Shown: positions 1 through 64,000 of the stretch, in pieces
How positions within the stretch are numbered: the first letter of the stretch is position 1
How the letters are laid out: every line of letters starts with the position of its first letter
NCBI GenBank assembly: GCA_040767525.1
Contig: JAXGOJ010000009.1
Location: 1,199 to 65,198, forward strand
Direction: 5' to 3'
Length of the DNA: 64,000 nucleotides
Source: Bacillota bacterium
Lineage (GTDB): Bacteria > Bacillota > Sulfobacillia > Fermentithermobacillales > Fermentithermobacillaceae
The notes under the pieces: model-generated
Seen by the model: the letters and a program-made list of their open reading frames with translations, nothing else
Database searches by the model: none
Told to the model about the DNA's origin: nothing
Position numbers and translations under genes: made by a program

Positions 1-31
1 CTAAGAACACGTCATATGCCAGTCCAGCCAC
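1..31 (-). CDS. 5' end of next gene, probably tRNA-guanine transglycosylase (tgt), cut by window edge
   Basis: GAGGG RBS then GTG GCT GGA CTG GCA TAT running off the window; identity rests only on the usual queA-tgt order. Confidence 0.35.
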   Translation of the reverse strand, partial: MAGLAYDVFL

Positions 32-53
32 AATCGTCCCTCTTTCTATATAT

Positions 54-1085
54 CTATAAAACAAGCATAGCATCACCAAATGAAAAAAACCTGTATTTCT
101 CCTTTACAGCCTCCCGGTAAGCTTCCATGATCAAGTCTTTGCCTGCAAATGCACAAACAAGCATGAGCAATGTGGACTTGGGAAGGTGAAAGTTGGTAAT
201 CAAGCAGTCTACGACTCTGAACTGAAAGCCCGGGTATATGAAAATATCAGTGTCGCCTTTATATGGGCTTACAATACCATTTGTGTCACATGCACTCTCA
301 AGGGCTCTGACTGCAGTGGTGCCTACAGCAAGTATCCTGCGCCCTGCAGTCTTGGCCCGGTTGACTTCAGAGGCTGTGTTTTCGCTTATCTCAAAATATT
401 CTTTGTGCATTTGGTGTCGCTCAATATTTTCCTCTGTAACAGGCCTGAAAGTTCCAAGGCCCACGTTCAAAGTTACAGGCGCCACGCTTATGCCCCTGGC
501 TGAGATAGCGCTCAGCAATTCAGGTGTAAAATGAAGTCCTGCAGTTGAAGCTTGCTGCAGAACCCGTATCCAGGCATAAACAGTCTGGTACCTTTCCAGG
601 GTCCTTAAGGGGCACCTTAATATATGGAGGTAACGGAACATTCCCAACACGCTCAAGGACATCTTCCCACTTACCTAGTGGCTGAACCTGACTAACCTTC
701 CTCCGAATGGCGTCCTTGCTTCCACAGTGCCAATTATCTCGGAATTCTCATCCCGGCCAATGAAAACCTGCTCTCCGGGCCTTGCCTTACCCCCTGGCTT
801 GACCAGGCATTCCCATAAATCCCGGCCCACAGGGTTAAGCAAAAGGATTTCCACTTTTCCCCCGGTCTTTCGACGCCCAAACAGCCTCGCGGGTATGACC
901 CGTGTATTGTTGGTAACAAGGACATCTCCAGGGCTTACATAGAATGCAACATCTTTGAACATTCTGTGGCTTAGGGTCCCGTCTTTTCTATTAACCACCA
1001 GGAGCCACGACTTATCCCTGTCAGGTATAGGAATCTGTGCAATTAACTCCTCTGGAAGGGGATAATCAAATTCTTCGGTTTTCAT
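54..1085 (-). CDS. queA: S-adenosylmethionine:tRNA ribosyltransferase-isomerase (split by indels)
   Basis: N-part MKTEEFDYPLPEELIAQ...NNTRVIPARLFG; C-part TAGLHFT, VGTTAVRALES, TNFHLPKSTLLMLV, YRFFSFGDAM; frame break near 660-680. Confidence 0.95.
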
Positions 1086-1095
1086 TGTGATTATG

Positions 1096-2522
1096 TTACC
1101 ACCATTGTTCAATATTAGTCCCAGGATAATAGTGAATCAGTATTTACTGAAATCTGCACCTTGTTCTGCATGGCCTTGGCTCCCCACTGAGAAAGCCCTA
1201 CACCATGTCCCCAACCGCGTCCCTGGAACACAAAAGTAAGAGGTAGTCCACACTTGAAGATACAGCAAAGCTCCATTCCGGCTAGCAGACTCACAGTAGA
1301 AGCTCCAGCTACCATATACATGTTCTCAACGGTACTGATTGTATGCCATTCCCATTGTCAACTGATACCTGAAGCCCGGGGCTAAGGCACCCCAGAGTCT
1401 CTAAGTTACCACCCTTCCGGAACACAGAAAACAAAAGGCTCCTTAAATCCATAATCAATCTAAACTCGTTACCCTTGATCCTCAAATTTCCATTGCCGGA
1501 GTCTAAGTTGACTCCAAACCATCTGCCTGATACTCCCGGATCAACTCCTGTAATCATTCGAATTGGCCCTGCCATGCCGAAGAGGCCATTTTGTGCTACC
1601 GTGTCCGGGTCAAATGATACTTCCACTGGGAATAGGGAGATGAGTGAGGCACCTCTTCTACCCCTGTCAGATAGGGTATGGCCCTCCCCAGACAAATCTG
1701 GAATCTTCGGTCATACCCGATGCGTCAGAATGAAAATATGCAGCAGCAGGCTTTCCCAGGTAAGTCAGGATCTGCCCTCTGGTCGAAACACAAGCCTCGA
1801 TAACCCTGGGGTCTTCATATGTCATCCCCTGTAAATCTGGTCAGTTGCCCATATTCTGATGTCTTCAGGGCCTAAAGTTCGCCTGTGAACCAACGCTCTG
1901 TTGGAAATCTCAGAAGAACCGCCAGGTGAACAGGTTTTGTAAAGGGCATAGGTCCGGGAGGCTACTGCCTGGGTTTTAGAACCTCACCTGTCCACAGGTT
2001 TGGAATCTCACATGATACCACTGACCACAAATACTCTTCCATGCCCAGCAGATTGGCAACTACCAAGTTTCCACCATCAGCCATGATGACTGCGGTTCCC
2101 CTGAAAGACCTGCCTGTTAAATTGGAGTTAGGGTTCTTTTCCTTAACTACAGTAAAATGCCCGTTTTTTTCAGGTAGAGGAGTGATAATCACCGGGCCTG
2201 GAGTCTGAGCACTCCAGCTAATATCTGAGGATGCTGATTCAGTAATAGCAATCTTGCCGTTTACGAGCTCGAAAGTAACCGTATCTTGGGTAGATACCTG
2301 AACACTGAGGCCGTCTGCAAATACCTGGTAGCTGTCGGAAAACACAAGGGAAACATGAGTGCACCTGGAGAGCCCCACTAAAATCTCAGGTTCGCTCTCT
2401 GAATAACCGGCAGATTCTCCGGCATATGCGTAGTTGATAGGAGGCAAAATTCCTGCAATTGCAATGATAGCAACTACAAGACACAAGACAAGTACGTTTT
2501 TTATCGCCTTCGAATTAACCAT
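1096..2522 (-). CDS. SpoIID/LytB domain protein (several indels)
   Basis: Signal-like N-terminus, FRGTAVI...VANLLGMEEYLWSVVSCE, C-terminal GRGWGHGVGLSQWGA and ...HYYPGT in shifted frames. Confidence 0.85.
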
Positions 2523-2725
2523 AGTAGAATCGTAAGTCCCAGGCTTAGAAGGATGCAAGTAGCCAGAGGAAAGTAAAACGTGAAATTCCCCCGCCTGATG
2601 ACAATGTCTCCAGGCAACCTGCCTAGATTGAAAAATCTGCCGCCCAAAAGGAACAATGTTCCGAGCAGGGCCAGGAAAGCGCCAAGAATAACTAACATAC
2701 GGCCGATTTCACCAAAGCCTGGCAC
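2501..2725 (-). CDS. DUF2905 small membrane protein (YrzS-like)
   Basis: LGRLPGDIVIRRGNFTFYFPLATCILLS motif; usual position after ruvB. Confidence 0.88.
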   Translation of the reverse strand: MPGFGEIGRMLVILGAFLALLGTLFLLGGRFFNLGRLPGDIVIRRGNFTFYFPLATCILLSLGLTILLWLIRRR

Positions 2726-2726
2726 C

Positions 2727-3251
2727 TTAACGGTCACCTCCCATGCTGAATTCACATCCGCAATACTTTTGCATATACATATGGTTTCCTCTTGCCATTT
2801 GCCGTGATCGCAGGTATCCCCGCCTTAGATCCCCGTAGACAAATGGTATTTCATACTCACCGGAGACTTTCTCCATGCTTTTCAGGAGCCCATCATGGTC
2901 TTGATAAGGACTCACCAGCAAAGTAGTGGAAAAAGCATCATACCCTTCTTCTTTTGCAAGACACGCGGTCTTTTTCAACCTCACATGGTAACACATCCTG
3001 CAACGAACCGGTTTACTCAAATCTCCGGACACAGCTTTAAGCCATTCTTCGTGAGGTACCACAATACGCCTGGCATTGAGGTTGGTTTCTTCCGACCACA
3101 TTGCGTAGGTATGCCACCGTTTTTCTTCCTCTTGCACCGGATATATGTTTGGGTTAAAGTACAGTCCGTCTACAAAATACCCCTGAGCCCTGAAGAAGTG
3201 AAAAGGGTAGGTTGTACACGGGCCACAGCATGAATGGAGAAGAAGTCTCAA
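2727..3251 (-). CDS. queH: Epoxyqueuosine reductase QueH (DUF208)
   Basis: [42 protein letters not shown]. Confidence 0.93.
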
Positions 3252-4276
3252 AGGTCCTCAAAAAGCCCCTTTCCGGTAACCTTCTCACCTGTCACATATT
3301 GAATAGCCTTCTGGGTTGCCACTCTTCCTCTCGGTGTCCTTTCCAAAAAGCCCATCTGTAGTAAGTATGGCTCATAAACATCTTCAATGGTACCCGGATC
3401 TTCACTTAGACAAGCAGCCAGAGTAGATAATCCCACAGGCCCTCCGTCATAGTTGTTTATTATGGCAGAAAGGATCATCCGATCCAGCCCGTCCAGTCCG
3501 TAAGGGTCAATATCCAAGAGTGCAAGGGATTCCATTGCCGCTTGCCTGTCAATCCGGCCGTCTCCTTTTACCTGAGCATAGTCACGGACCCTTCTTAGCA
3601 ACCTATTAGCAATCCTGGGAGTACCTCTGGACCTTTTGGCAATCTCCATTGCTCCCTCGTCTTGTATGTAAACTCCAAGTATTTTGGCGGAGCGCAAAAC
3701 TACCTCAGAAGCTCCGGAATCCGTGTAAAACTCGAGACGAAAGGATATTCCGAATCTGTCACGCAAGGGTGACGTTAGAAGCCCGCTCCGTGTAGTAGCG
3801 GCAACAAGGGTAAACCTGGGGAGTTTAAGACGGTAAGTCCTTGCGGCAGGCCCTTTTCCGGCAATCCAATCGAAAGAAAAATCCTCCATGGCGGGATACA
3901 AGGCCTCTTCAGCTTGATGGTTTAGCCTGTGAATTTCATCAATAAACAAAACATCCCTGTCTTCAAGGCTTGTTAAGATGGCCACAAGATCTCCGGAACG
4001 TTCAATAGCAGGCCCTGATGTAACTCTGATTCCCACTCCAAGCTCATTTGCGATTATGTGAGCTAAAGTGGTCTTACCCAATCCAGGCGGGCCTGAGAGC
4101 AACACGTGGTCCACAGCATCTTGCCGTTGCCTGGCCGCTTCGATATATACTTCCAAATTCTCCTTTATTCGCTCCTGCCCTATATACTCACCAAGGCTTA
4201 AAGGCCTCAACGATACTTCTGCAATTTCATCTTCAGGTGTAGTCTGTCTTGATATAAGAGCCCTAGAATCTGGCAA
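3248..4276 (-). CDS. ruvB: Holliday junction branch migration helicase RuvB
   Basis: [40 protein letters not shown]. Confidence 0.98.
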
Positions 4277-4850
4277 GATACTTCAACGCCTCCCGAAGCA
4301 GTGTTTCAAGGTCAGAGTCAGAAACAGTCTCGCTGGCACGCAAAAGTGCCGTATCAGTTTCTTGCCTTGTGTATCCGAGGGCCAAAAGGGCCTCGGCTGC
4401 TTCATCAATTATAACAGGTTGTCCCACAGCCAGACCTGTTTCGCCTTTTGGCAGCCCAATCTTATCTCTGAGTTCCACGATTATCCTACCGGCAGTTTTC
4501 TTTCCTATTCCGGGAAGCCGAGTCAGCACTCTCTCGTCTCTGGATAAGACAGCTTTGTAAAACTCCTGAACTGGAAGAGACGACAAACCACCTACTGCTG
4601 TCCTGGGCCCTACGCCCCGAACCGTCAGAAGCATATCAAAAAGAGCCCGATCTTCAAGGTTCCGAAATCCGTACAAATGCCAGCCGTCATCACGGACGAG
4701 AAGCCGGGTATGCAAGTGAACCTCCTCATCAACCTGCAGGCTGCTGCAAAGGCCTGAAGGGATATTTACCTCAAACCCTACACCGCCCACCATGACAGTC
4801 ACATTATCTTTACCCTTTGGGATTACAGTTCCTATAATCTTTGATATCAT
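4263..4850 (-). CDS. ruvA: Holliday junction branch migration protein RuvA
   Basis: [41 protein letters not shown]. Confidence 0.97.
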
Positions 4851-5374
4851 CTATTTGTTTCCTTTTCTATAGGTGTTCTCTGGCTGCGCGCGACAACTGC
4901 CCTGAAGGATCTCTTAATCCCGGCTGATACGGCTACAGCCAGGGCGTCGCAAACATCATCAGGCCTCGGGATTCTGGGCAGGCCCAAAATGCTCTTTACC
5001 ATTACTCCTACTTGTTCCTTAGTTGCATTGCCGTAGCCAACTATAGATGATTTTACCTGCAAAGGAGTCACTTCTTCCAGTGGTATGCCCCTCATGCCGC
5101 CAACCAGCAAACATACACCCCTGCCATGTCCAACTGCAATGGCCGTCCTGGCATTCTTGGCAAAAAACAGTTCCTCTACTGCGAGAAGATCAGGGGAATA
5201 CTTGTTCACCAATGAAGTCAGGCTCTCATAAATAATCAAAAGCCTCGAGGGGAGGTCTTCTTTCTTGCCGGTAACTATGCATCCGTAATCAACTGCGGTG
5301 AACTCCTGGCCTTTCGAGTCGACGACACCCCAGCCTGTCCTCTGGATACCGGGATCAATTCCCAGAATTCGCAT
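4847..5374 (-). CDS. ruvC: Crossover junction endodeoxyribonuclease RuvC
   Basis: ILGIDPG, AVEELFFAKN, GYGNATKEQV, PDDVCDALAVA. Confidence 0.97.
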   Translation of the reverse strand: MRILGIDPGIQRTGWGVVDSKGQEFTAVDYGCIVTGKKEDLPSRLLIIYESLTSLVNKYSPDLLAVEELFFAKNARTAIAVGHGRGVCLLVGGMRGIPLEEVTPLQVKSSIVGYGNATKEQVGVMVKSILGLPRIPRPDDVCDALAVAVSAGIKRSFRAVVARSQRTPIEKETNR

Positions 5375-5404
5375 AATAATACCCCCGAATAGGGGTTCGA
5401 CGGG

Positions 5405-5965
5405 TTAGTCTGTGATTCCTTCCAGATATGATTTCACCAGGGCATCAAGATTATCTGGGTCTTCGTCAAAAAGCACAACTCCGGTTTTCAGTCTCTCAAG
5501 AGTTTCTTTGTGAATAATCAGGGACTCTTTTATGTCTTTCAAATTATAAACAATATACCGTTCATCAACGACCTGGCCTCGAAAAACCATTACGTTTCCC
5601 CGGTGTATTTTGATTAAACGATAATGCTTGTGGTTAGGGCACCAGTCGTCAACTACCTTCAGCAACTGAACTGTCTCCGGGTTCTTTCCTATGGCACTCC
5701 AATCTTCAGACAGGGATGCAATGAGAGTATCCAGTCCCCCCTGGTCTATGTCCTCAGTGATTGCGCTGGTATCATCACATTTTTGATACCTGGTGATATA
5801 AGTAACCCGCACTGGGGAAACCCCGGCGCCATGGTTGCTAGGGTTCGGAAATACCAATCTTTCCCATAGGGGCCTTCCCAGAAATATTCCTCCGCCCAGG
5901 GCAATCAACGCAAACCCAATCAAAACCAGGGGTTTTCCGGAATAACGGTGATTTTCTGTCATCAT
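5405..5965 (-). CDS. Membrane-anchored protein, probably BofC-like
   Basis: N-terminal TM, Y..CD and C..H pattern, LERLKTGV C-terminus; position upstream of ruv genes as for bofC. Confidence 0.6.
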   Translation of the reverse strand: MMTENHRYSGKPLVLIGFALIALGGGIFLGRPLWERLVFPNPSNHGAGVSPVRVTYITRYQKCDDTSAITEDIDQGGLDTLIASLSEDWSAIGKNPETVQLLKVVDDWCPNHKHYRLIKIHRGNVMVFRGQVVDERYIVYNLKDIKESLIIHKETLERLKTGVVLFDEDPDNLDALVKSYLEGITD

Positions 5966-5985
5966 TCCCTCCCTCCAGGCAAATA

Positions 5986-6015
5986 TAGGATTTCCCTGGA
6001 AACAGAGGGATATTC
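5986..6015 (-). promoter_or_regulatory. Putative SigF/SigG-type promoter of the bofC-like gene
   Basis: GAATA-N15-GGAAATCCTA, resembling the B. subtilis SigF consensus. Confidence 0.4.
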
Positions 6016-6023
6016 ACCGCTGC

Positions 6024-6770
6024 TTAAGCGTTCTGATCCAGTATATCCTCGGGTATATCGAAGTTCGCATAAACCCGGGAAACATCATCGTGAGATTCAA
6101 GCAGGTCAAAAAGAGTAAGCATTTTCGACGCATCAGCCCCGTCGAGATTTACATACGTCTTGGGTAACATAGTCAGTTCAGCCGTCTGCACCGCGGCACC
6201 CGCTTCTTCCAGTTTTACTTTTACCTGCTCCAATTCAGTTGGTTCTGTAAACACCTCGTAAATGTCTTCCTCGGTTTGCATGTCAAGAGCTCCTGCCTCG
6301 ATACACATCTCCAGAGCATCTTCTTCTGTAAGATCCCTTTTTTCAATGACAATATAACCACGTTGATCAAAGGTCCACGCAACAGCTCCGACTTCAGCTA
6401 ATTTGCCCCCGTACTTTGAAAATAAGTGCCTTATCTCAGAAGCTGTACGGTTACGGTTATCTGTAGCCGCTTCCGCAAGGACTGCAACTCCGCCCGGCCC
6501 GTACCCTTCATAAGTAATCTCTTCGATTTGACCGCCTTCTACTTCGCCTGTTCCTCTCTTGACAGACCTCGTTATGCTGTCCATTGGGACATTGGCTTGC
6601 CGTGCCTTGTCTATGGCCATCTTCAGCCTGAAGTTGGTATCGGGATTGCCGCCGCCATGACGGGCCGCAAGCATAACGTCTCTTAACGCCTTTGAGATAA
6701 TATTTGATCGCTGTGCATCTACTTTGGCTTTTTTTCGCTTAATATTTGCCCATTTTGAATGCCCTGACAA
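6024..6770 (-). CDS. yebC: YebC/PmpR family protein
   Basis: MSGHSKWANIK, YEGYGPGGVA, TDNRNRT, DDVSRVYAN. Confidence 0.97.
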   Translation of the reverse strand: MSGHSKWANIKRKKAKVDAQRSNIISKALRDVMLAARHGGGNPDTNFRLKMAIDKARQANVPMDSITRSVKRGTGEVEGGQIEEITYEGYGPGGVAVLAEAATDNRNRTASEIRHLFSKYGGKLAEVGAVAWTFDQRGYIVIEKRDLTEEDALEMCIEAGALDMQTEEDIYEVFTEPTELEQVKVKLEEAGAAVQTAELTMLPKTYVNLDGADASKMLTLFDLLESHDDVSRVYANFDIPEDILDQNA

Positions 6771-6773
6771 AAC

Positions 6774-7519
6774 TCATTCCTCCTTAAGTCCTGTGCCAAA
6801 ATGCGGAATCGGGGGAAGGGTCCTTTTGTGCTCACTTCTCTTGTGCATCTGTAGAATCCTTGTCTCGGCCTCCCTGGGTATCTTCTCACCCTTAAGATAT
6901 CCATCAAGGTCTTTATAAGTAACACCCATTTCCTTTTCGTCGGTCTGTCCTTCCCATAGGCCACCTGAGGGCACTTTCTCCACAATCTTCTCGGGAACCC
7001 CTAAGGAATCTGGAAAGTGCTTTTACCTCTTCCTTTGTAAGGCCACCCAGGGGTTGAATATCAACTCCCCCATCACCATGCTTTGTGAAATAGCCTACAA
7101 ACCGTTCAGATTTATTGGTTGTCCCCACTACAATGTAATTCATCTGGCTGGCATAGTAATACAGGGTAGCCATCCTGAGCCGGGGCTTCAGATTAGCCTG
7201 GGACAAGTTTAAATCACCCTGCCCTTCAGGCAAGATCTTCTTGAAAGTTTCAAAAACCGGAGTCAGATCCACAACCTCATACTTACAATCAAAATGGCTA
7301 AGCACATCTACAGCATCATGAACATCACTGTTCTCGGAACCGCATGGCATCACCAACCCCAGGCAGTTCTCGTTCCATGCCTGCCCGGCCAGTGCGACTA
7401 CCAATGCCGAATCTATCCCTCCTGAGACGCCGAAGACTCCGCCTTTTACCCCTGCAGAAAGACTAGTTTCCTTCATCCAATCTACAATATAGCCGTAGCA
7501 TTTCCCGGATATTTTTCAA
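6774..7519 (-). CDS. nadE: NH3-dependent NAD+ synthetase (split by indels)
   Basis: GVSGGIDSA, NLKPRLRMATLYY, GYFTKHGDGG; shifted C-part PSGGLWEGQTDEKEMGVTY...SEHKR; GGAGGTG RBS with TTG at 7519. Confidence 0.93.
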
Positions 7520-7596
7520 CTATGACACCTCCAGGGAGTCCTACATAAACATTATCATCCAGATAGGACGTACTTGTGAAGAGTTCCGGAAAAAGA

Positions 7597-8253
7597 TCAC
7601 GGGCTCTTGTAAGGAACGGTTAGGTAGGTGTCAGGAACCTTTCCGGGTATTAGGACTGTGGCCAAGGGAATATCGGTTGAAACCTGAGACTTTGAAGATA
7701 TAAGGGGAATAACTACCTGTAACGTATATGTCACACGTAAGGTTATGTCATACTTTATCTGATTGATTCCTGTAACCTCGAAACTGTCCAACACTTTGAC
7801 ACTGACATAACCGTAAGGAATCAAAGTCACCTTTATCCTGGGGCCCACAGATGCAAAAATGCTCGAGCCAATAGCTTGCCCCAGAGGAACGTAAATGTGA
7901 AACCCTTCGAGATTAGCTATAGCCTCCTGAAGAACTGAAAGGGATTCAGACTGGATTTGGTTAAGGTCTGCAGTATTGGTTTGAACATACAAGAGTTGCC
8001 CCTCGTCTCCAACGTGGAAATCCAAGAGCCTTTTTCCTGCAAGGAGGGTGTCGATGTGGCCACTTACTGCACTAATGATTGCTTCATTTGCAATAGCTGC
8101 AACCTGGGATTCTGATATGGCTATTAAGGTTGGAATAATGCTTCTTTCCAAAGCCATCAAACACCATGAAAATAGGATGCCCAGCCCCAGAAAAATGGCC
8201 AGGGGCTTACTGATTGGCTTTTTGCTGTTTAGAAACCTCTTCCTGAAAATAAT
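7597..8253 (-). CDS. yunB: Sporulation protein YunB
   Basis: YVPLGQ..GPRIKV..P.G, SFEVTGINQ, VVIPL, IPGKVP; frame extends upstream through a TM segment to ATT codons after an AAGGGAG RBS. Confidence 0.88.
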   Translation of the reverse strand: MIFRKRFLNSKKPISKPLAIFLGLGILFSWCLMALERSIIPTLIAISESQVAAIANEAIISAVSGHIDTLLAGKRLLDFHVGDEGQLLYVQTNTADLNQIQSESLSVLQEAIANLEGFHIYVPLGQAIGSSIFASVGPRIKVTLIPYGYVSVKVLDSFEVTGINQIKYDITLRVTYTLQVVIPLISSKSQVSTDIPLATVLIPGKVPDTYLTVPYKSP

Positions 8254-8337
8254 GAAAAGCTCCCTTAATTAAAAGTAGCTTTTCATTATTATGCAGGTAT
8301 ATGATCTAAAGTTCGTAAAAATATAAAGAACGAACCG

Positions 8338-9575
8338 CTAATCTACTCTGATTCTGCAAATTCGCCGTTTCCCCACTTGAAGCAACAGCCCATTTTTTAT
8401 TTCAATTAGTGTTGATTCATCGTCTGCTTTCTCTTCGTTTACCCTTACTGCCCCACTCTTAATAAGCCGCCTGGCTTCAGATGAAGAAGGTGCAAGGCCG
8501 GACATAGACAAAAGCCTGGCCAGGCCGAGAGTATCTCCGGGAGCAACCCCTGCCAGGGTGACTACTTCAATATCCTCTGGAAGAGAGTCTTGCCTGAATA
8601 CACGCAAAAAGCTCTCTTCTGCAGATTTTGCTGCCTGAAGTCCGTAGAACTCAGTCACAATTCTTCTAGCCAATTCCATTTTTGCATCCATGGGATGACG
8701 CTTGCCCGATTCAATACTTTGGATCAATTTCTCCGTAAAACTGGCAGGTTCGCCAAGCACCAGCTCGTAGTAGTCGCCCATAACCCCGTCTGGAATAGAC
8801 ATAGCCTTGCCGTACATATCGTTTGGCTCATCTGTCACTCCTATATAGTTGCCCAGGCTCTTAGACATCTTGTCTTTACCGTCAGTTCCCACCAAAAGAG
8901 GCGTTGTGAGTGCAATTTGAGGGTCTTGCCCGTACTGTGGCTGTATATCCCTGCCTACCAGGAGATTGAAGGTCTGATCGGTACCGCCAAGTTCTACATC
9001 TGCCCCAATTGCAACAGAATCATATGCTTGAGCCAGAGGGTACAAAAACTCATGAATCCCGATAGGGAGAGGCCTTCTGTGTAGCGCTTGCTGAAATCAT
9101 CTCTTTCAATCATCCGGGCTACTGTAAATTTTGACGAAAAGGGCTATCAATTCGCTAAACGTTAGGGGCGATAACCAGGAAAAATTGAACACTACATGAG
9201 TTTTCTCAGGATCCAAAATCAGTGTTGCCTGTTCATGATAAGTCTTTTTGCATTGGCCTCAATTTCGTCTCTTGAAAGCGCCGCCTTGTCTTGGATTTAC
9301 CGCTTGGGTCTCCAATCATTCCTGTAAAGTCACCGATAACAAAATACGCTTCGCCGTTTCCTGAAACTCTCTGAGTTTTCTCATTACTACCATATGGCCC
9401 AGGTGAATATCAGGAGCGCTGCAGGGTCCACTCCCAAGTTTACTTTTAAAAGGGCGCTTAATCATAAGAGTGATCGTCTGAGTTTGGCTTTGAGTTCAGT
9501 TTCTGTCACCAGCATAGCCGCTCTCCGGTTCATAATCTCAAACTGGCGATTTACCGCATCTTCTAGATTTCCCAA
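8338..9575 (-). CDS. tyrS: Tyrosine--tRNA ligase (N-half split by indels)
   Basis: [26 protein letters not shown]4-like [14 protein letters not shown]...QVGKR; AGGAGGTG RBS with TTG at 9575. Confidence 0.95.
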
Positions 9576-9774
9576 AGCGCTACACCTCCTTGGGCTTTTC
9601 GTTAGATTATACCATCCTTCCTGGCACGAAAAGCTGGCTAGGACAAAATGGTATAATGTTGACACTTTAAAGGCTCAGTTCTCGTCTAATAAACTGTGAA
9701 TAAGGTATAATTGGACTTGATAGACGAGGTCTTAAGAGCGACTATGCCTGCTTAAGGGCTGGAGGTAGAATCAA

Positions 9775-11896
9775 ATGAGAAGGAAAAAAGCAAGACGGGG
9801 ACTTCCAGAGTCTGGATTTCATCATATATCTAATGTTAGCGGTTGCTTTAGTCGGCGGAGGTTTTGCCACAGCCGTAGTGCTTTCAGCAATCCGGGACCT
9901 ACCGGCTCTTGCCAACCTTGAGCCTGAAACCAGCGAAAAAGAGATATCAATACTGTACGATCGTAGCGGAGAGATATGAGACAGAAACGAGATCTGCCGA
10001 ATATCGGGTGCCAGCCACTATCAGAGATATGCCTTCCATCTGGTTAATGCAGTGCTCGCTGCAGAGAAGACCACAGGTTTTACACTCACCCGGATTTGAC
10101 TTAAAACATTTTCAGAGCCCTTTACCAGAACCTAAGAGATGAGGCGAGCCTTCAAGGAGGCAGTACCATTACCCAGCGAGCTCCAAAATCGCTTTCCTTG
10201 AGCAAGACAGGACTCTCAAAAGAAAAGTACAGGACGCTATAGTTGCAACCCTTATGGAACGCAAGTATACAAAAAACGAAATACTAGAAATGTATTTAAA
10301 CCAAATTTCCTTTGAAGGGGCGCCTATGGAGTTGAAGCAGCAGCCAGAGCCTACTTTGACAAATCCGTTTCAGACTTGGATGTTGAAGAAGCTGCATTTT
10401 TGGCTGGCACCATAAGAGCACCTTCATACTATGGAGACAAATCAAATATTGAACAGGGCCTGATTCGGCGGAATACTGTGCTCAACCAGATGGCTGAGTA
10501 TGGCTTCATTACCCTGGATGAGGCAGAATCTTACAAAAGTAAACCTCTTAATATTATTGATTATGAGCTTATGGTGGTCGCTGAAGGCGGCTATTTCCTT
10601 GACTATGTACTGGAGCAACTTTTATCACGTTACCCTTCAGATTTGGTGTACGGCGGCGGCCTCAGGGTTTACACAACATACACCCCTGAATCTCAGAAAG
10701 CTGCTGAATCCGCAATAAAAGAAGTGCTGGACCCGGTTTTTCCTTACAAGGAAGATCAGGATAACATTGAGGCCGCCGCAGTGGTTATGGATGTAAGAAC
10801 CGGACACCTTTTGGCTCTGGTTGGGGGCAGAAAACGCGAAGGTATGCTTGGATGGAACAGGGCCATAGACGCCAAACGTCAGCCAGGTTCTTCTTTTAAA
10901 CCCATTGCAGTCTATGTTCCGGCCCTTGAAGAAGGCATGACCCCTTATACAGTAATCGATGACTCCCCGGTAACCTGGGTAGATCCGGCAACCGGAGTAA
11001 AATTTTCGCCCAGAAACTACACCCCGACATTTCAAGGCCTTGTAACCATGAGATCAGCTGTGAGACAATCACTGAACGTGGTTGCTTGTAAGGTTCAGGA
11101 TATGATAGGCCTAAGAAAAAGCCTTGAGATGTCTGAGAAACTCGGAATAACCAGCCTTGTAACAACACCCATTTCCGGCGGGCGTTCGGACCTTACCAGA
11201 TCCCTCGCTCTGGGCGGGCTCACATATGGAGTAAGCCCCCTTGATATGGCAGTTGCTTTTGGTACCATAGCTAACCGTGGGATCCAGGTTGAACCTATAT
11301 CCATACTCAAAGTGGAAGATAAAAACGGTAATATACTGGAAGAACACAGCACTGAAAGGAAGATTGTTGTTTCTGAAGAAACTGCCTATTTAATGACAAG
11401 CATGCTCCAAGATGCCCTGACTGTGTCAGGGGGAACCGGCCAGGCCGCCTATTTTGGCAGGCCGGCAGCGGGTAAGACAGGAACCACAAGTGACTGGAAA
11501 GACGCCTGGTTTTCGGGATATACCCCGGGCTCTGTTGGGATAGTCTGGATGGGCTACGATCAGGAAAAAACCATGTCACAATGGAGAATAACCGGCGGGA
11601 GTTATCCTGCAAGAATCTGGAACAAAATGATGAGGGAAATCACAGAGGGAACGCCTGTCGAAAACTTCATAAGGCCCGATTCAATAGTAGAAGTAGAAGT
11701 CTGCAACAAGACAGGCCTTTTGCCGGGCCCTTATTGCCCCAAGGACAACATAGTAAGAGACCTGGCAGTAAAAGGCAAAAAGCCAAATTCCATTTGCAAT
11801 TATCACCTTGGCCCTCCGGCTGGTGAAACTCCAGTTGAGAACGAGCCAGATGACAAGCCGGACAATAAGCCAGAGGACAGCTCCGGCGGGGACTGA
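9775..11896 (+). CDS. Class A penicillin-binding protein (PBP1A family; transglycosylase part split by indels)
   Basis: QGGSTITQ and ILEMYLNQI in upstream frames; RQPGSSFKP (SxxK), SLN, AGKTGTT in the 10376-11896 ORF. Confidence 0.93.
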
Positions 11897-11916
11897 TACC
11901 CGGGCCCCGACACAGT

Positions 11917-14288
11917 CTAAACCTTTAGTTTTGCTACGGTAACGCCGGTTCCGCCTTCAGATGCTTCACCCATACGGTAACCGGCGACATACTTCCCTCT
12001 TGATCTGAGATACTCGTCAACTGCCTTCCGCAAAGCACCGGTACCTTTGCCATGAATAATCCTTATTTGTGGCAAAGACGCAAGAAAGGCGTCATCAAGG
12101 TACTTGTCCAGTGCCAGAAATGCCTCTTCCCGGGTCATCCCTCGCAGATCCACCTCATGGGAAACAGACCGGGCTTTTTCTTCTGGCAACGCCAAAATGT
12201 CATTCCTAAGTGCCCTTTTTGCTTTAGGCCTGTGGCTTATACTCCTTAAGTTGCTCACTTCAGTCCTTAATTTGAAAGCACCTATCTGTACGAGAACATT
12301 GTTGTCCGGGGCTTGCAGTTCCAAAACTGTCCCGGGCTCCGTGAATCCGGATACCTGAACCTGCACCCCAGGCTGAATTTCCTCAAGGCCTACAGGCTCA
12401 CCTGCAACCTCTTCTTCTGTTTCAAAAGCCATTTCACCTTGTGTTTCAAGCAGCCTGTTCCGGATTTTCATCGCGGCAGTATCGACCTCTGACGTACTCC
12501 TGCGCCGGCTTTCTTTAATATCTCGAAGCGCCTTTTCAAACTCAACTCTGGCTCTTACAAGAATCGACTGGGCCTCGCGCCTTGCATCATTAATTATCTT
12601 CTTTCTGTCAGTCTCCAGAGAAGCAAGCTTGTTTTCGTATTCGATTCTCAAACCCTCATACAAATTGCACTCTCTTGAAGCCTTATCGGCTTTATTTCTT
12701 GCCTCCTGAGACGCAGCCTCCATTTCTGCAATGACATCTTCAAAGCTAACAACGTCTTCTTGCATGCTGTCACGAGCACGGGCTCAACACATCCTCATCC
12801 AGAGCCCAACCTCCGGGCTACCAGGAATGCGTTGGATCTACCGGGCCTTCCCACAACCAGCCTAAAAGTAGGTAGCATATTCACAGAATCCCATTCCATG
12901 CTTGCATTGGCCATTCCTGAGGTTTTCTGGGCCATTATCTTAAGATCACCATAGTGACTGGTGATAACACAAAGAGCGCCTGAGTCATGGATTTTCTCAA
13001 GTATAGCCCGGGCCAGAGCCGCCCCCTCTTTGGGGTCAGTGCCGGCCCCCAGCTCATCAATTAGAACCAGTTTGCCCCTACCCGCAGAACTCAAAATGTT
13101 CTTCACGTTGGTCATGTGGGCCGAAAAGGTGCTTAGATTCTCTTCAATGGACTGCTCGTCTCCGATATCACACAGAATCTCTTCGATATTGCCGATCTCC
13201 GTCAGGGGGTCACACGGGCATGGCATTCCAGCCAAAGCCATGGCAACCAAAAGCCCACAGGTCTTTAAAGCCACTGTCTTTCCACCCATATTTGGCCCTG
13301 TTATCACTATTGTTCTGGTACCGGCTTCATCCAAAGAAAGGTTCAGGGGCACCGGCTTTCCCTTCAAAAGGGGATGCCACGCTTTAGCCAGGGACAGCAC
13401 AAAACTGTCCTTCAGTTTGGGAAAACATCCGTTCCATCTGAAGAGAAGCCGTGCTTTCGCTAATCCCAGATCAAATTCACCAAGAGCCTCAAGGCCCTCA
13501 AGGAGGCCTTGGCCTACCTCGGCTATCAACGAAGATACTTCTGCAAGTATTCGCTCGATTTCGTCCCTTTCCATAAGTTCCAGGCGCTTGAGCTGGTTTG
13601 CCATCTCTACCAATTCTGATGGCTCCAAGAATAAGGTCTGCCCGGATGCAGATTGATCATGGACAATTCCCTGTATCCTTGATGCGTATTCCTGTCTTAC
13701 GGGCAATACGTACCTGCCATTCCGGATGGTAACAATAGGTTCTTGCAAATACTCAGACAAACTCTTCTGCCGGGTCATTTCCTCAGCCCGTTTTCTCAAT
13801 CTTTCCTGGAATTCACGTAAAGATTTCCTGATAGACAAGAGCGTTGTACTTGCAGTATCCTTAATCTCCCCTTGACCATCCACTGTCTCAGCCAGTTTCC
13901 TTCTCAGTAAAGGGAGTTGAGGAAGCCTGTCTCCGACTCTATGCAGGTTGGTAAATTCAGAATCCAGGCCGGCAATCCAAACAGATACTGCCTCAAAAGC
14001 GGTTAATACATGGAGAATGTCCCTTATATCCGGAGCTGTCAATACTATCCCTTGAACCGCCCCGGATATTTTGGTTTTGACGTCAGGCACCTCTCCTACA
14101 GAAGGTGATGTGGCCTTCAATAGAGCCTGGGCAATCTCCTTACCCACTTTCTGGCGCTCCCGTGCCAAAGATGAATCAACAGGAAATGTCTTTCGGGCAA
14201 GAGCTCTGCCCATTGGTGTTCCTGCCTGTCCGGCCAGGATTTCTTGTACTTTTTCGTACTCAAGAAGTAAAAGAGTCTTGTGGTCCAT
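11917..14288 (-). CDS. mutS2: Endonuclease MutS2 (frame break near 12780)
   Basis: GIVHDQSASGQT, ITGPNMGGKT, DELGAGTDP; C-part Smr domain DLRGM...IHGKGTGALR. Confidence 0.95.
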
Positions 14289-14290
14289 AT

Positions 14291-14851
14291 CTATTCTCTA
14301 ATAACCCCCGAATCTCTCTGATGGTCTCATCTCTAAACCCTGTCTTGTAAAGCTTACGAAGTCTGGTACGAACCCCGTAAGAAGCCTTCTTTCTTTCCTT
14401 TCCGGGAGATCTTCATACTTTTCCATTTCCCTGGCCAAAAAACCTGGCTCCCTGGGCCTCTCAACGAGCCGTCCAATTTCTTTGCCTGTCTCATCAAAGA
14501 ACACAAACATCGGAATAGTCCTTTTCCCATTGGTTATGTACTTGTCCATAATATCTAAATTGTCATCCCTTGAGAATACATACAAGTCCAGACATGGATA
14601 AAGGAAAGCCAGTTTTGCTACAACAGGCAGGTTTTCAAATACAGTCTCCACACCATGACTCTGAAATTGCCAAGTATTCTTATGGAACCTGGGCCAATCT
14701 CGATGATAAAGATGCAAAATAGCTGTGATCTTGAGCGCTTACTTTTGTCTCAGCAAAGTTTGCCTTCATGGTAGGAACATTTATATCAGCTTTATCCACG
14801 TACTGGTCAAAGGTCAGTGCCCTTTTTCAGCCAATTTGTTTCCACTGCCAT
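14291..14851 (-). CDS. Thioredoxin family protein (split by indels)
   Basis: Reconstructed ...ISESWCGDC..NLPV...FSRDDNLDIMDKYITNGKRTIPMFVFFD; GGAGG RBS before ATG 14851. Confidence 0.8.
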
Positions 14852-14868
14852 CTCATCCTCCCTGTTTT

Positions 14869-15515
14869 TCAATTCTTGCTGTCCAAATCATTATGCCTTA
14901 TTTTCCGGGCCGCGGAAGATGCTCTGTTCTTGAGAGGTTCGCTTATCTCATGATACCTTTTCCGGAGCCGTTCAGACGACAGTGACATTATGTCATTAAT
15001 CCTTGATATATTACGGATATCCATATCTCTTACAGAAATAGGCTGAGCCTCTTTCTTGAATATCACCGATACCGCCTGTGGGCTCGCTATCGGCCAGAGC
15101 AGCAACGTCCTCTACGCGATCCACACCTTTTTTGACGCAACACCGCGCGGAGGTCCGACAAAGATACTCTTTCCCTCTTACGGTTATCGTGAATGATTTG
15201 CCCGTTTATTACGAGGGGGGTGGACATGCCCTGGGTAACTTTTTCGGCTCCCGCCAGTGTAGGTTGATTATGCCTCAGAAAATACCGGAGAAACGATACA
15301 ACAAGAATCGGCACGATACCGTTCCAAAGGCTGATGCTTTCTTCTTCCAATGGCAGTGCAGCTGCTGAACCGATAATGATTATGACTGTAAGGTCGAAAG
15401 GAGCAAGTTGGGCTATGGATCTTTTCCCCATGACTCGCATGGCGACCAAAGTCAGAAAAAACATTGCCACAGACCGCAATGCAACCAGCCTCAAACTGGC
15501 CAGCATCTCATGCAA
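14869..15515 (-). CDS. DUF421 (YetF-like) membrane protein (split by indel)
   Basis: RVMGKRSIAQLAPFDL, LVINGQI...LR. Confidence 0.88.
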
Positions 15516-15560
15516 AAATAATCACTCCTCCAGGATAAGTAAGCCCGCCCCCGGCTCTTT

Positions 15561-16732
15561 CTAGTGGTTATTATAGCCCTTCATCCCGGAGCGAATGCCT
15601 TCTTCAAACTCTCCTTTGCTGATCCTTCCTGATAAATACCTCTCAATCAGAGAGGCAGCGAAATTCCGGATGTCAGTTCTCTTGAGAAATTCAGACAAAT
15701 CACCCATGCGGCAACCGGAGTTTTCAAACCCTGACATTAGGGCCAACCTTTCTTCCCGGGTGAGTCCGCTCTCTACATGAAATACAGGCATATCCTGAAT
15801 GTAAGCAGGCATACCACTGGTTGCACGGGCTGCCCACTTCTGGTACTGGCCAGAGTCTTCCCTAATCTAACTGCACGTACTCCGTTATCTTCCTGTGCTG
15901 TGACAACATATCCGGGAACGGTGAAATGGAACCTGGGTTCATCAAAAATGCCCGGAATTGGCAGCATTTGAACACTTCGTCCCCTCTGGCTAATTCCTCA
16001 GCCACTTAAGGAGATGGGGCGTTACAGGGAATAAGGCATTGAACTCATTTTGAATCCACAAATCCAGTGGCTCTTCAAATATAAGAACCGAAAGCGGATT
16101 TTACCCATTCGACATAGTCGAGTAAGGACTGTTCAGTCCGTTTTTGAGTTTGAACCATCCAAACCCGAATCCAGAAAACTCAAGCCGGTTAGATAATAGC
16201 CTGTACTATCCTTTAGATGCCCAGGCCCAGCCCCTTCTTTCGCCAGGCAAAGCCAATGCACATACGAAGGAATGCCCATGATTTTGCCGGCATCAGTCCA
16301 GTATGTTATAGCCGCGTCCTGATAATCTCCGATAGAAACCAGGTCGGTCAAGTCTTGTATACCAGATCCCACAAAAGGCCATTCTGTAGAATAAACAAGA
16401 GAAGGCTCCTCTCCTTTGTAATTGCCGGATAAAAGCTCTTCTATCTTAGACCTGGTTTGAAACAAGACTCTACCTGACACCATGTTCCCTGGCAAAGGCT
16501 TCCACTGCCCGGGCAACGAGCTCTGTATAAGGGCTTGCACCTGGAAGATGGGGTTCCTTTGCATCCTATACCACAATGCTCAACTCTGTAGGAGAGCTCA
16601 GAAGGTGGTTCCTGCCCTTGCCACCTGCAAGCAAAGAACCATAATCAGTAGCAAAACAATTGCCCGTAATCTTCCCACAGATCTCCTCCTACCGTCCTTC
16701 AACGCAGCAGAACAAACAGGTTCGAAGCCCAT
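15561..16732 (-). CDS. Hypothetical membrane-anchored or secreted protein (fragments appear to form one gene)
   Basis: GGGGAGG RBS, ATG 16732, hydrophobic LRAIVLLLIMVLCL; consecutive same-strand fragments with no clear intergenic gaps. Confidence 0.5.
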
Positions 16733-17627
16733 CCTTGCCTCCCCAGGCCGAAAACCTCTCAATTTCCTGAACAGCCTCTGATGTTCTGGGGCCATACCTG
16801 CCGTCGTCACGGTATCGAACTGAACTCCTGAAGGGCTTCCTGAAGCTCACTACTTCCGGGCTCTTATGTTCCAGGGCCAAATGGCTTGCCAAAATCCAAA
16901 GGAGGCTCAGGCCCCCAGATTGTCACTCTTGTTCCAATTGTTACATGCTTCAACAGTTTCTCTACATCTTCATTGAACATCCTCACACAACCCAGGTCAG
17001 TATATGTCCTAACAGACTACGGCCTGTTTTATCCCATGAATGCCATATCCTCCCCATGGCATGTCCACATTATCCACTGTGTCCTGCAAGCGCCTCCTGT
17101 CTCAAAGCCTTTTCTGTCATTCCTCTCCACCTGCCTACAGGGTTAAAGTAGCCCATTTGCCAACAGCAACAGGGTAGGTTTTCCATGGTACCCTGTTTAC
17201 CAATGCTGTCAATTGGTTTTTTCGTATCTATCTCAAGTTGAATTTCACCTTTCCGGTAAAGCCTTTGAAGCTGCCTTGAAAGGCCTTGTAAATCCAAGGG
17301 CCAAGCTTTCCACGCATGTTGATTTACCACCTGCCAGCCCAAGCCAATAACTGCCTGGAATTTTTCTTACGGCTCACACAGTTTCAGCATCGTAGATTTC
17401 ATCAATTGCCCCCGTGTAAAACCCTCAGGTCCTTTAGCCGGACTTTAATTCATGAATATCATGGCGCCCTTACTGGCGGGGTCTGGGGAACAGCGGCTCA
17501 TCTGTTTCATGATGGCGGAGTAGAGAAGGAACCCCGATTTCATACCCATTGCAAGAAACAGTGAGATAAGCAAGATAAAGGCCGGTATCCATAAAAGGCT
17601 CGGCCTGGTTTCTTCTTTGCCGGGCAA
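16689..17627 (-). pseudogene. L,D-transpeptidase (YkuD) with peptidoglycan-binding C-terminus, fragmented
   Basis: Reconstructed MPWGGYGIHG...RP*S...GCVRMFNEDVEKL...GTRVTIWG and DGRYGPRTSEAV; contains an in-frame TAG and indels. Confidence 0.8.
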
Positions 17628-17778
17628 ACCTTCAACACCTTCTTAATAGAAAGTAAACAAGATTCTCAAGGTAAAATATGAAGCCGTATTAATTGCAGGC
17701 TACGCATGACAGGTACGAAGAGACTGGCCTAACAAGGTAGCAAGTGAGTCAAGGCCTAAATGAGCCCGGCCGGAAGGA

Positions 17779-17813
17779 AAAAGCGGCATCGCAGGGTAAG
17801 GGCTTATGCCGCT
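17779..17813 (-). terminator. Intrinsic terminator after polX
   Basis: AGCGGCAT...ATGCCGCT stem followed by TTTT on the - strand. Confidence 0.6.
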
Positions 17814-17831
17814 CCTTGGGGCTAACCTTTT

Positions 17832-19551
17832 TCAAGGAAACCAATCTTCAATACTTAAAGTATTAATTATTGCACCCGGCCCTAACCCTGCCCTACGTAC
17901 CGGCGAGGCGAGCCCGAAAACCATGTCGTCCATCCCTGAAAGGCCGTGCATTCGTAGACACAGCCAGCCTGGCGCCTAATGATACAGCCTTGAGGGCAGT
18001 TTCAGAAAGGTCCAGCCTGTCAGGGGATGAGTTGACTTCAAGAACAGTACCGTTAGAAGCAGCCAATTTGAATAACCTCTCATAAATCCCCTGGTTCCCT
18101 GGCCTGCGGCCAATGAGCCTACCGGCTGGATGTCCTATGATATCCACATTAGGATTTCGTGCAGCTTTCATCGTGCGGTCCAGGCCGCTCCCGTCTGAAC
18201 CTCCAATATCCTGATGAATTGACGCCACAACAATATCCAATTTGGAAAGCAAGTCATCAGGACAAGCAAGGCTTCCGTCTCTCAAAATGTCCACTTCAGC
18301 GCCGGAAAAGATCCTTATTTGCGGATACTTCCTGGATACTTTGTCTATTTCCGCGAGTTGGGCCCTGATCTTGTCAGAATTAAGTCCGTTGATTACCTTG
18401 ATTTTGGTAATGTGGTCAGTAATGGCAATATACGAATATCCCAACTCAAGGGCCTTAAGAACCATTTGTTCTATGCTTCCCAGCCCGTCAGACCAGGTAG
18501 TATGAATGTGGAGGTCTCCTTTAACATCTGAGAGTTCGGCAAGCCTGATGGGGTATTTCCCAAGTGCGGCTTCCCAAAATTTGGCCCGGTGACGGACCTC
18601 CGGCGGGATAAAGCCAATATCCAGTTTCTCATATACATCAGTTTCGGTGACTGCAGAAATTTCTTGCTTTCCTTTTTCAGGACCGTCGTCACTAAAGTCA
18701 TATCCTTTATCCAAAGCCAATCCTTTAATCCAATTGGTGAACCCACAAGGGCCTGTAAGGAGAAGAGTCTTCAAACCGAATTCCTGATCCCTGGCAGTAT
18801 ATATCTTCAGGGGAATTCCCAGATTCGTAGAAAATACGAAGGCCTTCTTCCTCTCGTCCCAGGACCCGGTCCAAACCTTTTCTGAACCAAGGGGCCCAAT
18901 CTTTCTCCTCTGAACCACCCCTGGCAGGCGCTCACAATTTGCCACCTTCAGCAAAACCTCTATAGAAGAAACAGTCTCAAGGGATCTTCTGACTTCACCC
19001 ACCAGGGTTCCTGGAATACCGCCGGCGCGAAACATGTTTGCCAGGTGCCTGGCAACAGGCAAGGCAAGGCCAAGGGTTACCCTGCCTGCATACTTCCTTA
19101 TCTCCTTGAGCCCCTGGGCCATAAGTTCTTCCCTCCTGGCACCAAGGCCCGGGACTTTCTGTATCAGATGGCCTTCGATTGCCTCTTCAAGAGTATCAAG
19201 ATCACAGACTCCAAGAGAATCGTAAAGAGCCTTTGCAGTCTTTGGCCCTATGCCGGGAACCCTGATAAGATCCAGCAGGCCCATGGGAACTTCCCTGGCC
19301 ACACTTTCTAGAAAAGTAGAACGCCCGGTCAATATGATCTCCTTGATCTTCGGTTCAAGGTTTCGGCCAATTCCCGGTACCTCGAGGAGACGGCCCTCTC
19401 TGGCCAGGAGTTCAAGGTCATAATCTCCCCGCTCTATGATCTCAGCTGCTTTCTCATAAGAACGGACCTTGAAAGTACCTTCGCCCTTTATCTGTAAAAG
19501 GGCACCAATAGTCCTTAATATATGGGCGATCTCGTATTTGTGAACTGTCAT
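17832..19551 (-). CDS. polX: DNA polymerase X / PHP domain protein (3' end frameshifted)
   Basis: HhH VPGIG repeats; PHP motifs GDLHIHTTWSDG, ITDH, EVD, ASIH, IIGHP, EVN..PDRLDL; shifted end ...RRAGLGPGAIINTL. Confidence 0.92.
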
Positions 19552-22010
19552 ATTCTCAGCACGGCCCCAAAATCTCTCGATAGTCTATCCATAATCTTTT
19601 GCCTATCCGCTGCCAAATCCTGCTCAGTCAAAGTCTTGTCCTGGGGCTGGTATACAAGCCTGATTGCCAGGCTCTTGTGGCCTGGAGGTACAGGGGGTTT
19701 TCTCCATATGTCGAACAAACTAACCGAAACAAGGTATGTGCCTGTCTCCCAGACTGCATTGATTACATCTCCTCCCGGAACCTCTTCGGAAACGACAACT
19801 GCCAAATCTCTTTCCACAGGCATGAGTTTTGAAATAGGCTCGTACTTCCCCACCTTTATCATTGAAAGCAACCCATGTAAAGAGAGCCATGCCATGGTGG
19901 CAGGCAAGGCCATTTCCAAATTCCTTTGGCATACAGGATGGATTTGACCGATTTCACCTATGACTGACATATTAGCAACGATTTTGGCAGACCTTCCCGG
20001 GTGAAAGGGCATACCGGCCCCGGGAAGATACTTTACATCCTTAATGCCCAGCAAACCCAGTAAGGCAGAAACAATGCCCTTCATCTGGTAAAAATCGGAT
20101 TCCTCAGGGCCCGATAGCCATGTTTCCCTTGCCAGAGCGCCATAGGATAAAAGGGCTATTTGCTCGGCCTCCAGAGGCAACTCGCTTGTAGACTTAAAAA
20201 ACACCCTGCCGGCTTCCCATATGAATATGCCCGGTATCTTCGACCTTTGATTACTCAAAGCCACTTTTGTGAGTCCGGGCAAAAGGCTTGTTCTCAGAAC
20301 CGATTCCTGAGAAGACAAAGGATTCTTTAGCCGCACAGGATTACCTCTGGGATCATCTGAGTGCCATCCGAGCCTGAACAGGTCTTCAGGCGCCAAGAGT
20401 GAATTGGTAACGCTCTCCATACCCCCGAGAGATACAAGCATGGAGCCGATTTTATTCCTGCACAATATTTTGAGGTCAGTAATACCTCCTGGAATGGCTC
20501 TGGAAAGATCTCCGGTGCCTAGTCTGCCGTACCCATAATGCCTTGCTATCTCCTCGATTAAGTCCACTTCAACCCGTATATCTACACGCCTTGGAGGCAC
20601 AACAACACAGATGGAATCCCCATCGCCTAAAGGAATATTATCTTTATCAGTTTCAACCTTAAGGTTGATCCCTTCAAGAAGCCCCCGGCAAGTTTCAGGC
20701 GAAAAGGCTGTTCCAAGCACCCTTTCTACAGCGCTCATCCTGAGATTGATCTTTCTTTGCTCTGGTTTAAGATGGTTAGTTTCCGCGTAACCGGGAACGC
20801 ACTTGCCTCCTGACAAAGCAGCCATGAGATCCCCGGCTCTTTCTGCAACTGCAGCCTGGGCACTAGGATCGACTCCTTTTTCAAAGCGAAGGGCAGCCTC
20901 AGTCCTCAATCTGAGATGCTGAGAAGCAAGTCTTACAGGAAGTGAAGCAAAACAGGCAGACTCAATAAGCACCTTCCTGGTCGTCTCTGTTATCTCAGTG
21001 GCTTTCCCTCCCATTATTCCGGCAACAGCAATAGGCCCTGAGGCATCTGCAATGACTATAGAATCTTCGGGCAAGTCTCTTCTTTCCTCATCAATAGTAA
21101 CCAGGGCCTCTCCTGGTTCGGCGGGCCTTACAGTGATTACATCCCCAAGCAGTTTGTCTGCATCAAAAGCGTGGAGAGGCTGGCCTGTTTCCATCATTAC
21201 GTAGTTTGTTACATCCACAATTAAGTTAAGGGGCCTTTGCCCTGCAAGATAAAGGCGCCTTTCTAATTCTACAGGGGAATAGGCAAAACTGACACCCTTC
21301 ACGACCTTTCCCACGTACCTGGGGCAAAGATCCGGCCTGGGTAACCTAAGTTTAATACCTGCGTCTTCACGACGGCCGTTGCCTGGATCAATGCTCCCGT
21401 AAGGGCCCGCCCAATTCCATTCATCGAGGACCCCAGGCAATCTAAGTGGTGTTTTCGCCAGTGCAGACGCCTCAAGGGCAACTCCGAGAATTCCAAGGCA
21501 ATGTGAGTAGTTGACTGTAAGCTCAAGTTCCATTACCCAATCATCCAGCTGAAAAAGCCTCTTAGCAAAGATCCCGGGAAGAGTATCTTCAGGCAAAAGG
21601 ACAATATCTTCAAAAGGCCTGGGAGGCAGCCCGGTCAGGAGTTCATTGGCAGACAAAACCATGCCCTGAGATAAAACACCATGAAACTCCCTTTCTTCTA
21701 TTCTTACTCCCCCGGGAAGACGAGCTCCCGGACGGGCTACCAGGGTAATCTTGCCCTTCCTAAAACCTGGCGCCCCGCTAACAATCTGCAATTTCTCACT
21801 TCCGGCATCAAGGATGCCTACCATGAGATCGGACTTTTCAGGATGAGGGGTAACTTCAAGTATTTTCCCGGAAACAACTGAAGATACGTCGAGCGTCTCA
21901 TACGATAGATTCTCTACATTAATGCCTGCCATGGTCAAATGCTGGGCTGCTTCCTTGGGGCCCCACGGCAGTTTCACATAATCACCAAGCCACATCCACG
22001 GTACTTTCAT
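19548..22010 (-). CDS. pheT: Phenylalanine--tRNA ligase beta subunit
   Basis: VDVTNYVMMETGQPLHAFD, RFEKGVD, DLIEEIAR, LRTSLLPGL, ERDLAVVV, KSLAIRLVYQ. Confidence 0.98.
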   Translation of the reverse strand: MKVPWMWLGDYVKLPWGPKEAAQHLTMAGINVENLSYETLDVSSVVSGKILEVTPHPEKSDLMVGILDAGSEKLQIVSGAPGFRKGKITLVARPGARLPGGVRIEEREFHGVLSQGMVLSANELLTGLPPRPFEDIVLLPEDTLPGIFAKRLFQLDDWVMELELTVNYSHCLGILGVALEASALAKTPLRLPGVLDEWNWAGPYGSIDPGNGRREDAGIKLRLPRPDLCPRYVGKVVKGVSFAYSPVELERRLYLAGQRPLNLIVDVTNYVMMETGQPLHAFDADKLLGDVITVRPAEPGEALVTIDEERRDLPEDSIVIADASGPIAVAGIMGGKATEITETTRKVLIESACFASLPVRLASQHLRLRTEAALRFEKGVDPSAQAAVAERAGDLMAALSGGKCVPGYAETNHLKPEQRKINLRMSAVERVLGTAFSPETCRGLLEGINLKVETDKDNIPLGDGDSICVVVPPRRVDIRVEVDLIEEIARHYGYGRLGTGDLSRAIPGGITDLKILCRNKIGSMLVSLGGMESVTNSLLAPEDLFRLGWHSDDPRGNPVRLKNPLSSQESVLRTSLLPGLTKVALSNQRSKIPGIFIWEAGRVFFKSTSELPLEAEQIALLSYGALARETWLSGPEESDFYQMKGIVSALLGLLGIKDVKYLPGAGMPFHPGRSAKIVANMSVIGEIGQIHPVCQRNLEMALPATMAWLSLHGLLSMIKVGKYEPISKLMPVERDLAVVVSEEVPGGDVINAVWETGTYLVSVSLFDIWRKPPVPPGHKSLAIRLVYQPQDKTLTEQDLAADRQKIMDRLSRDFGAVLRI

Positions 22011-22048
22011 CTGAATTCATGCCTCCCTAATCCTGTCCCAATGAGTTC

Positions 22049-23080
22049 CTAAAGCCCCCGGAACTGTGATATAAATCTCCTGTCGTTTTCGTAGAGGAGC
22101 CGGATATCGTCAATTGCGTATTTAAGCATGGCCAACCTATCCAATCCAAATCCAAAGGCAAATCCAGTTACGTTCTCGGGATCGTACCCTCCGTTTTTGA
22201 TTACGTCAGGATGGACCATTCCTGCCCCGGCCACCTCCAGGTACCCTGAACTTCCGCAAACTGAACAACCTTTCCCCTGGCAAAGAACACAGGATATGTC
22301 CACCTCGCACGACGGCTCGGTAAACGGAAAGTAACTGGGCCTCAGACGAGTATCCAGATCCTGGCCGAAAAATCTTTTCATGAAAGATGAAATCACACCT
22401 CTAAGCTGCTGAAAGGTAATATCAGTATCTACAGCCAATCCTTCTACCTGATGAAACACAGGATGATGGGATGCATCGGTGGGATCTCGCCTGTATACAC
22501 GGCCAGGAACTACAAAGCGCACAGGTAATTTACCCTTCAGAGATAGCATTCCCCTTATCTGCCCTGGCGAGGTATGGGTTCTCATTAGAGTAGTATCGCT
22601 TAAATAAAAAGTCTCTTGCATATCCCTTGCAGGATGGCAGGAGCTATGTTCAACTTCACAAAATTCATCTCATCGGTCTCTGTTTCACGGCTTTCATAAA
22701 CCGCGAAACCCATACCTGCAAAAATCGCAGTGACATCTTGCAGTGCTTTTGTTAAAGGGTGAAACCCTCCTATTTCATAAATCCTGCCTGGCAATGTAAC
22801 GTCAAGTCTTTCCTTTTTGAGAGCTTCTTCAAGAGCCAGACGTTCCAATTCCTCTTTTTACTCGTGATGCTCTGTACCAGTTTTTCCCGCAAAGCATTCG
22901 CTGCAGCTCCAAATGCAGAGCCTTTCACCGGTGAAAGGCTCCCGATTTCTTTAAGCAGAGAAGATATCTCACCTTTCTTGCCAAGATACCTGACCTGATC
23001 TCATCAAGTGTTTCACTTGATGAAACTTTCCGGATTTCATCGAGAAACCGTGTTTGAATTTCAGACAAGTCGTACTTCAT
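22049..23080 (-). CDS. pheS: Phenylalanine--tRNA ligase alpha subunit (split by indels)
   Basis: [55 protein letters not shown]. Confidence 0.96.
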
Positions 23081-23169
23081 TTCAAGGGGCGCAGACTCCC
23101 CGGAGACCAGAAGCCCTGCGCTTTCCCTCCCTTCACAGTACTTTACTTCTATCATGATTCCTGAATATG

Positions 23170-23410
23170 ACCAAACAAAAAGCTCTCATCCTTTCGGACG
23201 AAAGCCTTGCGCTTCCGCGGTACCACCAAACTTGCCATGGTCTTGGCCCACTTGTACTCTCCGTAACGAGAAGAAACGCCAGGCCTACTACCAGTTCAGC
23301 CCGGTGGCTCAGGAGCGAATTCCAACCAGTTCTCTTGGAGGAAAGTTCTCAGCCGTAACTTCCCTTCTCTGTCCACATCCCTGATCCACGTTCTCCTTCA
23401 TTGCCGGGAC
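23170..23410 (-). ncRNA. T-box riboswitch, Phe specifier
   Basis: Stem I ...GGCTGAGA...GAA-TTC (UUC), T-box TTTGGTGGTACCGCGG, terminator with T-run, upstream of pheS. Confidence 0.93.
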
Positions 23411-23437
23411 TTATTCACGTTTGAGTCATTGCTAGAT

Positions 23438-23563
23438 TTACTGGACCTCAAGATCACTCACTGTACACTCATGGTCCGAATAGTGACGGTAAAGCAGGTA
23501 AGCCAGTACCGATCCGGTCATTTCAAAAACTGACCAAAACAAGTCCGCAATATCCGTGGCCAA
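23438..23563 (-). CDS. YqzL-like small protein (41 aa, below ORF-track cutoff)
   Basis: GGGGG RBS, TTG start, MATDIADLFWSVFEMTGSVLAYLLYRHY... matching the W..F..TG....YLL pattern. Confidence 0.8.
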   Translation of the reverse strand: MATDIADLFWSVFEMTGSVLAYLLYRHYSDHECTVSDLEVQ

Positions 23564-23614
23564 TCCCCCGCCTTCTCGACTCTTTTGCTTATTATAACAC
23601 GAGGGCAATGGACC

Positions 23615-24424
23615 TCAAATGTCGCCGGCCTTCATTCTTTGCCTCACTGCCTCATAGAGCAAGATGCTGCAGGCCATGGCTACATTCAGTGACTCTGTGC
23701 CACCGGGCATTGGGATGGTAATACCTAAACCAGTCAGTGCAAGAACCTCAGGGCTTAAACCTTGCCCCTCATTACCAAGGACCACAGCACAGGGAAAGCG
23801 AAAGTTCCCTTCCCATGGCGGGATTCCTCCCCGGGGTATAGCTTTGTATACCGAAATCCGCGATTGGTGACATTCCTGCAACACATTGACGGGGTCTTCC
23901 CGAAAACTGACCCTGCTCCTGAAAATTGCACCGGCAGATGCCCTTATGACTTTAGGTGAAAAGGGATCTGCGCTATACCCGCAAAATATTATGTTGCTTG
24001 CTCCTGCTGAAGCCCCATTTCTTATGAGAGTACCTACATTACCCGGATCTTGTATGTCCACCCCAATCACATACAGAGGTTCTTTCCAGGCCGCTTCTGG
24101 CTCCCCCTCCAGAAAGCGAAAAGGAATAGTCACAAGGCACATTGCACCCTGGGGTGTCCGGGTACCGGACATTCTGGTATAAAGGTCCATGGAAACTGTA
24201 AATAACCGGCAAGTACCGGGCTGTTGCTTCATGGCTTCGCGAATGGCCAGACTTCTTTCAGAATCTGCAAAATCCCTGGTGAGAATGACTGCATGCATCT
24301 CAACCCGGGCTCTTAAGGCCGATAGGACAACTGAAGGCCCTTCAGCCACTGTAAGATGGCTTTTGTCCCTCTCTTTCTTACGGGAAAGGCTCCTTATAAG
24401 CCGCCAGGGTACCTCTGTGTACAA
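23615..24424 (-). CDS. TrmH/SpoU family RNA methyltransferase
   Basis: IQDPGNVGTLIR, LGNEGQGL, IPMPGGTESLNVA. Confidence 0.93.
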   Translation of the reverse strand: MYTEVPWRLIRSLSRKKERDKSHLTVAEGPSVVLSALRARVEMHAVILTRDFADSERSLAIREAMKQQPGTCRLFTVSMDLYTRMSGTRTPQGAMCLVTIPFRFLEGEPEAAWKEPLYVIGVDIQDPGNVGTLIRNGASAGASNIIFCGYSADPFSPKVIRASAGAIFRSRVSFREDPVNVLQECHQSRISVYKAIPRGGIPPWEGNFRFPCAVVLGNEGQGLSPEVLALTGLGITIPMPGGTESLNVAMACSILLYEAVRQRMKAGDI

Positions 24425-24427
24425 ACC

Positions 24428-25096
24428 TTAACCTCTTTCCAAAATATCGTTCAGATGCTTTACTCCATCGTTAGGCCCAATAGCGACCATAACATCGCCC
24501 TCTTGCAGAGGCTCATCAGGGTTTATGTAAATATTGACGTGATTTCGCCGCTTTATTGCCACTATGTTGAGCCCCATCTTATTCCGCAAATTCAGATTTC
24601 TTAAGGTTCGTCCCACAAGGGCCTCTTTCACCACAATTTCAATTACGCCGTACTCTTCTGATAGCTCAATATAATCAATTACACTTCCGGAAACCAAAGA
24701 GTATGCCAACCGCTGGCCCATATCTTTTTCGGGAAACACTACTGTATCTGCTCCAACACTTTCGAGGATCTTTCCGTGAACATCACTGGCTGCCTTAACA
24801 ACAACTTGCTTTACTCCAAGCTGCTTAAGGTAAAGTGTAACAAGAAGGCTTGCTTCAAATCCACTCATGGCAACAATGACTACATCGAAGTTCTTGACAC
24901 CCAACTCAGATAATACTGCCTCGCTGGTTCCATCAGCTTCGACAGCCTCAGTAACCACAGGTGCAATAGCCCGCACCTTCTCACAGTCAATATCCACTGC
25001 AAGGACCTCGGCTCCAAGCCTTGCCAGTGTCTTAGCAAGACTCCCGCCAAACCGGCCTAAACCAATTATCGCAAATTGCTTACGCACGTGCATCAC
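24428..25096 (-). CDS. ktrA: K+ uptake regulatory subunit KtrA/TrkA family
   Basis: IGLGRFGGS, GADTVVFPEKDMG, TrkA-C domain. Confidence 0.92.
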   Translation of the reverse strand: MMHVRKQFAIIGLGRFGGSLAKTLARLGAEVLAVDIDCEKVRAIAPVVTEAVEADGTSEAVLSELGVKNFDVVIVAMSGFEASLLVTLYLKQLGVKQVVVKAASDVHGKILESVGADTVVFPEKDMGQRLAYSLVSGSVIDYIELSEEYGVIEIVVKEALVGRTLRNLNLRNKMGLNIVAIKRRNHVNIYINPDEPLQEGDVMVAIGPNDGVKHLNDILERG

Positions 25097-25102
25097 ACAC
25101 CT

Positions 25103-26448
25103 TTATCCTACCAAGACCTTCTCCTCAGGATACCTGATGCCTGCCTGGTTAGCCTGTTTCGAAATAGCCACGGCCAAACTCAAAGGCCCTACCCTTCCGG
25201 CAAACATAGTAACTATGATAATAAGTTTCCCGGGAATGCTCAGCGACGGGGTTATACCTCTGGATAATCCCACAGTACCGAATGCAGACACTACTTCGAA
25301 TAAAATATCAAAGAATGAAGCTTCTTCAGTAATAGTTAAGAGCAGGGTCGATACGGAAATCAGCCCGAGAGATATGAGGATAATTGAAAGGGCTTTCAAT
25401 ACCAGACCTCAGGAAGACGCCTTCTGGAGACATTTACGTCTTCTTTTCCCTGCACCAGTGCGGCCACGAACCTAACGGACGAGTAAAAAGTAGTAGTCTT
25501 TATTCCACCTCCAGTTCCGCCAGGTGACGCTCCGACAAACATCAATGCAATCACAATAAATGATGTCGGTATCCTGAGATTTTCAGTAAAGATCGAGTTA
25601 AATCCGGCAGTTCTCGCAGTAACCGACTGAAACCACGAAGAAAGGAGTCTGATTCTTAGACTCATGTTGCCGATAGTACCCGGATTTTTGCCTTCAAGCA
25701 CCAACACCAAGACTGTTCCTATTACAAGCAGAGCCCCTGTCATCTTGATTGCAATCCTGGAATGAAGGGATAAATCTCTCCATTTGCCCCTATTTTCATA
25801 AACGTCAGTTATCACGTAAAATCCCAGGCCGCCTATGATAATCAGGAGGCTGACAGTCATGATTACCAAAGGATCACCTGCATACGGAACAAGACTTGAG
25901 CCAAGAATATCGAACCCCGCGTTGCAAAAAGCAGACACAGAATGGAAAAGGCCGTGGAACATAGCGCCTGGCAGCTCAAGTCCCATTGATTTGCCTAAAA
26001 CGACTCCAAGTACTAATGCACCAAGAAATTCAAAAACCAAAGTGGCCAGAATAACCCGCTTCATGAGCCGCACCAGCCCGGAAAGACTCCAATAGCCTGT
26101 CTGTTCTTGGATTATGAGGCGTTCCGTCAAAGTAACACGCCGTCCCGTAACAAGGGCATGGGCAGTGGCAAAAGTCATAAGCCCAAGCCCCCCGGCCTGG
26201 ATAAGAATGAGAATTACAACCTTACCCCACATGCTCCAATAACTTGCGGTGTTCACTACCACAAGCCCTGTAACACAAACCGCCGACGTCGCCGTAAACA
26301 ATGAGTCTATGAAACCAGGAGAGCCATGTGACAAAGTTGACCAGGGAAGCATGAGTAATATGGTTCCTACCAAAATAAACGACAGGAAACTAAACACCAA
26401 AACCCTAGTAGGTGTGGTCCATGCCTTCGTGTTCTGGAAAACAGCCAC
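25103..26448 (-). CDS. ktrB: K+ uptake membrane subunit KtrB/TrkH family (one frame break)
   Basis: TATSAVCVTGL, SAFCNAGF, RTAGF, GGTGGGIKTTT, SAFGTVGLS, MFAGRVGPL. Confidence 0.92.
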
Positions 26449-26465
26449 ATTCCTGCCTCCGATTT

Positions 26466-26840
26466 CTACTGAGTCGGACTCGCCGCACTTACCTGGCTTT
26501 TCGCAAGTGCCACCAGTTCGGAAAAAGCATTAGCGTCTGATACTGCAAGGTCAGCCAGCATCTGCCTGTTTATATCCACGCCGGCTTTTTTCAGCCCATT
26601 GATAAACCTGTTGTACGTCATGCCGTTCTGGCGAGCCGCTGCGTTAATTCGTGTAATCCACAATCTCCTAAATTCACGTTTCTTTTCTTTCCTGTGAATA
26701 CGAGCGTAATTCAGAGATTTGATAACAGCTGCATTGGCAACTTTGAACGATTTCGAACGACGGCCATAGTATCCTTTAGCCAATTTCAAAACTTTCTTAT
26801 GTCTTTGTCTTTTGACAACCGATGACTTAACGCGTGGCAT
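26466..26840 (-). CDS. rplT: 50S ribosomal protein L20
   Basis: MPRVK...KLAKGYYG...[12 protein letters not shown]. Confidence 0.98.
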
Positions 26841-26876
26841 CGCTTCCAACCCTCTTTCTTCAACACTTACAGACTA

Positions 26877-27078
26877 TTACTTATATGGGATCAAAGTCCG
26901 AATCTCTCTGGCATAGACTTTGTTGATTATAGTGCTCTTTCTGAGTCTTCTCCGTCTGCGTGGCCCCTGGTCACAAGTTTGTGCCCATGGCCTGAATGGA
27001 AATGACGGATCTTTCCTGTGCCTGTCACAAAAAGGCGCTTCTTCGCGCCGCTGTGGGTTTTCATCTTTTCTTCGCCAC
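26877..27078 (-). CDS. rpmI: 50S ribosomal protein L35 (split by indels, absent from ORF track)
   Basis: MKTHSGAKKR at 5' end, ...RRLRKSTII...IRTLIPYK* at 3' end; between infC and rplT. Confidence 0.9.
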
Positions 27079-27158
27079 TAAGAAACTTCCTTTCTACTTG
27101 CTCTTCAAATTTGAAGGCTGTGCCAAGTCTACACAGCCGAAGCCCGGAAAACCAGTGC

Positions 27159-27712
27159 TTACTTCCCGGCCGTTTCTGAAGCCGTGCTGCGTATTGCCTC
27201 CTGAGGCTTAGGAGACAAAATCATAGTCATGTTCCGTCCTTCCATCTTTGGAGCCCGTTCAACATTGCACATATCTTTGACTCTCTCGAGGAGTTTTCCA
27301 AAACCCGCTGCCCAATATCTACATGGGCAAGCTTCACGGCCTCTAAACATGATGGTTGCTTTAACCTTATCTCCGTCGCCCAAAAACCTCTCACATGCTC
27401 TGGCTTTGACATTGAAATCATGATCGTCAATTGTAGGACGCATCTTGACTTCTTTTACATCCTGCACTTTTTGCTTTTTCCTGGCCTCTTTAAGTCTCTT
27501 GGCCTGATCGTACTTCCATTTATTGTAATCCATAATCTTGCACACAGGCGGCCTTGCCCAGGAGCAACTTCCACCAAATCCAGGCCTCGTTCCCTTGCCA
27601 TCTCCAAAGCCTCATAAGTTGGACGAATCCCCAATTGCTCACCATCAGGTGATATGACTCTGACTTCTCTAACCCGGATCCCCTCATTTACCCTTTGATC
27701 CATCTGACTTAT
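27159..27712 (-). CDS. infC: Translation initiation factor IF-3 (indels; probable ATA start)
   Basis: [50 protein letters not shown]; AAGGTGG RBS properly spaced from ATA 27712. Confidence 0.96.
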
Positions 27713-27739
27713 TGAATTACACCACCTTTCTTCCTAAAT

Positions 27740-27900
27740 AGATTACGGGCAGGTGTTCATTCCACCCGCCCGCATTTCACTTAGGATTCCGGTTCTATTA
27801 TGGCCGTTGCGGCCTAAACCGCACGGCAAACCGTCTAACTCCAAAGACCTTAACAGCATTTTCTACCGTAAGGTGAGAAGCGGATGGCTTCTTCTTAGCG
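27740..27900 (-). ncRNA. L20 ribosomal protein leader
   Basis: AGAAGCCATCCGCTTCTCACCT matches the Firmicute L20-leader 5' motif; complementary GCGGGCGGGTG segment downstream; upstream of infC-rpmI-rplT. Confidence 0.8.
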
Positions 27901-27969
27901 TCCACGGAGTATATCATACAGTGAGTCCCGTTGTCACGCAATGTGCCGAGCCTAATATATCTCTGATGC

Positions 27970-29952
27970 TCAGGAAAACACAGAATCAAGGGATCTCTTT
28001 CGGGCCTCTTCAACCACTTTGCCTGCAAATTCATCAAAATTCATACCGCCAAGATCTCCCAGACTTCGTGCCTGACCGAAATCGTATTGGCTTCTTTCTC
28101 CCTTGCACCAACAATAACCATGTAGGGTATCTTTTCAATCTGGGCCTGCCTTATTTTATAACCGATTTTATCCTGTCCCAGATCACACTCAACCCTCAGC
28201 CCTAGTTCTTCAAAACCCGCTGCAACTGTCTTTGCATAGTCACTTTGCTTTTCGGAAACAGGCATTACCCTGATCTGAACCGGGGAAAGCCACATAGGGA
28301 AAGCGCCGGCATAATGCTCAATCAATCCACCGATAAACCGCTCCATAGTACCCAGAACAGTTCGGTGGATCATCACCGGCCTGTGCCGCTGCCCATCTTC
28401 ACCAATATAGTGGATGTCAAACCGTTCAGGCAAATTCAAGTCAGCCTGGATAGTGGGCCCCTGCCAGAGCCTGCCTACTGCGTCTTTGATCTTGATATCA
28501 ATAGCCGGCCCGTAAAACTTGGCTTCGCCAACATCAATCTGGTACTTAAGGTTCCTTGCCTTGAGTGCTCTCTCGAGTGCTTCTTCTGCCTGCTGCCAGA
28601 CTTCATCTTCTCCAATGTAATTGGCCTTATCATTAGGATCCCGGACTGACAACATACAGTAGTACTCATCGTAACCGAAAGTTTTGAGCATGAATCCGGT
28701 CAGGTCCAGGACTTCTATAAGCTGCTGCTCAAGCTGATCAGGCCTGCAGAAAAGATGAGCGTCATCTTGAGTGAAGCCTCTGACTCTCAACATACCGTGG
28801 AGTACACCCGAACGCTCGTACCGGTACACAGTGCCCAACTCGCCATACCTAATCGGAAGATCTCTGTAACTTCTGGTTTTGCCCTTATAAATGAGAATAT
28901 GGAAAGGGCAATTCATAGGTTTCAGTAAATACTGCATTTCGTCGATTTCCATAGGGCTGTACATGTTGTCTTTATACCAGTCCCAATGGCCCGAAACCTT
29001 CCAAAGACCCAATTTCGCAATGTGTGGCGTATATACCAGGTCGTAACCGCGTTTTCTGTGCTCTTCTTTCCAGAAGTTCTCAATGATTTCCCGGATAATC
29101 GCCCCTTTGGGGTGCCAATAGACGAGTCCTGGCCCGCCTTCTTCTTCTATGCTGAAAAGGTCAAGATCCTTTCCCAATCTCCTGTGGTCTCTTCGCTTGA
29201 TGTCTTCAAGCTTGGCAAGGTGGGCATCAAGGCCTCCTTGATCCATGAAAGCAGTGCCATATATACGCTGAAGCATTGGCCTTTTTTCGTCTCCCCGCCA
29301 ATATGCCCCTGCAATGCTCAACAGCTTGTAAGCCTTTACATACCCGGTATACGGGACATGGGGCCCCGCGCAAAGGTCTATGAATTCACCCTGCCTGTAG
29401 ATGGATATTGGTTCTTCCGAAGGGAGTTCATCCAAAAGCTCAAGTTTGAACAAAGCCTTTCTTTCTTCAAAAATCTTTCTGGCCTCATCTTTCGAGACAA
29501 TGTCACGGGTGACAGGTAAATTTTCCTTTACGATACGCTTCATCTCTTGTTCAATTTTCTCAAGGTCTTCAGGCGTAAACCCATGGCTTGTGTCAAAATC
29601 GTAGTAAAAACCATCTTCTATAGCAGGCCCAATTCCCAGCCGTGTATCAGGAAACAATCGCTTCACCGCCTGGGCCAGTATGTGAGGCGCGGTATCGCCT
29701 TAAAGCCTCTCTTGCTTCTTCTGATTCAAAGCCAGGGGTCTACTGAGCAATCTCCGTCAATCCGTTCCCTCAGTTCCACTGCCCTTGCTCCGCCCTTGCC
29801 TTGAATTCCGACCATAAGCACGTCATTCTTCCAGCCAAAGCTTTTTTGACGTTCAAAAAAGTACTACCTTCGGGAAGGGACAAAGACTGTCCATTCCATT
29901 TGATTTCAAACTCCCTTATGGCCTGTTTATCTCGATTCGCTTTTTCATCCAC
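27970..29952 (-). CDS. thrS: Threonine--tRNA ligase (both ends split by indels)
   Basis: GPAIEDGFYYD, DLCAGPH, RDHRRLG, KPMNCPFH, RVRGFTQDDAH, FYGP, MIHR..GTMERFIG. Confidence 0.97.
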
Positions 29953-30019
29953 TTTGATTCCCTCCTGCTTGTATTCTCGTCAAGTGCAACTAAAAATCCT
30001 TTTTTTCACCGACACCAAA

Positions 30020-30352
30020 TAAAAAATCCCGTCCCTCAAAAGGGGCGAGATTCTTATTCGCGGTTCCACCCTTGTTTGGCTATTCCTGCATTGACTACCG
30101 GAATATACCCTCCGCCAGATGTTAACGCCACACCCCACGTTGATGTTATCGCCAAAACACCTAACCAGATGCCCCTGCCACAGATCATCAATCTATGTGG
30201 CAGCACTCAATACCACCCGGTGTTCACTTTAACGCTTCCATCAAGGGCTCCGAGGTGGTGTTCCCTCTAGGTCCGCTTCAGATGGCTCCCAGCCTGCGGC
30301 CATCATTCTCTCTTGATCGGTTCTTAAAGGTACTGTCCTCTTCATAGCCTGC
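30020..30352 (-). ncRNA. T-box riboswitch, Thr specifier
   Basis: Stem I ...GAAC-ACC-ACCTCGGAG (ACC), T-box AAGGGTGGAACCGCG, terminator ending GGGACGGGATTTTTT. Confidence 0.93.
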
Positions 30353-30408
30353 AGTTTTATTATTTGAACGATTATATCTTATGAAAACAGATAGATCAAG
30401 GAGACTTG

Positions 30409-31300
30409 CTAAAACTCGGTATTGTCCAATTCACATCCTTTGCACACCACAACCGTCTGGTCAAATAGGTCATTTATCAAATCGAAACATGGAGAATTCT
30501 CAGCAGATCCATGCCATATGACCTCGTGAGGCGCCAAAGTCACCACTGCGCTGACCACAAGATCATCAATTCCGAGTCCGAGGAAATCAGTATTTCTTTC
30601 CAGAAACAATCGAATGTCTCCCTGCACCTGCTGCAATTGACTGTCTAGAATCACGTATTTGCTGTCTGAGTTGCGAACAATGTTAATTACCGGGAGAGGG
30701 TTCTTCTGTTTCTTCATGAAATGCCTCAGCAATCGCAAAAACTCCCTGTATTCCCTGTCAATTAAGTACTCTTCAACGATATGGTCCACCAGGTCGAAGA
30801 GTTCTTCAAGATACTCTTTTCAGCCTAAACGTGATGAAACCTTCCAATATGATCTGATCTTCTCTTTCCAGATATTCTGCAAGTTTAGCCCATACCCTGC
30901 TCTTTCTTTGGCTCCGCTGATATGTCCTGAGATTACCTGAAGACACTGCTCCGTTGTCCAGTCTCCTCAGTATTTTCTTCTTCAGGATTTCTCTATCCCT
31001 AGCAGCAAGGTATCCGTAGTTTCCATCAACAAGACTCACTACCAAGAGTTCTTCATATTCGTCGATTATAATATCAGAAAGGCCGTTGGCCATAGAGCCC
31101 TTAATCGTTCGCAAAAGCTCATTGCTCAGATTCTGACAATTCCTGTTCAACGGTTCACAATGGAAAATCAATATATCACCGGCAGCAGATTCCCGGACAC
31201 TCACTCTGGCTCCCCGTACCTGCCAGTTACTTATCTCTTGATCCACAAAATTGCGTATTGAGTTTAGAGCACGGACAGATGCCACAGAAAATACGTTCAG
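30409..31300 (-). CDS. ytxC: YtxC-like putative sporulation protein (one frame break)
   Basis: ILEGFITFRL, VEEYLIDREYREFLRLLRHF, DDLVVSAVVTLAP; usual position upstream of thrS. Confidence 0.88.
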
Positions 31301-31439
31301 ATTGTGCCACCTCCGAATTTAGTATGCCTTGCGTCAATAAGGGGAAATTCCAGGGAAACTCCATCTTCATACCGGTAAATGGGTTGATACTTAAGGGAAA
31401 TCAACTCTATCTTTGATTTAGGATATAATTTACCGAAAC

Positions 31440-32483
31440 TTAAAGATTTAGACACACACAGCGCCTAATATCATCATCAGGTTCATCATATAAGTGGCAG
31501 GCGACCAAATGGCCATCACCTTTATCTACAAAGAAAGGCTCCTCTTCACGGCAACGGTCAAAGCATTTGCTGCACCGGGTATGAAAACGACACCCATCCG
31601 GTGGATTGATAGGTGAAGGCACATCTCCTTCCAGCAGTATCCGTTCCTTCTTCTTTCTTGGATTAGGCACTGGAATTGCTGAAATTAGCCCCCTTGTATA
31701 TGGATGAAGCGGTTCTTGATAAATATCTTTACTGCCTGCAATCTCAACAATTTTGCCGAGATACATTACAGCCACTCTTTGTGAAATATGTTTGACCGCT
31801 GCAAGTCCGTGAGCTATGAAAATGTACGTAAGGCCGAACTCTTCCTGCAAATCGCAAAGCAAGTTAAGAATTTGAGACTGTATTGAAACGTCTAGCGCAG
31901 AAACAGGCTCATCACACACAATTAGCTTCGGATTTAGGGCAAGAGCCCTGGCGATGCCAATTCTTTGCCGTTGGCCTCCTGAAAACTCATGTGGATATCT
32001 GTAGGCATGTTCAGTAGCAAGGCCAACTATGTCCAGAAGTTCCCTTACTTTTCTCTTTCTGGCCTGCCCGTCCAACACTCCATGTACCAAGAGAGGTTCA
32101 CCTACAATCTCGCCTACAGTCAGCCTTGGATTTAGAGAAGAATAGGGATCCTGGTAGATTAATTGCATCTCCCTACGCATTTTTCGCATTTCATGGCCAC
32201 CAAGTGAAAGGAGATCTACCCCTTCGAAAACCACTTCTCCTTCCGTAGGTTCTATGAGCCTGAGGATACTCTTTCCGGTTGTGGTCTTACCACAGCCTGA
32301 TTCACCGACTAATCCTAAAGTCTCCCCTCGCTTTACTGAAAACGACACACCGTCGACTGCCTTAACAACACCTCTTTTCTTGCTCAAGAATCCGCCCTTC
32401 AAAGAAAAGTAGGTCTTAAGGTTACGCACATCAAGAATAACGTCTGTATAAGACGCATCTTCTGTAAGAAGTGAACGACTCAT
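31440..32483 (-). CDS. Oligopeptide ABC ATPase (OppF-like), system I
   Basis: [31 protein letters not shown], Cys-rich C-terminus. Confidence 0.95.
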
Positions 32484-33481
32484 GACACGCCCCCCTCTGC
32501 AGCTGTCCCATTGCCTGCATACAGCCAACACCGGACTTTCCTACCTGGCCCGATTTGAAAAAGTTGCGGCTCTTCATCCCTGCAGCGCTGAATAGATTGA
32601 TTGCAGCGAGGATGAAACCTGCAGCCTGAAGGGAATTCAAACGGACTGGGAACCGCGCCCGGAATAACATGGAGCCTTTCGGAATCCACGTCTACACGGG
32701 GTATAGAACTTAAAAGCCCTGAAGTGTATGGATGCAAGGGATGATCAAATATTGACTCTACATCCCCCTCTTCAACAAATTGCCCGGCGTACATTACAAT
32801 CACCCGCTCAGCCATTTCGGCAACAACACCCATATCGTGGGTGATCAGAAGAATCGCGGTTCCCATATCCTGCTGCAATCTACCCATCAAATCCAGAATC
32901 TGGGCCTGAATCGTCACATCCAAAGCAGTGGTCGGCTCATCAGCTATCAACAGCCTTGGATTACAGGCAAGAGCCATTGCGATCATCACACGCTGGCGCA
33001 TGCCACCTGACATTTGATGAGGATACTCAGCAACCCTGCGTTCAGGTTCAGGTATTCCTACCAGTCTCAGCATTTCTACGGCCTTCTTCATGGCGTCTCC
33101 GGTAGATAAGCCCTGGTGAAGCTCTAAAGCTTCCATTATTTGAAAACCCACGCTCAGCACAGGGTTCAAAGATGTCATGGGTTCTTGAAATATCATAGAA
33201 ATCTTATTGCCGCGAACTTTTTGCATCTCTTCTTCTGATTTCAGTAAAAGGTCCTCTCCATCCAGAAATATTTGGCCATGTAGGATTTTCCCGGGAGGCC
33301 ACGGGATTAGGCCCATTATGGAAAGGCTGGTCACAGACTTCCCGCAACCGCTCTCACCAACTATTGCGAGAGTCTCCCCTTCACGAATCGAAAAGCTGAC
33401 ACCATCCACGGCCGTAACCACACCATCGCTCGTAAAAAACGATGTTTTCAAGTTGTTTACCTGTAATATCTGTTTGAACAT
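32480..33481 (-). CDS. Oligopeptide ABC ATPase (OppD-like), system I
   Basis: [41 protein letters not shown]. Confidence 0.95.
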
Positions 33482-33506
33482 CTCCCCACCGCCTTCTTGA
33501 CAAAAT

Positions 33507-34400
33507 CTACTGTTTAAGCCTGGGATCCAGAGCATCTCGGAGGCCATCGCCAACAAAATTGAATGCAAGCACCGTTATCATGATGGCCAGGCCTGGATAG
33601 GTCGCCAAATGGGGAGAGCTGCGAAGATAGTCCTTCCCTGCATTGAGCATAGCTCCCCATTCAGCAGAGGGCGGTTGGGCTCCCAACCCCAAAAAGCTGA
33701 GTCCTGAAGCGGAAAGTATTGCTCCGGCAACACCCAAGGACATCTGAACTATGATGGGCCCCAATGCATTGGGCAAGAGGTGAACAAACATTACTCTAAA
33801 CCCGCTGGCACCTACAGCCTGTGCCGCCTCCACAAACTCCCGCTGCTTTAGGGCAAGGAACTGCCCTCTTACCATTCTCGCGTACCCAATCCAGCTCACA
33901 AAAGCCAGGGCAAGCATTGCATTATACAGGCTGGGCCCCAGGACAGCAACTATGGTAATTGCCAGGATAAAGAAAGGAAAAGCATATAGAAAATCGACTA
34001 TACGCATAATCAGTGAGTCGGCCCAACCTCCATACCAGCCCGCAAGAGCCCCCAGGGTGACACCGATAACACTTGCCATTCCAACTACCACAAATCCAAC
34101 GGTAAGAGAAATTCGTGCTCCATAAATCAACCTGCTCAACACGTCTCTGCCAAACTCATCAGTTCCAAGAATGTGCCCAGGAGAACCAGGAGGCGCATAA
34201 AGGTTGGTCAAATTCATTTTGTCATAAGGGTACGGTGCCAAAACCGGAGCAAAGATTGCGACTGTATACAAAAATATTATGATACACAAACCGGCCATTG
34301 CCAGCCGATTTTTCTTAAATCGTCTCCAAACATCTATCCACAAAGAGCGTTTCTGCTGGGATTTGTTGTTCAAGCCAGATAAGCCTCCCCTCGTGACCAT
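33507..34400 (-). CDS. Oligopeptide ABC permease (OppC-like), system I
   Basis: [42 protein letters not shown]. Confidence 0.95.
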
Positions 34401-34426
34401 TAGTTAAGATAACAAACAGGCTGAAA

Positions 34427-35380
34427 CTAATCGTACCGAATTCTTGGATCAAGCCACGAGTAGCTAATATCGACGACTAGATTAACCAGCACGAAAATTA
34501 AGCACATGAATAATACGTTCCCCTGAATCATTGGCAGATCCCTGCGTGTGATCGAAGCAACAGCCTGCCGCCCCATCCCAGGCCAGGCAAAAATCGTCTC
34601 AGTCACAACAGCACCACCCAAAAGTGACCCAAATTGAGTGCCAATCACAGTCACTATGGGTATCAATGCATTCTTGAGTGCATGTCTGTAGATCACGACC
34701 CTTTCGGAAAGGCCCTTGGCCTTAGCGGTGCGAATATAGTCCTGACGTATGACATCAAGCACGCTTGAACGAGTTAAGCGGGTTGTCATGGCCGCCATTC
34801 CAAAACCGAGGGTGAGGGACGGCATTATCAAGTGCTTGACAACGTCCCCAAGCCCGTTGGCCAGGTGGCCCATGCCCGTAGCTGGCAGCCAGCCCAATTT
34901 GAGAGCAAAGAAATACATGGATAAAAGGGCCAACCAAAAACTCGGCATTGATACGCCAATAAGTGCTCCCACCATACCGGTGTAATCCCAGATTGAATAC
35001 TGTCGAGTAGCAGAAATGATTCCAATGGGAACAGAGACTGATACGGCAATTATCAGGGATGATACGGTCAAAAGCAACGTTGCAGGTACTCGCTCCAAAA
35101 TGCTTCTAAAAACGTCCTGGCCTGTGTAAATGGACCGGCCCAGATCGCCTCGCAAGGCGTTTTTGAGAAACCTCCAATACTGAACATGTAAGGGGTCGTC
35201 AAATCCCCACGCTTTTCTCAATTCAGCAATCCGCTCAGGGGTAACCACTTGCTCCTGGGACCCCAGCATTACCAGTACCGGGTCTCCTGGAGCCAGGTGT
35301 ACCATAAGAAAAACAACTATCGATATACCCAGCAAGGTGGGAATAGCCTGAAGTAACCGGCGTACAATGAACTTAAACAT
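34427..35380 (-). CDS. Oligopeptide ABC permease (OppB-like), system I
   Basis: APGDP, GDLGRS, DYIRTAKAKGL, LDPRI. Confidence 0.95.
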   Translation of the reverse strand: MFKFIVRRLLQAIPTLLGISIVVFLMVHLAPGDPVLVMLGSQEQVVTPERIAELRKAWGFDDPLHVQYWRFLKNALRGDLGRSIYTGQDVFRSILERVPATLLLTVSSLIIAVSVSVPIGIISATRQYSIWDYTGMVGALIGVSMPSFWLALLSMYFFALKLGWLPATGMGHLANGLGDVVKHLIMPSLTLGFGMAAMTTRLTRSSVLDVIRQDYIRTAKAKGLSERVVIYRHALKNALIPIVTVIGTQFGSLLGGAVVTETIFAWPGMGRQAVASITRRDLPMIQGNVLFMCLIFVLVNLVVDISYSWLDPRIRYD

Positions 35381-35401
35381 TGAGCTCACCTCTATTGAAA
35401 A

Positions 35402-35426
35402 GGGAGGCGCCTCTTACGCGCCTCCC
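35402..35426 (-). terminator. Stem-loop upstream of oppB-I
   Basis: GGGAGGCGC..GCGCCTCCC followed by TTTT on the - strand; a hairpin type common between oppA and oppB. Confidence 0.65.
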
Positions 35427-35446
35427 GAAAATCATGTTTCTTCGAG

Positions 35447-35486
35447 TTACTTGAGAAACACAGACTATCTTACGCAACACCAACAT
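35447..35486 (-). pseudogene. Possible 40-bp remnant of a deleted oppA
   Basis: GGGGG RBS, MLVLRKIVCV (signal-peptide-like start) abutting out-of-frame ..FLK-TAA, at the position expected for oppA. Confidence 0.5.
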
Positions 35487-35591
35487 ACCCCCTAAATTGC
35501 TGATGTGAAAACCGCAAGAAAAAATACTCTCCTCTCCATAATAGGATAATATTGGATAAGGCTCTTTCCTCTTGCGCTCTGAATTCTCTGA

Positions 35592-35619
35592 ATTCTACGA
35601 TGAATGCGTAATTTCCTGC
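35592..35619 (-). promoter_or_regulatory. SigH-type promoter for Opp system I
   Basis: GCAGGAAAT-N12-GTAGAAT matches RNAGGAWWW-N11/12-RNNGAAT. Confidence 0.6.
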
Positions 35620-35713
35620 ATTAACCCAAGAAAACACATTGCTGTATCACAAAATAACCAGGTAGAGTATGTTGTCCCGACAATTTTGAAGGCCCGGCTC
35701 TAGCCAAACCCCC

Positions 35714-36868
35714 TCAAAGGTTATGAATCTCTTTTATTGCCCTCGCGACTATTTCCATCTGCTCTTCAGTATTGAAAAAATTGATGCAAAACCGCACATT
35801 AGCAGGCCTGACTGTGGCGTATACCTTATGACTCTTTAGTATTGCCTGCACCTGATCCCGTGTTTCCTTACGGAAATTGGCCAGAATTATGCCGGAAAGA
35901 TGATCGCTCACCGGATACAGCCTTCGGGCGTGATCTCCCAGCACAGTATATAGATACTGCTGAAGCTCTCTTACACGGGCCTCGATATTGGCAATACCTA
36001 TTTCATTAATTAGCCCGGTAGAAGCGATAAGTGCGCATACACCGGCATGGTTGTGATTTCCGTTTTCAAAACGGCGGGCATCAGAATGCCAGTGGATGGT
36101 ATCGTCACAATATGGCGGATACGCCCTTGTGGGGCGCTCATAACTTTGATAACTGCCGTTTGGAGGAATGATCCTTTCTTCCAGCCCCTGACGGCAATAG
36201 ATAAAACCAACACCGTTTCGGGCCAGCATTCCCTTGTGCCCACCGCATGCCAGGAAGTCAATGTTCGTCTTTCTAACATTGATATTCATCCGCCCTATAG
36301 CCTGTATGCCGTCAACTATGAGCAAAATGCCCTTTTCCTTGCATATCTTCCCTATTTTCTCAAGATCAACAAACGAACCGTTAGAATACTGTACTGCAGA
36401 CACTGTAACTGCCTGAGTGTTTTCATCAATTGCGGCGATGATGTCGTCAGCTCTGACTCCAGCGGGAGGAGCATCTACCAGTTTGAGGTTAAGCCTTCCT
36501 TCATCCCGGCGGAGTAGCCAGGGAAACAAATTAGCAGGGTGCTCCTTATTGTATACCACTACGTTCTTGTGCTTGTCCCAGGGATAACCCATTGCGATAG
36601 CTCCTAAGCCGGTGGTTGTGTTATTTGACAAAGCTATCTCCCATGGGTCAGCCCCGATTAGTTTTGCGATGCCCTGCCTTGCCCTGGAATTCTCCTCGTC
36701 CCAGTTGCTCTCGGAACCGTAGCTTGAAATGAACTCTTCCATTTCATCAGCGTAAGCCTGTTGCACACACCTGGGAGGTACCGAGGTCAGGCCGCTATTA
36801 AGGTATACAACGTCTCGCAGGTGATCAAACTCTTCCTGTATTCGTTTTTCGGTTTTCGCACTAAACAT
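35714..36868 (-). CDS. PLP-dependent enzyme, aminotransferase class V
   Basis: VYLNSG, NTTTGL, EHPAN, VDGIQAIG, ACGGHKGML (PLP Lys), RRFENG. Confidence 0.9.
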   Translation of the reverse strand: MFSAKTEKRIQEEFDHLRDVVYLNSGLTSVPPRCVQQAYADEMEEFISSYGSESNWDEENSRARQGIAKLIGADPWEIALSNNTTTGLGAIAMGYPWDKHKNVVVYNKEHPANLFPWLLRRDEGRLNLKLVDAPPAGVRADDIIAAIDENTQAVTVSAVQYSNGSFVDLEKIGKICKEKGILLIVDGIQAIGRMNINVRKTNIDFLACGGHKGMLARNGVGFIYCRQGLEERIIPPNGSYQSYERPTRAYPPYCDDTIHWHSDARRFENGNHNHAGVCALIASTGLINEIGIANIEARVRELQQYLYTVLGDHARRLYPVSDHLSGIILANFRKETRDQVQAILKSHKVYATVRPANVRFCINFFNTEEQMEIVARAIKEIHNL

Positions 36869-36957
36869 GAAATCACCTCAATTTACATTGCTGAAGCACG
36901 TAATATTCCCTGTTGTCTGAACCAAAGTCTCCACATGTTGTTTCGGTGTTGGAAACA

Positions 36958-38187
36958 CTATTTTATCTCTCTCAGGCATACCTCAAGAGCCTCATCTGGA
37001 TCGCACAGGATGTCAGGGACAGTGCAATGCTCGGCATTGCTGCTTCCATCGGCGTTAAGGCCATTCTCTCCGGAGTAGCGGATGACCAACCCGCTTTGTG
37101 GCAGTACAGCGTGAAAAGGTGCAATGCCTATGCCGTCTCCGCCGGTGCGTTCGCCTACTACTGTGGCGTAACCGGTGGTCTTGCAGAACACGGCAAAAGC
37201 TTCACTGGATGAATACACCTTATTGCTGACCAGAAGCCAAACTTTCTCACAGCCGAAGTGATGCTCTGCATCAGGCTCAATAGTGTAGCCACGTTCAAGG
37301 AAATGAGTCAACTGATCCAAATCGTCCTTTTCAAAGTTAGGTAGATGGGGTAACCGGCTGATGGGTTTTACCTTGCCTTCCTCGTCCCCCAGTTCCTTGC
37401 ACTCATTATAACCACAGCGGATAAACTCCCTGTTTTCCTCGCTGACAGCCAGGGTTATGTAGTTGGCATTATGCATTTCTTTGCCGATAGTAGGAGCTAC
37501 CAGGAGCTTTTGCCAGTAGTCGGTAGCACCTCCACCGTTTTTACGGAAGTCCAGTATCAGGTGCTTGCAGCCCTTATGGCGACCGTAGAAGTCGAATACT
37601 ATCTCCCTGTCGCCGGCCAAACGCAGCATGTTCAAAGTTTTGACTTCTATCAGTGCCACATCATCAGACAGCATTGAGCACAGCACATTGACATCCTTCT
37701 CGTTGTCGCCGAAAACCGGGCTGGCCCCCTCAACCAGTTTTTCCGGAGCCTGGCCCTTCCAATAAAACTTACCGTCAGCTGCGGTGTCGTCAAAACGGGA
37801 GTAGAAACACTCGCTTACCTCTTGATTAACCGCGTCCAACCAGGGCTGGAACTCAGCTGGGTTGAACTTCTCCCAAGCCCCCATGCTGAAGGCCTTGTAG
37901 GTTTTCTGATAATCTCTGAACCGGGCAGGCTCAAACAAGCGAATGTGGGCGAAGAAACGATCAGTGCCCCTATCTTTGAAATCCTCGAAAACGCCAGCCA
38001 TAGCACGGCAAAACCCCAGGTCGTCCAGGGTGTTAACCACGCGTTCTTTGTGTCTGGCGTAAATTTCGTTCCAATCATAGCCCAGACGCCTCATAATACC
38101 CCGTACCGGAAAGGAGCTGTTGAGCACCTTCCACATATATTCATAATCGGCCAGCTTCTGCTGACCGGTAAGCTGCGTATGGTTCAT
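36958..38187 (-). CDS. S41 family peptidase, no signal peptide seen
   Basis: ILDFRKNGGG, VYSSSEAF (nucleophile Ser), VVGERTGGDG, TVPD. Confidence 0.88.
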   Translation of the reverse strand: MNHTQLTGQQKLADYEYMWKVLNSSFPVRGIMRRLGYDWNEIYARHKERVVNTLDDLGFCRAMAGVFEDFKDRGTDRFFAHIRLFEPARFRDYQKTYKAFSMGAWEKFNPAEFQPWLDAVNQEVSECFYSRFDDTAADGKFYWKGQAPEKLVEGASPVFGDNEKDVNVLCSMLSDDVALIEVKTLNMLRLAGDREIVFDFYGRHKGCKHLILDFRKNGGGATDYWQKLLVAPTIGKEMHNANYITLAVSEENREFIRCGYNECKELGDEEGKVKPISRLPHLPNFEKDDLDQLTHFLERGYTIEPDAEHHFGCEKVWLLVSNKVYSSSEAFAVFCKTTGYATVVGERTGGDGIGIAPFHAVLPQSGLVIRYSGENGLNADGSSNAEHCTVPDILCDPDEALEVCLREIK

Positions 38188-38235
38188 GCGGTTTATCCTC
38201 CGTCTCCAGATTCGAGTCTCTCTTTTGTGTGCTTC

Positions 38236-40152
38236 TTACTTTACATATTTATCCAACCACGCAATGACCTCATCATCATTGATACGCTGCTGTCTGGGAG
38301 TCATCACCGAGTGGCTGGCGTTGTGGAACAACACCATACGGGTAGGGATACCCCTTTCGATAAGAGCAGTCACCATCTGCTCGGCCTGTTCCACAGGACA
38401 GCGGAAGTCCTTGCCGTTTTGCAAAAACAGCGTGGGGGTGCTGAAACTGTCTGCGTATTTCAAGGGCGAATGCCACCAGAGTTTATCGATGTTTCGCCAC
38501 GGTGTGGCCATCTGCCCCCACTCGACAAAGTAGGATAGGTCGCTGCAACCGTACATTGATATCCAGTTAGATATGGAGCGTTGTGATATTGCCCCTTTGA
38601 AGCGGCCTGTATGGCCGATTATCCAATTGGTCATGTATCCGCCGTAGCTTCCCCCGGTAACCCCCAGACGGTGGCTGTCAATGTCGGGATACTGTCTTAC
38701 CACATGGTCAGTAAATGCCATCAGGTCGTCAAAGTCAATAGTACCAAATTTCCCCTCGAGGTCCATGAATACCCTTCCATAGTCAGTAGAACCCCGGGGG
38801 TTGCAAAACAACACAAAATATCCCTCAGCGGCGTAGCGCTGCATTGTTGGGTAAAGAAGAGAGGAGTAGGCAGACTGAGGGCCACCGTGTATGGACAGCA
38901 CAGCAGGATACTTTTTCCCGGGCTGATACCCGTGGGGAGGTAGAACCCATCCATATATGGTATAGCCGTCACTGTTGACAAAACTAACCGGCTGCGAGGG
39001 GCTTAATCCGTATTTTTCAGCCAGGCCTGCCGAAATCCGGGTGACAGCCCTGGAAGAATCCCCGCAAAGTCTGACCAGCTGCCGGGTTTCCAAGGGGCGG
39101 CGGCCAGTATAGAACACACAGTCCCCGGCCTTTTCCAAGGGCCCCTCGATTACGTATTCGGGGGAGCACAAAAACTCAAGCCGGCCTCCCGGGACCCATG
39201 TGTAAATTTCGGTCCTGCCATGTTTTCGAAACACCAGCCACATACAATCATCCATGGCAGCTATACCTATCAGGTGTTCGTCAGGTGATAAATCCACACG
39301 AAAATCACCTCCGTGAGGACTAACCGACATAAGGTCCATACCGTAGAAACTATCCTTCAGGTCACATCCACGAAAGTACACTCTGCCTCCGTATTCCACA
39401 CAATCCATCAACATGTATTTATCGTTTTTGAACAGCAAGATAGTCTTGCCGCTTTCAATGTCATAGGCGTAGGCATCGCCTGCCCGGGAAGTCTGGCCGG
39501 CCACTTCTTCACCCCAGAAATAGACTTGCCTCTTGTCCCGTGATAAAATGGGCACTACCCGGGAGTTCATTATCTGATTGGCTTGAAACAGCGGCTTTGT
39601 CACCGGAACAAGTTGTCCATCAGACATGTTGTATATGTAAATCCTTGACCGTTTCTTGTTTACATAGCCCCTGCCGTCAGCATGATACGGATACTCATCA
39701 TACACCTCATAAAGCTCTTGGTTGCCGTCTTGATCTGAAGAATTGTCGAATGTACCGTAGACCATCCATCTGTCCCGGTCTATCCTCTTGGCCTGGGCAT
39801 CGGCCACAGGTACCCGGAAGAGTTCCCTTGCCTCGCCACCGGTTATGTCCAGGGCATAGAAAACAGTAAGTGGTTTCTTATTATCAAACTGCTTCTTATC
39901 CTTTTCATCACGCAGATCGGAAAATACCACATTGTGATCGTCCATCCACAAGGCCCGGCCTTCATTTCCCGAGTATGTCAGCTGACGATTTGCGCCGCTT
40001 TCCACGTTATGCACCCAAAGATACGAGACATTCTTGTCCTCCTCCAGACATTGGCCGGCTACCCCAAAAATGATGTTCTTACCATTGGGAGAGATCGCGG
40101 CATCACAGGCGTTTTGGATTTCATTAAAAGCTTCGTTAGTGAACTTCTCCAT
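38236..40152 (-). CDS. S9 family peptidase (acylaminoacyl/dipeptidyl peptidase-like)
   Basis: IHGGP, NPRGS, TGGSYGG, KDFRC, ASHS triad; propeller-like N-domain. Confidence 0.93.
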   Translation of the reverse strand: MEKFTNEAFNEIQNACDAAISPNGKNIIFGVAGQCLEEDKNVSYLWVHNVESGANRQLTYSGNEGRALWMDDHNVVFSDLRDEKDKKQFDNKKPLTVFYALDITGGEARELFRVPVADAQAKRIDRDRWMVYGTFDNSSDQDGNQELYEVYDEYPYHADGRGYVNKKRSRIYIYNMSDGQLVPVTKPLFQANQIMNSRVVPILSRDKRQVYFWGEEVAGQTSRAGDAYAYDIESGKTILLFKNDKYMLMDCVEYGGRVYFRGCDLKDSFYGMDLMSVSPHGGDFRVDLSPDEHLIGIAAMDDCMWLVFRKHGRTEIYTWVPGGRLEFLCSPEYVIEGPLEKAGDCVFYTGRRPLETRQLVRLCGDSSRAVTRISAGLAEKYGLSPSQPVSFVNSDGYTIYGWVLPPHGYQPGKKYPAVLSIHGGPQSAYSSLLYPTMQRYAAEGYFVLFCNPRGSTDYGRVFMDLEGKFGTIDFDDLMAFTDHVVRQYPDIDSHRLGVTGGSYGGYMTNWIIGHTGRFKGAISQRSISNWISMYGCSDLSYFVEWGQMATPWRNIDKLWWHSPLKYADSFSTPTLFLQNGKDFRCPVEQAEQMVTALIERGIPTRMVLFHNASHSVMTPRQQRINDDEVIAWLDKYVK

Positions 40153-40167
40153 GGGTTATCTCCTTTC

Positions 40168-41250
40168 TTAAAGTACCAACAGTTCTTTCGGGGCATGGGT
40201 CAGGTTTTCAACCGCGTCACAGCCAACATACAACATATCTTCAATACGTACCCCCATCTTTCCAGGAATATAGATACCCGGCTCTATAGTGACCACGGCT
40301 CCCTGATTTAGCGGGATGTGAGCACCCACTTCCAAATAAGGGGCCTCTGCAACAGAAAGGCCCAGGCCGTGGCCAAGCAAATGGAGAAATTGCCCTTTGT
40401 ATTTTGTGCTCTCGATGTAGTCCCGGGCAGCAGCATCTATGTCATGACATGTAGCCCCTGCCCTGGCCGCGGCTATACCCAAACGTTGTGCCTGCAGTAC
40501 AGTTTCATATACTTCCCACATGTCGTCAGTGGCATGCCCCACAGCAAGAGTGCGCGTCATGTCAGAGTAGTAACCATTCTTAACTACGCCAAAATCCAGC
40601 ATAAGAAAGTCACCGGCTTTTATCACCCTGTCTCCGGTAACGCCGTGTGGCATACTTGAGTTTGGCCCAGACAAACTGAAAACCGGAAATGATAGATTGT
40701 CAGCCCCACGCCGGTACATAGCAAAAGTTAGCTCGTTGGCCACCTGCCGCTCGGTCACACCAGGGCGTATGAAGCTTAGAATGTCCTCAAAAGCGGCTTC
40801 GGCGATTCTCTGTGCCGCCAGAATGGCGTCAGCCTCTTGCCGGGATTTGATTTGCCTCCAACTTTCCACAATACCGCCAGCAGGCTTTAGCTCGGGGGTA
40901 AGGGCTTTTTTCAAGCTGCTATACATTGCCACTGAAGTGATGTCGTCTTCAAAACCCAATGTCTTTATGCCTGCATCACGACACAGGCTGTTGATCTGCA
41001 TATTGTATTCACTGTCATGAGCAATCCCAATCATACGGTAACCGTGACTGGCAGCATACCTGCCGGCTACCTCAGTATACCGGCCGTCTATCATAAGCCA
41101 TGCGCTTCCGGTCTTGTGGACGATTAGCACTCCGCCGGAAGATGAAAAGCCGCACAAATAACGGCGGTTTGGGCGAGAATTGGTATGAATCATCATGGCA
41201 TCCAGGCCACGCCGTTTTACTTCTTTGCTCAGTTTTTGAATGTTGCTCAT
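40168..41250 (-). CDS. M24 family Xaa-Pro peptidase-like protein
   Basis: DGRY, PHG, DFG, YSDMTRT, HLLGHGLG, TIEPG, RIED. Confidence 0.92.
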   Translation of the reverse strand: MSNIQKLSKEVKRRGLDAMMIHTNSRPNRRYLCGFSSSGGVLIVHKTGSAWLMIDGRYTEVAGRYAASHGYRMIGIAHDSEYNMQINSLCRDAGIKTLGFEDDITSVAMYSSLKKALTPELKPAGGIVESWRQIKSRQEADAILAAQRIAEAAFEDILSFIRPGVTERQVANELTFAMYRRGADNLSFPVFSLSGPNSSMPHGVTGDRVIKAGDFLMLDFGVVKNGYYSDMTRTLAVGHATDDMWEVYETVLQAQRLGIAAARAGATCHDIDAAARDYIESTKYKGQFLHLLGHGLGLSVAEAPYLEVGAHIPLNQGAVVTIEPGIYIPGKMGVRIEDMLYVGCDAVENLTHAPKELLVL

Positions 41251-41317
41251 TGTTTCTCCTCCCGATTAACATAAAGGTAGCAATAACCGGACCTCTTACC
41301 ATGCCGCCGGCCAACAG

Positions 41318-42289
41318 CTAATGCAAATGGCAAGCGACAAAATGATCGTTGCCTACATCTTTGAACTGGGGCTGCACCTTCTTGCATACATCCATACAGT
41401 AGGAACAGCGACCGTGGAAACGGCACCCTTTCGGAGGGCTTATGGGGCTGGGCAGGTCTCCCGGAAGTATGGTACGCTGTTTCTTCCTGCCTGGCTTGGG
41501 TACCGGCATTGCAGAAAATAACGCCCTTGTATAAGGGTGCAGTTGATTGTAGTATAGCTCACGCTCATCGGCCAGCTCCACTATTTTGCCAAGATACATA
41601 ACTCCAATACGATCAGAAACATGTCTCACAACGCTAAGGTCGTGGGAAATGAACAGGTATGTCAATTCCAAATCCCGCTTTAAATCGCTGAGCAAGTTAA
41701 GAACCTGCGACTGCACAGACATATCCAACGCCGAAACCGGCTCATCACATACAACAAAGCCCGGATTAACAGTAAGAGCTCTGGCGATAGCTATGCGCTG
41801 TCTCTGCCCACCGGAAAACTCATGAGGATAGCGATGGGCATGAAAGGGGCGCAGGCCAACCATCTTCAGCAGTTCTTTCACCCGATCTTCACTTTCTTTC
41901 TTGGTGCAAAGATTGTGGTACAGCAAGGGCTCCTGCAATATGGCTCCCACCGACATTCGCACATTAAGGGAGCCGTAGGGATCCTGGAATACTATCTGCA
42001 TGCGCGTTCGTACACGGCGCATTTCTTGCCTGGAAAGATCATCAAGGTCCTTTCCTTCAAAGATTACCTTTCCACTGGTTGGCTTTATCAGGTGAAGCAT
42101 TGTTTTGCCCAGGGTTGTCTTACCGCAGCCCGACTCCCCCACAAGGCCAAAAGTCTCACCTTTCCGGATGGATAGGCTCACATCATCCACAGCCTTAAGA
42201 ATGGCCTTACTATCAGACATTATGCCATCGCTTATGGTGAAATACTGACAAAGGTTCTTAACCTCCATGGTATTTGCAGCATTATTCAA
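41318..42289 (-). CDS. Oligopeptide ABC ATPase (OppF-like), system II
   Basis: [31 protein letters not shown]. Confidence 0.95.
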
Positions 42290-43280
42290 TGGTTTGCCCC
42301 CCCTCGCCGATCAACGGATAGTGGCAGCGCACACAATGCCCGCCTTCAAGTTCAAGCAGCCCGGGCTGCTCTTTTACACATCTTTCCTGGACGTGGGGGC
42401 ACCTGGGACTGAAACGGCACCCCTTGGGGAAAAACATGGGAGAGGGCACCACGCCATGTATCACGTTAAGACGCTCTACCTTCTCATCTACCGAAGGGAT
42501 GGAGCTGAGCAGGCCGTAAGTGTAAGGATGCCGGGGCCTGTTGAAAATCTTCTCGGTATCGGTGCTTTCTACTATTTGACCGGCATACATGACCATGACC
42601 CTATCGGCCACTTCCGCCACAATGCCAAGATTATGGGTTATCAGCAGCATTGCCATGTTTCTTTCTTTTTGTAAATCACCAATGAGTTCCAATATTTGCG
42701 CTTGAATTGTCACATCCAGTGCGGTGGTCGGCTCATCGGCAATAAGCAACCTTGGGTTACAAGCCAAAGCCATGGCTATCATAACCCGCTGGCGCATACC
42801 CCCGGACATATGATGAGGATAGTCCTTAACCCGTTTTTCAGCATCAGCAATACCCACTTTCTTCATCATCTTTCCAGCATACTCCGTAGCATGTCTTTCA
42901 TCGAGGCCAAGGTGCAGCCGAGCAACCTCGGCAATCTGAAAGCCAACAGTCAATACAGGGTTAAGGCTGGTCATAGGCTCCTGAAATATCATTGATATCT
43001 CGTTGCCCCGGACCTTCCTCATATCCTCATCTTCCAGCGAAAGCAGATCGGTTTTACCAAAAGTTATGGCATTTGCCTTTATCTCTGCCGGAGGGATTGG
43101 CAAAAGTCGCAGCACTGATAAGGCGGTAACGCTCTTACCCGAACCGGACTCACCAACCAGAGCAACTGATTCCCCCTCTTTTATATCGAAACTAACACCG
43201 GTTACAGCGGGAACAAACCCATCTGCGGTCTTGAAACCGGTGTGAAGATCGTCCAAATGAAGCAATACTTTGTCGCTCAT
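42282..43280 (-). CDS. Oligopeptide ABC ATPase (OppD-like), system II
   Basis: [36 protein letters not shown]. Confidence 0.95.
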
Positions 43281-43292
43281 GCCAGTACCTCC

Positions 43293-44219
43293 TTAACCCC
43301 TGGTCACGCGAGGATCCAACGCATCCCGCAGACCGTCACCGACAAAGTTCAGCGAAAGGGCAACGATAAGTATCAGTATTCCGGGGATAATGGCCATCCT
43401 GGGACTTGTGCGCAAGAATTTCTGACCTACTTTCAGCATTGCCCCCCAACTGGGTATTGGCTCTTGAACGCCCATACCTAAATAAGACAGGGATGATTCT
43501 GTCATTATTGCACCGGCTACCCCCATGGTACCGCTGACGATGACAGGGACAAGGGCGTTTGGCAATATGTGACGAAAAATCACCTTTACGTCACTGTATC
43601 CCAGAGCAAAGGCTGCCTGGACAAATTCCTGCTGACGGAGGGATAAAAACTGCGCCCTCACTTGACGGCAAATTCCCATCCAGCCAAAGATTCCAATTAT
43701 TATCATCACGTTGTAAATACTGGAAGTGACCATGGCATTAACGGTCAGTATAAGAAAAAACGTGGGGATGCATCTCAGAAACTCTGTAAACCGCATTATT
43801 ATCATGTCAACCATACCGCCGTAATATCCGGCAACGCACCCCAAGGGAATGCCGATTAACATAGATATACCCACTGAAACGAGGCCAACAGACAGGGAGA
43901 TCCGTCCACCGTAGATACAACGGGTAAGATAGTCACGGCCAAACTGATCCGTACCAAACAAGTACTTCCGGCTGAATGATAAAGGCTTTCCATCAGGCAC
44001 ATCTTCAAGATGCAGCTCATCAAATGGATAAGGGCAGATGTAAGGGGCAAATACTGCCATTAGTATCAGCACTATAAGTACCGTTGCGCCTCCCATGGCC
44101 AACTTGTGCTTTTTGAACCGTTTCCAAACAAGCATCCAAAAACTCTCGATTCTGCTGGAAAAAAAAGAATCCTCAATATCCTCAGGAACTATCGTCAATG
44201 CTCTGCCATCTTCGGTCAT
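43293..44219 (-). CDS. Oligopeptide ABC permease (OppC-like), system II
   Basis: [29 protein letters not shown]. Confidence 0.95.
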   Translation of the reverse strand: MTEDGRALTIVPEDIEDSFFSSRIESFWMLVWKRFKKHKLAMGGATVLIVLILMAVFAPYICPYPFDELHLEDVPDGKPLSFSRKYLFGTDQFGRDYLTRCIYGGRISLSVGLVSVGISMLIGIPLGCVAGYYGGMVDMIIMRFTEFLRCIPTFFLILTVNAMVTSSIYNVMIIIGIFGWMGICRQVRAQFLSLRQQEFVQAAFALGYSDVKVIFRHILPNALVPVIVSGTMGVAGAIMTESSLSYLGMGVQEPIPSWGAMLKVGQKFLRTSPRMAIIPGILILIVALSLNFVGDGLRDALDPRVTRG

Positions 44220-44238
44220 AGTACCTTCCCTCCTCTGC

Positions 44239-45210
44239 CTACGAATACTTGATGCGCGGGTCAACTAACACGTACAAAAGATCCGAAATCAATATGCCAA
44301 CCATAACCAATATGGAGGAAAAGAAGGTAACAGCCATAACCGCAGGATAATCTCTAGCCAGTATTGCCTGTGTGCCGTATCGCCCCAATCCGGGAAAGCC
44401 GAATACGTTCTCTATGACAAAAGAACCACCGATAAGGGTGGGCAGTGACCCGCCTAGCATAGTTACAATAGGTATGGCCGCGTTTCTGAATGCATGGGTC
44501 CAGGTTATGGTGCTTTCGTCAAGGCCCTTGCTGCGGGCTGTACGTATGTAATCCTGGTTCATAACTTCGAGGTAGCTGGAACGTTGATAACGCATCCACG
44601 AGCCCATGCCTCGCAAAGACAGGGCCACCACCGGCATTATCAGATGTTTTATTCTGTCCCATAGCATCAAATGCCATGGCCCGCTGATGCCTGCAGTGAC
44701 TAAACCCATGGATGGGAGCCACCCCAACGTAAGAGTGAACAGCAGAATCAGCATCATTGCAAACCAGAAGTTTGGAACGGACATGCCGGTAAAGGCAAAT
44801 ACCGACAAAACATAGTCAGACAGCTTGTACTGATTCTTGGCGCAATACACTCCAAGGCCTATTCCGGCAATTACTTCGATTGTAAGTGACAAGAAAGCCA
44901 AGACAGGGTAGGTACCCCAGAGGCTCCTTATCTCTTTTATTACAGGCTGCTTGCTTATGTAAGAATAACCGAAGTTTCCGGTAAGGACTTCTCTGAGCCA
45001 CTTTATGTACCGAACGTGCACTGGTTGGTTAAGGCCAAGCTTTTCGCGTATCATTTCAATCGCGTTAGGATCAATGTTCATCATCTCAGGATCCACATAC
45101 ATTGCAGCAGCATCGCCTGGTGCCAGGTTCATGATAATATACGACACTATGGTTATTCCCAGAAGCATCGGTATCATCAAGAGCAGGCGCTTCAAGATAT
45201 ATTTCCTCAT
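44239..45210 (-). CDS. Oligopeptide ABC permease (OppB-like), system II
   Basis: APGD, GNFGYS, DYIRTARSKGL, VDPRI. Confidence 0.95.
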   Translation of the reverse strand: MRKYILKRLLLMIPMLLGITIVSYIIMNLAPGDAAAMYVDPEMMNIDPNAIEMIREKLGLNQPVHVRYIKWLREVLTGNFGYSYISKQPVIKEIRSLWGTYPVLAFLSLTIEVIAGIGLGVYCAKNQYKLSDYVLSVFAFTGMSVPNFWFAMMLILLFTLTLGWLPSMGLVTAGISGPWHLMLWDRIKHLIMPVVALSLRGMGSWMRYQRSSYLEVMNQDYIRTARSKGLDESTITWTHAFRNAAIPIVTMLGGSLPTLIGGSFVIENVFGFPGLGRYGTQAILARDYPAVMAVTFFSSILVMVGILISDLLYVLVDPRIKYS

Positions 45211-45320
45211 TTCACCATTCCCCTCTGTATGTCATGTGTTTTTAAGCAAATGACAGGTATGATTGCAATGATTCCATAACCGGTCCCAGCAAAATAAGTG
45301 GCCTTCAAATTAGAATTGCA

Positions 45321-45343
45321 GGAGAGGGGCATTGCCCCTCTCC
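45321..45343. terminator. Stem-loop between oppA-II and oppB-II
   Basis: GGAGAGGGGC-ATT-GCCCCTCTCC perfect inverted repeat. Confidence 0.65.
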
Positions 45344-45361
45344 TTTACACAAAAAAACAGC

Positions 45362-46960
45362 CTATTTCTCGAAGTAGGCTTTGCCAATATTGATCCAGCC
45401 CTGGTAAAGGCCGGACATACCGCACTCATCAAGATTTACGTTAGAATTGGTACCCCAAATCCTTTCGGCGGAATAGAGCCACAGCATAGCACGGTCCTTG
45501 GTAACCTCGTACTGAATTTCATCCCACAACGATTTTGCGGTGGCCTCATCTGTTGCAGCCATGGCTTCAGCAAATTTCGCTTTTATATTGTCGTTTACAT
45601 ACGTAGTGTACTGGCCTTCAGAATACATCCCCTTATATCTGGAGGCAGCAGGGCCCATGGTCATGCCGTTATAGGCAAGTTCAAAATCCCTCTCGGGGCT
45701 AAATACCCTCTGGGTGAACACAGGGATATCTCCGGGATTCCATCTAATGTTGATGCCGGCCTTCTTGCATGTGTCAATCATCACAACGATGCTGGGATTA
45801 TCGGCGATGGATGTAATCATCTCAAAGTCAAGGACCTGGCCGTCCTTTTCGCGAATACCTTCTGAATTCAGCACCCAGCCATCATCCTCTAGAACCTCAA
45901 TAGCTTTTTCTACGCTAAACTCGAAGGCTAATGCGTCAGCAGCTGACGGGTTATAATAGGTATCCGCAGGGGTAAAGCAGCTTGCCATGGGAACAGCTCT
46001 TTCCTGGTTGGCAAGGATCTGGCTCTCGCGATCCATGAGGTAACTCAAAGCAATCCTAACAGGTAACTGGCTCAGCCTTGGGTCAGCATGGTTCATCATA
46101 ACAACCCGCATGTTTCCTGAAGGAAAGCCGGCAAAACTGCAGCCATCAGCACCGTCTAGTTTCTGGGCGAGAAGATACGAAACCTGCATTATTTGCACCT
46201 GGCCGGATTCAAAAGCAACCTCCGCGGCATCAGTATCGCCGATGAACTGGAGTATAATCCCATCAAGATAGGGCTTGCCATCCCAGTAGTCATCGAAACG
46301 CTCTACTTTTACGTATTCGCCAACTTTGTATTCGACCCACTTGAAAGGTCCGATACCTACGAAAGCCGAAGAATCAGAGACTTGATCCCATGTGGTAGGG
46401 TCTATTTTGCTCCAAATGTGTTCGGGAAGAACACAATACTCCATGAAATTCCAGGGAAAGAAGGGGTCCGGTTGTTTGAGAACATAGTCTACAGTGTACG
46501 TGTCTGTCTTGTTTACAGTAAAACCACTGTAATCATGGGACTTCTCAACACTATCGACTTTTTCATGATAATCATAGTAAAATACTACATCGTCAGCGGT
46601 AAACTCCTCACCGTCATGCCACTTCACGCCTTCACGCAAATGGACTGTATACGTCAAGCCGTCGTCGGAAAGGTCGTACCCCGTGGCCAGCCTTGGGACA
46701 AGATTGGCGTTGGCATCTTTAGCGAACAATGTCTCATGCATGCAACCCCGCAATAAACCGCCTGTTCCATCTCTGGTCAAATAGAAGTTTGGTTGCCGCA
46801 TATCCTGCCTAAGACGTAAGGTCATCCATCCGCCGTACTTGTCATCCCCAGACACATCGTCGTCAGGTTCAACAGGAGTAGGCGAACAACCTGTCACCAA
46901 AAGGCTAAAAACCATAACGGTAAGTATCATTACCAGGAAACGTGTCTTCTTGGTGATCAT
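45362..46960 (-). CDS. Oligopeptide-binding lipoprotein (family 5 SBP), system II
   Basis: Lipobox LVTGC, LREGVKWHDGEEFTADDV, GIGPFK. Confidence 0.93.
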   Translation of the reverse strand: MITKKTRFLVMILTVMVFSLLVTGCSPTPVEPDDDVSGDDKYGGWMTLRLRQDMRQPNFYLTRDGTGGLLRGCMHETLFAKDANANLVPRLATGYDLSDDGLTYTVHLREGVKWHDGEEFTADDVVFYYDYHEKVDSVEKSHDYSGFTVNKTDTYTVDYVLKQPDPFFPWNFMEYCVLPEHIWSKIDPTTWDQVSDSSAFVGIGPFKWVEYKVGEYVKVERFDDYWDGKPYLDGIILQFIGDTDAAEVAFESGQVQIMQVSYLLAQKLDGADGCSFAGFPSGNMRVVMMNHADPRLSQLPVRIALSYLMDRESQILANQERAVPMASCFTPADTYYNPSAADALAFEFSVEKAIEVLEDDGWVLNSEGIREKDGQVLDFEMITSIADNPSIVVMIDTCKKAGINIRWNPGDIPVFTQRVFSPERDFELAYNGMTMGPAASRYKGMYSEGQYTTYVNDNIKAKFAEAMAATDEATAKSLWDEIQYEVTKDRAMLWLYSAERIWGTNSNVNLDECGMSGLYQGWINIGKAYFEK

Positions 46961-47030
46961 AACTCAATTCTCCTTTCGCTTTTGACCCAGGAAAGTCTCT
47001 CGAACAAAACACTGGTTAGCAGCTATGTAC

Positions 47031-48080
47031 TTATATTGCTACAAGCCTGTGCTGCCCTTTTTGACAAGCCAAACGGGCAGCTACCTCTGCCGTCATCAGA
47101 TCCTGTATACCAATTCCGGTGCTATCGAACAGAGTTATCTCATTCCTGCTTCGCCGGCCGGGAATAACACCCCTGATAACGTCTCCTATCTCGGCAATAT
47201 CTCCTTTTTTCAATATCCCCCCCTTATGAGCTTTTTCACATTCTCCTACGGCAATCACTTGAGAGGTATCGTCGGCAAACACCCGGGCCATGCCCAGCAG
47301 ATTCTCTTCAATTTCCTGCTTCCCTTTCATGTCTGCACCGATACACGACAGGTGTGTGCCCGGCATCACCCATTCTGTCTTCACCAGCGCTTTCCGGGAC
47401 GGGGTAGCTGTGAGAATTATGTCTGCCTGACGGCAAGCCCTCTCCAAATTCTCAGAGACAGTGTACTCGATGTCCATCCGGCCAATCATCAGGTCGTAAT
47501 GAGGGGTTCCCCTGTAGTGACTGACATACTCGTTCACCATCTTGTCCTTAAGTCCGGCGGCAAATCTTCTTGCCTGCTCAAAGGACATGGGATCGTGGAT
47601 AGTGACTTTCTGGATACCCTCCATGACCTCGAGTGTAGCCATAATCAAGTTGATAGCCTGTGTACCGGCACCTATCATCAACAAGTTTTCAGAATCATGG
47701 CGGGCCAGGTACCTGGCACCTACCGCGCCGGCGGCACCTGTACGCATGCAGGTTATCCGGGTACCATCCATCACGCTCTTCAACTTGCCGGTCTCACGGT
47801 CGAAGATAACGATGGTACCGGTAAGGGCAGGAATCCCCAGCCGGACATTACCTGAAAACCAGCTTACCAGCTTCAACCCAAATATACCGGCACCGTCTAC
47901 GGTACCGCTCTTTATATCCATCTCTGCCTTACCATCTTCAAATGAGTGGCAGACCAAAGGGAACAACTGGGCCTCGCCGCTGCACTTATAAGCATAAGCT
48001 TGCCTTACGGCCTCAATAACGCTCTTCATATCAAGAACAGATGCTATGTCTTCTTGGCTTAGTATCATTACCTCCGGCAT
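47031..48080 (-). CDS. Ornithine cyclodeaminase / mu-crystallin family protein
   Basis: GLKLVS, ITCMRTGAAGA, IGAGTQA, GADMKGKQE, FDSTG..QD. Confidence 0.92.
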   Translation of the reverse strand: MPEVMILSQEDIASVLDMKSVIEAVRQAYAYKCSGEAQLFPLVCHSFEDGKAEMDIKSGTVDGAGIFGLKLVSWFSGNVRLGIPALTGTIVIFDRETGKLKSVMDGTRITCMRTGAAGAVGARYLARHDSENLLMIGAGTQAINLIMATLEVMEGIQKVTIHDPMSFEQARRFAAGLKDKMVNEYVSHYRGTPHYDLMIGRMDIEYTVSENLERACRQADIILTATPSRKALVKTEWVMPGTHLSCIGADMKGKQEIEENLLGMARVFADDTSQVIAVGECEKAHKGGILKKGDIAEIGDVIRGVIPGRRSRNEITLFDSTGIGIQDLMTAEVAARLACQKGQHRLVAI

Positions 48081-48090
48081 ATTGTCCTCC

Positions 48091-48702
48091 TCAGAACCAA
48101 AGTTGAATGTCGTCATCCCTGCGGCACTCTTCACGAAGAATTCTTATAGCAGCATCCTTGTCACGCATAAGCATAGCCCCTATCAGTTTCTTGTGCTCTC
48201 GATGGGGTTCCTGGCAAAACTCCTGGTATAACCTCCGGCTTGGGGATCTGACAAGCTTGGCAAATGCGTTTTGCACTGCCGCTTCAAGGTACTCGTTGCC
48301 GGTAATTTCGGCCATGGCAAAATGGAACCGCAAGTTTGCTTCTGCAAACTCCTCATAGGCTACGCATTTGTCCTGACAAACCCTGTAAAGCCCTTCTATT
48401 TCCTGATCGGTGCAGTTGGCAATGATGCTGGCAACCACACCTTGTTCCAGTGTGTATCGTAAAAAGAGCAGCTTGTAATACTGGCTTTCCGATACTTCGT
48501 TAACGAAGTATCCCAAACGCGGGTATTTTCGCAGATAGCCCTCATGCACCAATATGTTCAATGCTTCCCGTGCGGGAGTTTTGCTGACGCCGTAATGCAT
48601 CGCCACTTCTTTTTCCGTGATAGGTTCGCTGGCATCATATTTCATTGCCATAATGGCCCTTTTCAAAGAATTGTAAATGGCGGAAGTCTTGGATTCAGTC
48701 AT
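48091..48702 (-). CDS. GntR family regulator (FCD domain)
   Basis: YGVSKTPAREAL HTH; FH...TGNEYL...EH. Confidence 0.92.
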   Translation of the reverse strand: MTESKTSAIYNSLKRAIMAMKYDASEPITEKEVAMHYGVSKTPAREALNILVHEGYLRKYPRLGYFVNEVSESQYYKLLFLRYTLEQGVVASIIANCTDQEIEGLYRVCQDKCVAYEEFAEANLRFHFAMAEITGNEYLEAAVQNAFAKLVRSPSRRLYQEFCQEPHREHKKLIGAMLMRDKDAAIRILREECRRDDDIQLWF

Positions 48703-48795
48703 CTAACCACACCTCAAGGGAATCTTACTGATGTCGTCCCGACGGCTTCCTAATTACAGTCACCCATGATGAAACGTTAGGACCGTCCCGGCGTT

Positions 48796-49968
48796 TCACC
48801 TTATGGGACAGTTACGGGCAACCTCAAGTGCCTTTCTTATGTCATTTTCAATAGTGAAAGGTGCCACAGACATACGTATGAAGCGACCGGCACTGAGGCT
48901 CAAGAATACACCGCTTCTCTGAAAATACTCATACCCTGCCTTAAGATCGCTCATCTCAAAAGCTATACTGTGGCAACGCCGATCCTTGTCCGCGGGAGTG
49001 GCTATAACATAACCCTGATTCAGCAAGCCGTCAAACAGCATCTCCACAAGATTTGAGATATGTGCATAGATATTATCCACGCCAATGCCAATTACCTGTT
49101 TGAGTCCTGCATTTAGACTATAGATCCCGGAAAAGTTCATTGTAGAGTTTTCAAGTTTGCGGGCATCTTTGGGGTCCTTTAGGACAAGTTCCCATCTATC
49201 ACCGCTTTTGTCGATGCTAATACAATCGTTGGCAGCCGCATATACCGGCCAAACCTGCTCCAACAGCTCATCACGGCAATACAGAAAACCTATACCCTCA
49301 GTGCCCAGCATACCCTTATAGCAAGCAGATGATATGGCATCAACCTGCCAGGCTTCAGCGTCACACGGACAGAAGCCAAGGCTCTGTATGGCATCTACTA
49401 CCAGGTATATGCCCTTTTCGCGGCAGCGGCGGGCCAATTCTTGAATATCTGTCCGGTATCCGCTGCAAGACTGTACATGACTGATGACTATCATGCGGGT
49501 GTTACCGTCAACATGCTGCCACAGCAAGTCTGGGGTCACGCTGACCTGATCCGGGGATACGGCTATCCGGCACTCTACTCCCCTGGGCTGCAAATTAAGA
49601 CAGGGTATCAACACTGACGGGTGTTCTTGATCATCGGTGACCACATTGTCTCCAGGACGAAACGGAAAACCCTGAAGTATCATGCTTATGCCCTCGTTGG
49701 TGTTCTTGGTAAAGGCTATGTTCTTTGGATCTACTCCCCCAAGCAGTGCAGCTAAGAGCTGACGGGTCTCGGCCACGACACTTATTATATTGCCCTTTCC
49801 GGCGCCTGAGGCCTTGACTATTTCAGGCGAAACATCTGACCAATCCTCTAAGAACCGGTACACAGCTTCTTTTGCAAACAGCGAACCGGAATTTTCGTAA
49901 GCAATGTCTAAGAATGTAGTATTCTGCGCGGCTGGAAACTGCTCGCGCAGTCTGTTTACCCAGTCCAC
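48796..49968 (-). CDS. PLP-dependent enzyme, aminotransferase class V
   Basis: FTKNTNEGI, EHPSV, VDAIQSLG, SACYKGML (PLP Lys). Confidence 0.9.
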   Translation of the reverse strand: MDWVNRLREQFPAAQNTTFLDIAYENSGSLFAKEAVYRFLEDWSDVSPEIVKASGAGKGNIISVVAETRQLLAALLGGVDPKNIAFTKNTNEGISMILQGFPFRPGDNVVTDDQEHPSVLIPCLNLQPRGVECRIAVSPDQVSVTPDLLWQHVDGNTRMIVISHVQSCSGYRTDIQELARRCREKGIYLVVDAIQSLGFCPCDAEAWQVDAISSACYKGMLGTEGIGFLYCRDELLEQVWPVYAAANDCISIDKSGDRWELVLKDPKDARKLENSTMNFSGIYSLNAGLKQVIGIGVDNIYAHISNLVEMLFDGLLNQGYVIATPADKDRRCHSIAFEMSDLKAGYEYFQRSGVFLSLSAGRFIRMSVAPFTIENDIRKALEVARNCPIR

Positions 49969-50861
49969 TATTTGACCTTCTTTCTTTTCATTGGCTCAAT
50001 TGGGCCATATGCCTTATCGTGATATTTCCTGATATTCGCGGTCTTGTCGATGACCGGTATCAAAAGCGGTTTTGCGCTGGCCATAAAGAATGTAATGCCT
50101 GGCCCGTGGCCGCTGAAAACACTGTCACCATGGACGATAATGCCAATGCTGGCGGCGCCTTCCTGAAACTTTGCACCGTAGCTGGTATCGATGTCGTTGA
50201 CCATTACTATGTCGCCCAGTTTAAGCTCGTGCAGGCCGCACCGTTTTATGTGCTCCCAGTCAGAAGTCATAAAATCTACATCACCCATGGGCCTGGAGCT
50301 ACCCATACCTGATCCCATAAGGACGGCAGGTACCACGCCGGCCACAGGTACGTGAAGCTTACCGTCTTTTTCCTCTATGTCCATGGCTTCCAGACATTCA
50401 GGATCGATGGAATTCACGTGTACGTCTGGGTAATCCAAAAGTTTCAAGCCAGTACCATAGGCTACTACCTGAACCTGGTCCTTAATATGCATTTCACGCA
50501 GGTCCCTCTGGTCAAATTCAATAACTACATGCCACGCCCCCGCGTGCTTTGCCACCACGTAACCTTCTGCTCCCTCAGCATTGCCTCCTATCACCTCAGC
50601 CTTGTTCCCCATACAGCAGACAGTGTAGTAGCACATGCGCTCTTTTTCGTCAGGATTATGGGTAGATGCGCCTGGTTCCAAATGGTCAGCTGCCCAACCG
50701 TATGCAGAATCGCCCGCCATAATATCGTATGTAATACCGCCGCAGCCAGGAAGCGCGCTTAGGCCTCCTGCCCTGTTAGCCTCTAAGCCTTCGGGCCATG
50801 CAGGATGTCTGATGACGCCGGACACGACTGTCTTGATGACTTTATCCTTATTTGTACGCAC
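49968..50861 (-). CDS. DUF4438 family protein (TM1086-like), function unknown
   Basis: MRTNKD, PG.GGITY..GD...W.ADHLEPG, C.GN.A....G.A.G..G.V..KH.G, MGSG.G, LKLGD.V, HGD....GHGPG. Confidence 0.85.
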   Translation of the reverse strand: MRTNKDKVIKTVVSGVIRHPAWPEGLEANRAGGLSALPGCGGITYDIMAGDSAYGWAADHLEPGASTHNPDEKERMCYYTVCCMGNKAEVIGGNAEGAEGYVVAKHAGAWHVVIEFDQRDLREMHIKDQVQVVAYGTGLKLLDYPDVHVNSIDPECLEAMDIEEKDGKLHVPVAGVVPAVLMGSGMGSSRPMGDVDFMTSDWEHIKRCGLHELKLGDIVMVNDIDTSYGAKFQEGAASIGIIVHGDSVFSGHGPGITFFMASAKPLLIPVIDKTANIRKYHDKAYGPIEPMKRKKVK

Positions 50862-50879
50862 AAAAACCCTCCTCTTTGC

Positions 50880-50934
50880 TTGTGATATATCTGTGGTATA
50901 TCACAAATGTATTACCAACGTTTGAAGTTGTCAA
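50880..50934 (-). promoter_or_regulatory. SigA promoter with palindromic operator for the DUF4438 operon
   Basis: TTGACA-N17-TACATT (50934-50906) followed by TTGTGATATA-N7-TATATCACAA (50880-50906). Confidence 0.75.
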
Positions 50935-51028
50935 TACAGAATGTTGATGAAACACTGGTTCTTGAAAAATATCAGACTCTAGAGCAAACTCAGGGTGGCC
51001 TGAGGATTTCACCTCTTAGAAAGGTAAT

Positions 51029-51058
51029 GTAAGAGAGCTGAGCGCTCAGCTCTCTTAC
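51029..51058. terminator. Perfect 30-bp palindrome after the orphan oppA
   Basis: GTAAGAGAGCTGAGCGCTCAGCTCTCTTAC. Confidence 0.7.
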
Positions 51059-51069
51059 CATGGGCCAGG

Positions 51070-52653
51070 TTATTTGAATTTGATCAGGCTGTAGTCTTGG
51101 AATGTCACACCTGCTGCACAACCTTCAGGAGACTGGGGATGACCGGTGATATCACTTGAATAAACAATAATACTACTGACTTCAATTAAGGGGACAATTG
51201 GGAGGTCCTTTGCCATAATCCTCTGAGCCTTCTTGTACAACTTTCCTCGCTCAGCCTGGTTACTTTCCTTTACCCCATCAAGGAGTGCTTGATCAAGCTC
51301 TTTACTACTGTAGGTACCAACAACGCGGATTGAACCACCGGTGCCAATCCTGCTGAACAGGTTGTGGGGGTCCGGGCCGTGGAAACCGTTGATCATGGTA
51401 AGGTCAAAGTTCATCTCTTCAAAGACACGGGGTAAATACCCTGCCATTTCAAGTTGTATGATGTTGAGGTTAATGCCGACTTTCTTGAACTGCTCTTTGA
51501 GAATGACAGCGCTGTCAGGTACTACAGGGTTAGGAAAGTGCACAAAATCCAGTGTCATGCGAAATCCGTCGGCATCAGGCTTGTATCCTGCTTGATCCAA
51601 CAAAGCATTGGCTTTGTCTATGTCATATTCCGGTGCAAGATCCTCATCGTTATATGCCCAGGCAATAGCAGGTGTATAGAACCCCCATGCTTCAGAACCA
51701 ATGCCATGAAAAGCCTTCTCCAAAATCTCCAAACGATCGATAGCCCTGGCAATAGATTCTCTTACACGATGATCCTGCAAAACCTCGTTCTTAAAGTTGA
51801 ACCCAAGGTACCATCTGGAGGGATACTCTTTCAATATTACAGTAGTTTTGGGATCCTGCTGTAAATTCTTGATCTCAGAATGCGGCGGCCCACCATAGCC
51901 TAGTATGTCAACTTCTCCGTTCTTGAAGGCCTGGAGTGCAGTATTTGGATCAGGAATAATCTGGAACACCAATCTCTTTATGGCCGGTGCACCTTTGAAA
52001 TAATCTTCATTTGCCTCTAGTTCTACACTCTCGCCTTGTTTCCATGAGACAAACTTGAAGGGGCCTGTACCTATAGGTTCCTGGTTGGCCGGATTGGTTG
52101 TCCAGTCAGTGCCTTCGTAAATATGCTTAGGCATGATAAAGCATCCATACCAGGACAAAAAACTAAGCAGGGCGGAGTCAGGCTGAGACATGTGGAGAAT
52201 TACAGTATGCTCATCAGGACATTCAACAGATTCAATGTTTTTGTACTCATTTAACATAACACCTGCGTTCTCTCGGATTGCCTCTAGCGTCCACTTGACG
52301 TCAGCAGAAGTAAAGAGTGTGCCATCGTGCCACTTCACGTTTTCCTCTAAATAGAAAGTATAGGTCAAACCGTCTTCCGAAATTGTCCAATCCTTGGCCA
52401 AATCGGGCCTAATCTCGAAGTCTCCAGTAAGTGTAACAAGTTTATTGAAAATATTCTGGTTAATAGAGTATGCCGGGTCATCGCTTTTCCAGTCGGGGTT
52501 AAAGCTCCCTGGATTCTCACGGTGGCTCACAATAAGGGTTGTCTTATCGGCTCTTCCCTGTTCTCCTGTCTCGCCAGTTTCCCTGGCACAACCTCCGAAT
52601 ACCGGTGAGCAAAGGAGAATCACAACGAGCAAACCTGCAAGTTTCCTTTTCAC
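51070..52653 (-). CDS. Oligopeptide-binding lipoprotein (family 5 SBP), orphan
   Basis: Lipobox VFGGC, VKWHDGTLFTSADV, PIGTGPFKF, RVRESIARAIDR. Confidence 0.93.
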   Translation of the reverse strand: MKRKLAGLLVVILLCSPVFGGCARETGETGEQGRADKTTLIVSHRENPGSFNPDWKSDDPAYSINQNIFNKLVTLTGDFEIRPDLAKDWTISEDGLTYTFYLEENVKWHDGTLFTSADVKWTLEAIRENAGVMLNEYKNIESVECPDEHTVILHMSQPDSALLSFLSWYGCFIMPKHIYEGTDWTTNPANQEPIGTGPFKFVSWKQGESVELEANEDYFKGAPAIKRLVFQIIPDPNTALQAFKNGEVDILGYGGPPHSEIKNLQQDPKTTVILKEYPSRWYLGFNFKNEVLQDHRVRESIARAIDRLEILEKAFHGIGSEAWGFYTPAIAWAYNDEDLAPEYDIDKANALLDQAGYKPDADGFRMTLDFVHFPNPVVPDSAVILKEQFKKVGINLNIIQLEMAGYLPRVFEEMNFDLTMINGFHGPDPHNLFSRIGTGGSIRVVGTYSSKELDQALLDGVKESNQAERGKLYKKAQRIMAKDLPIVPLIEVSSIIVYSSDITGHPQSPEGCAAGVTFQDYSLIKFK

Positions 52654-52770
52654 GTCTTAAACTCAGTCCCTTCCTTGATTCTTTGCTTAATATCTGATTG
52701 CCTCATCTACAACGGCACTACAGCGGTTATTGGTTTAGTGCATTGATCAAGACCGTCAAAACCCGGGCGT

Positions 52771-53946
52771 TCAATTTAGGTTTGCTTTTTGTTGAAAAAG
52801 ACCTCCTTTTAGATAGTAGCGAGGAATTCGTGGACTAATGACGGCGGTAACCTCAGCGGGTGTGCCAGGGTACAAGTCGCCAAACTCATATACAGGTTGA
52901 GCAACTCCGTGGTCACAACCGAATACTGTGACAATATCACCCTCTTTAGCTTCTGGAATGTCTGTTACATCAAGTGTTGTGTAATCTGATGAAAGTTGGC
53001 CTACAATTGGTGCCTTCTTACCATGAACCAGCATGGAACCTCGATTTGCAATAGTCCGTCGCAAACCGTCTGCAAAACCAACTGGAACCACTGCCAACCT
53101 GCTATCCCTTAATGTATGAAACATAGGGCCGTAGCTCACCGGCGAGCCGGCTTTGACTTCTCTTATCTGGTATATCCGGGTCTTCATCTCTACGGTCACA
53201 TCAATATCAAGGCCTCCATAGGTATCCGGACGCAACCCATAAAGCAAAGACCCGACGCGTACATAGTCATAGCGGTAATCAGGATACCGGACTGTTGCTA
53301 AAGTGCTTGAACAATGCTTTTTGAGGTGTATCTTTGCCGCGTCAAGCCTGTTTGCTATTTCAGCAAAGGAAGACATCTGCTTTTCATTGAACTCGTCAGA
53401 ACCTGGCATCCCAGAAGAGGCGGTGAAATGTGTAAACAATCCCACTGCATCTATCCCTTTAGAGCAGTCCATTTGAGTATCTCTGCCAACCTCATCTGAC
53501 CTGCCCTCCACAGGGTTCCAGCCGCCTGGAGCAGACTATTTTGATGTGCTCCTTTTATGGATTTACCTGCGGCTTTTTACTGCTTTAGACAAAGCCCCGG
53601 CATGTCCCAGGTTTATTGTTAGAGCAACTTCGATACTTTCATCCACCGCTGCTGTAGTGCAGCCTAGTATGCTGAGGATTGATCGCCTACCGCATCACGA
53701 GTATCGGTGCCTTATACGCGAATATCCCAATGCCAGGGCTACTTTCCATGCACACCACTCCAAACATGGGCACAACCAAGGGATTCGAGTTCACGGGCAA
53801 CTGCAACAGCACTATACTATAGGCATTCGCCTTGACCACAGCAATAACCTGGCAATCCGGCCCTATATGTTCTTTGACAGTTTGGTAATTGCGGCCTATG
53901 GCATCGAGATCAACTTCAAGCCAGGTCCTGTTTTCATATACTCCAT
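52771..53946 (-). pseudogene. Alanine racemase-family protein, disrupted in N-half
   Basis: RTWLEVDLDAI..N...VIAVVKANAY; FTHF, VRVGSLLYG, VSYG, GFADGL, ISPRIPR; frame breaks 53520-53800. Confidence 0.85.
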
Positions 53947-54324
53947 TACTCCCATCTCCTCTTCGTCTCATGCCGAAACTATCCGCTGCCCAAACATTGA
54001 ATCTCCTCAAAAACACCACGTCTGCCTTCTGTATATCTTTGAATCCAGAAGATCCTTGTCACTGATGTAACAAAATCATCTTATCCAATTGTGCCATAAT
54101 TTCCTTCTTTACTTACCAGCATTCTACAACTTTTCGAAACATACGCCTTTGAAAAGAGTCCCGATTTCTCTGGAAATGAAGAGTACCTTCTGGCGAGCAT
54201 GAAAAGAGAGGAGTTCCTCACATTGCAGTTGCGTGATGCAGAAAATCTTATCATAGTGCAAATGCTCAAGTAACCCCAGCAGATGAAGGTACAGAGTACG
54301 CAGCCTTCTTGCCTTTCACCAGGG

Positions 54325-54700
54325 TTATTTGAATTTAAATTCCACACTCTCTCCTTGCTCTTCCAGGAGACAAACTTGAACGGGCTCGTACCTATAGGTT
54401 CTGCTTCTACTGGATTGGTTGTCCAATCAGCGCCTTCGTAGATATGCTTGTAATAATAAAGCAGGCGCATACCATGACAAGAAACCAAATAAAGCAAAGA
54501 ATAAGGCCAGACATATGAGAAACACTCAAAAGTGTTTGCAGTCGTTATCCACACAACATCCTTCAAACACCTTCTTTTGAGTGCCGTTATTTGCTACTGA
54601 GTAACACCTCCCGACGAATCATGTACTGTAAGAGGTCACAACCATAAAGGTGCATGGCATTTAACTTGCTCCTAATCACTAACTATCATACTCGCCGATA
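54325..54700 (-). pseudogene. Internally deleted paralog of the orphan oppA
   Basis: KHIYEGADWTTNP..EPIGTSPFKFVSW matches 52020-52200; joined directly to AAATTCAAATAA, identical to the orphan oppA 3' end. Confidence 0.85.
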
Positions 54701-54869
54701 AACCTCCTCCTGAGATTTTTCGCGGTGCAAACATGATCCATTGTGGGTGCGCATTCTATAGGTTACGATAAAAAGTCCTTCGATCTGCGCTCGTATTACA
54801 GCGCTAAACCATAAACTTACCAACTGGCTTTGCTTTTCTTTTTGTCAAGATACCAACCTGGTGGCGTTC

Positions 54870-56146
54870 AACATAAATTTTCCATCCTGAAAGAACCACA
54901 TGTCCATCCTGATGACCATGTTGACATTCTTTGTCATCAAGATCCTTATCAGGACATCCATCAACAACAAGCATATCAGCAAGTTTCCCTATCCAAGAGT
55001 GCCCAGAATCTCGCCTACGTCCAAAATCTGAGCGTTGACCTGTTGCAGCCCAAATCGCTTTCCACTCACAGTAAACCTGCTTGCACATACAGTCGAAGTT
55101 TCTCTTCTGGCGAAGCCTGCAGATACCGGAAAAACTAATCCATAACAATATCTGCCCTGACACCAACAGTTACTTCTCTGCCTGCCGCATACGACGGACT
55201 TCCCGGGCGGTTTGCCTCCTTACTCATGGTGAAACGCCGTGATGTCGAACCGAAAACATCCTCCAAACTGAATGATGATGATACAGTATGGAATCAGGGT
55301 GCAGCGCAGATTGAGTGCCCCTTAATGCCATGAGACGAATAGTTTCGTCTGTTCGAGTGTACGGGTGCTCGATGCACCACACTTACCAACAGCCCACTGT
55401 ATGTAAAATGTCTCAGCGTCATTGCCGCTTTTAAGCTCCAGGCGCAATTTCGTCGGTAGCAGCAGCAACTTCATCACGACCGCTGACGCCGTGGTAAATC
55501 TTTATCACATCACTTTTTTGAACTGTCTCTTTACCGTGCTTCAATCATCGGGCTCTGCTGGTTTCTGGATTTTCTCAAATCCTGCAGCAACAGGCGATAA
55601 GCCTTCTGCGCCATACGCACTGGTACCGTTATGAGACAACCCGCAGCAAAGACTCTTGGCAAAGGAAGGCGGTTTTCTCTAATCCAGAATTTAACTTGAA
55701 ATGGAAACATTTCAAAATGGGATCCAGCATCACGAACATCGGTTACTCCGCTCTAGTAAAACCTGGAGCTCGCTCCTCCAAGAACGTAGAGTGCTGTCTG
55801 CTGTGTTTGAGCAATGGTTATGGTGATGCTTGCCCAGTGTACGACATATGAATGAGCATCAATTAGCCCTAGCATATTGTTTAATCGATACATCAACCAC
55901 CACTGCTGTGAATCATACTAGTCTAGGCAATCAGGCGAAAGAATCGCCTCGTTAATCTTCGATTCCGGTTGATAATCACTGTCCTTCTTGTTTCTTCACC
56001 GGTTGCATAAAACTTGCCCTTCTTTCAGAACACGGAATACATTGTACTTGCAAGAGTAGGTCGAGCTGGCAATTTGCGGATCATCTGTAACACACGGAAT
56101 CGTCAATCCATTTTCGCCGTTCCAAATGCGAAATAATTTCTTCCAT
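54870..56146 (-). pseudogene. Amidohydrolase superfamily remnant
   Basis: GLIDAH near 55860, IEH near 55370, GKLADMLVVDGCP near 54970; many stops and indels. Confidence 0.7.
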
Positions 56147-56779
56147 ATCATTACCTCCGTATATTTTGATTATATCCCAAAGCCTTCTTCTGGGGCAAGC
56201 GACGGAAACCGGGCGAAGATCCTGACACTGATTTAACGATCTTACCAAATCTGACTTCTTACCGTTAACGTCTGATGTGTAAATGGTCTTCCATTGCAGC
56301 CTTCTTCTCGCTACTTCTCCGGCTCCAGTTCCGTTTTGTTCTGATACCGGTTGTGGGCAGCCGGGTAATAAACGATGTAAGTTAAGGGTACTTACCAAAC
56401 TGGCTCAGAACACAGGATTCGTTAATATACTTAAAGGCTTTGATTACGTAGTGGAAACAACGATCACCGGTGCAGAAAACCAAGTAAACAGCGTGCAATC
56501 CATATTACGCAGATGGTGTATAAAGAAGTCAAAGATATGCTGTTAGAGTACGAAAATGCTTTTCGGTACTCTAACTCCAAAAGAAGACAAAACAATGAGT
56601 CCCTGAAACCTCTACGTTGAGGGTGAAGACGCGTTGTCAAGCAGTCTTGACTCGCAAAACCTCTATCGAACTGCGCTCAGGCTTTGTAAACGCCCGTGCG
56701 GAGATCAGTCCTGCTGGCTGCTCTCCTCACTTCTCCTTCAATAAAATTAGTCTGTCGATTTTTATGTATCCTGGCAAGT

Positions 56780-57378
56780 TACTTTATTACGTGTTAATCC
56801 TTCTGCCAGAATTGAAAACTCCGTTGATCAGAGGGACAAACGTCCCATGGCAGCATTCCCAAATGATGCTCCAAAAGTTACCATCATCGTCCAATTTTAC
56901 CGACAGTGGATATCCAGTGGCGGTACCGCGGAGGTCATTGCTTGTACGTGAAGAAGAAATACCAGACGGTAATTAACGCCCTAACTGCAAACAAAAAGTT
57001 GTCTACAGAGATCATGGAAGAAATGTCGCAGCAATTTGTCCAGGAACTGAGATTGAACTGAACCTTGATTCCAAGTCCAGCACCGGTTCAGCTAAGGACA
57101 GTACGTTCTGAATCCTGTTACTTCCAGGCGATATTCTTGGAGTACCTGGCATAGGGCACATCCCAGCAAGAGGAATTAATGCGTACCACTTTCTGGAACA
57201 AGTACTATTGCAAGATTCCTTATGTTGTTGAAGCCCAAGCACCTGGCATGTCCTGCAAGCTTACACCGATAAAGAGGTGCTCAAAGAACCGGTAGTAGGA
57301 GTTTTCTTTGACGAGAAGACTCATCATAGCCAGTGTACCTATAGCCGAAACCCAGATTCCAAGTTGCACAGTACTCAT
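56780..57378 (-). pseudogene. Uncharacterised membrane protein (module gene 4)
   Basis: MSTVQLGIWVSAIGTLAMMSLLVKENSYYRFFEHLFIGVS; C-terminal MMVTFGASFGNAAMGRLSL; frameshifted. Confidence 0.65.
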
Positions 57379-58208
57379 TCACCTACAACCCCCTCTCGTC
57401 TGGTCGCGAATAGGGCACATTAGCCCGAGAATTACAAGTCCGACAATTATAAGATGTGAGACGATCATGTCCATAGCCGCGACAGCACTCCCAGGTTCCT
57501 GCAGCAGTTGTTCGTATTCTGCACCGGACTTTAAACCCGAGAGCAGTCCGTCCAACTGGCGGGCTTGGAGGTACGGCATGTTAGCAGGTGCCATGACCGT
57601 AACGACATAAAGGAGTAGTAAGAGATACACCATACTCGTTGTAATCATTCTAACCCATGCAGGTGTAGTTGCCCCATCTGTAGGACCAATGTCAAAGGAA
57701 CAACCAGGTCAAAGTCATTCACATTCCCAACTGCAGACATTAGTTCCAGACTATCTACGTCCGTACCGTGAAAGTAGAAAGTCTTTTTTGAACACCTGTT
57801 TGATGTCTCTGCAAAGAGCGGAAAGCCTAATTCTCTCCTGCAAAATAGCCGAGATTAACATAGTCTTCACCATATTTCTTCCCCAGACTTTCGTACACCC
57901 CGAGCAAGGAGGCTGTACATTTCCTTCCGTAGTCGGGGAAGCCCACAGCCACGACTTTGGCATTTTTCGATAAGTGGGAAAGCATTGCCCTTACACTGGC
58001 ATCTAATTCCGGAAGTCCGCCAGCTGAATAATCATACGAAAGCATAACCTGGCGCCTTCAGCAAGGCGTTCGATACGGTCAAATACCTGCTGAGTCTCAG
58101 GCTGATATCAAGCGGTAATCCAATCAATAAATCGTGCGGCAAGGATACTCCCACAGCCAAAAGCAGATAAACAATTCGTGGGTCCATGCGTTCCAGTTTA
58201 CTTAGCAC
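57379..58208 (-). pseudogene. Uncharacterised membrane-anchored protein (module gene 3)
   Basis: MLSKLERMDPRIVYLLL, SYDYSAGGLPEL, GKKYGEDYVNLGYFAG, MPYLQARQLDGLLSGLKSGAEYE, C-terminal TM; frameshifted. Confidence 0.65.
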
Positions 58209-58222
58209 CGATCATCCCCCTA

Positions 58223-58826
58223 TTCAACTTCCGTATCCTCTCTCTAACCCTAAAAGCATCCGTAAAGAGATAGAGATAGCCCAGAGCGCTGCAAATCATG
58301 ATTCCAGCGCGGCTCGCTGTGTTAGGGATATTCATGCGATCCATTCGCTCACAACGGGCAGATATGGAGAGATGACGGCTAATAGGCACTTCCCATCATT
58401 ACCAGTATGGCGGCAAGAAGAAGTAGCGCAGCCTCGGCGTTTCTGTCGAAAATGCCCGGTACGACGGAGCCAAGGTAAAAAGCCAACATCGAATACATTG
58501 TTGTTCCACAAGCTACAACTATGTTGTCAAATAAGAAAACATATGGGTTTGAGTCAATTCCCAGGGATAATCCGACAATGATAGTAACTGCAAGCCCCAG
58601 AGGAGCGACACACCGCTGAAAAAGGGCTGCTGCTTCTTTCTGATGCTGGATGAATGGACGGCACAAGGTTGACACCGCCTAATCCGATTGCAAAGGCTGA
58701 TATTACCACCGCCCAAGATCGTATCTCCTGGGCCATGGTTTTGAAGAGCGGAGCCTTAAAGTAGTAGTCAAGAAGCATAAGCAAACCGCACAGGAAACCT
58801 ATGAGGTTAATAATCTGCTTCCTCAA
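58223..58826 (-). pseudogene. Uncharacterised membrane protein (module gene 2)
   Basis: MRKQIINLIGFLCGLLMLLDYYF...W..VISAFAIGLG; TMYSMLAFY; EAALLLLAAILVMMG; frameshifted. Confidence 0.65.
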
Positions 58827-58840
58827 AAAGCCACACCCCC

Positions 58841-59606
58841 TAGAGTCTCATCAGTTTAACCAATCAATGTCGAGTCTGCGAGAAGATCCCCAAAAGCACC
58901 AGGAATACCGCAAAGGTGGCTTTACCAGCGTAATTTCGGCAAGATTTCAGCTGAACTGGAACCTTCAGATAGAGGTGCTTCCTGCGGCAAACATCTCTTC
59001 ACCTATCAGGTGAAATCACATGATACTACAAAGAAAGGTAGTTGGTACATATTAGTAGTGCCTGCAATCTGGGTGGCTCCTGCCTGAAAAGACGCTCAGC
59101 CAATAGCATCGTTTCGGCAGCAAACGCACCGATAAGAATGTCGGTGTTACCTCCTCACGGATACAATACCAATGATCCCCGCAGAGTATACCTACTGGTT
59201 CGTTGAGAGATATCTTACATCCGTTTCTTTGAACTTTTCCGGCTTACCTTCTTCAACATAGCCCTGGCGAACTGTTTCAATTGTTGACAGGAAAACTGTG
59301 TCCGGCTGGCAGGTAAGCAGCTTATGAGACGGGTATCGTACCTGGCACAGAGCCTTGCAAGGTATGACGTACTTGTAGCCCGGCAAACATTTCTGGCGCC
59401 GAGGCTCCAGTCAGGGTACCTGCATACCGGAGGAGAAGTGAAATCCTACTGACCCATCTCGGTTGCGCATCAACAAACTCCTCAATAACAGCCAGACTCC
59501 GGGATATCCTGAACATAAAAATCTTTTCTCTCATACTAACCGGATATTATACAGTATTGCCGCCACAAGGAGAATCATGGACAAACACTCTGTTTGGTTC
59601 GAGCAA
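58841..59606 (-). pseudogene. DUF6754-like membrane protein (module gene 1)
   Basis: AGATQIAGTTNMYQLPFFVVSCDF.LIGEEMFAAG reconstructed across an indel; AGGGAGG RBS with TTG 59606; family recalled from the motif. Confidence 0.65.
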
Positions 59607-60049
59607 TGCTCATCCTCCCTGCAATCGTCGATACCGTGAGCCTTCCAGCCAATCAACATGCTCAGAGTCACACCAGCCATTTCGTCCTAAAGAAGTCAAT
59701 TTGAAAACTCCTTCAAGCTTAACACAAGAGTATTTTTTCTAAGTTTCACTCCCTCCTCCCATCCTCTGAATCAAAGCGCCTTCGAATTTCCCATGCACCC
59801 ATTGGTACTTACTGGGCGTGTCGATACCTGTTCATCAGGTAGTCCTACTCATGGGAGAAATCACTTGCTTACATGACTGTTTTGGTTTATCAGCGCTACT
59901 TCAAATTGGCGGCGTCTCGTATGTGGTATCTGCTAACTTGCATAGACTACATGGTGCATTCGTGGTACGTTCTACCCCAATGGTACATTACCGCGTTCTA
60001 CATACCTCTCATAGAATCCTTCTATTTTATTCAATGATTGTTATATGGC

Positions 60050-61480
60050 AATATCCGCAAACTGGCAGAAGTAGCACTGCAGAAGACGTTCTCATATTGC
60101 CTTGTATGTTCTGGTATGAGTAACTATACGATCAACGGAAGAGTACTCTGTCTGTTAGTATCAATCTATACGAAGTGCCAGCATTGTTGAACTCGACTCC
60201 CAGCATTACCACCACAAACACCGGGACATATCCCACGTGCTTAATGATTAACCCGCCTACCGGGCTCAAACACAAGAAAGGTAGCCAAAAGGTTCAACAT
60301 GCCAGCCACCGGTTGACGATCCTTCTCTTGAGCATCGCCCACCACATACCCTGTACATCCTACCCACGACGAAGACTTGCGCTTCCTACACAGCATAGAT
60401 ATCATCACTGAACAATTCAAACCACAGAAACCAGCGGTACTGTGAACAGATGATAATGCAACAACGGACTTGCTGCTGATGCAAAGCGGCGCTTCAATTT
60501 ACCACTGCTCTGCTGCCAAATCGCGACGCAAGTCGCCCTGCAAGCATACTTCCCAGGGAAATCCCGGCCATCTCAGCCCACACAAGAAGACCTGCAACCT
60601 TATCTGAAAGCCCGATCTCGTTAAGCCCGTAAAGAAGAATAAAGGGAGCTACAAGATGAATTCCCATTGAAAGCAACCGCGCGCCGAAAAACAATTTGAG
60701 CCGTCTACTGGAATTGTGTATCACGTTTGCGATAGTACTTGAGGGTACAGGTTCTCCATCTGTCACTTCCCCGACACCATGTTTGGCATTCTGATCTGCC
60801 CTCGAACTTCGTCTGTATGCTTTGCTAAGGGCCTTATTCCCGTGCTGTTCGACACGTCTAAGCACTGGAACAGTCATCAGCAACCCTAAGGAGCCCAGCC
60901 CAAAAACGAAAACATAACCCAGGCTCCTGTCCAATACACCCATCCGTATAAACAGATGTAACATGACTCCTGCAAACATGGTCCCGGAGCTTTCGGCGAC
61001 TCCGTAAGCTCCAAGAAACTTGCTGCACTGCCTGCCTATGGCTGTGCTTACAGTATCAGACCACGGAACAAAAGAAGCACCATCACCGAACGAAAAGCAT
61101 AGCCAGCTCACGGTGAAAAACAAGAGCAATGCCGGGACCCAGAAAATGCGCTACCAGCGGGGCAAGAACCACAACAGTGTAGCCGACCACTGAAAAGACA
61201 CAATCTTACGAGGAGACCGTCTAACCCGCCTTGAAACCAGAAGCCGACAAATACCTGGAGGCAGGTGGAGTCCCTACTCGCCTTACAGCAGAGCCAGTCC
61301 AATCAGCCAGTTGAAAGCCGCTCCAATGTGCTGAGAAACATGCGCAACCACACTTGCAGCGTCGAACAAAGAATAGTAACTCGTGAAGAACCCCTCAACT
61401 AATAGCAAGCTTTAGTTACGGTAATTTGAGCAGCCTTATTTTTCCGGAAGAATCACCGCTTGATCTTACCGTTTAAGGGC
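60050..61480 (-). pseudogene. MFS transporter remnant (boundaries approximate)
   Basis: Multi-TM fragments, VPWSDTV, APFILLYG, LAGRLASRFGSR loop motif. Confidence 0.7.
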
Positions 61481-62052
61481 GAAGAAAATTACCTCCTCGA
61501 AACGTATAAGCTGCCTATACGCCTCTTGAATACGACAACACAATAAAGACAAGATTATTTGCTATTCAGATGTACGACTGAATGCTAGTTATTTTCTCTT
61601 TACTAATTGATAGCAAGAAGAAACCATACCAGGACAAAAGACGGAATTGAGAGGGCCGTGGCGAAATATCGCATCAGCGCCCTGTCACCTGATTAAACTT
61701 AGCAATACTGTCTTGGTCACATCACCTACAAGTCTTTCGGTATCGTACCCATTGCCTCTGCAATTTCTCCCTAGGATATATCATATACTTTATACAAAAT
61801 CTCATTGATTGATACAATTTCCGAGACACTGCAAAACAGACTACTCAAAAAACAATGAGTCTTGAGTCATTAGGAACCAGTACATAGGCTTGGAGATATT
61901 AAGAAATTTGAGATGACACACGTGAATTCCGAAACACGCAAGTAGGCATGTGAAATCAACAGGTGACTCAAATTATGAAATTATATAACGAGGCGATCAA
62001 TCAATGCACACTGGTACTCGTGTAAATTCAATCAAGAGCAAGAATCTGGAGC

Positions 62053-63861
62053 ATGGCAATACCCAAGGCGTTCATTCAGATTTGTGGGAGATCAAAGAAT
62101 CGTGCCAGCAAATTGCAGAAGCTGTTTCCGCCGCCCTTAGTGTAGAGACAGAGATCATCGACTCGAATCTCAGGATTATTGCCGCTACTTACCTACTGCG
62201 ACATATCGGACATACTGAAGAAGGCGGAAAATCGAAAACGGATTTGTATTTGGCAGAGCCATTACAGGAAATGAGTACGTTGTCCTGAAACCTCTAAGGA
62301 AGATCCAACATACGACCCTGCATCCCTTACCGGAATACCCCTGAAACAGGCCTCATATGCTGCCCCATCTCCATATGAACAAGTTGCAAGTGTCATACTT
62401 TCACGAGACTTGAGCAGCGCCAGGTGATTTTCGACGATCTAGGTACTCATATGGAATTTTCAGAAGGATGAGTTTTTGCTTGTAAAAGTTATGAAAGACG
62501 TGCCCGAAAGTCTTTTGAACTTATACATGGTGCAATTTTACTACCATAGATGTTTTCTGCGCGAAGGAGTGATTACTCTCGACGAAAACATTTTACAACT
62601 CACTGCAAAAGTCAAGAAAAGCATCTGCCACAATTTTCTTACTGCACTGACCTTTGTGGATCTCAGGTCATGAGTTCTCTCAATCGTTTCATTGAACGGG
62701 CTGTTGAATCAAACAGCCCCTTTGTCGATCAAGAAGTATTCATTCCATCGAGAGACTCCGGCCAGGACAAGCATCTTTACGTTTCAATTTTTCCGGTAGA
62801 AGTTAAGGACATTCCTGCCGGCGGCGTTATTGTGCTAAAAGATGCAAGAGAGATTCAAGGCCTTGCCTACTCGGTTACTGAGCAGAAAGAAAGCCGCTCT
62901 TTCGATGAGATTATTGGCTCGGGCGGCGCAATGCGAGACTCAAAGACCGTGCTACGCGTGTAGCCTTCGGGAACTCGACTATTCTTATCACCGGAGAAAG
63001 TGCGTACCGGCAAAGACCTTCTGGCAAGGGCTATTCACCAGGCAAGTTCCCGGTGACGTACTATTTGTAGCGGTAAACTGCAGTGCGATCCCAGAAAGCC
63101 TCCTTTCTTGAAAGCGAGTTTGATATGCATCTGGTTTTCACAGGGCAGGGCGAAGGAAAGCCAGGCAAGATCGAACTGGCAGATAAAGGAACCTTTTCCT
63201 TGATGAAATCGGCGATATGCTCTGCACCTTCAAGCCAAGCGTTTCCAGAGTACTTCAAGATTACGCTATAACCCGCCTTGGTTCTAATAGGGAAAGAATA
63301 GTAGACATCAGGGTCATATTGCCACCAACTACGACCTTGAGAAAATGATGCGGGAAAAGGAATTCGGGAAGACCTTTACTCAGGTTGAGCGTGATACCCT
63401 TCGCATACCTCCTTTGAGAGAACACCGGGAGGATATCCTGCCTCAAATGCTCAAACACTACCTAGACAGATATACCCGTATAACCTGAAAAGCAAAGAGG
63501 GTTTACTCAAGAAGTGCTTGATTTGTTCCTGTTTATGATTTACCAGTAATGTAAGGAACTGCAAAATGCCATCGAATACGGGATTAACATGGAAGAAGGT
63601 TCTTTGATATCAATGACCAGTGTACTTCATATTGCAAGATGGTTGACAGCCAAAAGCACCCCATCTGGGCGCGGTCTCAAAGAAATCGCTATTTCCGAAG
63701 AAAGAGCCATACAACACGCCATGGAGCAGGCGCGGCCAGGCAGGGCAGCCCAGGTTGAAAGGGCAGCACGAATACTAGGCATTAGCAGGGCAACCTGTAC
63801 TGCAGACTCAAGAAGTACAGCACAAGGTACTAATCTGTTGAATCGTTGTTCGAATGAGTAG
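62053..63861 (+). pseudogene. Sigma-54-dependent activator (sensor-AAA-HTH), fragmented
   Basis: QQIAEAVSAALSVETEIID, SFDEIIGS, TILITGE, FVAVNCSAIPESLL, GKPGKIELADKGT, ELQNAIEYG, AARILGISRAT. Confidence 0.88.
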
Positions 63862-64000
63862 TCTACGACCAGGACTTGCGTCAGACCAGTAAGCACCCAA
63901 TGATATTTGCAGTATATATACATGCCTCTACTACAGGCACACTGAATCGCAAAAACAACGAGTAGAAACAGGAATCTGTGAGCAGACTATTGGGATTGTG

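Follow-up and report, generated by a model that had tools for sequence, protein, structure and literature searches.

A 13-gene cluster beginning with DUF4438 as a candidate regulated operon for short-peptide uptake and residue use

Analysis of a 64-kb stretch of DNA (the window) from a digester bacterium revealed 13 intact genes, all on the minus strand between positions 50861 and 35714. We consider the chances about even that they constitute a repressor-controlled catabolic operon of at least three modules, serving the uptake of short peptides and the use of one of their residues. No characterised pathway matching the 13-gene cluster was found. Furthermore, none of the 13 genes reached an NCBIfam equivalog cut-off and therefore no substrate can be named.

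Gene content and transcription signals

Each of the 13 ORFs matched a Pfam family with near full-length profile cover; the ORF check and these profiles agreed throughout with the earlier note, which had listed 13 intact co-oriented genes and their families. Gene 1 (49968..50861, 297 aa) carries the N- and C-terminal DUF4438 domains (PF14505, 142 bits; PF20999, 148 bits) and gene 2 (48796..49968, 390 aa) encodes a class-V fold PLP enzyme (Aminotran_5), termed PLP-a. The TAGTG stop/start overlap reported for this pair is real (...CAAATA followed by the start GTG, gap –1), and DUF4438 is translationally coupled to PLP-a. Gene 3 (48091..48702) encodes a GntR-family regulator with an FCD effector domain of the FadR type (GntR 46 bits, FCD 62 bits). 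It is followed by gene 4, an NAD(P)-dependent enzyme of the OCD/mu-crystallin family (OCD_Mu_crystall, 216 bits), which most likely starts at ATG 48080 rather than GTG 48134 (revised extent 47031..48080); this ATG has the ribosome-binding site GAGGAGG and lies 10 nt after the GntR stop. Gene 5 (45362..46960) is a family-5 substrate-binding protein (SBP_bac_5; OppA/DppA/NikA type). Genes 6–9 (41318..45210), assigned by Pfam and NCBIfam, specify an Opp/Dpp-type ABC importer with two BPD_transp_1 permeases (44239–45210 and 43293–44264) and two ABC_tran+oligo_HPY ATPases (42282–43280 and 41318–42289). The remaining genes encode an M24B peptidase of the Xaa-Pro dipeptidase/aminopeptidase P type (gene 10, 40168..41250; M24 and Creatinase_N), an S9 serine peptidase closest to S9C carboxypeptidases (gene 11, 38236..40152), a divergent S41-like protein that lacks a PDZ domain (gene 12, 36958..38187; weak S41 match, 66 bits) and a second class-V fold PLP enzyme, PLP-b (gene 13, 35714..36868, 384 aa; Aminotran_5).

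The intergenic spacers ranged from –44 to 151 nt, and seven of the 12 junctions were short or overlapping (–44 to 15 nt). The longest spacer follows oppA, while the 93-nt spacer between genes 2 and 3 holds a copy (48770..48798) of a dispersed 29–31-nt repeat with more than 80 matches across many contigs of the assembly. Either spacer may therefore harbour an internal start or stop. A strong hairpin with a trailing T run (35402..35426, minus strand) lies 288 nt beyond gene 13, 12 nt ahead of the ribosome-binding site of the next gene; it could represent the operon end or an attenuator of the next operon. An Rfam search found no family present. Since nearly all long ORFs of the window lie on the minus strand, co-orientation alone is weak evidence. 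GC skew was negative in all segments sampled between 30000 and 55000.

As proposed in the earlier note, a promoter-like and an operator-like signal were found ahead of gene 1. The sigma-70-type match TTGACA-17-TACATT (50906..50934, minus strand) agrees with the consensus at 10 of 12 positions, the joint-best score in the 18 kb scanned (35000–53000), where two other sites also reached 10/12. Shuffled sequences gave such matches about as often (23.6 expected against 26 observed), so the site counts as a consensus match only. Directly after the –10 element lies a perfect 9+9 palindrome, TGTGATATA-N7-TATATCACA (50881..50905), a candidate operator that matched once in the window and in 0 of 100 shuffles. 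Allowing one mismatch in each arm still gave a single occurrence in the 1.85-Mb assembly. The GntR/FCD protein of the cluster would be the one to bind it. Contigs from four RNA libraries (four studies) covered parts of genes 1–5, bridging junction 1/2 (X18 record 32, 49817–50049) and junction 4/5 (X16 record 13, 46592–47092) and breaking at the dispersed repeat between genes 2 and 3. Co-transcription was thus visible at two of the 12 junctions, as assembled contigs from which a single transcript is not provable; we infer that the 13 genes form one operon.

Relationships of the enzymes and the importer

Both PLP enzymes were nearest to the cysteine desulfurase, selenocysteine lyase and cystine C–S lyase families. 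For gene 2, the best NCBIfam match was TIGR01977 (154 bits, cut-off 377), solved desulfurases scored at most 88 bits, and Lys218 was invariant in 40 homologues. Gene 13, about 30% identical to gene 2, scored 135 against the SufS subfamily (cut-off 475). As the alignments to solved desulfurases mostly end before the catalytic Cys loop region, the chemistry cannot be read from them; the enzymes appear to be lyases or transaminases and not canonical cysteine desulfurases. Judged by sequence, gene 4 groups with the alanine dehydrogenase, iminosuccinate reductase and pyrroline-2-carboxylate (Pyr2C) reductase members of the OCD family: it aligned with alanine dehydrogenase (AlaDH) 1omo/1vll at 180 bits, iminosuccinate reductase 6rqa at 157, Pyr2C reductase 6t3e at 146 and thiomorpholine-carboxylate dehydrogenase 4bv8 at 89, and scored 237 against the AlaDH model TIGR02371 (cut-off 409).

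The best NCBIfam match of gene 5 was Opp4A (132, cut-off 650), and its nearest solved relative was Lmo0135 (5isu, 168 bits), which we take to be linked to cysteine uptake, followed by AppA (1xoc, 145 bits). The permeases scored 292 against Opp4B (cut-off 450) and 336 against Opp4C (cut-off 350). Gene 12 reached at most 39 bits against any solved chain, and its atlas clusters were all Peptidase_S41. It has the motif SSSEAF and carries TGGDG at what is presumably the place of the S41 catalytic Lys motif, so that it may not be a peptidase. Of the three peptidases previously described as atypical, this S41-like protein is indeed divergent, but the other two are near solved enzymes: gene 10 matched the "proline dipeptidase" 3q6d at 280 bits (PRK09795, 237 with cut-off 393), and gene 11 matched 7ep9 at 382 bits (E 6e-113) and 5yzm at 193 bits. 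7EP9 is filed under S9C, and the title of the corresponding paper (Wang 2021) names the carboxypeptidase S9Cfn.

Several known systems resemble the cluster in part. In the beta-hydroxyaspartate cycle (BhcA–D), a PLP-dependent step yields a 2-imino acid that an OCD-family reductase converts to an L-amino acid. The chemistry proposed for the cluster would follow the same logic, and gene 4 scored 233 against BhcD (NF045643; solved as 6rqa), but the cut-off of 500 was missed, the cluster has no aldolase or fold-type-II dehydratase, and it is linked to a peptide importer and peptidases. Ectoine catabolism (EutBCDE/DoeA) brings together similar components: M24 hydrolase, OCD protein, PLP enzyme, GntR-type regulator and ABC importer. 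However, NCBIfam matches to its genes were weak (EutC, 180 with cut-off 471; DoeA, 84 with 575 and 65 with 613), gene 10 lies much nearer to Xaa-Pro dipeptidases, and the importer is of the Opp type. SbnA and SbnB of staphyloferrin B synthesis likewise pair a PLP enzyme with an OCD-family dehydrogenase (SbnB; TIGR03944, 4m54), acting on an N-substituted amino acid. SbnA, though, belongs to fold type II and not class V, the pair is biosynthetic without a link to peptide import, and the SbnB family score was 115 (cut-off 327). The Bacillus subtilis dpp (dciA) operon joins the D-aminopeptidase DppA to the DppBCDE importer, and like the cluster it unites a peptide ABC importer and peptidase activity in one regulated operon for peptides as nutrients; its peptidase families are different, and it lacks PLP enzymes, OCD, DUF4438 and an internal GntR regulator.

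Modular conservation and the place of DUF4438

The cluster is a mosaic of modules. The complete arrangement of 13 genes turned up in this species alone (locus L005 is the same sequence), and the cluster was absent at the DNA level from a genome of the same genus (G001). A different genus has the stretch opp–S9–S41–PLP-b but no M24 within it: G054 (C38) carries oppA–F, S9, S41 and PLP-b, lacks M24 and has stops in several genes. G021 (C269) carries S9 (72%) and S41 (70%), together with the beginning of PLP-b. PLP-a appears independent of the rest, as its orthologues in G055 and G013 (68–70%) lie beside unrelated genes. In G007 (C47), OCD, a class-V PLP enzyme (41% to gene 2), M24, GntR/FCD, oppB and oppC run in one direction, and G015 (C108) and G053 (C3) each hold Beta_elim_lyase, OCD, an M19 dipeptidase, SBP_bac_5 and oppBCDF. 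An analogous set of PLP lyase, OCD, dipeptidase and Opp genes without DUF4438 thus occurs in three relatives of the same bacterial family. Five OCD homologues were found in 32 relatives, three with a PLP lyase-type enzyme, a dipeptidase and Opp genes and two without. One gene for a binding protein and one for a permease flank the 13 genes; the homologues of these two are adjacent in five of five relatives, as expected if the 13-gene material had been inserted. Two genes upstream of the cluster lies a broken alanine-racemase gene, with at least four intact paralogues in the assembly.

The only solved DUF4438 protein, TM1086 of Thermotoga maritima (3dcl, 3n99), resembles gene 1 in sequence (residues 1–280 aligned, E 1e-70) and fold (TM 0.84 and VIA Z 34 for the predicted model); a fold search with this model gave no other clear relative. 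Gene 1 is a divergent paralogue, with 18 clusters at 58–84% identity and the next at 52% or below. Thermotoga-type loci (L033, L021) place DUF4438 between MetRS and rhomboid/TrkA genes, unlike the context in the window. The literature search found no paper naming DUF4438, and no published function for it, in accordance with the earlier note; among titles on TM1086 none presented a study of function, and in the one paper containing the accession PF14505 it denotes another family.

We compared genes at ±1..3 of DUF4438 with those at ±6..8 of the same loci in 40 genomes of 40 genera. PLP enzymes (4/40 near, 5/39 far), OCD (0 and 0) and peptide or amino-acid transport (0/40 and 1/39) were not enriched; peptidases showed a non-significant excess (12/40 against 6/39, p = 0.18) that owes much to shared synteny among related genera. 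Window-type DUF4438 loci elsewhere (L006–L012) all lacked the partner genes, and the other modules are present in relatives without DUF4438. These results argue against the claim that DUF4438 leads a conserved pathway, and the expected enrichment that would have made the cluster a functional lead was largely absent. DUF4438 is a species- or lineage-specific add-on, and the cluster therefore tells little about its function.

Alternative readings and the proposed route

Clearly less probable than one operon, but still to be reckoned with, is that the block does not make up a single pathway: three units that arose separately (DUF4438 with PLP-a, GntR–OCD with the Opp importer, M24–S9–S41–PLP-b) would adjoin one another on the leading strand and serve general amino-acid and peptide metabolism, DUF4438 and PLP-a having an unrelated job of their own. 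The separate conservation of the modules, the repeat after gene 2, the strand common to nearly all genes of the window and the insertion-like flanks fit such a juxtaposition; the single good promoter match ahead of the block with its unique palindrome, the seven tight junctions, the regulator gene inside the block and the comparable combined set in G007 (OCD, PLP-V, M24, GntR, Opp) do not. A route for sulfur peptides (Cys-Gly, cystine- or glutathione-derived peptides, thioether cross-links such as lanthionine) is unlikely. Here the class-V enzymes would be C–S lyases and the OCD enzyme would reduce an imine or cyclic ketimine, in keeping with the nearest families of both PLP enzymes, the presumed cysteine link of Lmo0135, the thiomorpholine-carboxylate dehydrogenase within the OCD family and a gamma-glutamyltranspeptidase near a DUF4438 pair in L089. 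Yet all family matches fall far under the cut-offs, the desulfurase alignments mostly stop before the Cys loop, and SufE/SufU or rhodanese partners are absent from the cluster.

More doubtful still are two further substrates, which we rate alike. D-residue or cell-wall-derived peptides would make one of the class-V enzymes an epimerase or D-amino-acid-specific enzyme and place DUF4438 in D-peptide breakdown. The cluster holds no LD-carboxypeptidase, NlpC/P60 or dipeptide epimerase, and the peptidase excess near DUF4438 is non-significant and in large part syntenic; in favour are the broken alanine-racemase gene with its intact paralogues, the M55 D-aminopeptidase (L015, L070, L101) and S58 (L015, L016, L056, L099–L101) adjoining DUF4438 elsewhere, and the M19 dipeptidase of the analogous G015 and G053 clusters, a family that prefers L-Xaa-D-Xaa. 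For proline- or hydroxyproline-rich peptides, M24 would act as prolidase, S9 as prolyl peptidase, OCD as the Pyr2C reductase of the trans-3-hydroxyproline route and DUF4438 as the missing dehydratase. The 3q6d and 6t3e matches agree with this, and the pathway itself (LhpH/LhpI), which likewise has an OCD-family reductase encoded among catabolic genes, is already described in PMC3958920 and PMC4141209. According to the latter, an archaeal enzyme of the AlaDH-like group nearest gene 4 has AlaDH, N-methyl-Ala dehydrogenase and Pyr2C reductase activities, and genes of this archaeal member often lie beside Ser/Thr dehydratase genes. However, gene 4 missed the LhpI equivalog cut-offs (NF045512, 73 with 400; PRK06141, 193 with 322), gene 11 is nearest S9C carboxypeptidases and not prolyl oligopeptidases, and two PLP enzymes would have no role. 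The cluster also lacks a proline-racemase-like gene; G007 has a separate locus with an OCD paralogue, Pro_racemase and a glycyl-radical enzyme.

Of the pathway claim in the earlier note, the role given to DUF4438 finds no support, and the suggested modified, cross-linked or D-residue substrate stays a hypothesis; what holds up is a cluster that plausibly works as one regulated unit in importing peptides and processing them inside the cell, with no equivalog or known-pathway match found. In the operon that we prefer, the Opp-type importer with its family-5 binding protein would carry di- or oligopeptides into the cell, where the M24B Xaa-Pro-type dipeptidase/aminopeptidase, the S9C-type carboxypeptidase and the S41-like protein would trim them as cytoplasmic exopeptidases. 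The class-V PLP enzymes may then convert one released amino acid, presumably by elimination, to a 2-imino or 2-oxo acid (or cyclic imine), which the OCD/mu-crystallin enzyme would reduce at the expense of NAD(P)H. The GntR/FCD protein would repress the promoter through the unique palindrome until bound by a pathway metabolite.

Architecture and expression of the thirteen-gene block

The block comprises 13 intact open reading frames on the minus strand, which run from 50861 to 35714 and encode, in this order, DUF4438 (gene 1), a PLP enzyme of class-V fold (PLP-a, gene 2), a GntR/FCD regulator (gene 3), an OCD/mu-crystallin enzyme (gene 4), an importer (genes 5–9), M24, S9 and S41-like proteins (genes 10–12) and a second class-V PLP enzyme (PLP-b, gene 13). 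Coordinates and Pfam families of all 13 genes agreed with the earlier note, with profiles covered nearly over their full length, and so did the sequence TAGTG, in which the stop codon of gene 1 and the GTG start codon of gene 2 overlap by one base. The other junctions range from –44 to 151 nt. Gene 4 most likely starts at ATG 48080, which follows a GAGGAGG site and lies 10 nt past the GntR stop codon, so that an apparent 44-nt overlap with the GntR gene disappears. The shared strand of the 13 genes is uninformative, since nearly all long open reading frames of the window are co-oriented and the GC skew was negative in all windows sampled between 30000 and 55000.

A promoter-like sequence, TTGACA-17-TACATT (10/12), is located 5′ of gene 1 and was joint-best in the 18 kb scanned, where such matches were not commoner than in shuffled sequences (26 found vs. 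23.6). Immediately 3′ of the –10 element, we found the perfect palindrome TGTGATATA-N7-TATATCACA, which occurs a single time in the window and in the entire 1.85-Mb assembly and was matched by 0 of 100 shuffles. Gene 3 combines an N-terminal GntR winged helix-turn-helix domain with a C-terminal FCD domain and is a FadR-type member of the GntR family. A unique palindrome over the transcription start, to which the product of an internal GntR/FCD gene would bind, is the expected appearance of a locally repressed operon. No Rfam families were detected in the window. At 35402–35426, a strong GC-rich hairpin and its T run end 12 nt before the ribosome-binding site of the next permease gene; the structure could terminate the cluster or attenuate the operon that follows.

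The stretch was almost completely present (≥0.95 of sampled words) in 14 DNA runs from nine studies, labelled as digester, biogas, bioreactor or metagenome, and partially present in RNA libraries. RNA contigs from four runs of four studies matched parts of genes 1–5, with the 1/2 junction being spanned by record 32 of run X18 (49817–50049) and the 4/5 junction by record 13 of run X16 (46592–47092). Being assembled contigs, they document 2 of the 12 junctions in RNA libraries, not one transcript. No contig of the four runs fell on 39072–41607, on 42242–44143 or on the upstream binding-protein gene (51118–52385), and contigs cannot prove absence. In three runs, contigs ended at 48767–48800, because a dispersed repeat of 29–31 nt, present more than 80 times in the assembly, sits there; a recombination joint, which had been suspected at this position from the contig breaks, was dismissed, as the repeat accounts for them. 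The repeat (48770–48798, in the spacer between genes 2 and 3) recurs in more than 80 other places on many contigs, often in close direct or inverted pairs, a behaviour that resembles REP-type elements.

Predicted activities of the enzymes, peptidases and importer

None of the 13 proteins reached an NCBIfam equivalog cut-off. PLP-a scored 154 bits against a cut-off of 377 (TIGR01977) and 117 against 475 (SufS), PLP-b scored 135 bits against the SufS cut-off of 475, and neither exceeded 96 bits against solved chains. Both enzymes are class-V fold proteins with no more than a remote likeness to cysteine desulfurases. The PLP-binding lysine of PLP-a (ACYK218G) was invariant in 40 homologues, and that of PLP-b is retained in the motif GGHKG. 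Alignments of PLP-a to solved desulfurases mostly ended at about residue 315 or earlier, including the five best, and the longest reached about 340, short of the region of the catalytic-cysteine loop; for PLP-b, the five best stopped near residue 305, and a few lower-ranked ones continued. An HHC-type motif was not visible by eye in either protein. In the PLP-a family, an R-C-H-S stretch represents the majority consensus. The subfamily is unnamed: for the best 120 of 1,002 matching clusters, at 30–99% identity, all displayed source names were generic.

Gene 4 passed PF02423 with 216 bits in two stretches, with an insert of about 30 residues, and stayed below the equivalog cut-offs for alanine dehydrogenase (AlaDH, 237/409), BhcD (233/500), cyclodeaminase (213/408), LhpI (193/322), EutC (180/472) and SbnB (115/327). 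Ectoine, Bhc and Sbn identities were excluded by the NCBIfam scores. The nearest proteins were an archaeal alanine dehydrogenase (180 bits), an iminosuccinate reductase (157) and a pyrroline-2-carboxylate reductase (146), family members whose reaction is the reduction of 2-imino acids or cyclic imines and not the cyclisation of ornithine. In the β-hydroxyaspartate cycle, a PLP eliminase is paired with an OCD-family imine reductase; likeness of the cluster to this cycle was detected here through the BhcD and 6rqa matches only. According to one study, an archaeal enzyme in the group of gene 4 exhibits all three activities, i.e., alanine dehydrogenase, N-methyl-alanine dehydrogenase and Pyr2C reductase, and genes for Ser/Thr dehydratases often adjoin genes of this archaeal OCD group (PMC4141209).

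The gene 10 product carries Peptidase_M24 and Creatinase_N domains and lies near solved Xaa-Pro dipeptidases (3q6d, 280 bits, full length). While it remained below the NCBIfam equivalog cut-off (237 vs. 393), it was assigned as a putative member of the M24B Xaa-Pro peptidase family. Gene 11 encodes an S9 catalytic domain with 7ep9 (382 bits) and 5yzm (193 bits) as closest structures, of which 7ep9 is filed under subfamily S9C and is described, in the title of its paper, as a Fusobacterium carboxypeptidase (both as given in PMC13181208). Gene 11 is therefore placed, by sequence relationship, in the predicted S9C carboxypeptidase/acylaminoacyl peptidase family. The S41 domain of gene 12 was weak (66 bits vs. 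a cut-off of 24); all three atlas feature matches shown, out of 30, were Peptidase_S41 clusters. Pfam detected no PDZ domain in the protein, and no solved structure was close to it. The sequence SSSEAF is present, and a TGGDG stretch, from inspection of the sequence, occupies the presumed position of the S41 catalytic Lys motif.

Genes 5–9 form an Opp/Dpp-type set, with a binding protein of family 5, two permeases, of which one contains OppC_N, and two ATPases with an oligo_HPY tail. None of the equivalogs of known substrate (Opp4, DppA, NikA, GsiB, CntA) was reached: the best equivalog of the binding protein (gene 5) gave 132 bits vs. 650, Opp4C gave 336 vs. 350, and the rest were lower. Nearest relatives of the binding protein were Lmo0135 and AppA.

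The DUF4438 protein and its genomic neighbourhoods

The gene 1 product (297 aa) contains both Pfam domains above cut-off (PF14505, 142.5 bits vs. 24.9; PF20999, 147.7 vs. 27) and aligns with an E value of 1e-70 to TM1086, represented by 3dcl and 3n99, the two crystal structures deposited for the family. Its structural model (pLDDT 79.7) shares the TM1086 fold (TM 0.84 to 3dcl, VIA Z 34.2 to 3n99), and TM1086 was the sole relative found by Foldseek. Beyond it, a wide VIA-align search returned just small β-barrels with Z ≤ 9, a range that the tool calls common, namely F1/V1-ATPase N-domains, Gar1 and the barrel domain of M42 aminopeptidases (7 of 50 rows). The atlas returned exclusively DUF4438 clusters. 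In the literature searched, neither the name DUF4438 nor a function of the family appeared, no title indicated a functional study of TM1086, and the single paper with ‘PF14505’ applies this number to a different family. A complex prediction of DUF4438 with PLP-a scored 0.00 against a mark of 0.32, a result that weighs neither way.

The genome of the window harbours two DUF4438 copies. The second, on contig C3, is the common form, which 23 of 24 genomes from the same bacterial family possess, and gene 1 is a divergent paralogue (144 bits vs. about 200 for the common form), hereafter the window-type form. In a collection of 5.8 billion proteins, in which PF14505 members make up 3,497 clusters, gene 1 had 18 relatives at 58–84% identity, followed by proteins at ≤52%. 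The common paralogue (C3:55394-56248, equivalent to 10395-11249 of the collected locus L004) sits between an S9 peptidase with PD40 repeats and a LUD-domain gene, with M20 peptidases near; the S9–DUF4438–LUD order also occurs in a relative (G002). Among 14 longer proteins retrieved in a fusion search, 13 were double DUF4438 proteins of about 550–650 aa and one carried LysM and 5′-nucleotidase domains, with no fusion to a PLP enzyme or a peptidase among the 14. Tandem gene pairs were common as well (L040, L043, L048, L062, L075, L082, L087, L089, L123, L136). Pairs and double proteins fit an oligomeric protein and give no functional fusion. In L048 and L075, the genes that flank the tandem pair encode an SDR, a glyoxalase-fold protein and a class I/II aminotransferase, the last of which is shared by L062 and L082.

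The earlier note had proposed that DUF4438 leads the pathway and that the cluster provides a functional lead for it. A tblastn survey of 81 DUF4438 loci (L003, L005–L084) revealed homologues of the window's class-V PLP enzymes in L005 alone and homologues of OCD, M24 and S41 in none; six near-identical loci had an S9 homologue at a distance of 3–5 kb, and four loci had Opp genes close by. A Pfam scan of the neighbours of 37 of these loci, dereplicated at 80% identity and with very short contigs left out, yielded PLP enzymes at 8 of the 37 loci, peptidases at 6, transporters for peptides or amino acids at 5 and OCD at none. Of 401 genomes of the phylum, 63 contained PF14505. We compared 40 genomes, one for each of 40 genera, using gene categories fixed in advance, and contrasted near genes (±1 to 3; 240 genes) with far genes of the same loci (±6 to 8; 205 genes, one locus having none). 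Peptidases occurred near DUF4438 in 12/40 loci vs. far in 6/39 (p = 0.18), an excess of which much is shared synteny of related genera, for instance an M42 trio with GH2, YhcN and LigD. PLP enzymes occurred near in 4/40 vs. far in 5/39 loci (the latter including one class-IV aminotransferase outside the preset list), peptide or amino-acid transport in 0/40 vs. 1/39, and OCD in neither set. Enrichment of DUF4438 near the families of the cluster was not seen in these 40 genera, which, by the refuting condition that the earlier note itself had set, largely overturns the proposal for the common form. In one locus (L104:11112-12733), the three genes after DUF4438 include a LamB/YcsF gene (5-oxoprolinase subunit family) and one of the D-glutamate cyclase family.

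The window-type form was found in five distinct contexts: directly beside a class-V enzyme in the window, beside a class-III aminotransferase in L006 and beside a β-eliminating lyase in L011, behind RidA and an amino-acid kinase in L010 and L012, and with a family-5 binding protein in L009. An adjacent PLP enzyme was present in 3 of these 5 contexts, as compared to 4 of 40 for the common form (p = 0.02, post hoc and with very few contexts). Only this rare divergent subfamily thus gave any indication, and a slight one, of a connection with PLP chemistry.

Recurrence in relatives and a proposed reading of the block

The full 13-gene order was found solely in L005, with identical sequence. At the DNA level, the cluster was absent from a genome of the same genus (G001), and a search of four relatives gave matches limited to ABC ATPase stretches and the S9 gene of G007. 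Parts of the block were recovered elsewhere. G021 has, in this order, S9 (72%), S41 (70%) and the beginning of PLP-b, and G054 has oppA-F, S9, S41 and PLP-b but lacks M24. In the G054 locus (L086, G054:C38:1-8750), several in-frame stops and frame changes affect oppC, oppD, S9, S41 and PLP-b, reflecting either decay or assembly error. Orthologues of PLP-a (68–70%) in G055 and G013 had unrelated neighbours.

OCD homologues amounted to five genes in 4 of 32 relatives, three of which reside in window-like gene sets. One set (G007:C47) contains OCD, a class-V PLP enzyme, M24, GntR/FCD, oppB and oppC, and two others (L094, G015:C108, and L095, G053:C3) contain a β-eliminating lyase, a small ORF, OCD, an M19 dipeptidase, SBP_bac_5 and oppBCDF. 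The L094/L095 cluster is common to two genera of the window's family and is uncharacterised in its own right. The fourth homologue (L137, G007:C28) adjoins a gene of the proline-racemase family, lies near one for a PFL-like glycyl-radical enzyme and looks like a separate proline/hydroxyproline locus; the fifth had no such partners. The recurring unit therefore consists of a lyase-type PLP enzyme, an OCD-type reductase, a dipeptidase and an Opp importer, to which GntR is joined in two cases. All three OCD sets lacked DUF4438, which, together with PLP-a, is an addition in the species of the window.

The flanks of the block contain further transporter genes, namely a family-5 binding-protein gene on the 5′ side (51070–52653) and an orphan BCDF set on the 3′ side (31440–35380), whose permeases exceed the NCBIfam cut-offs of the nickel-type Opp2B/Opp2C. 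In 5 of 5 relatives, homologues of this binding protein and of these permeases lie side by side, so that the cluster may have been inserted into one older, now split transporter operon; the upstream binding protein itself is closest (52%) to another paralogous system in G003. Two genes upstream of the block, an alanine-racemase gene is broken into 52771–53535 and 53687–54058 (minus strand), with profile positions 144–220 and the C-domain in one frame, 1–77 in another and the middle absent; at least four intact genes of this family are present in the 1.85-Mb assembly.

The best-supported reading is a GntR-repressed operon through which short peptides would be imported and trimmed by exopeptidases, with one residue being passed through a PLP enzyme and then an OCD-type imine or oxo-acid reductase. 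As to the substrate, there are arguments both for and against each of three classes of peptides: sulfur-containing, proline/hydroxyproline-rich and D-residue peptides. A proline-racemase-superfamily dehydratase, as in the trans-3-hydroxyproline pathway, was not encoded by the 13 genes or the five flanking genes scanned. The mosaic origin of the block also leaves room for the explanation that its 13 genes are not one pathway at all. The original interpretation gained partial support, as a peptide uptake and breakdown operon without a characterised match, and none as a DUF4438-led pathway that would explain DUF4438.

In a further, improbable reading, the window-type DUF4438 would be an unrecognised partner of PLP-dependent amino-acid elimination or transamination. 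It could act as a handler of a reactive enamine or imine product, or as a new self-assembling hydrolase feeding the PLP enzyme. If this were true, the window-type DUF4438 and the recurrent PLP lyase/OCD/dipeptidase/Opp set would constitute an undescribed route, in which elimination would deaminate a peptide-derived amino acid and reduction would salvage the imine.

For the DUF4438 family, the outcome is mostly cautionary: its common form is unlinked to these enzymes, and the operon is thus unfit for annotating the family. Two leads deserve testing, the PLP-linked subfamily of DUF4438 and the set of PLP, OCD, dipeptidase and Opp genes that recurs in relatives. Peptide fermenters of anaerobic digesters possess many Opp-type importers without known substrates. 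That a dipeptidase, a PLP lyase and an OCD-type reductase recur next to importers of this type suggests a testable, possibly widespread use of a particular peptide-borne residue.
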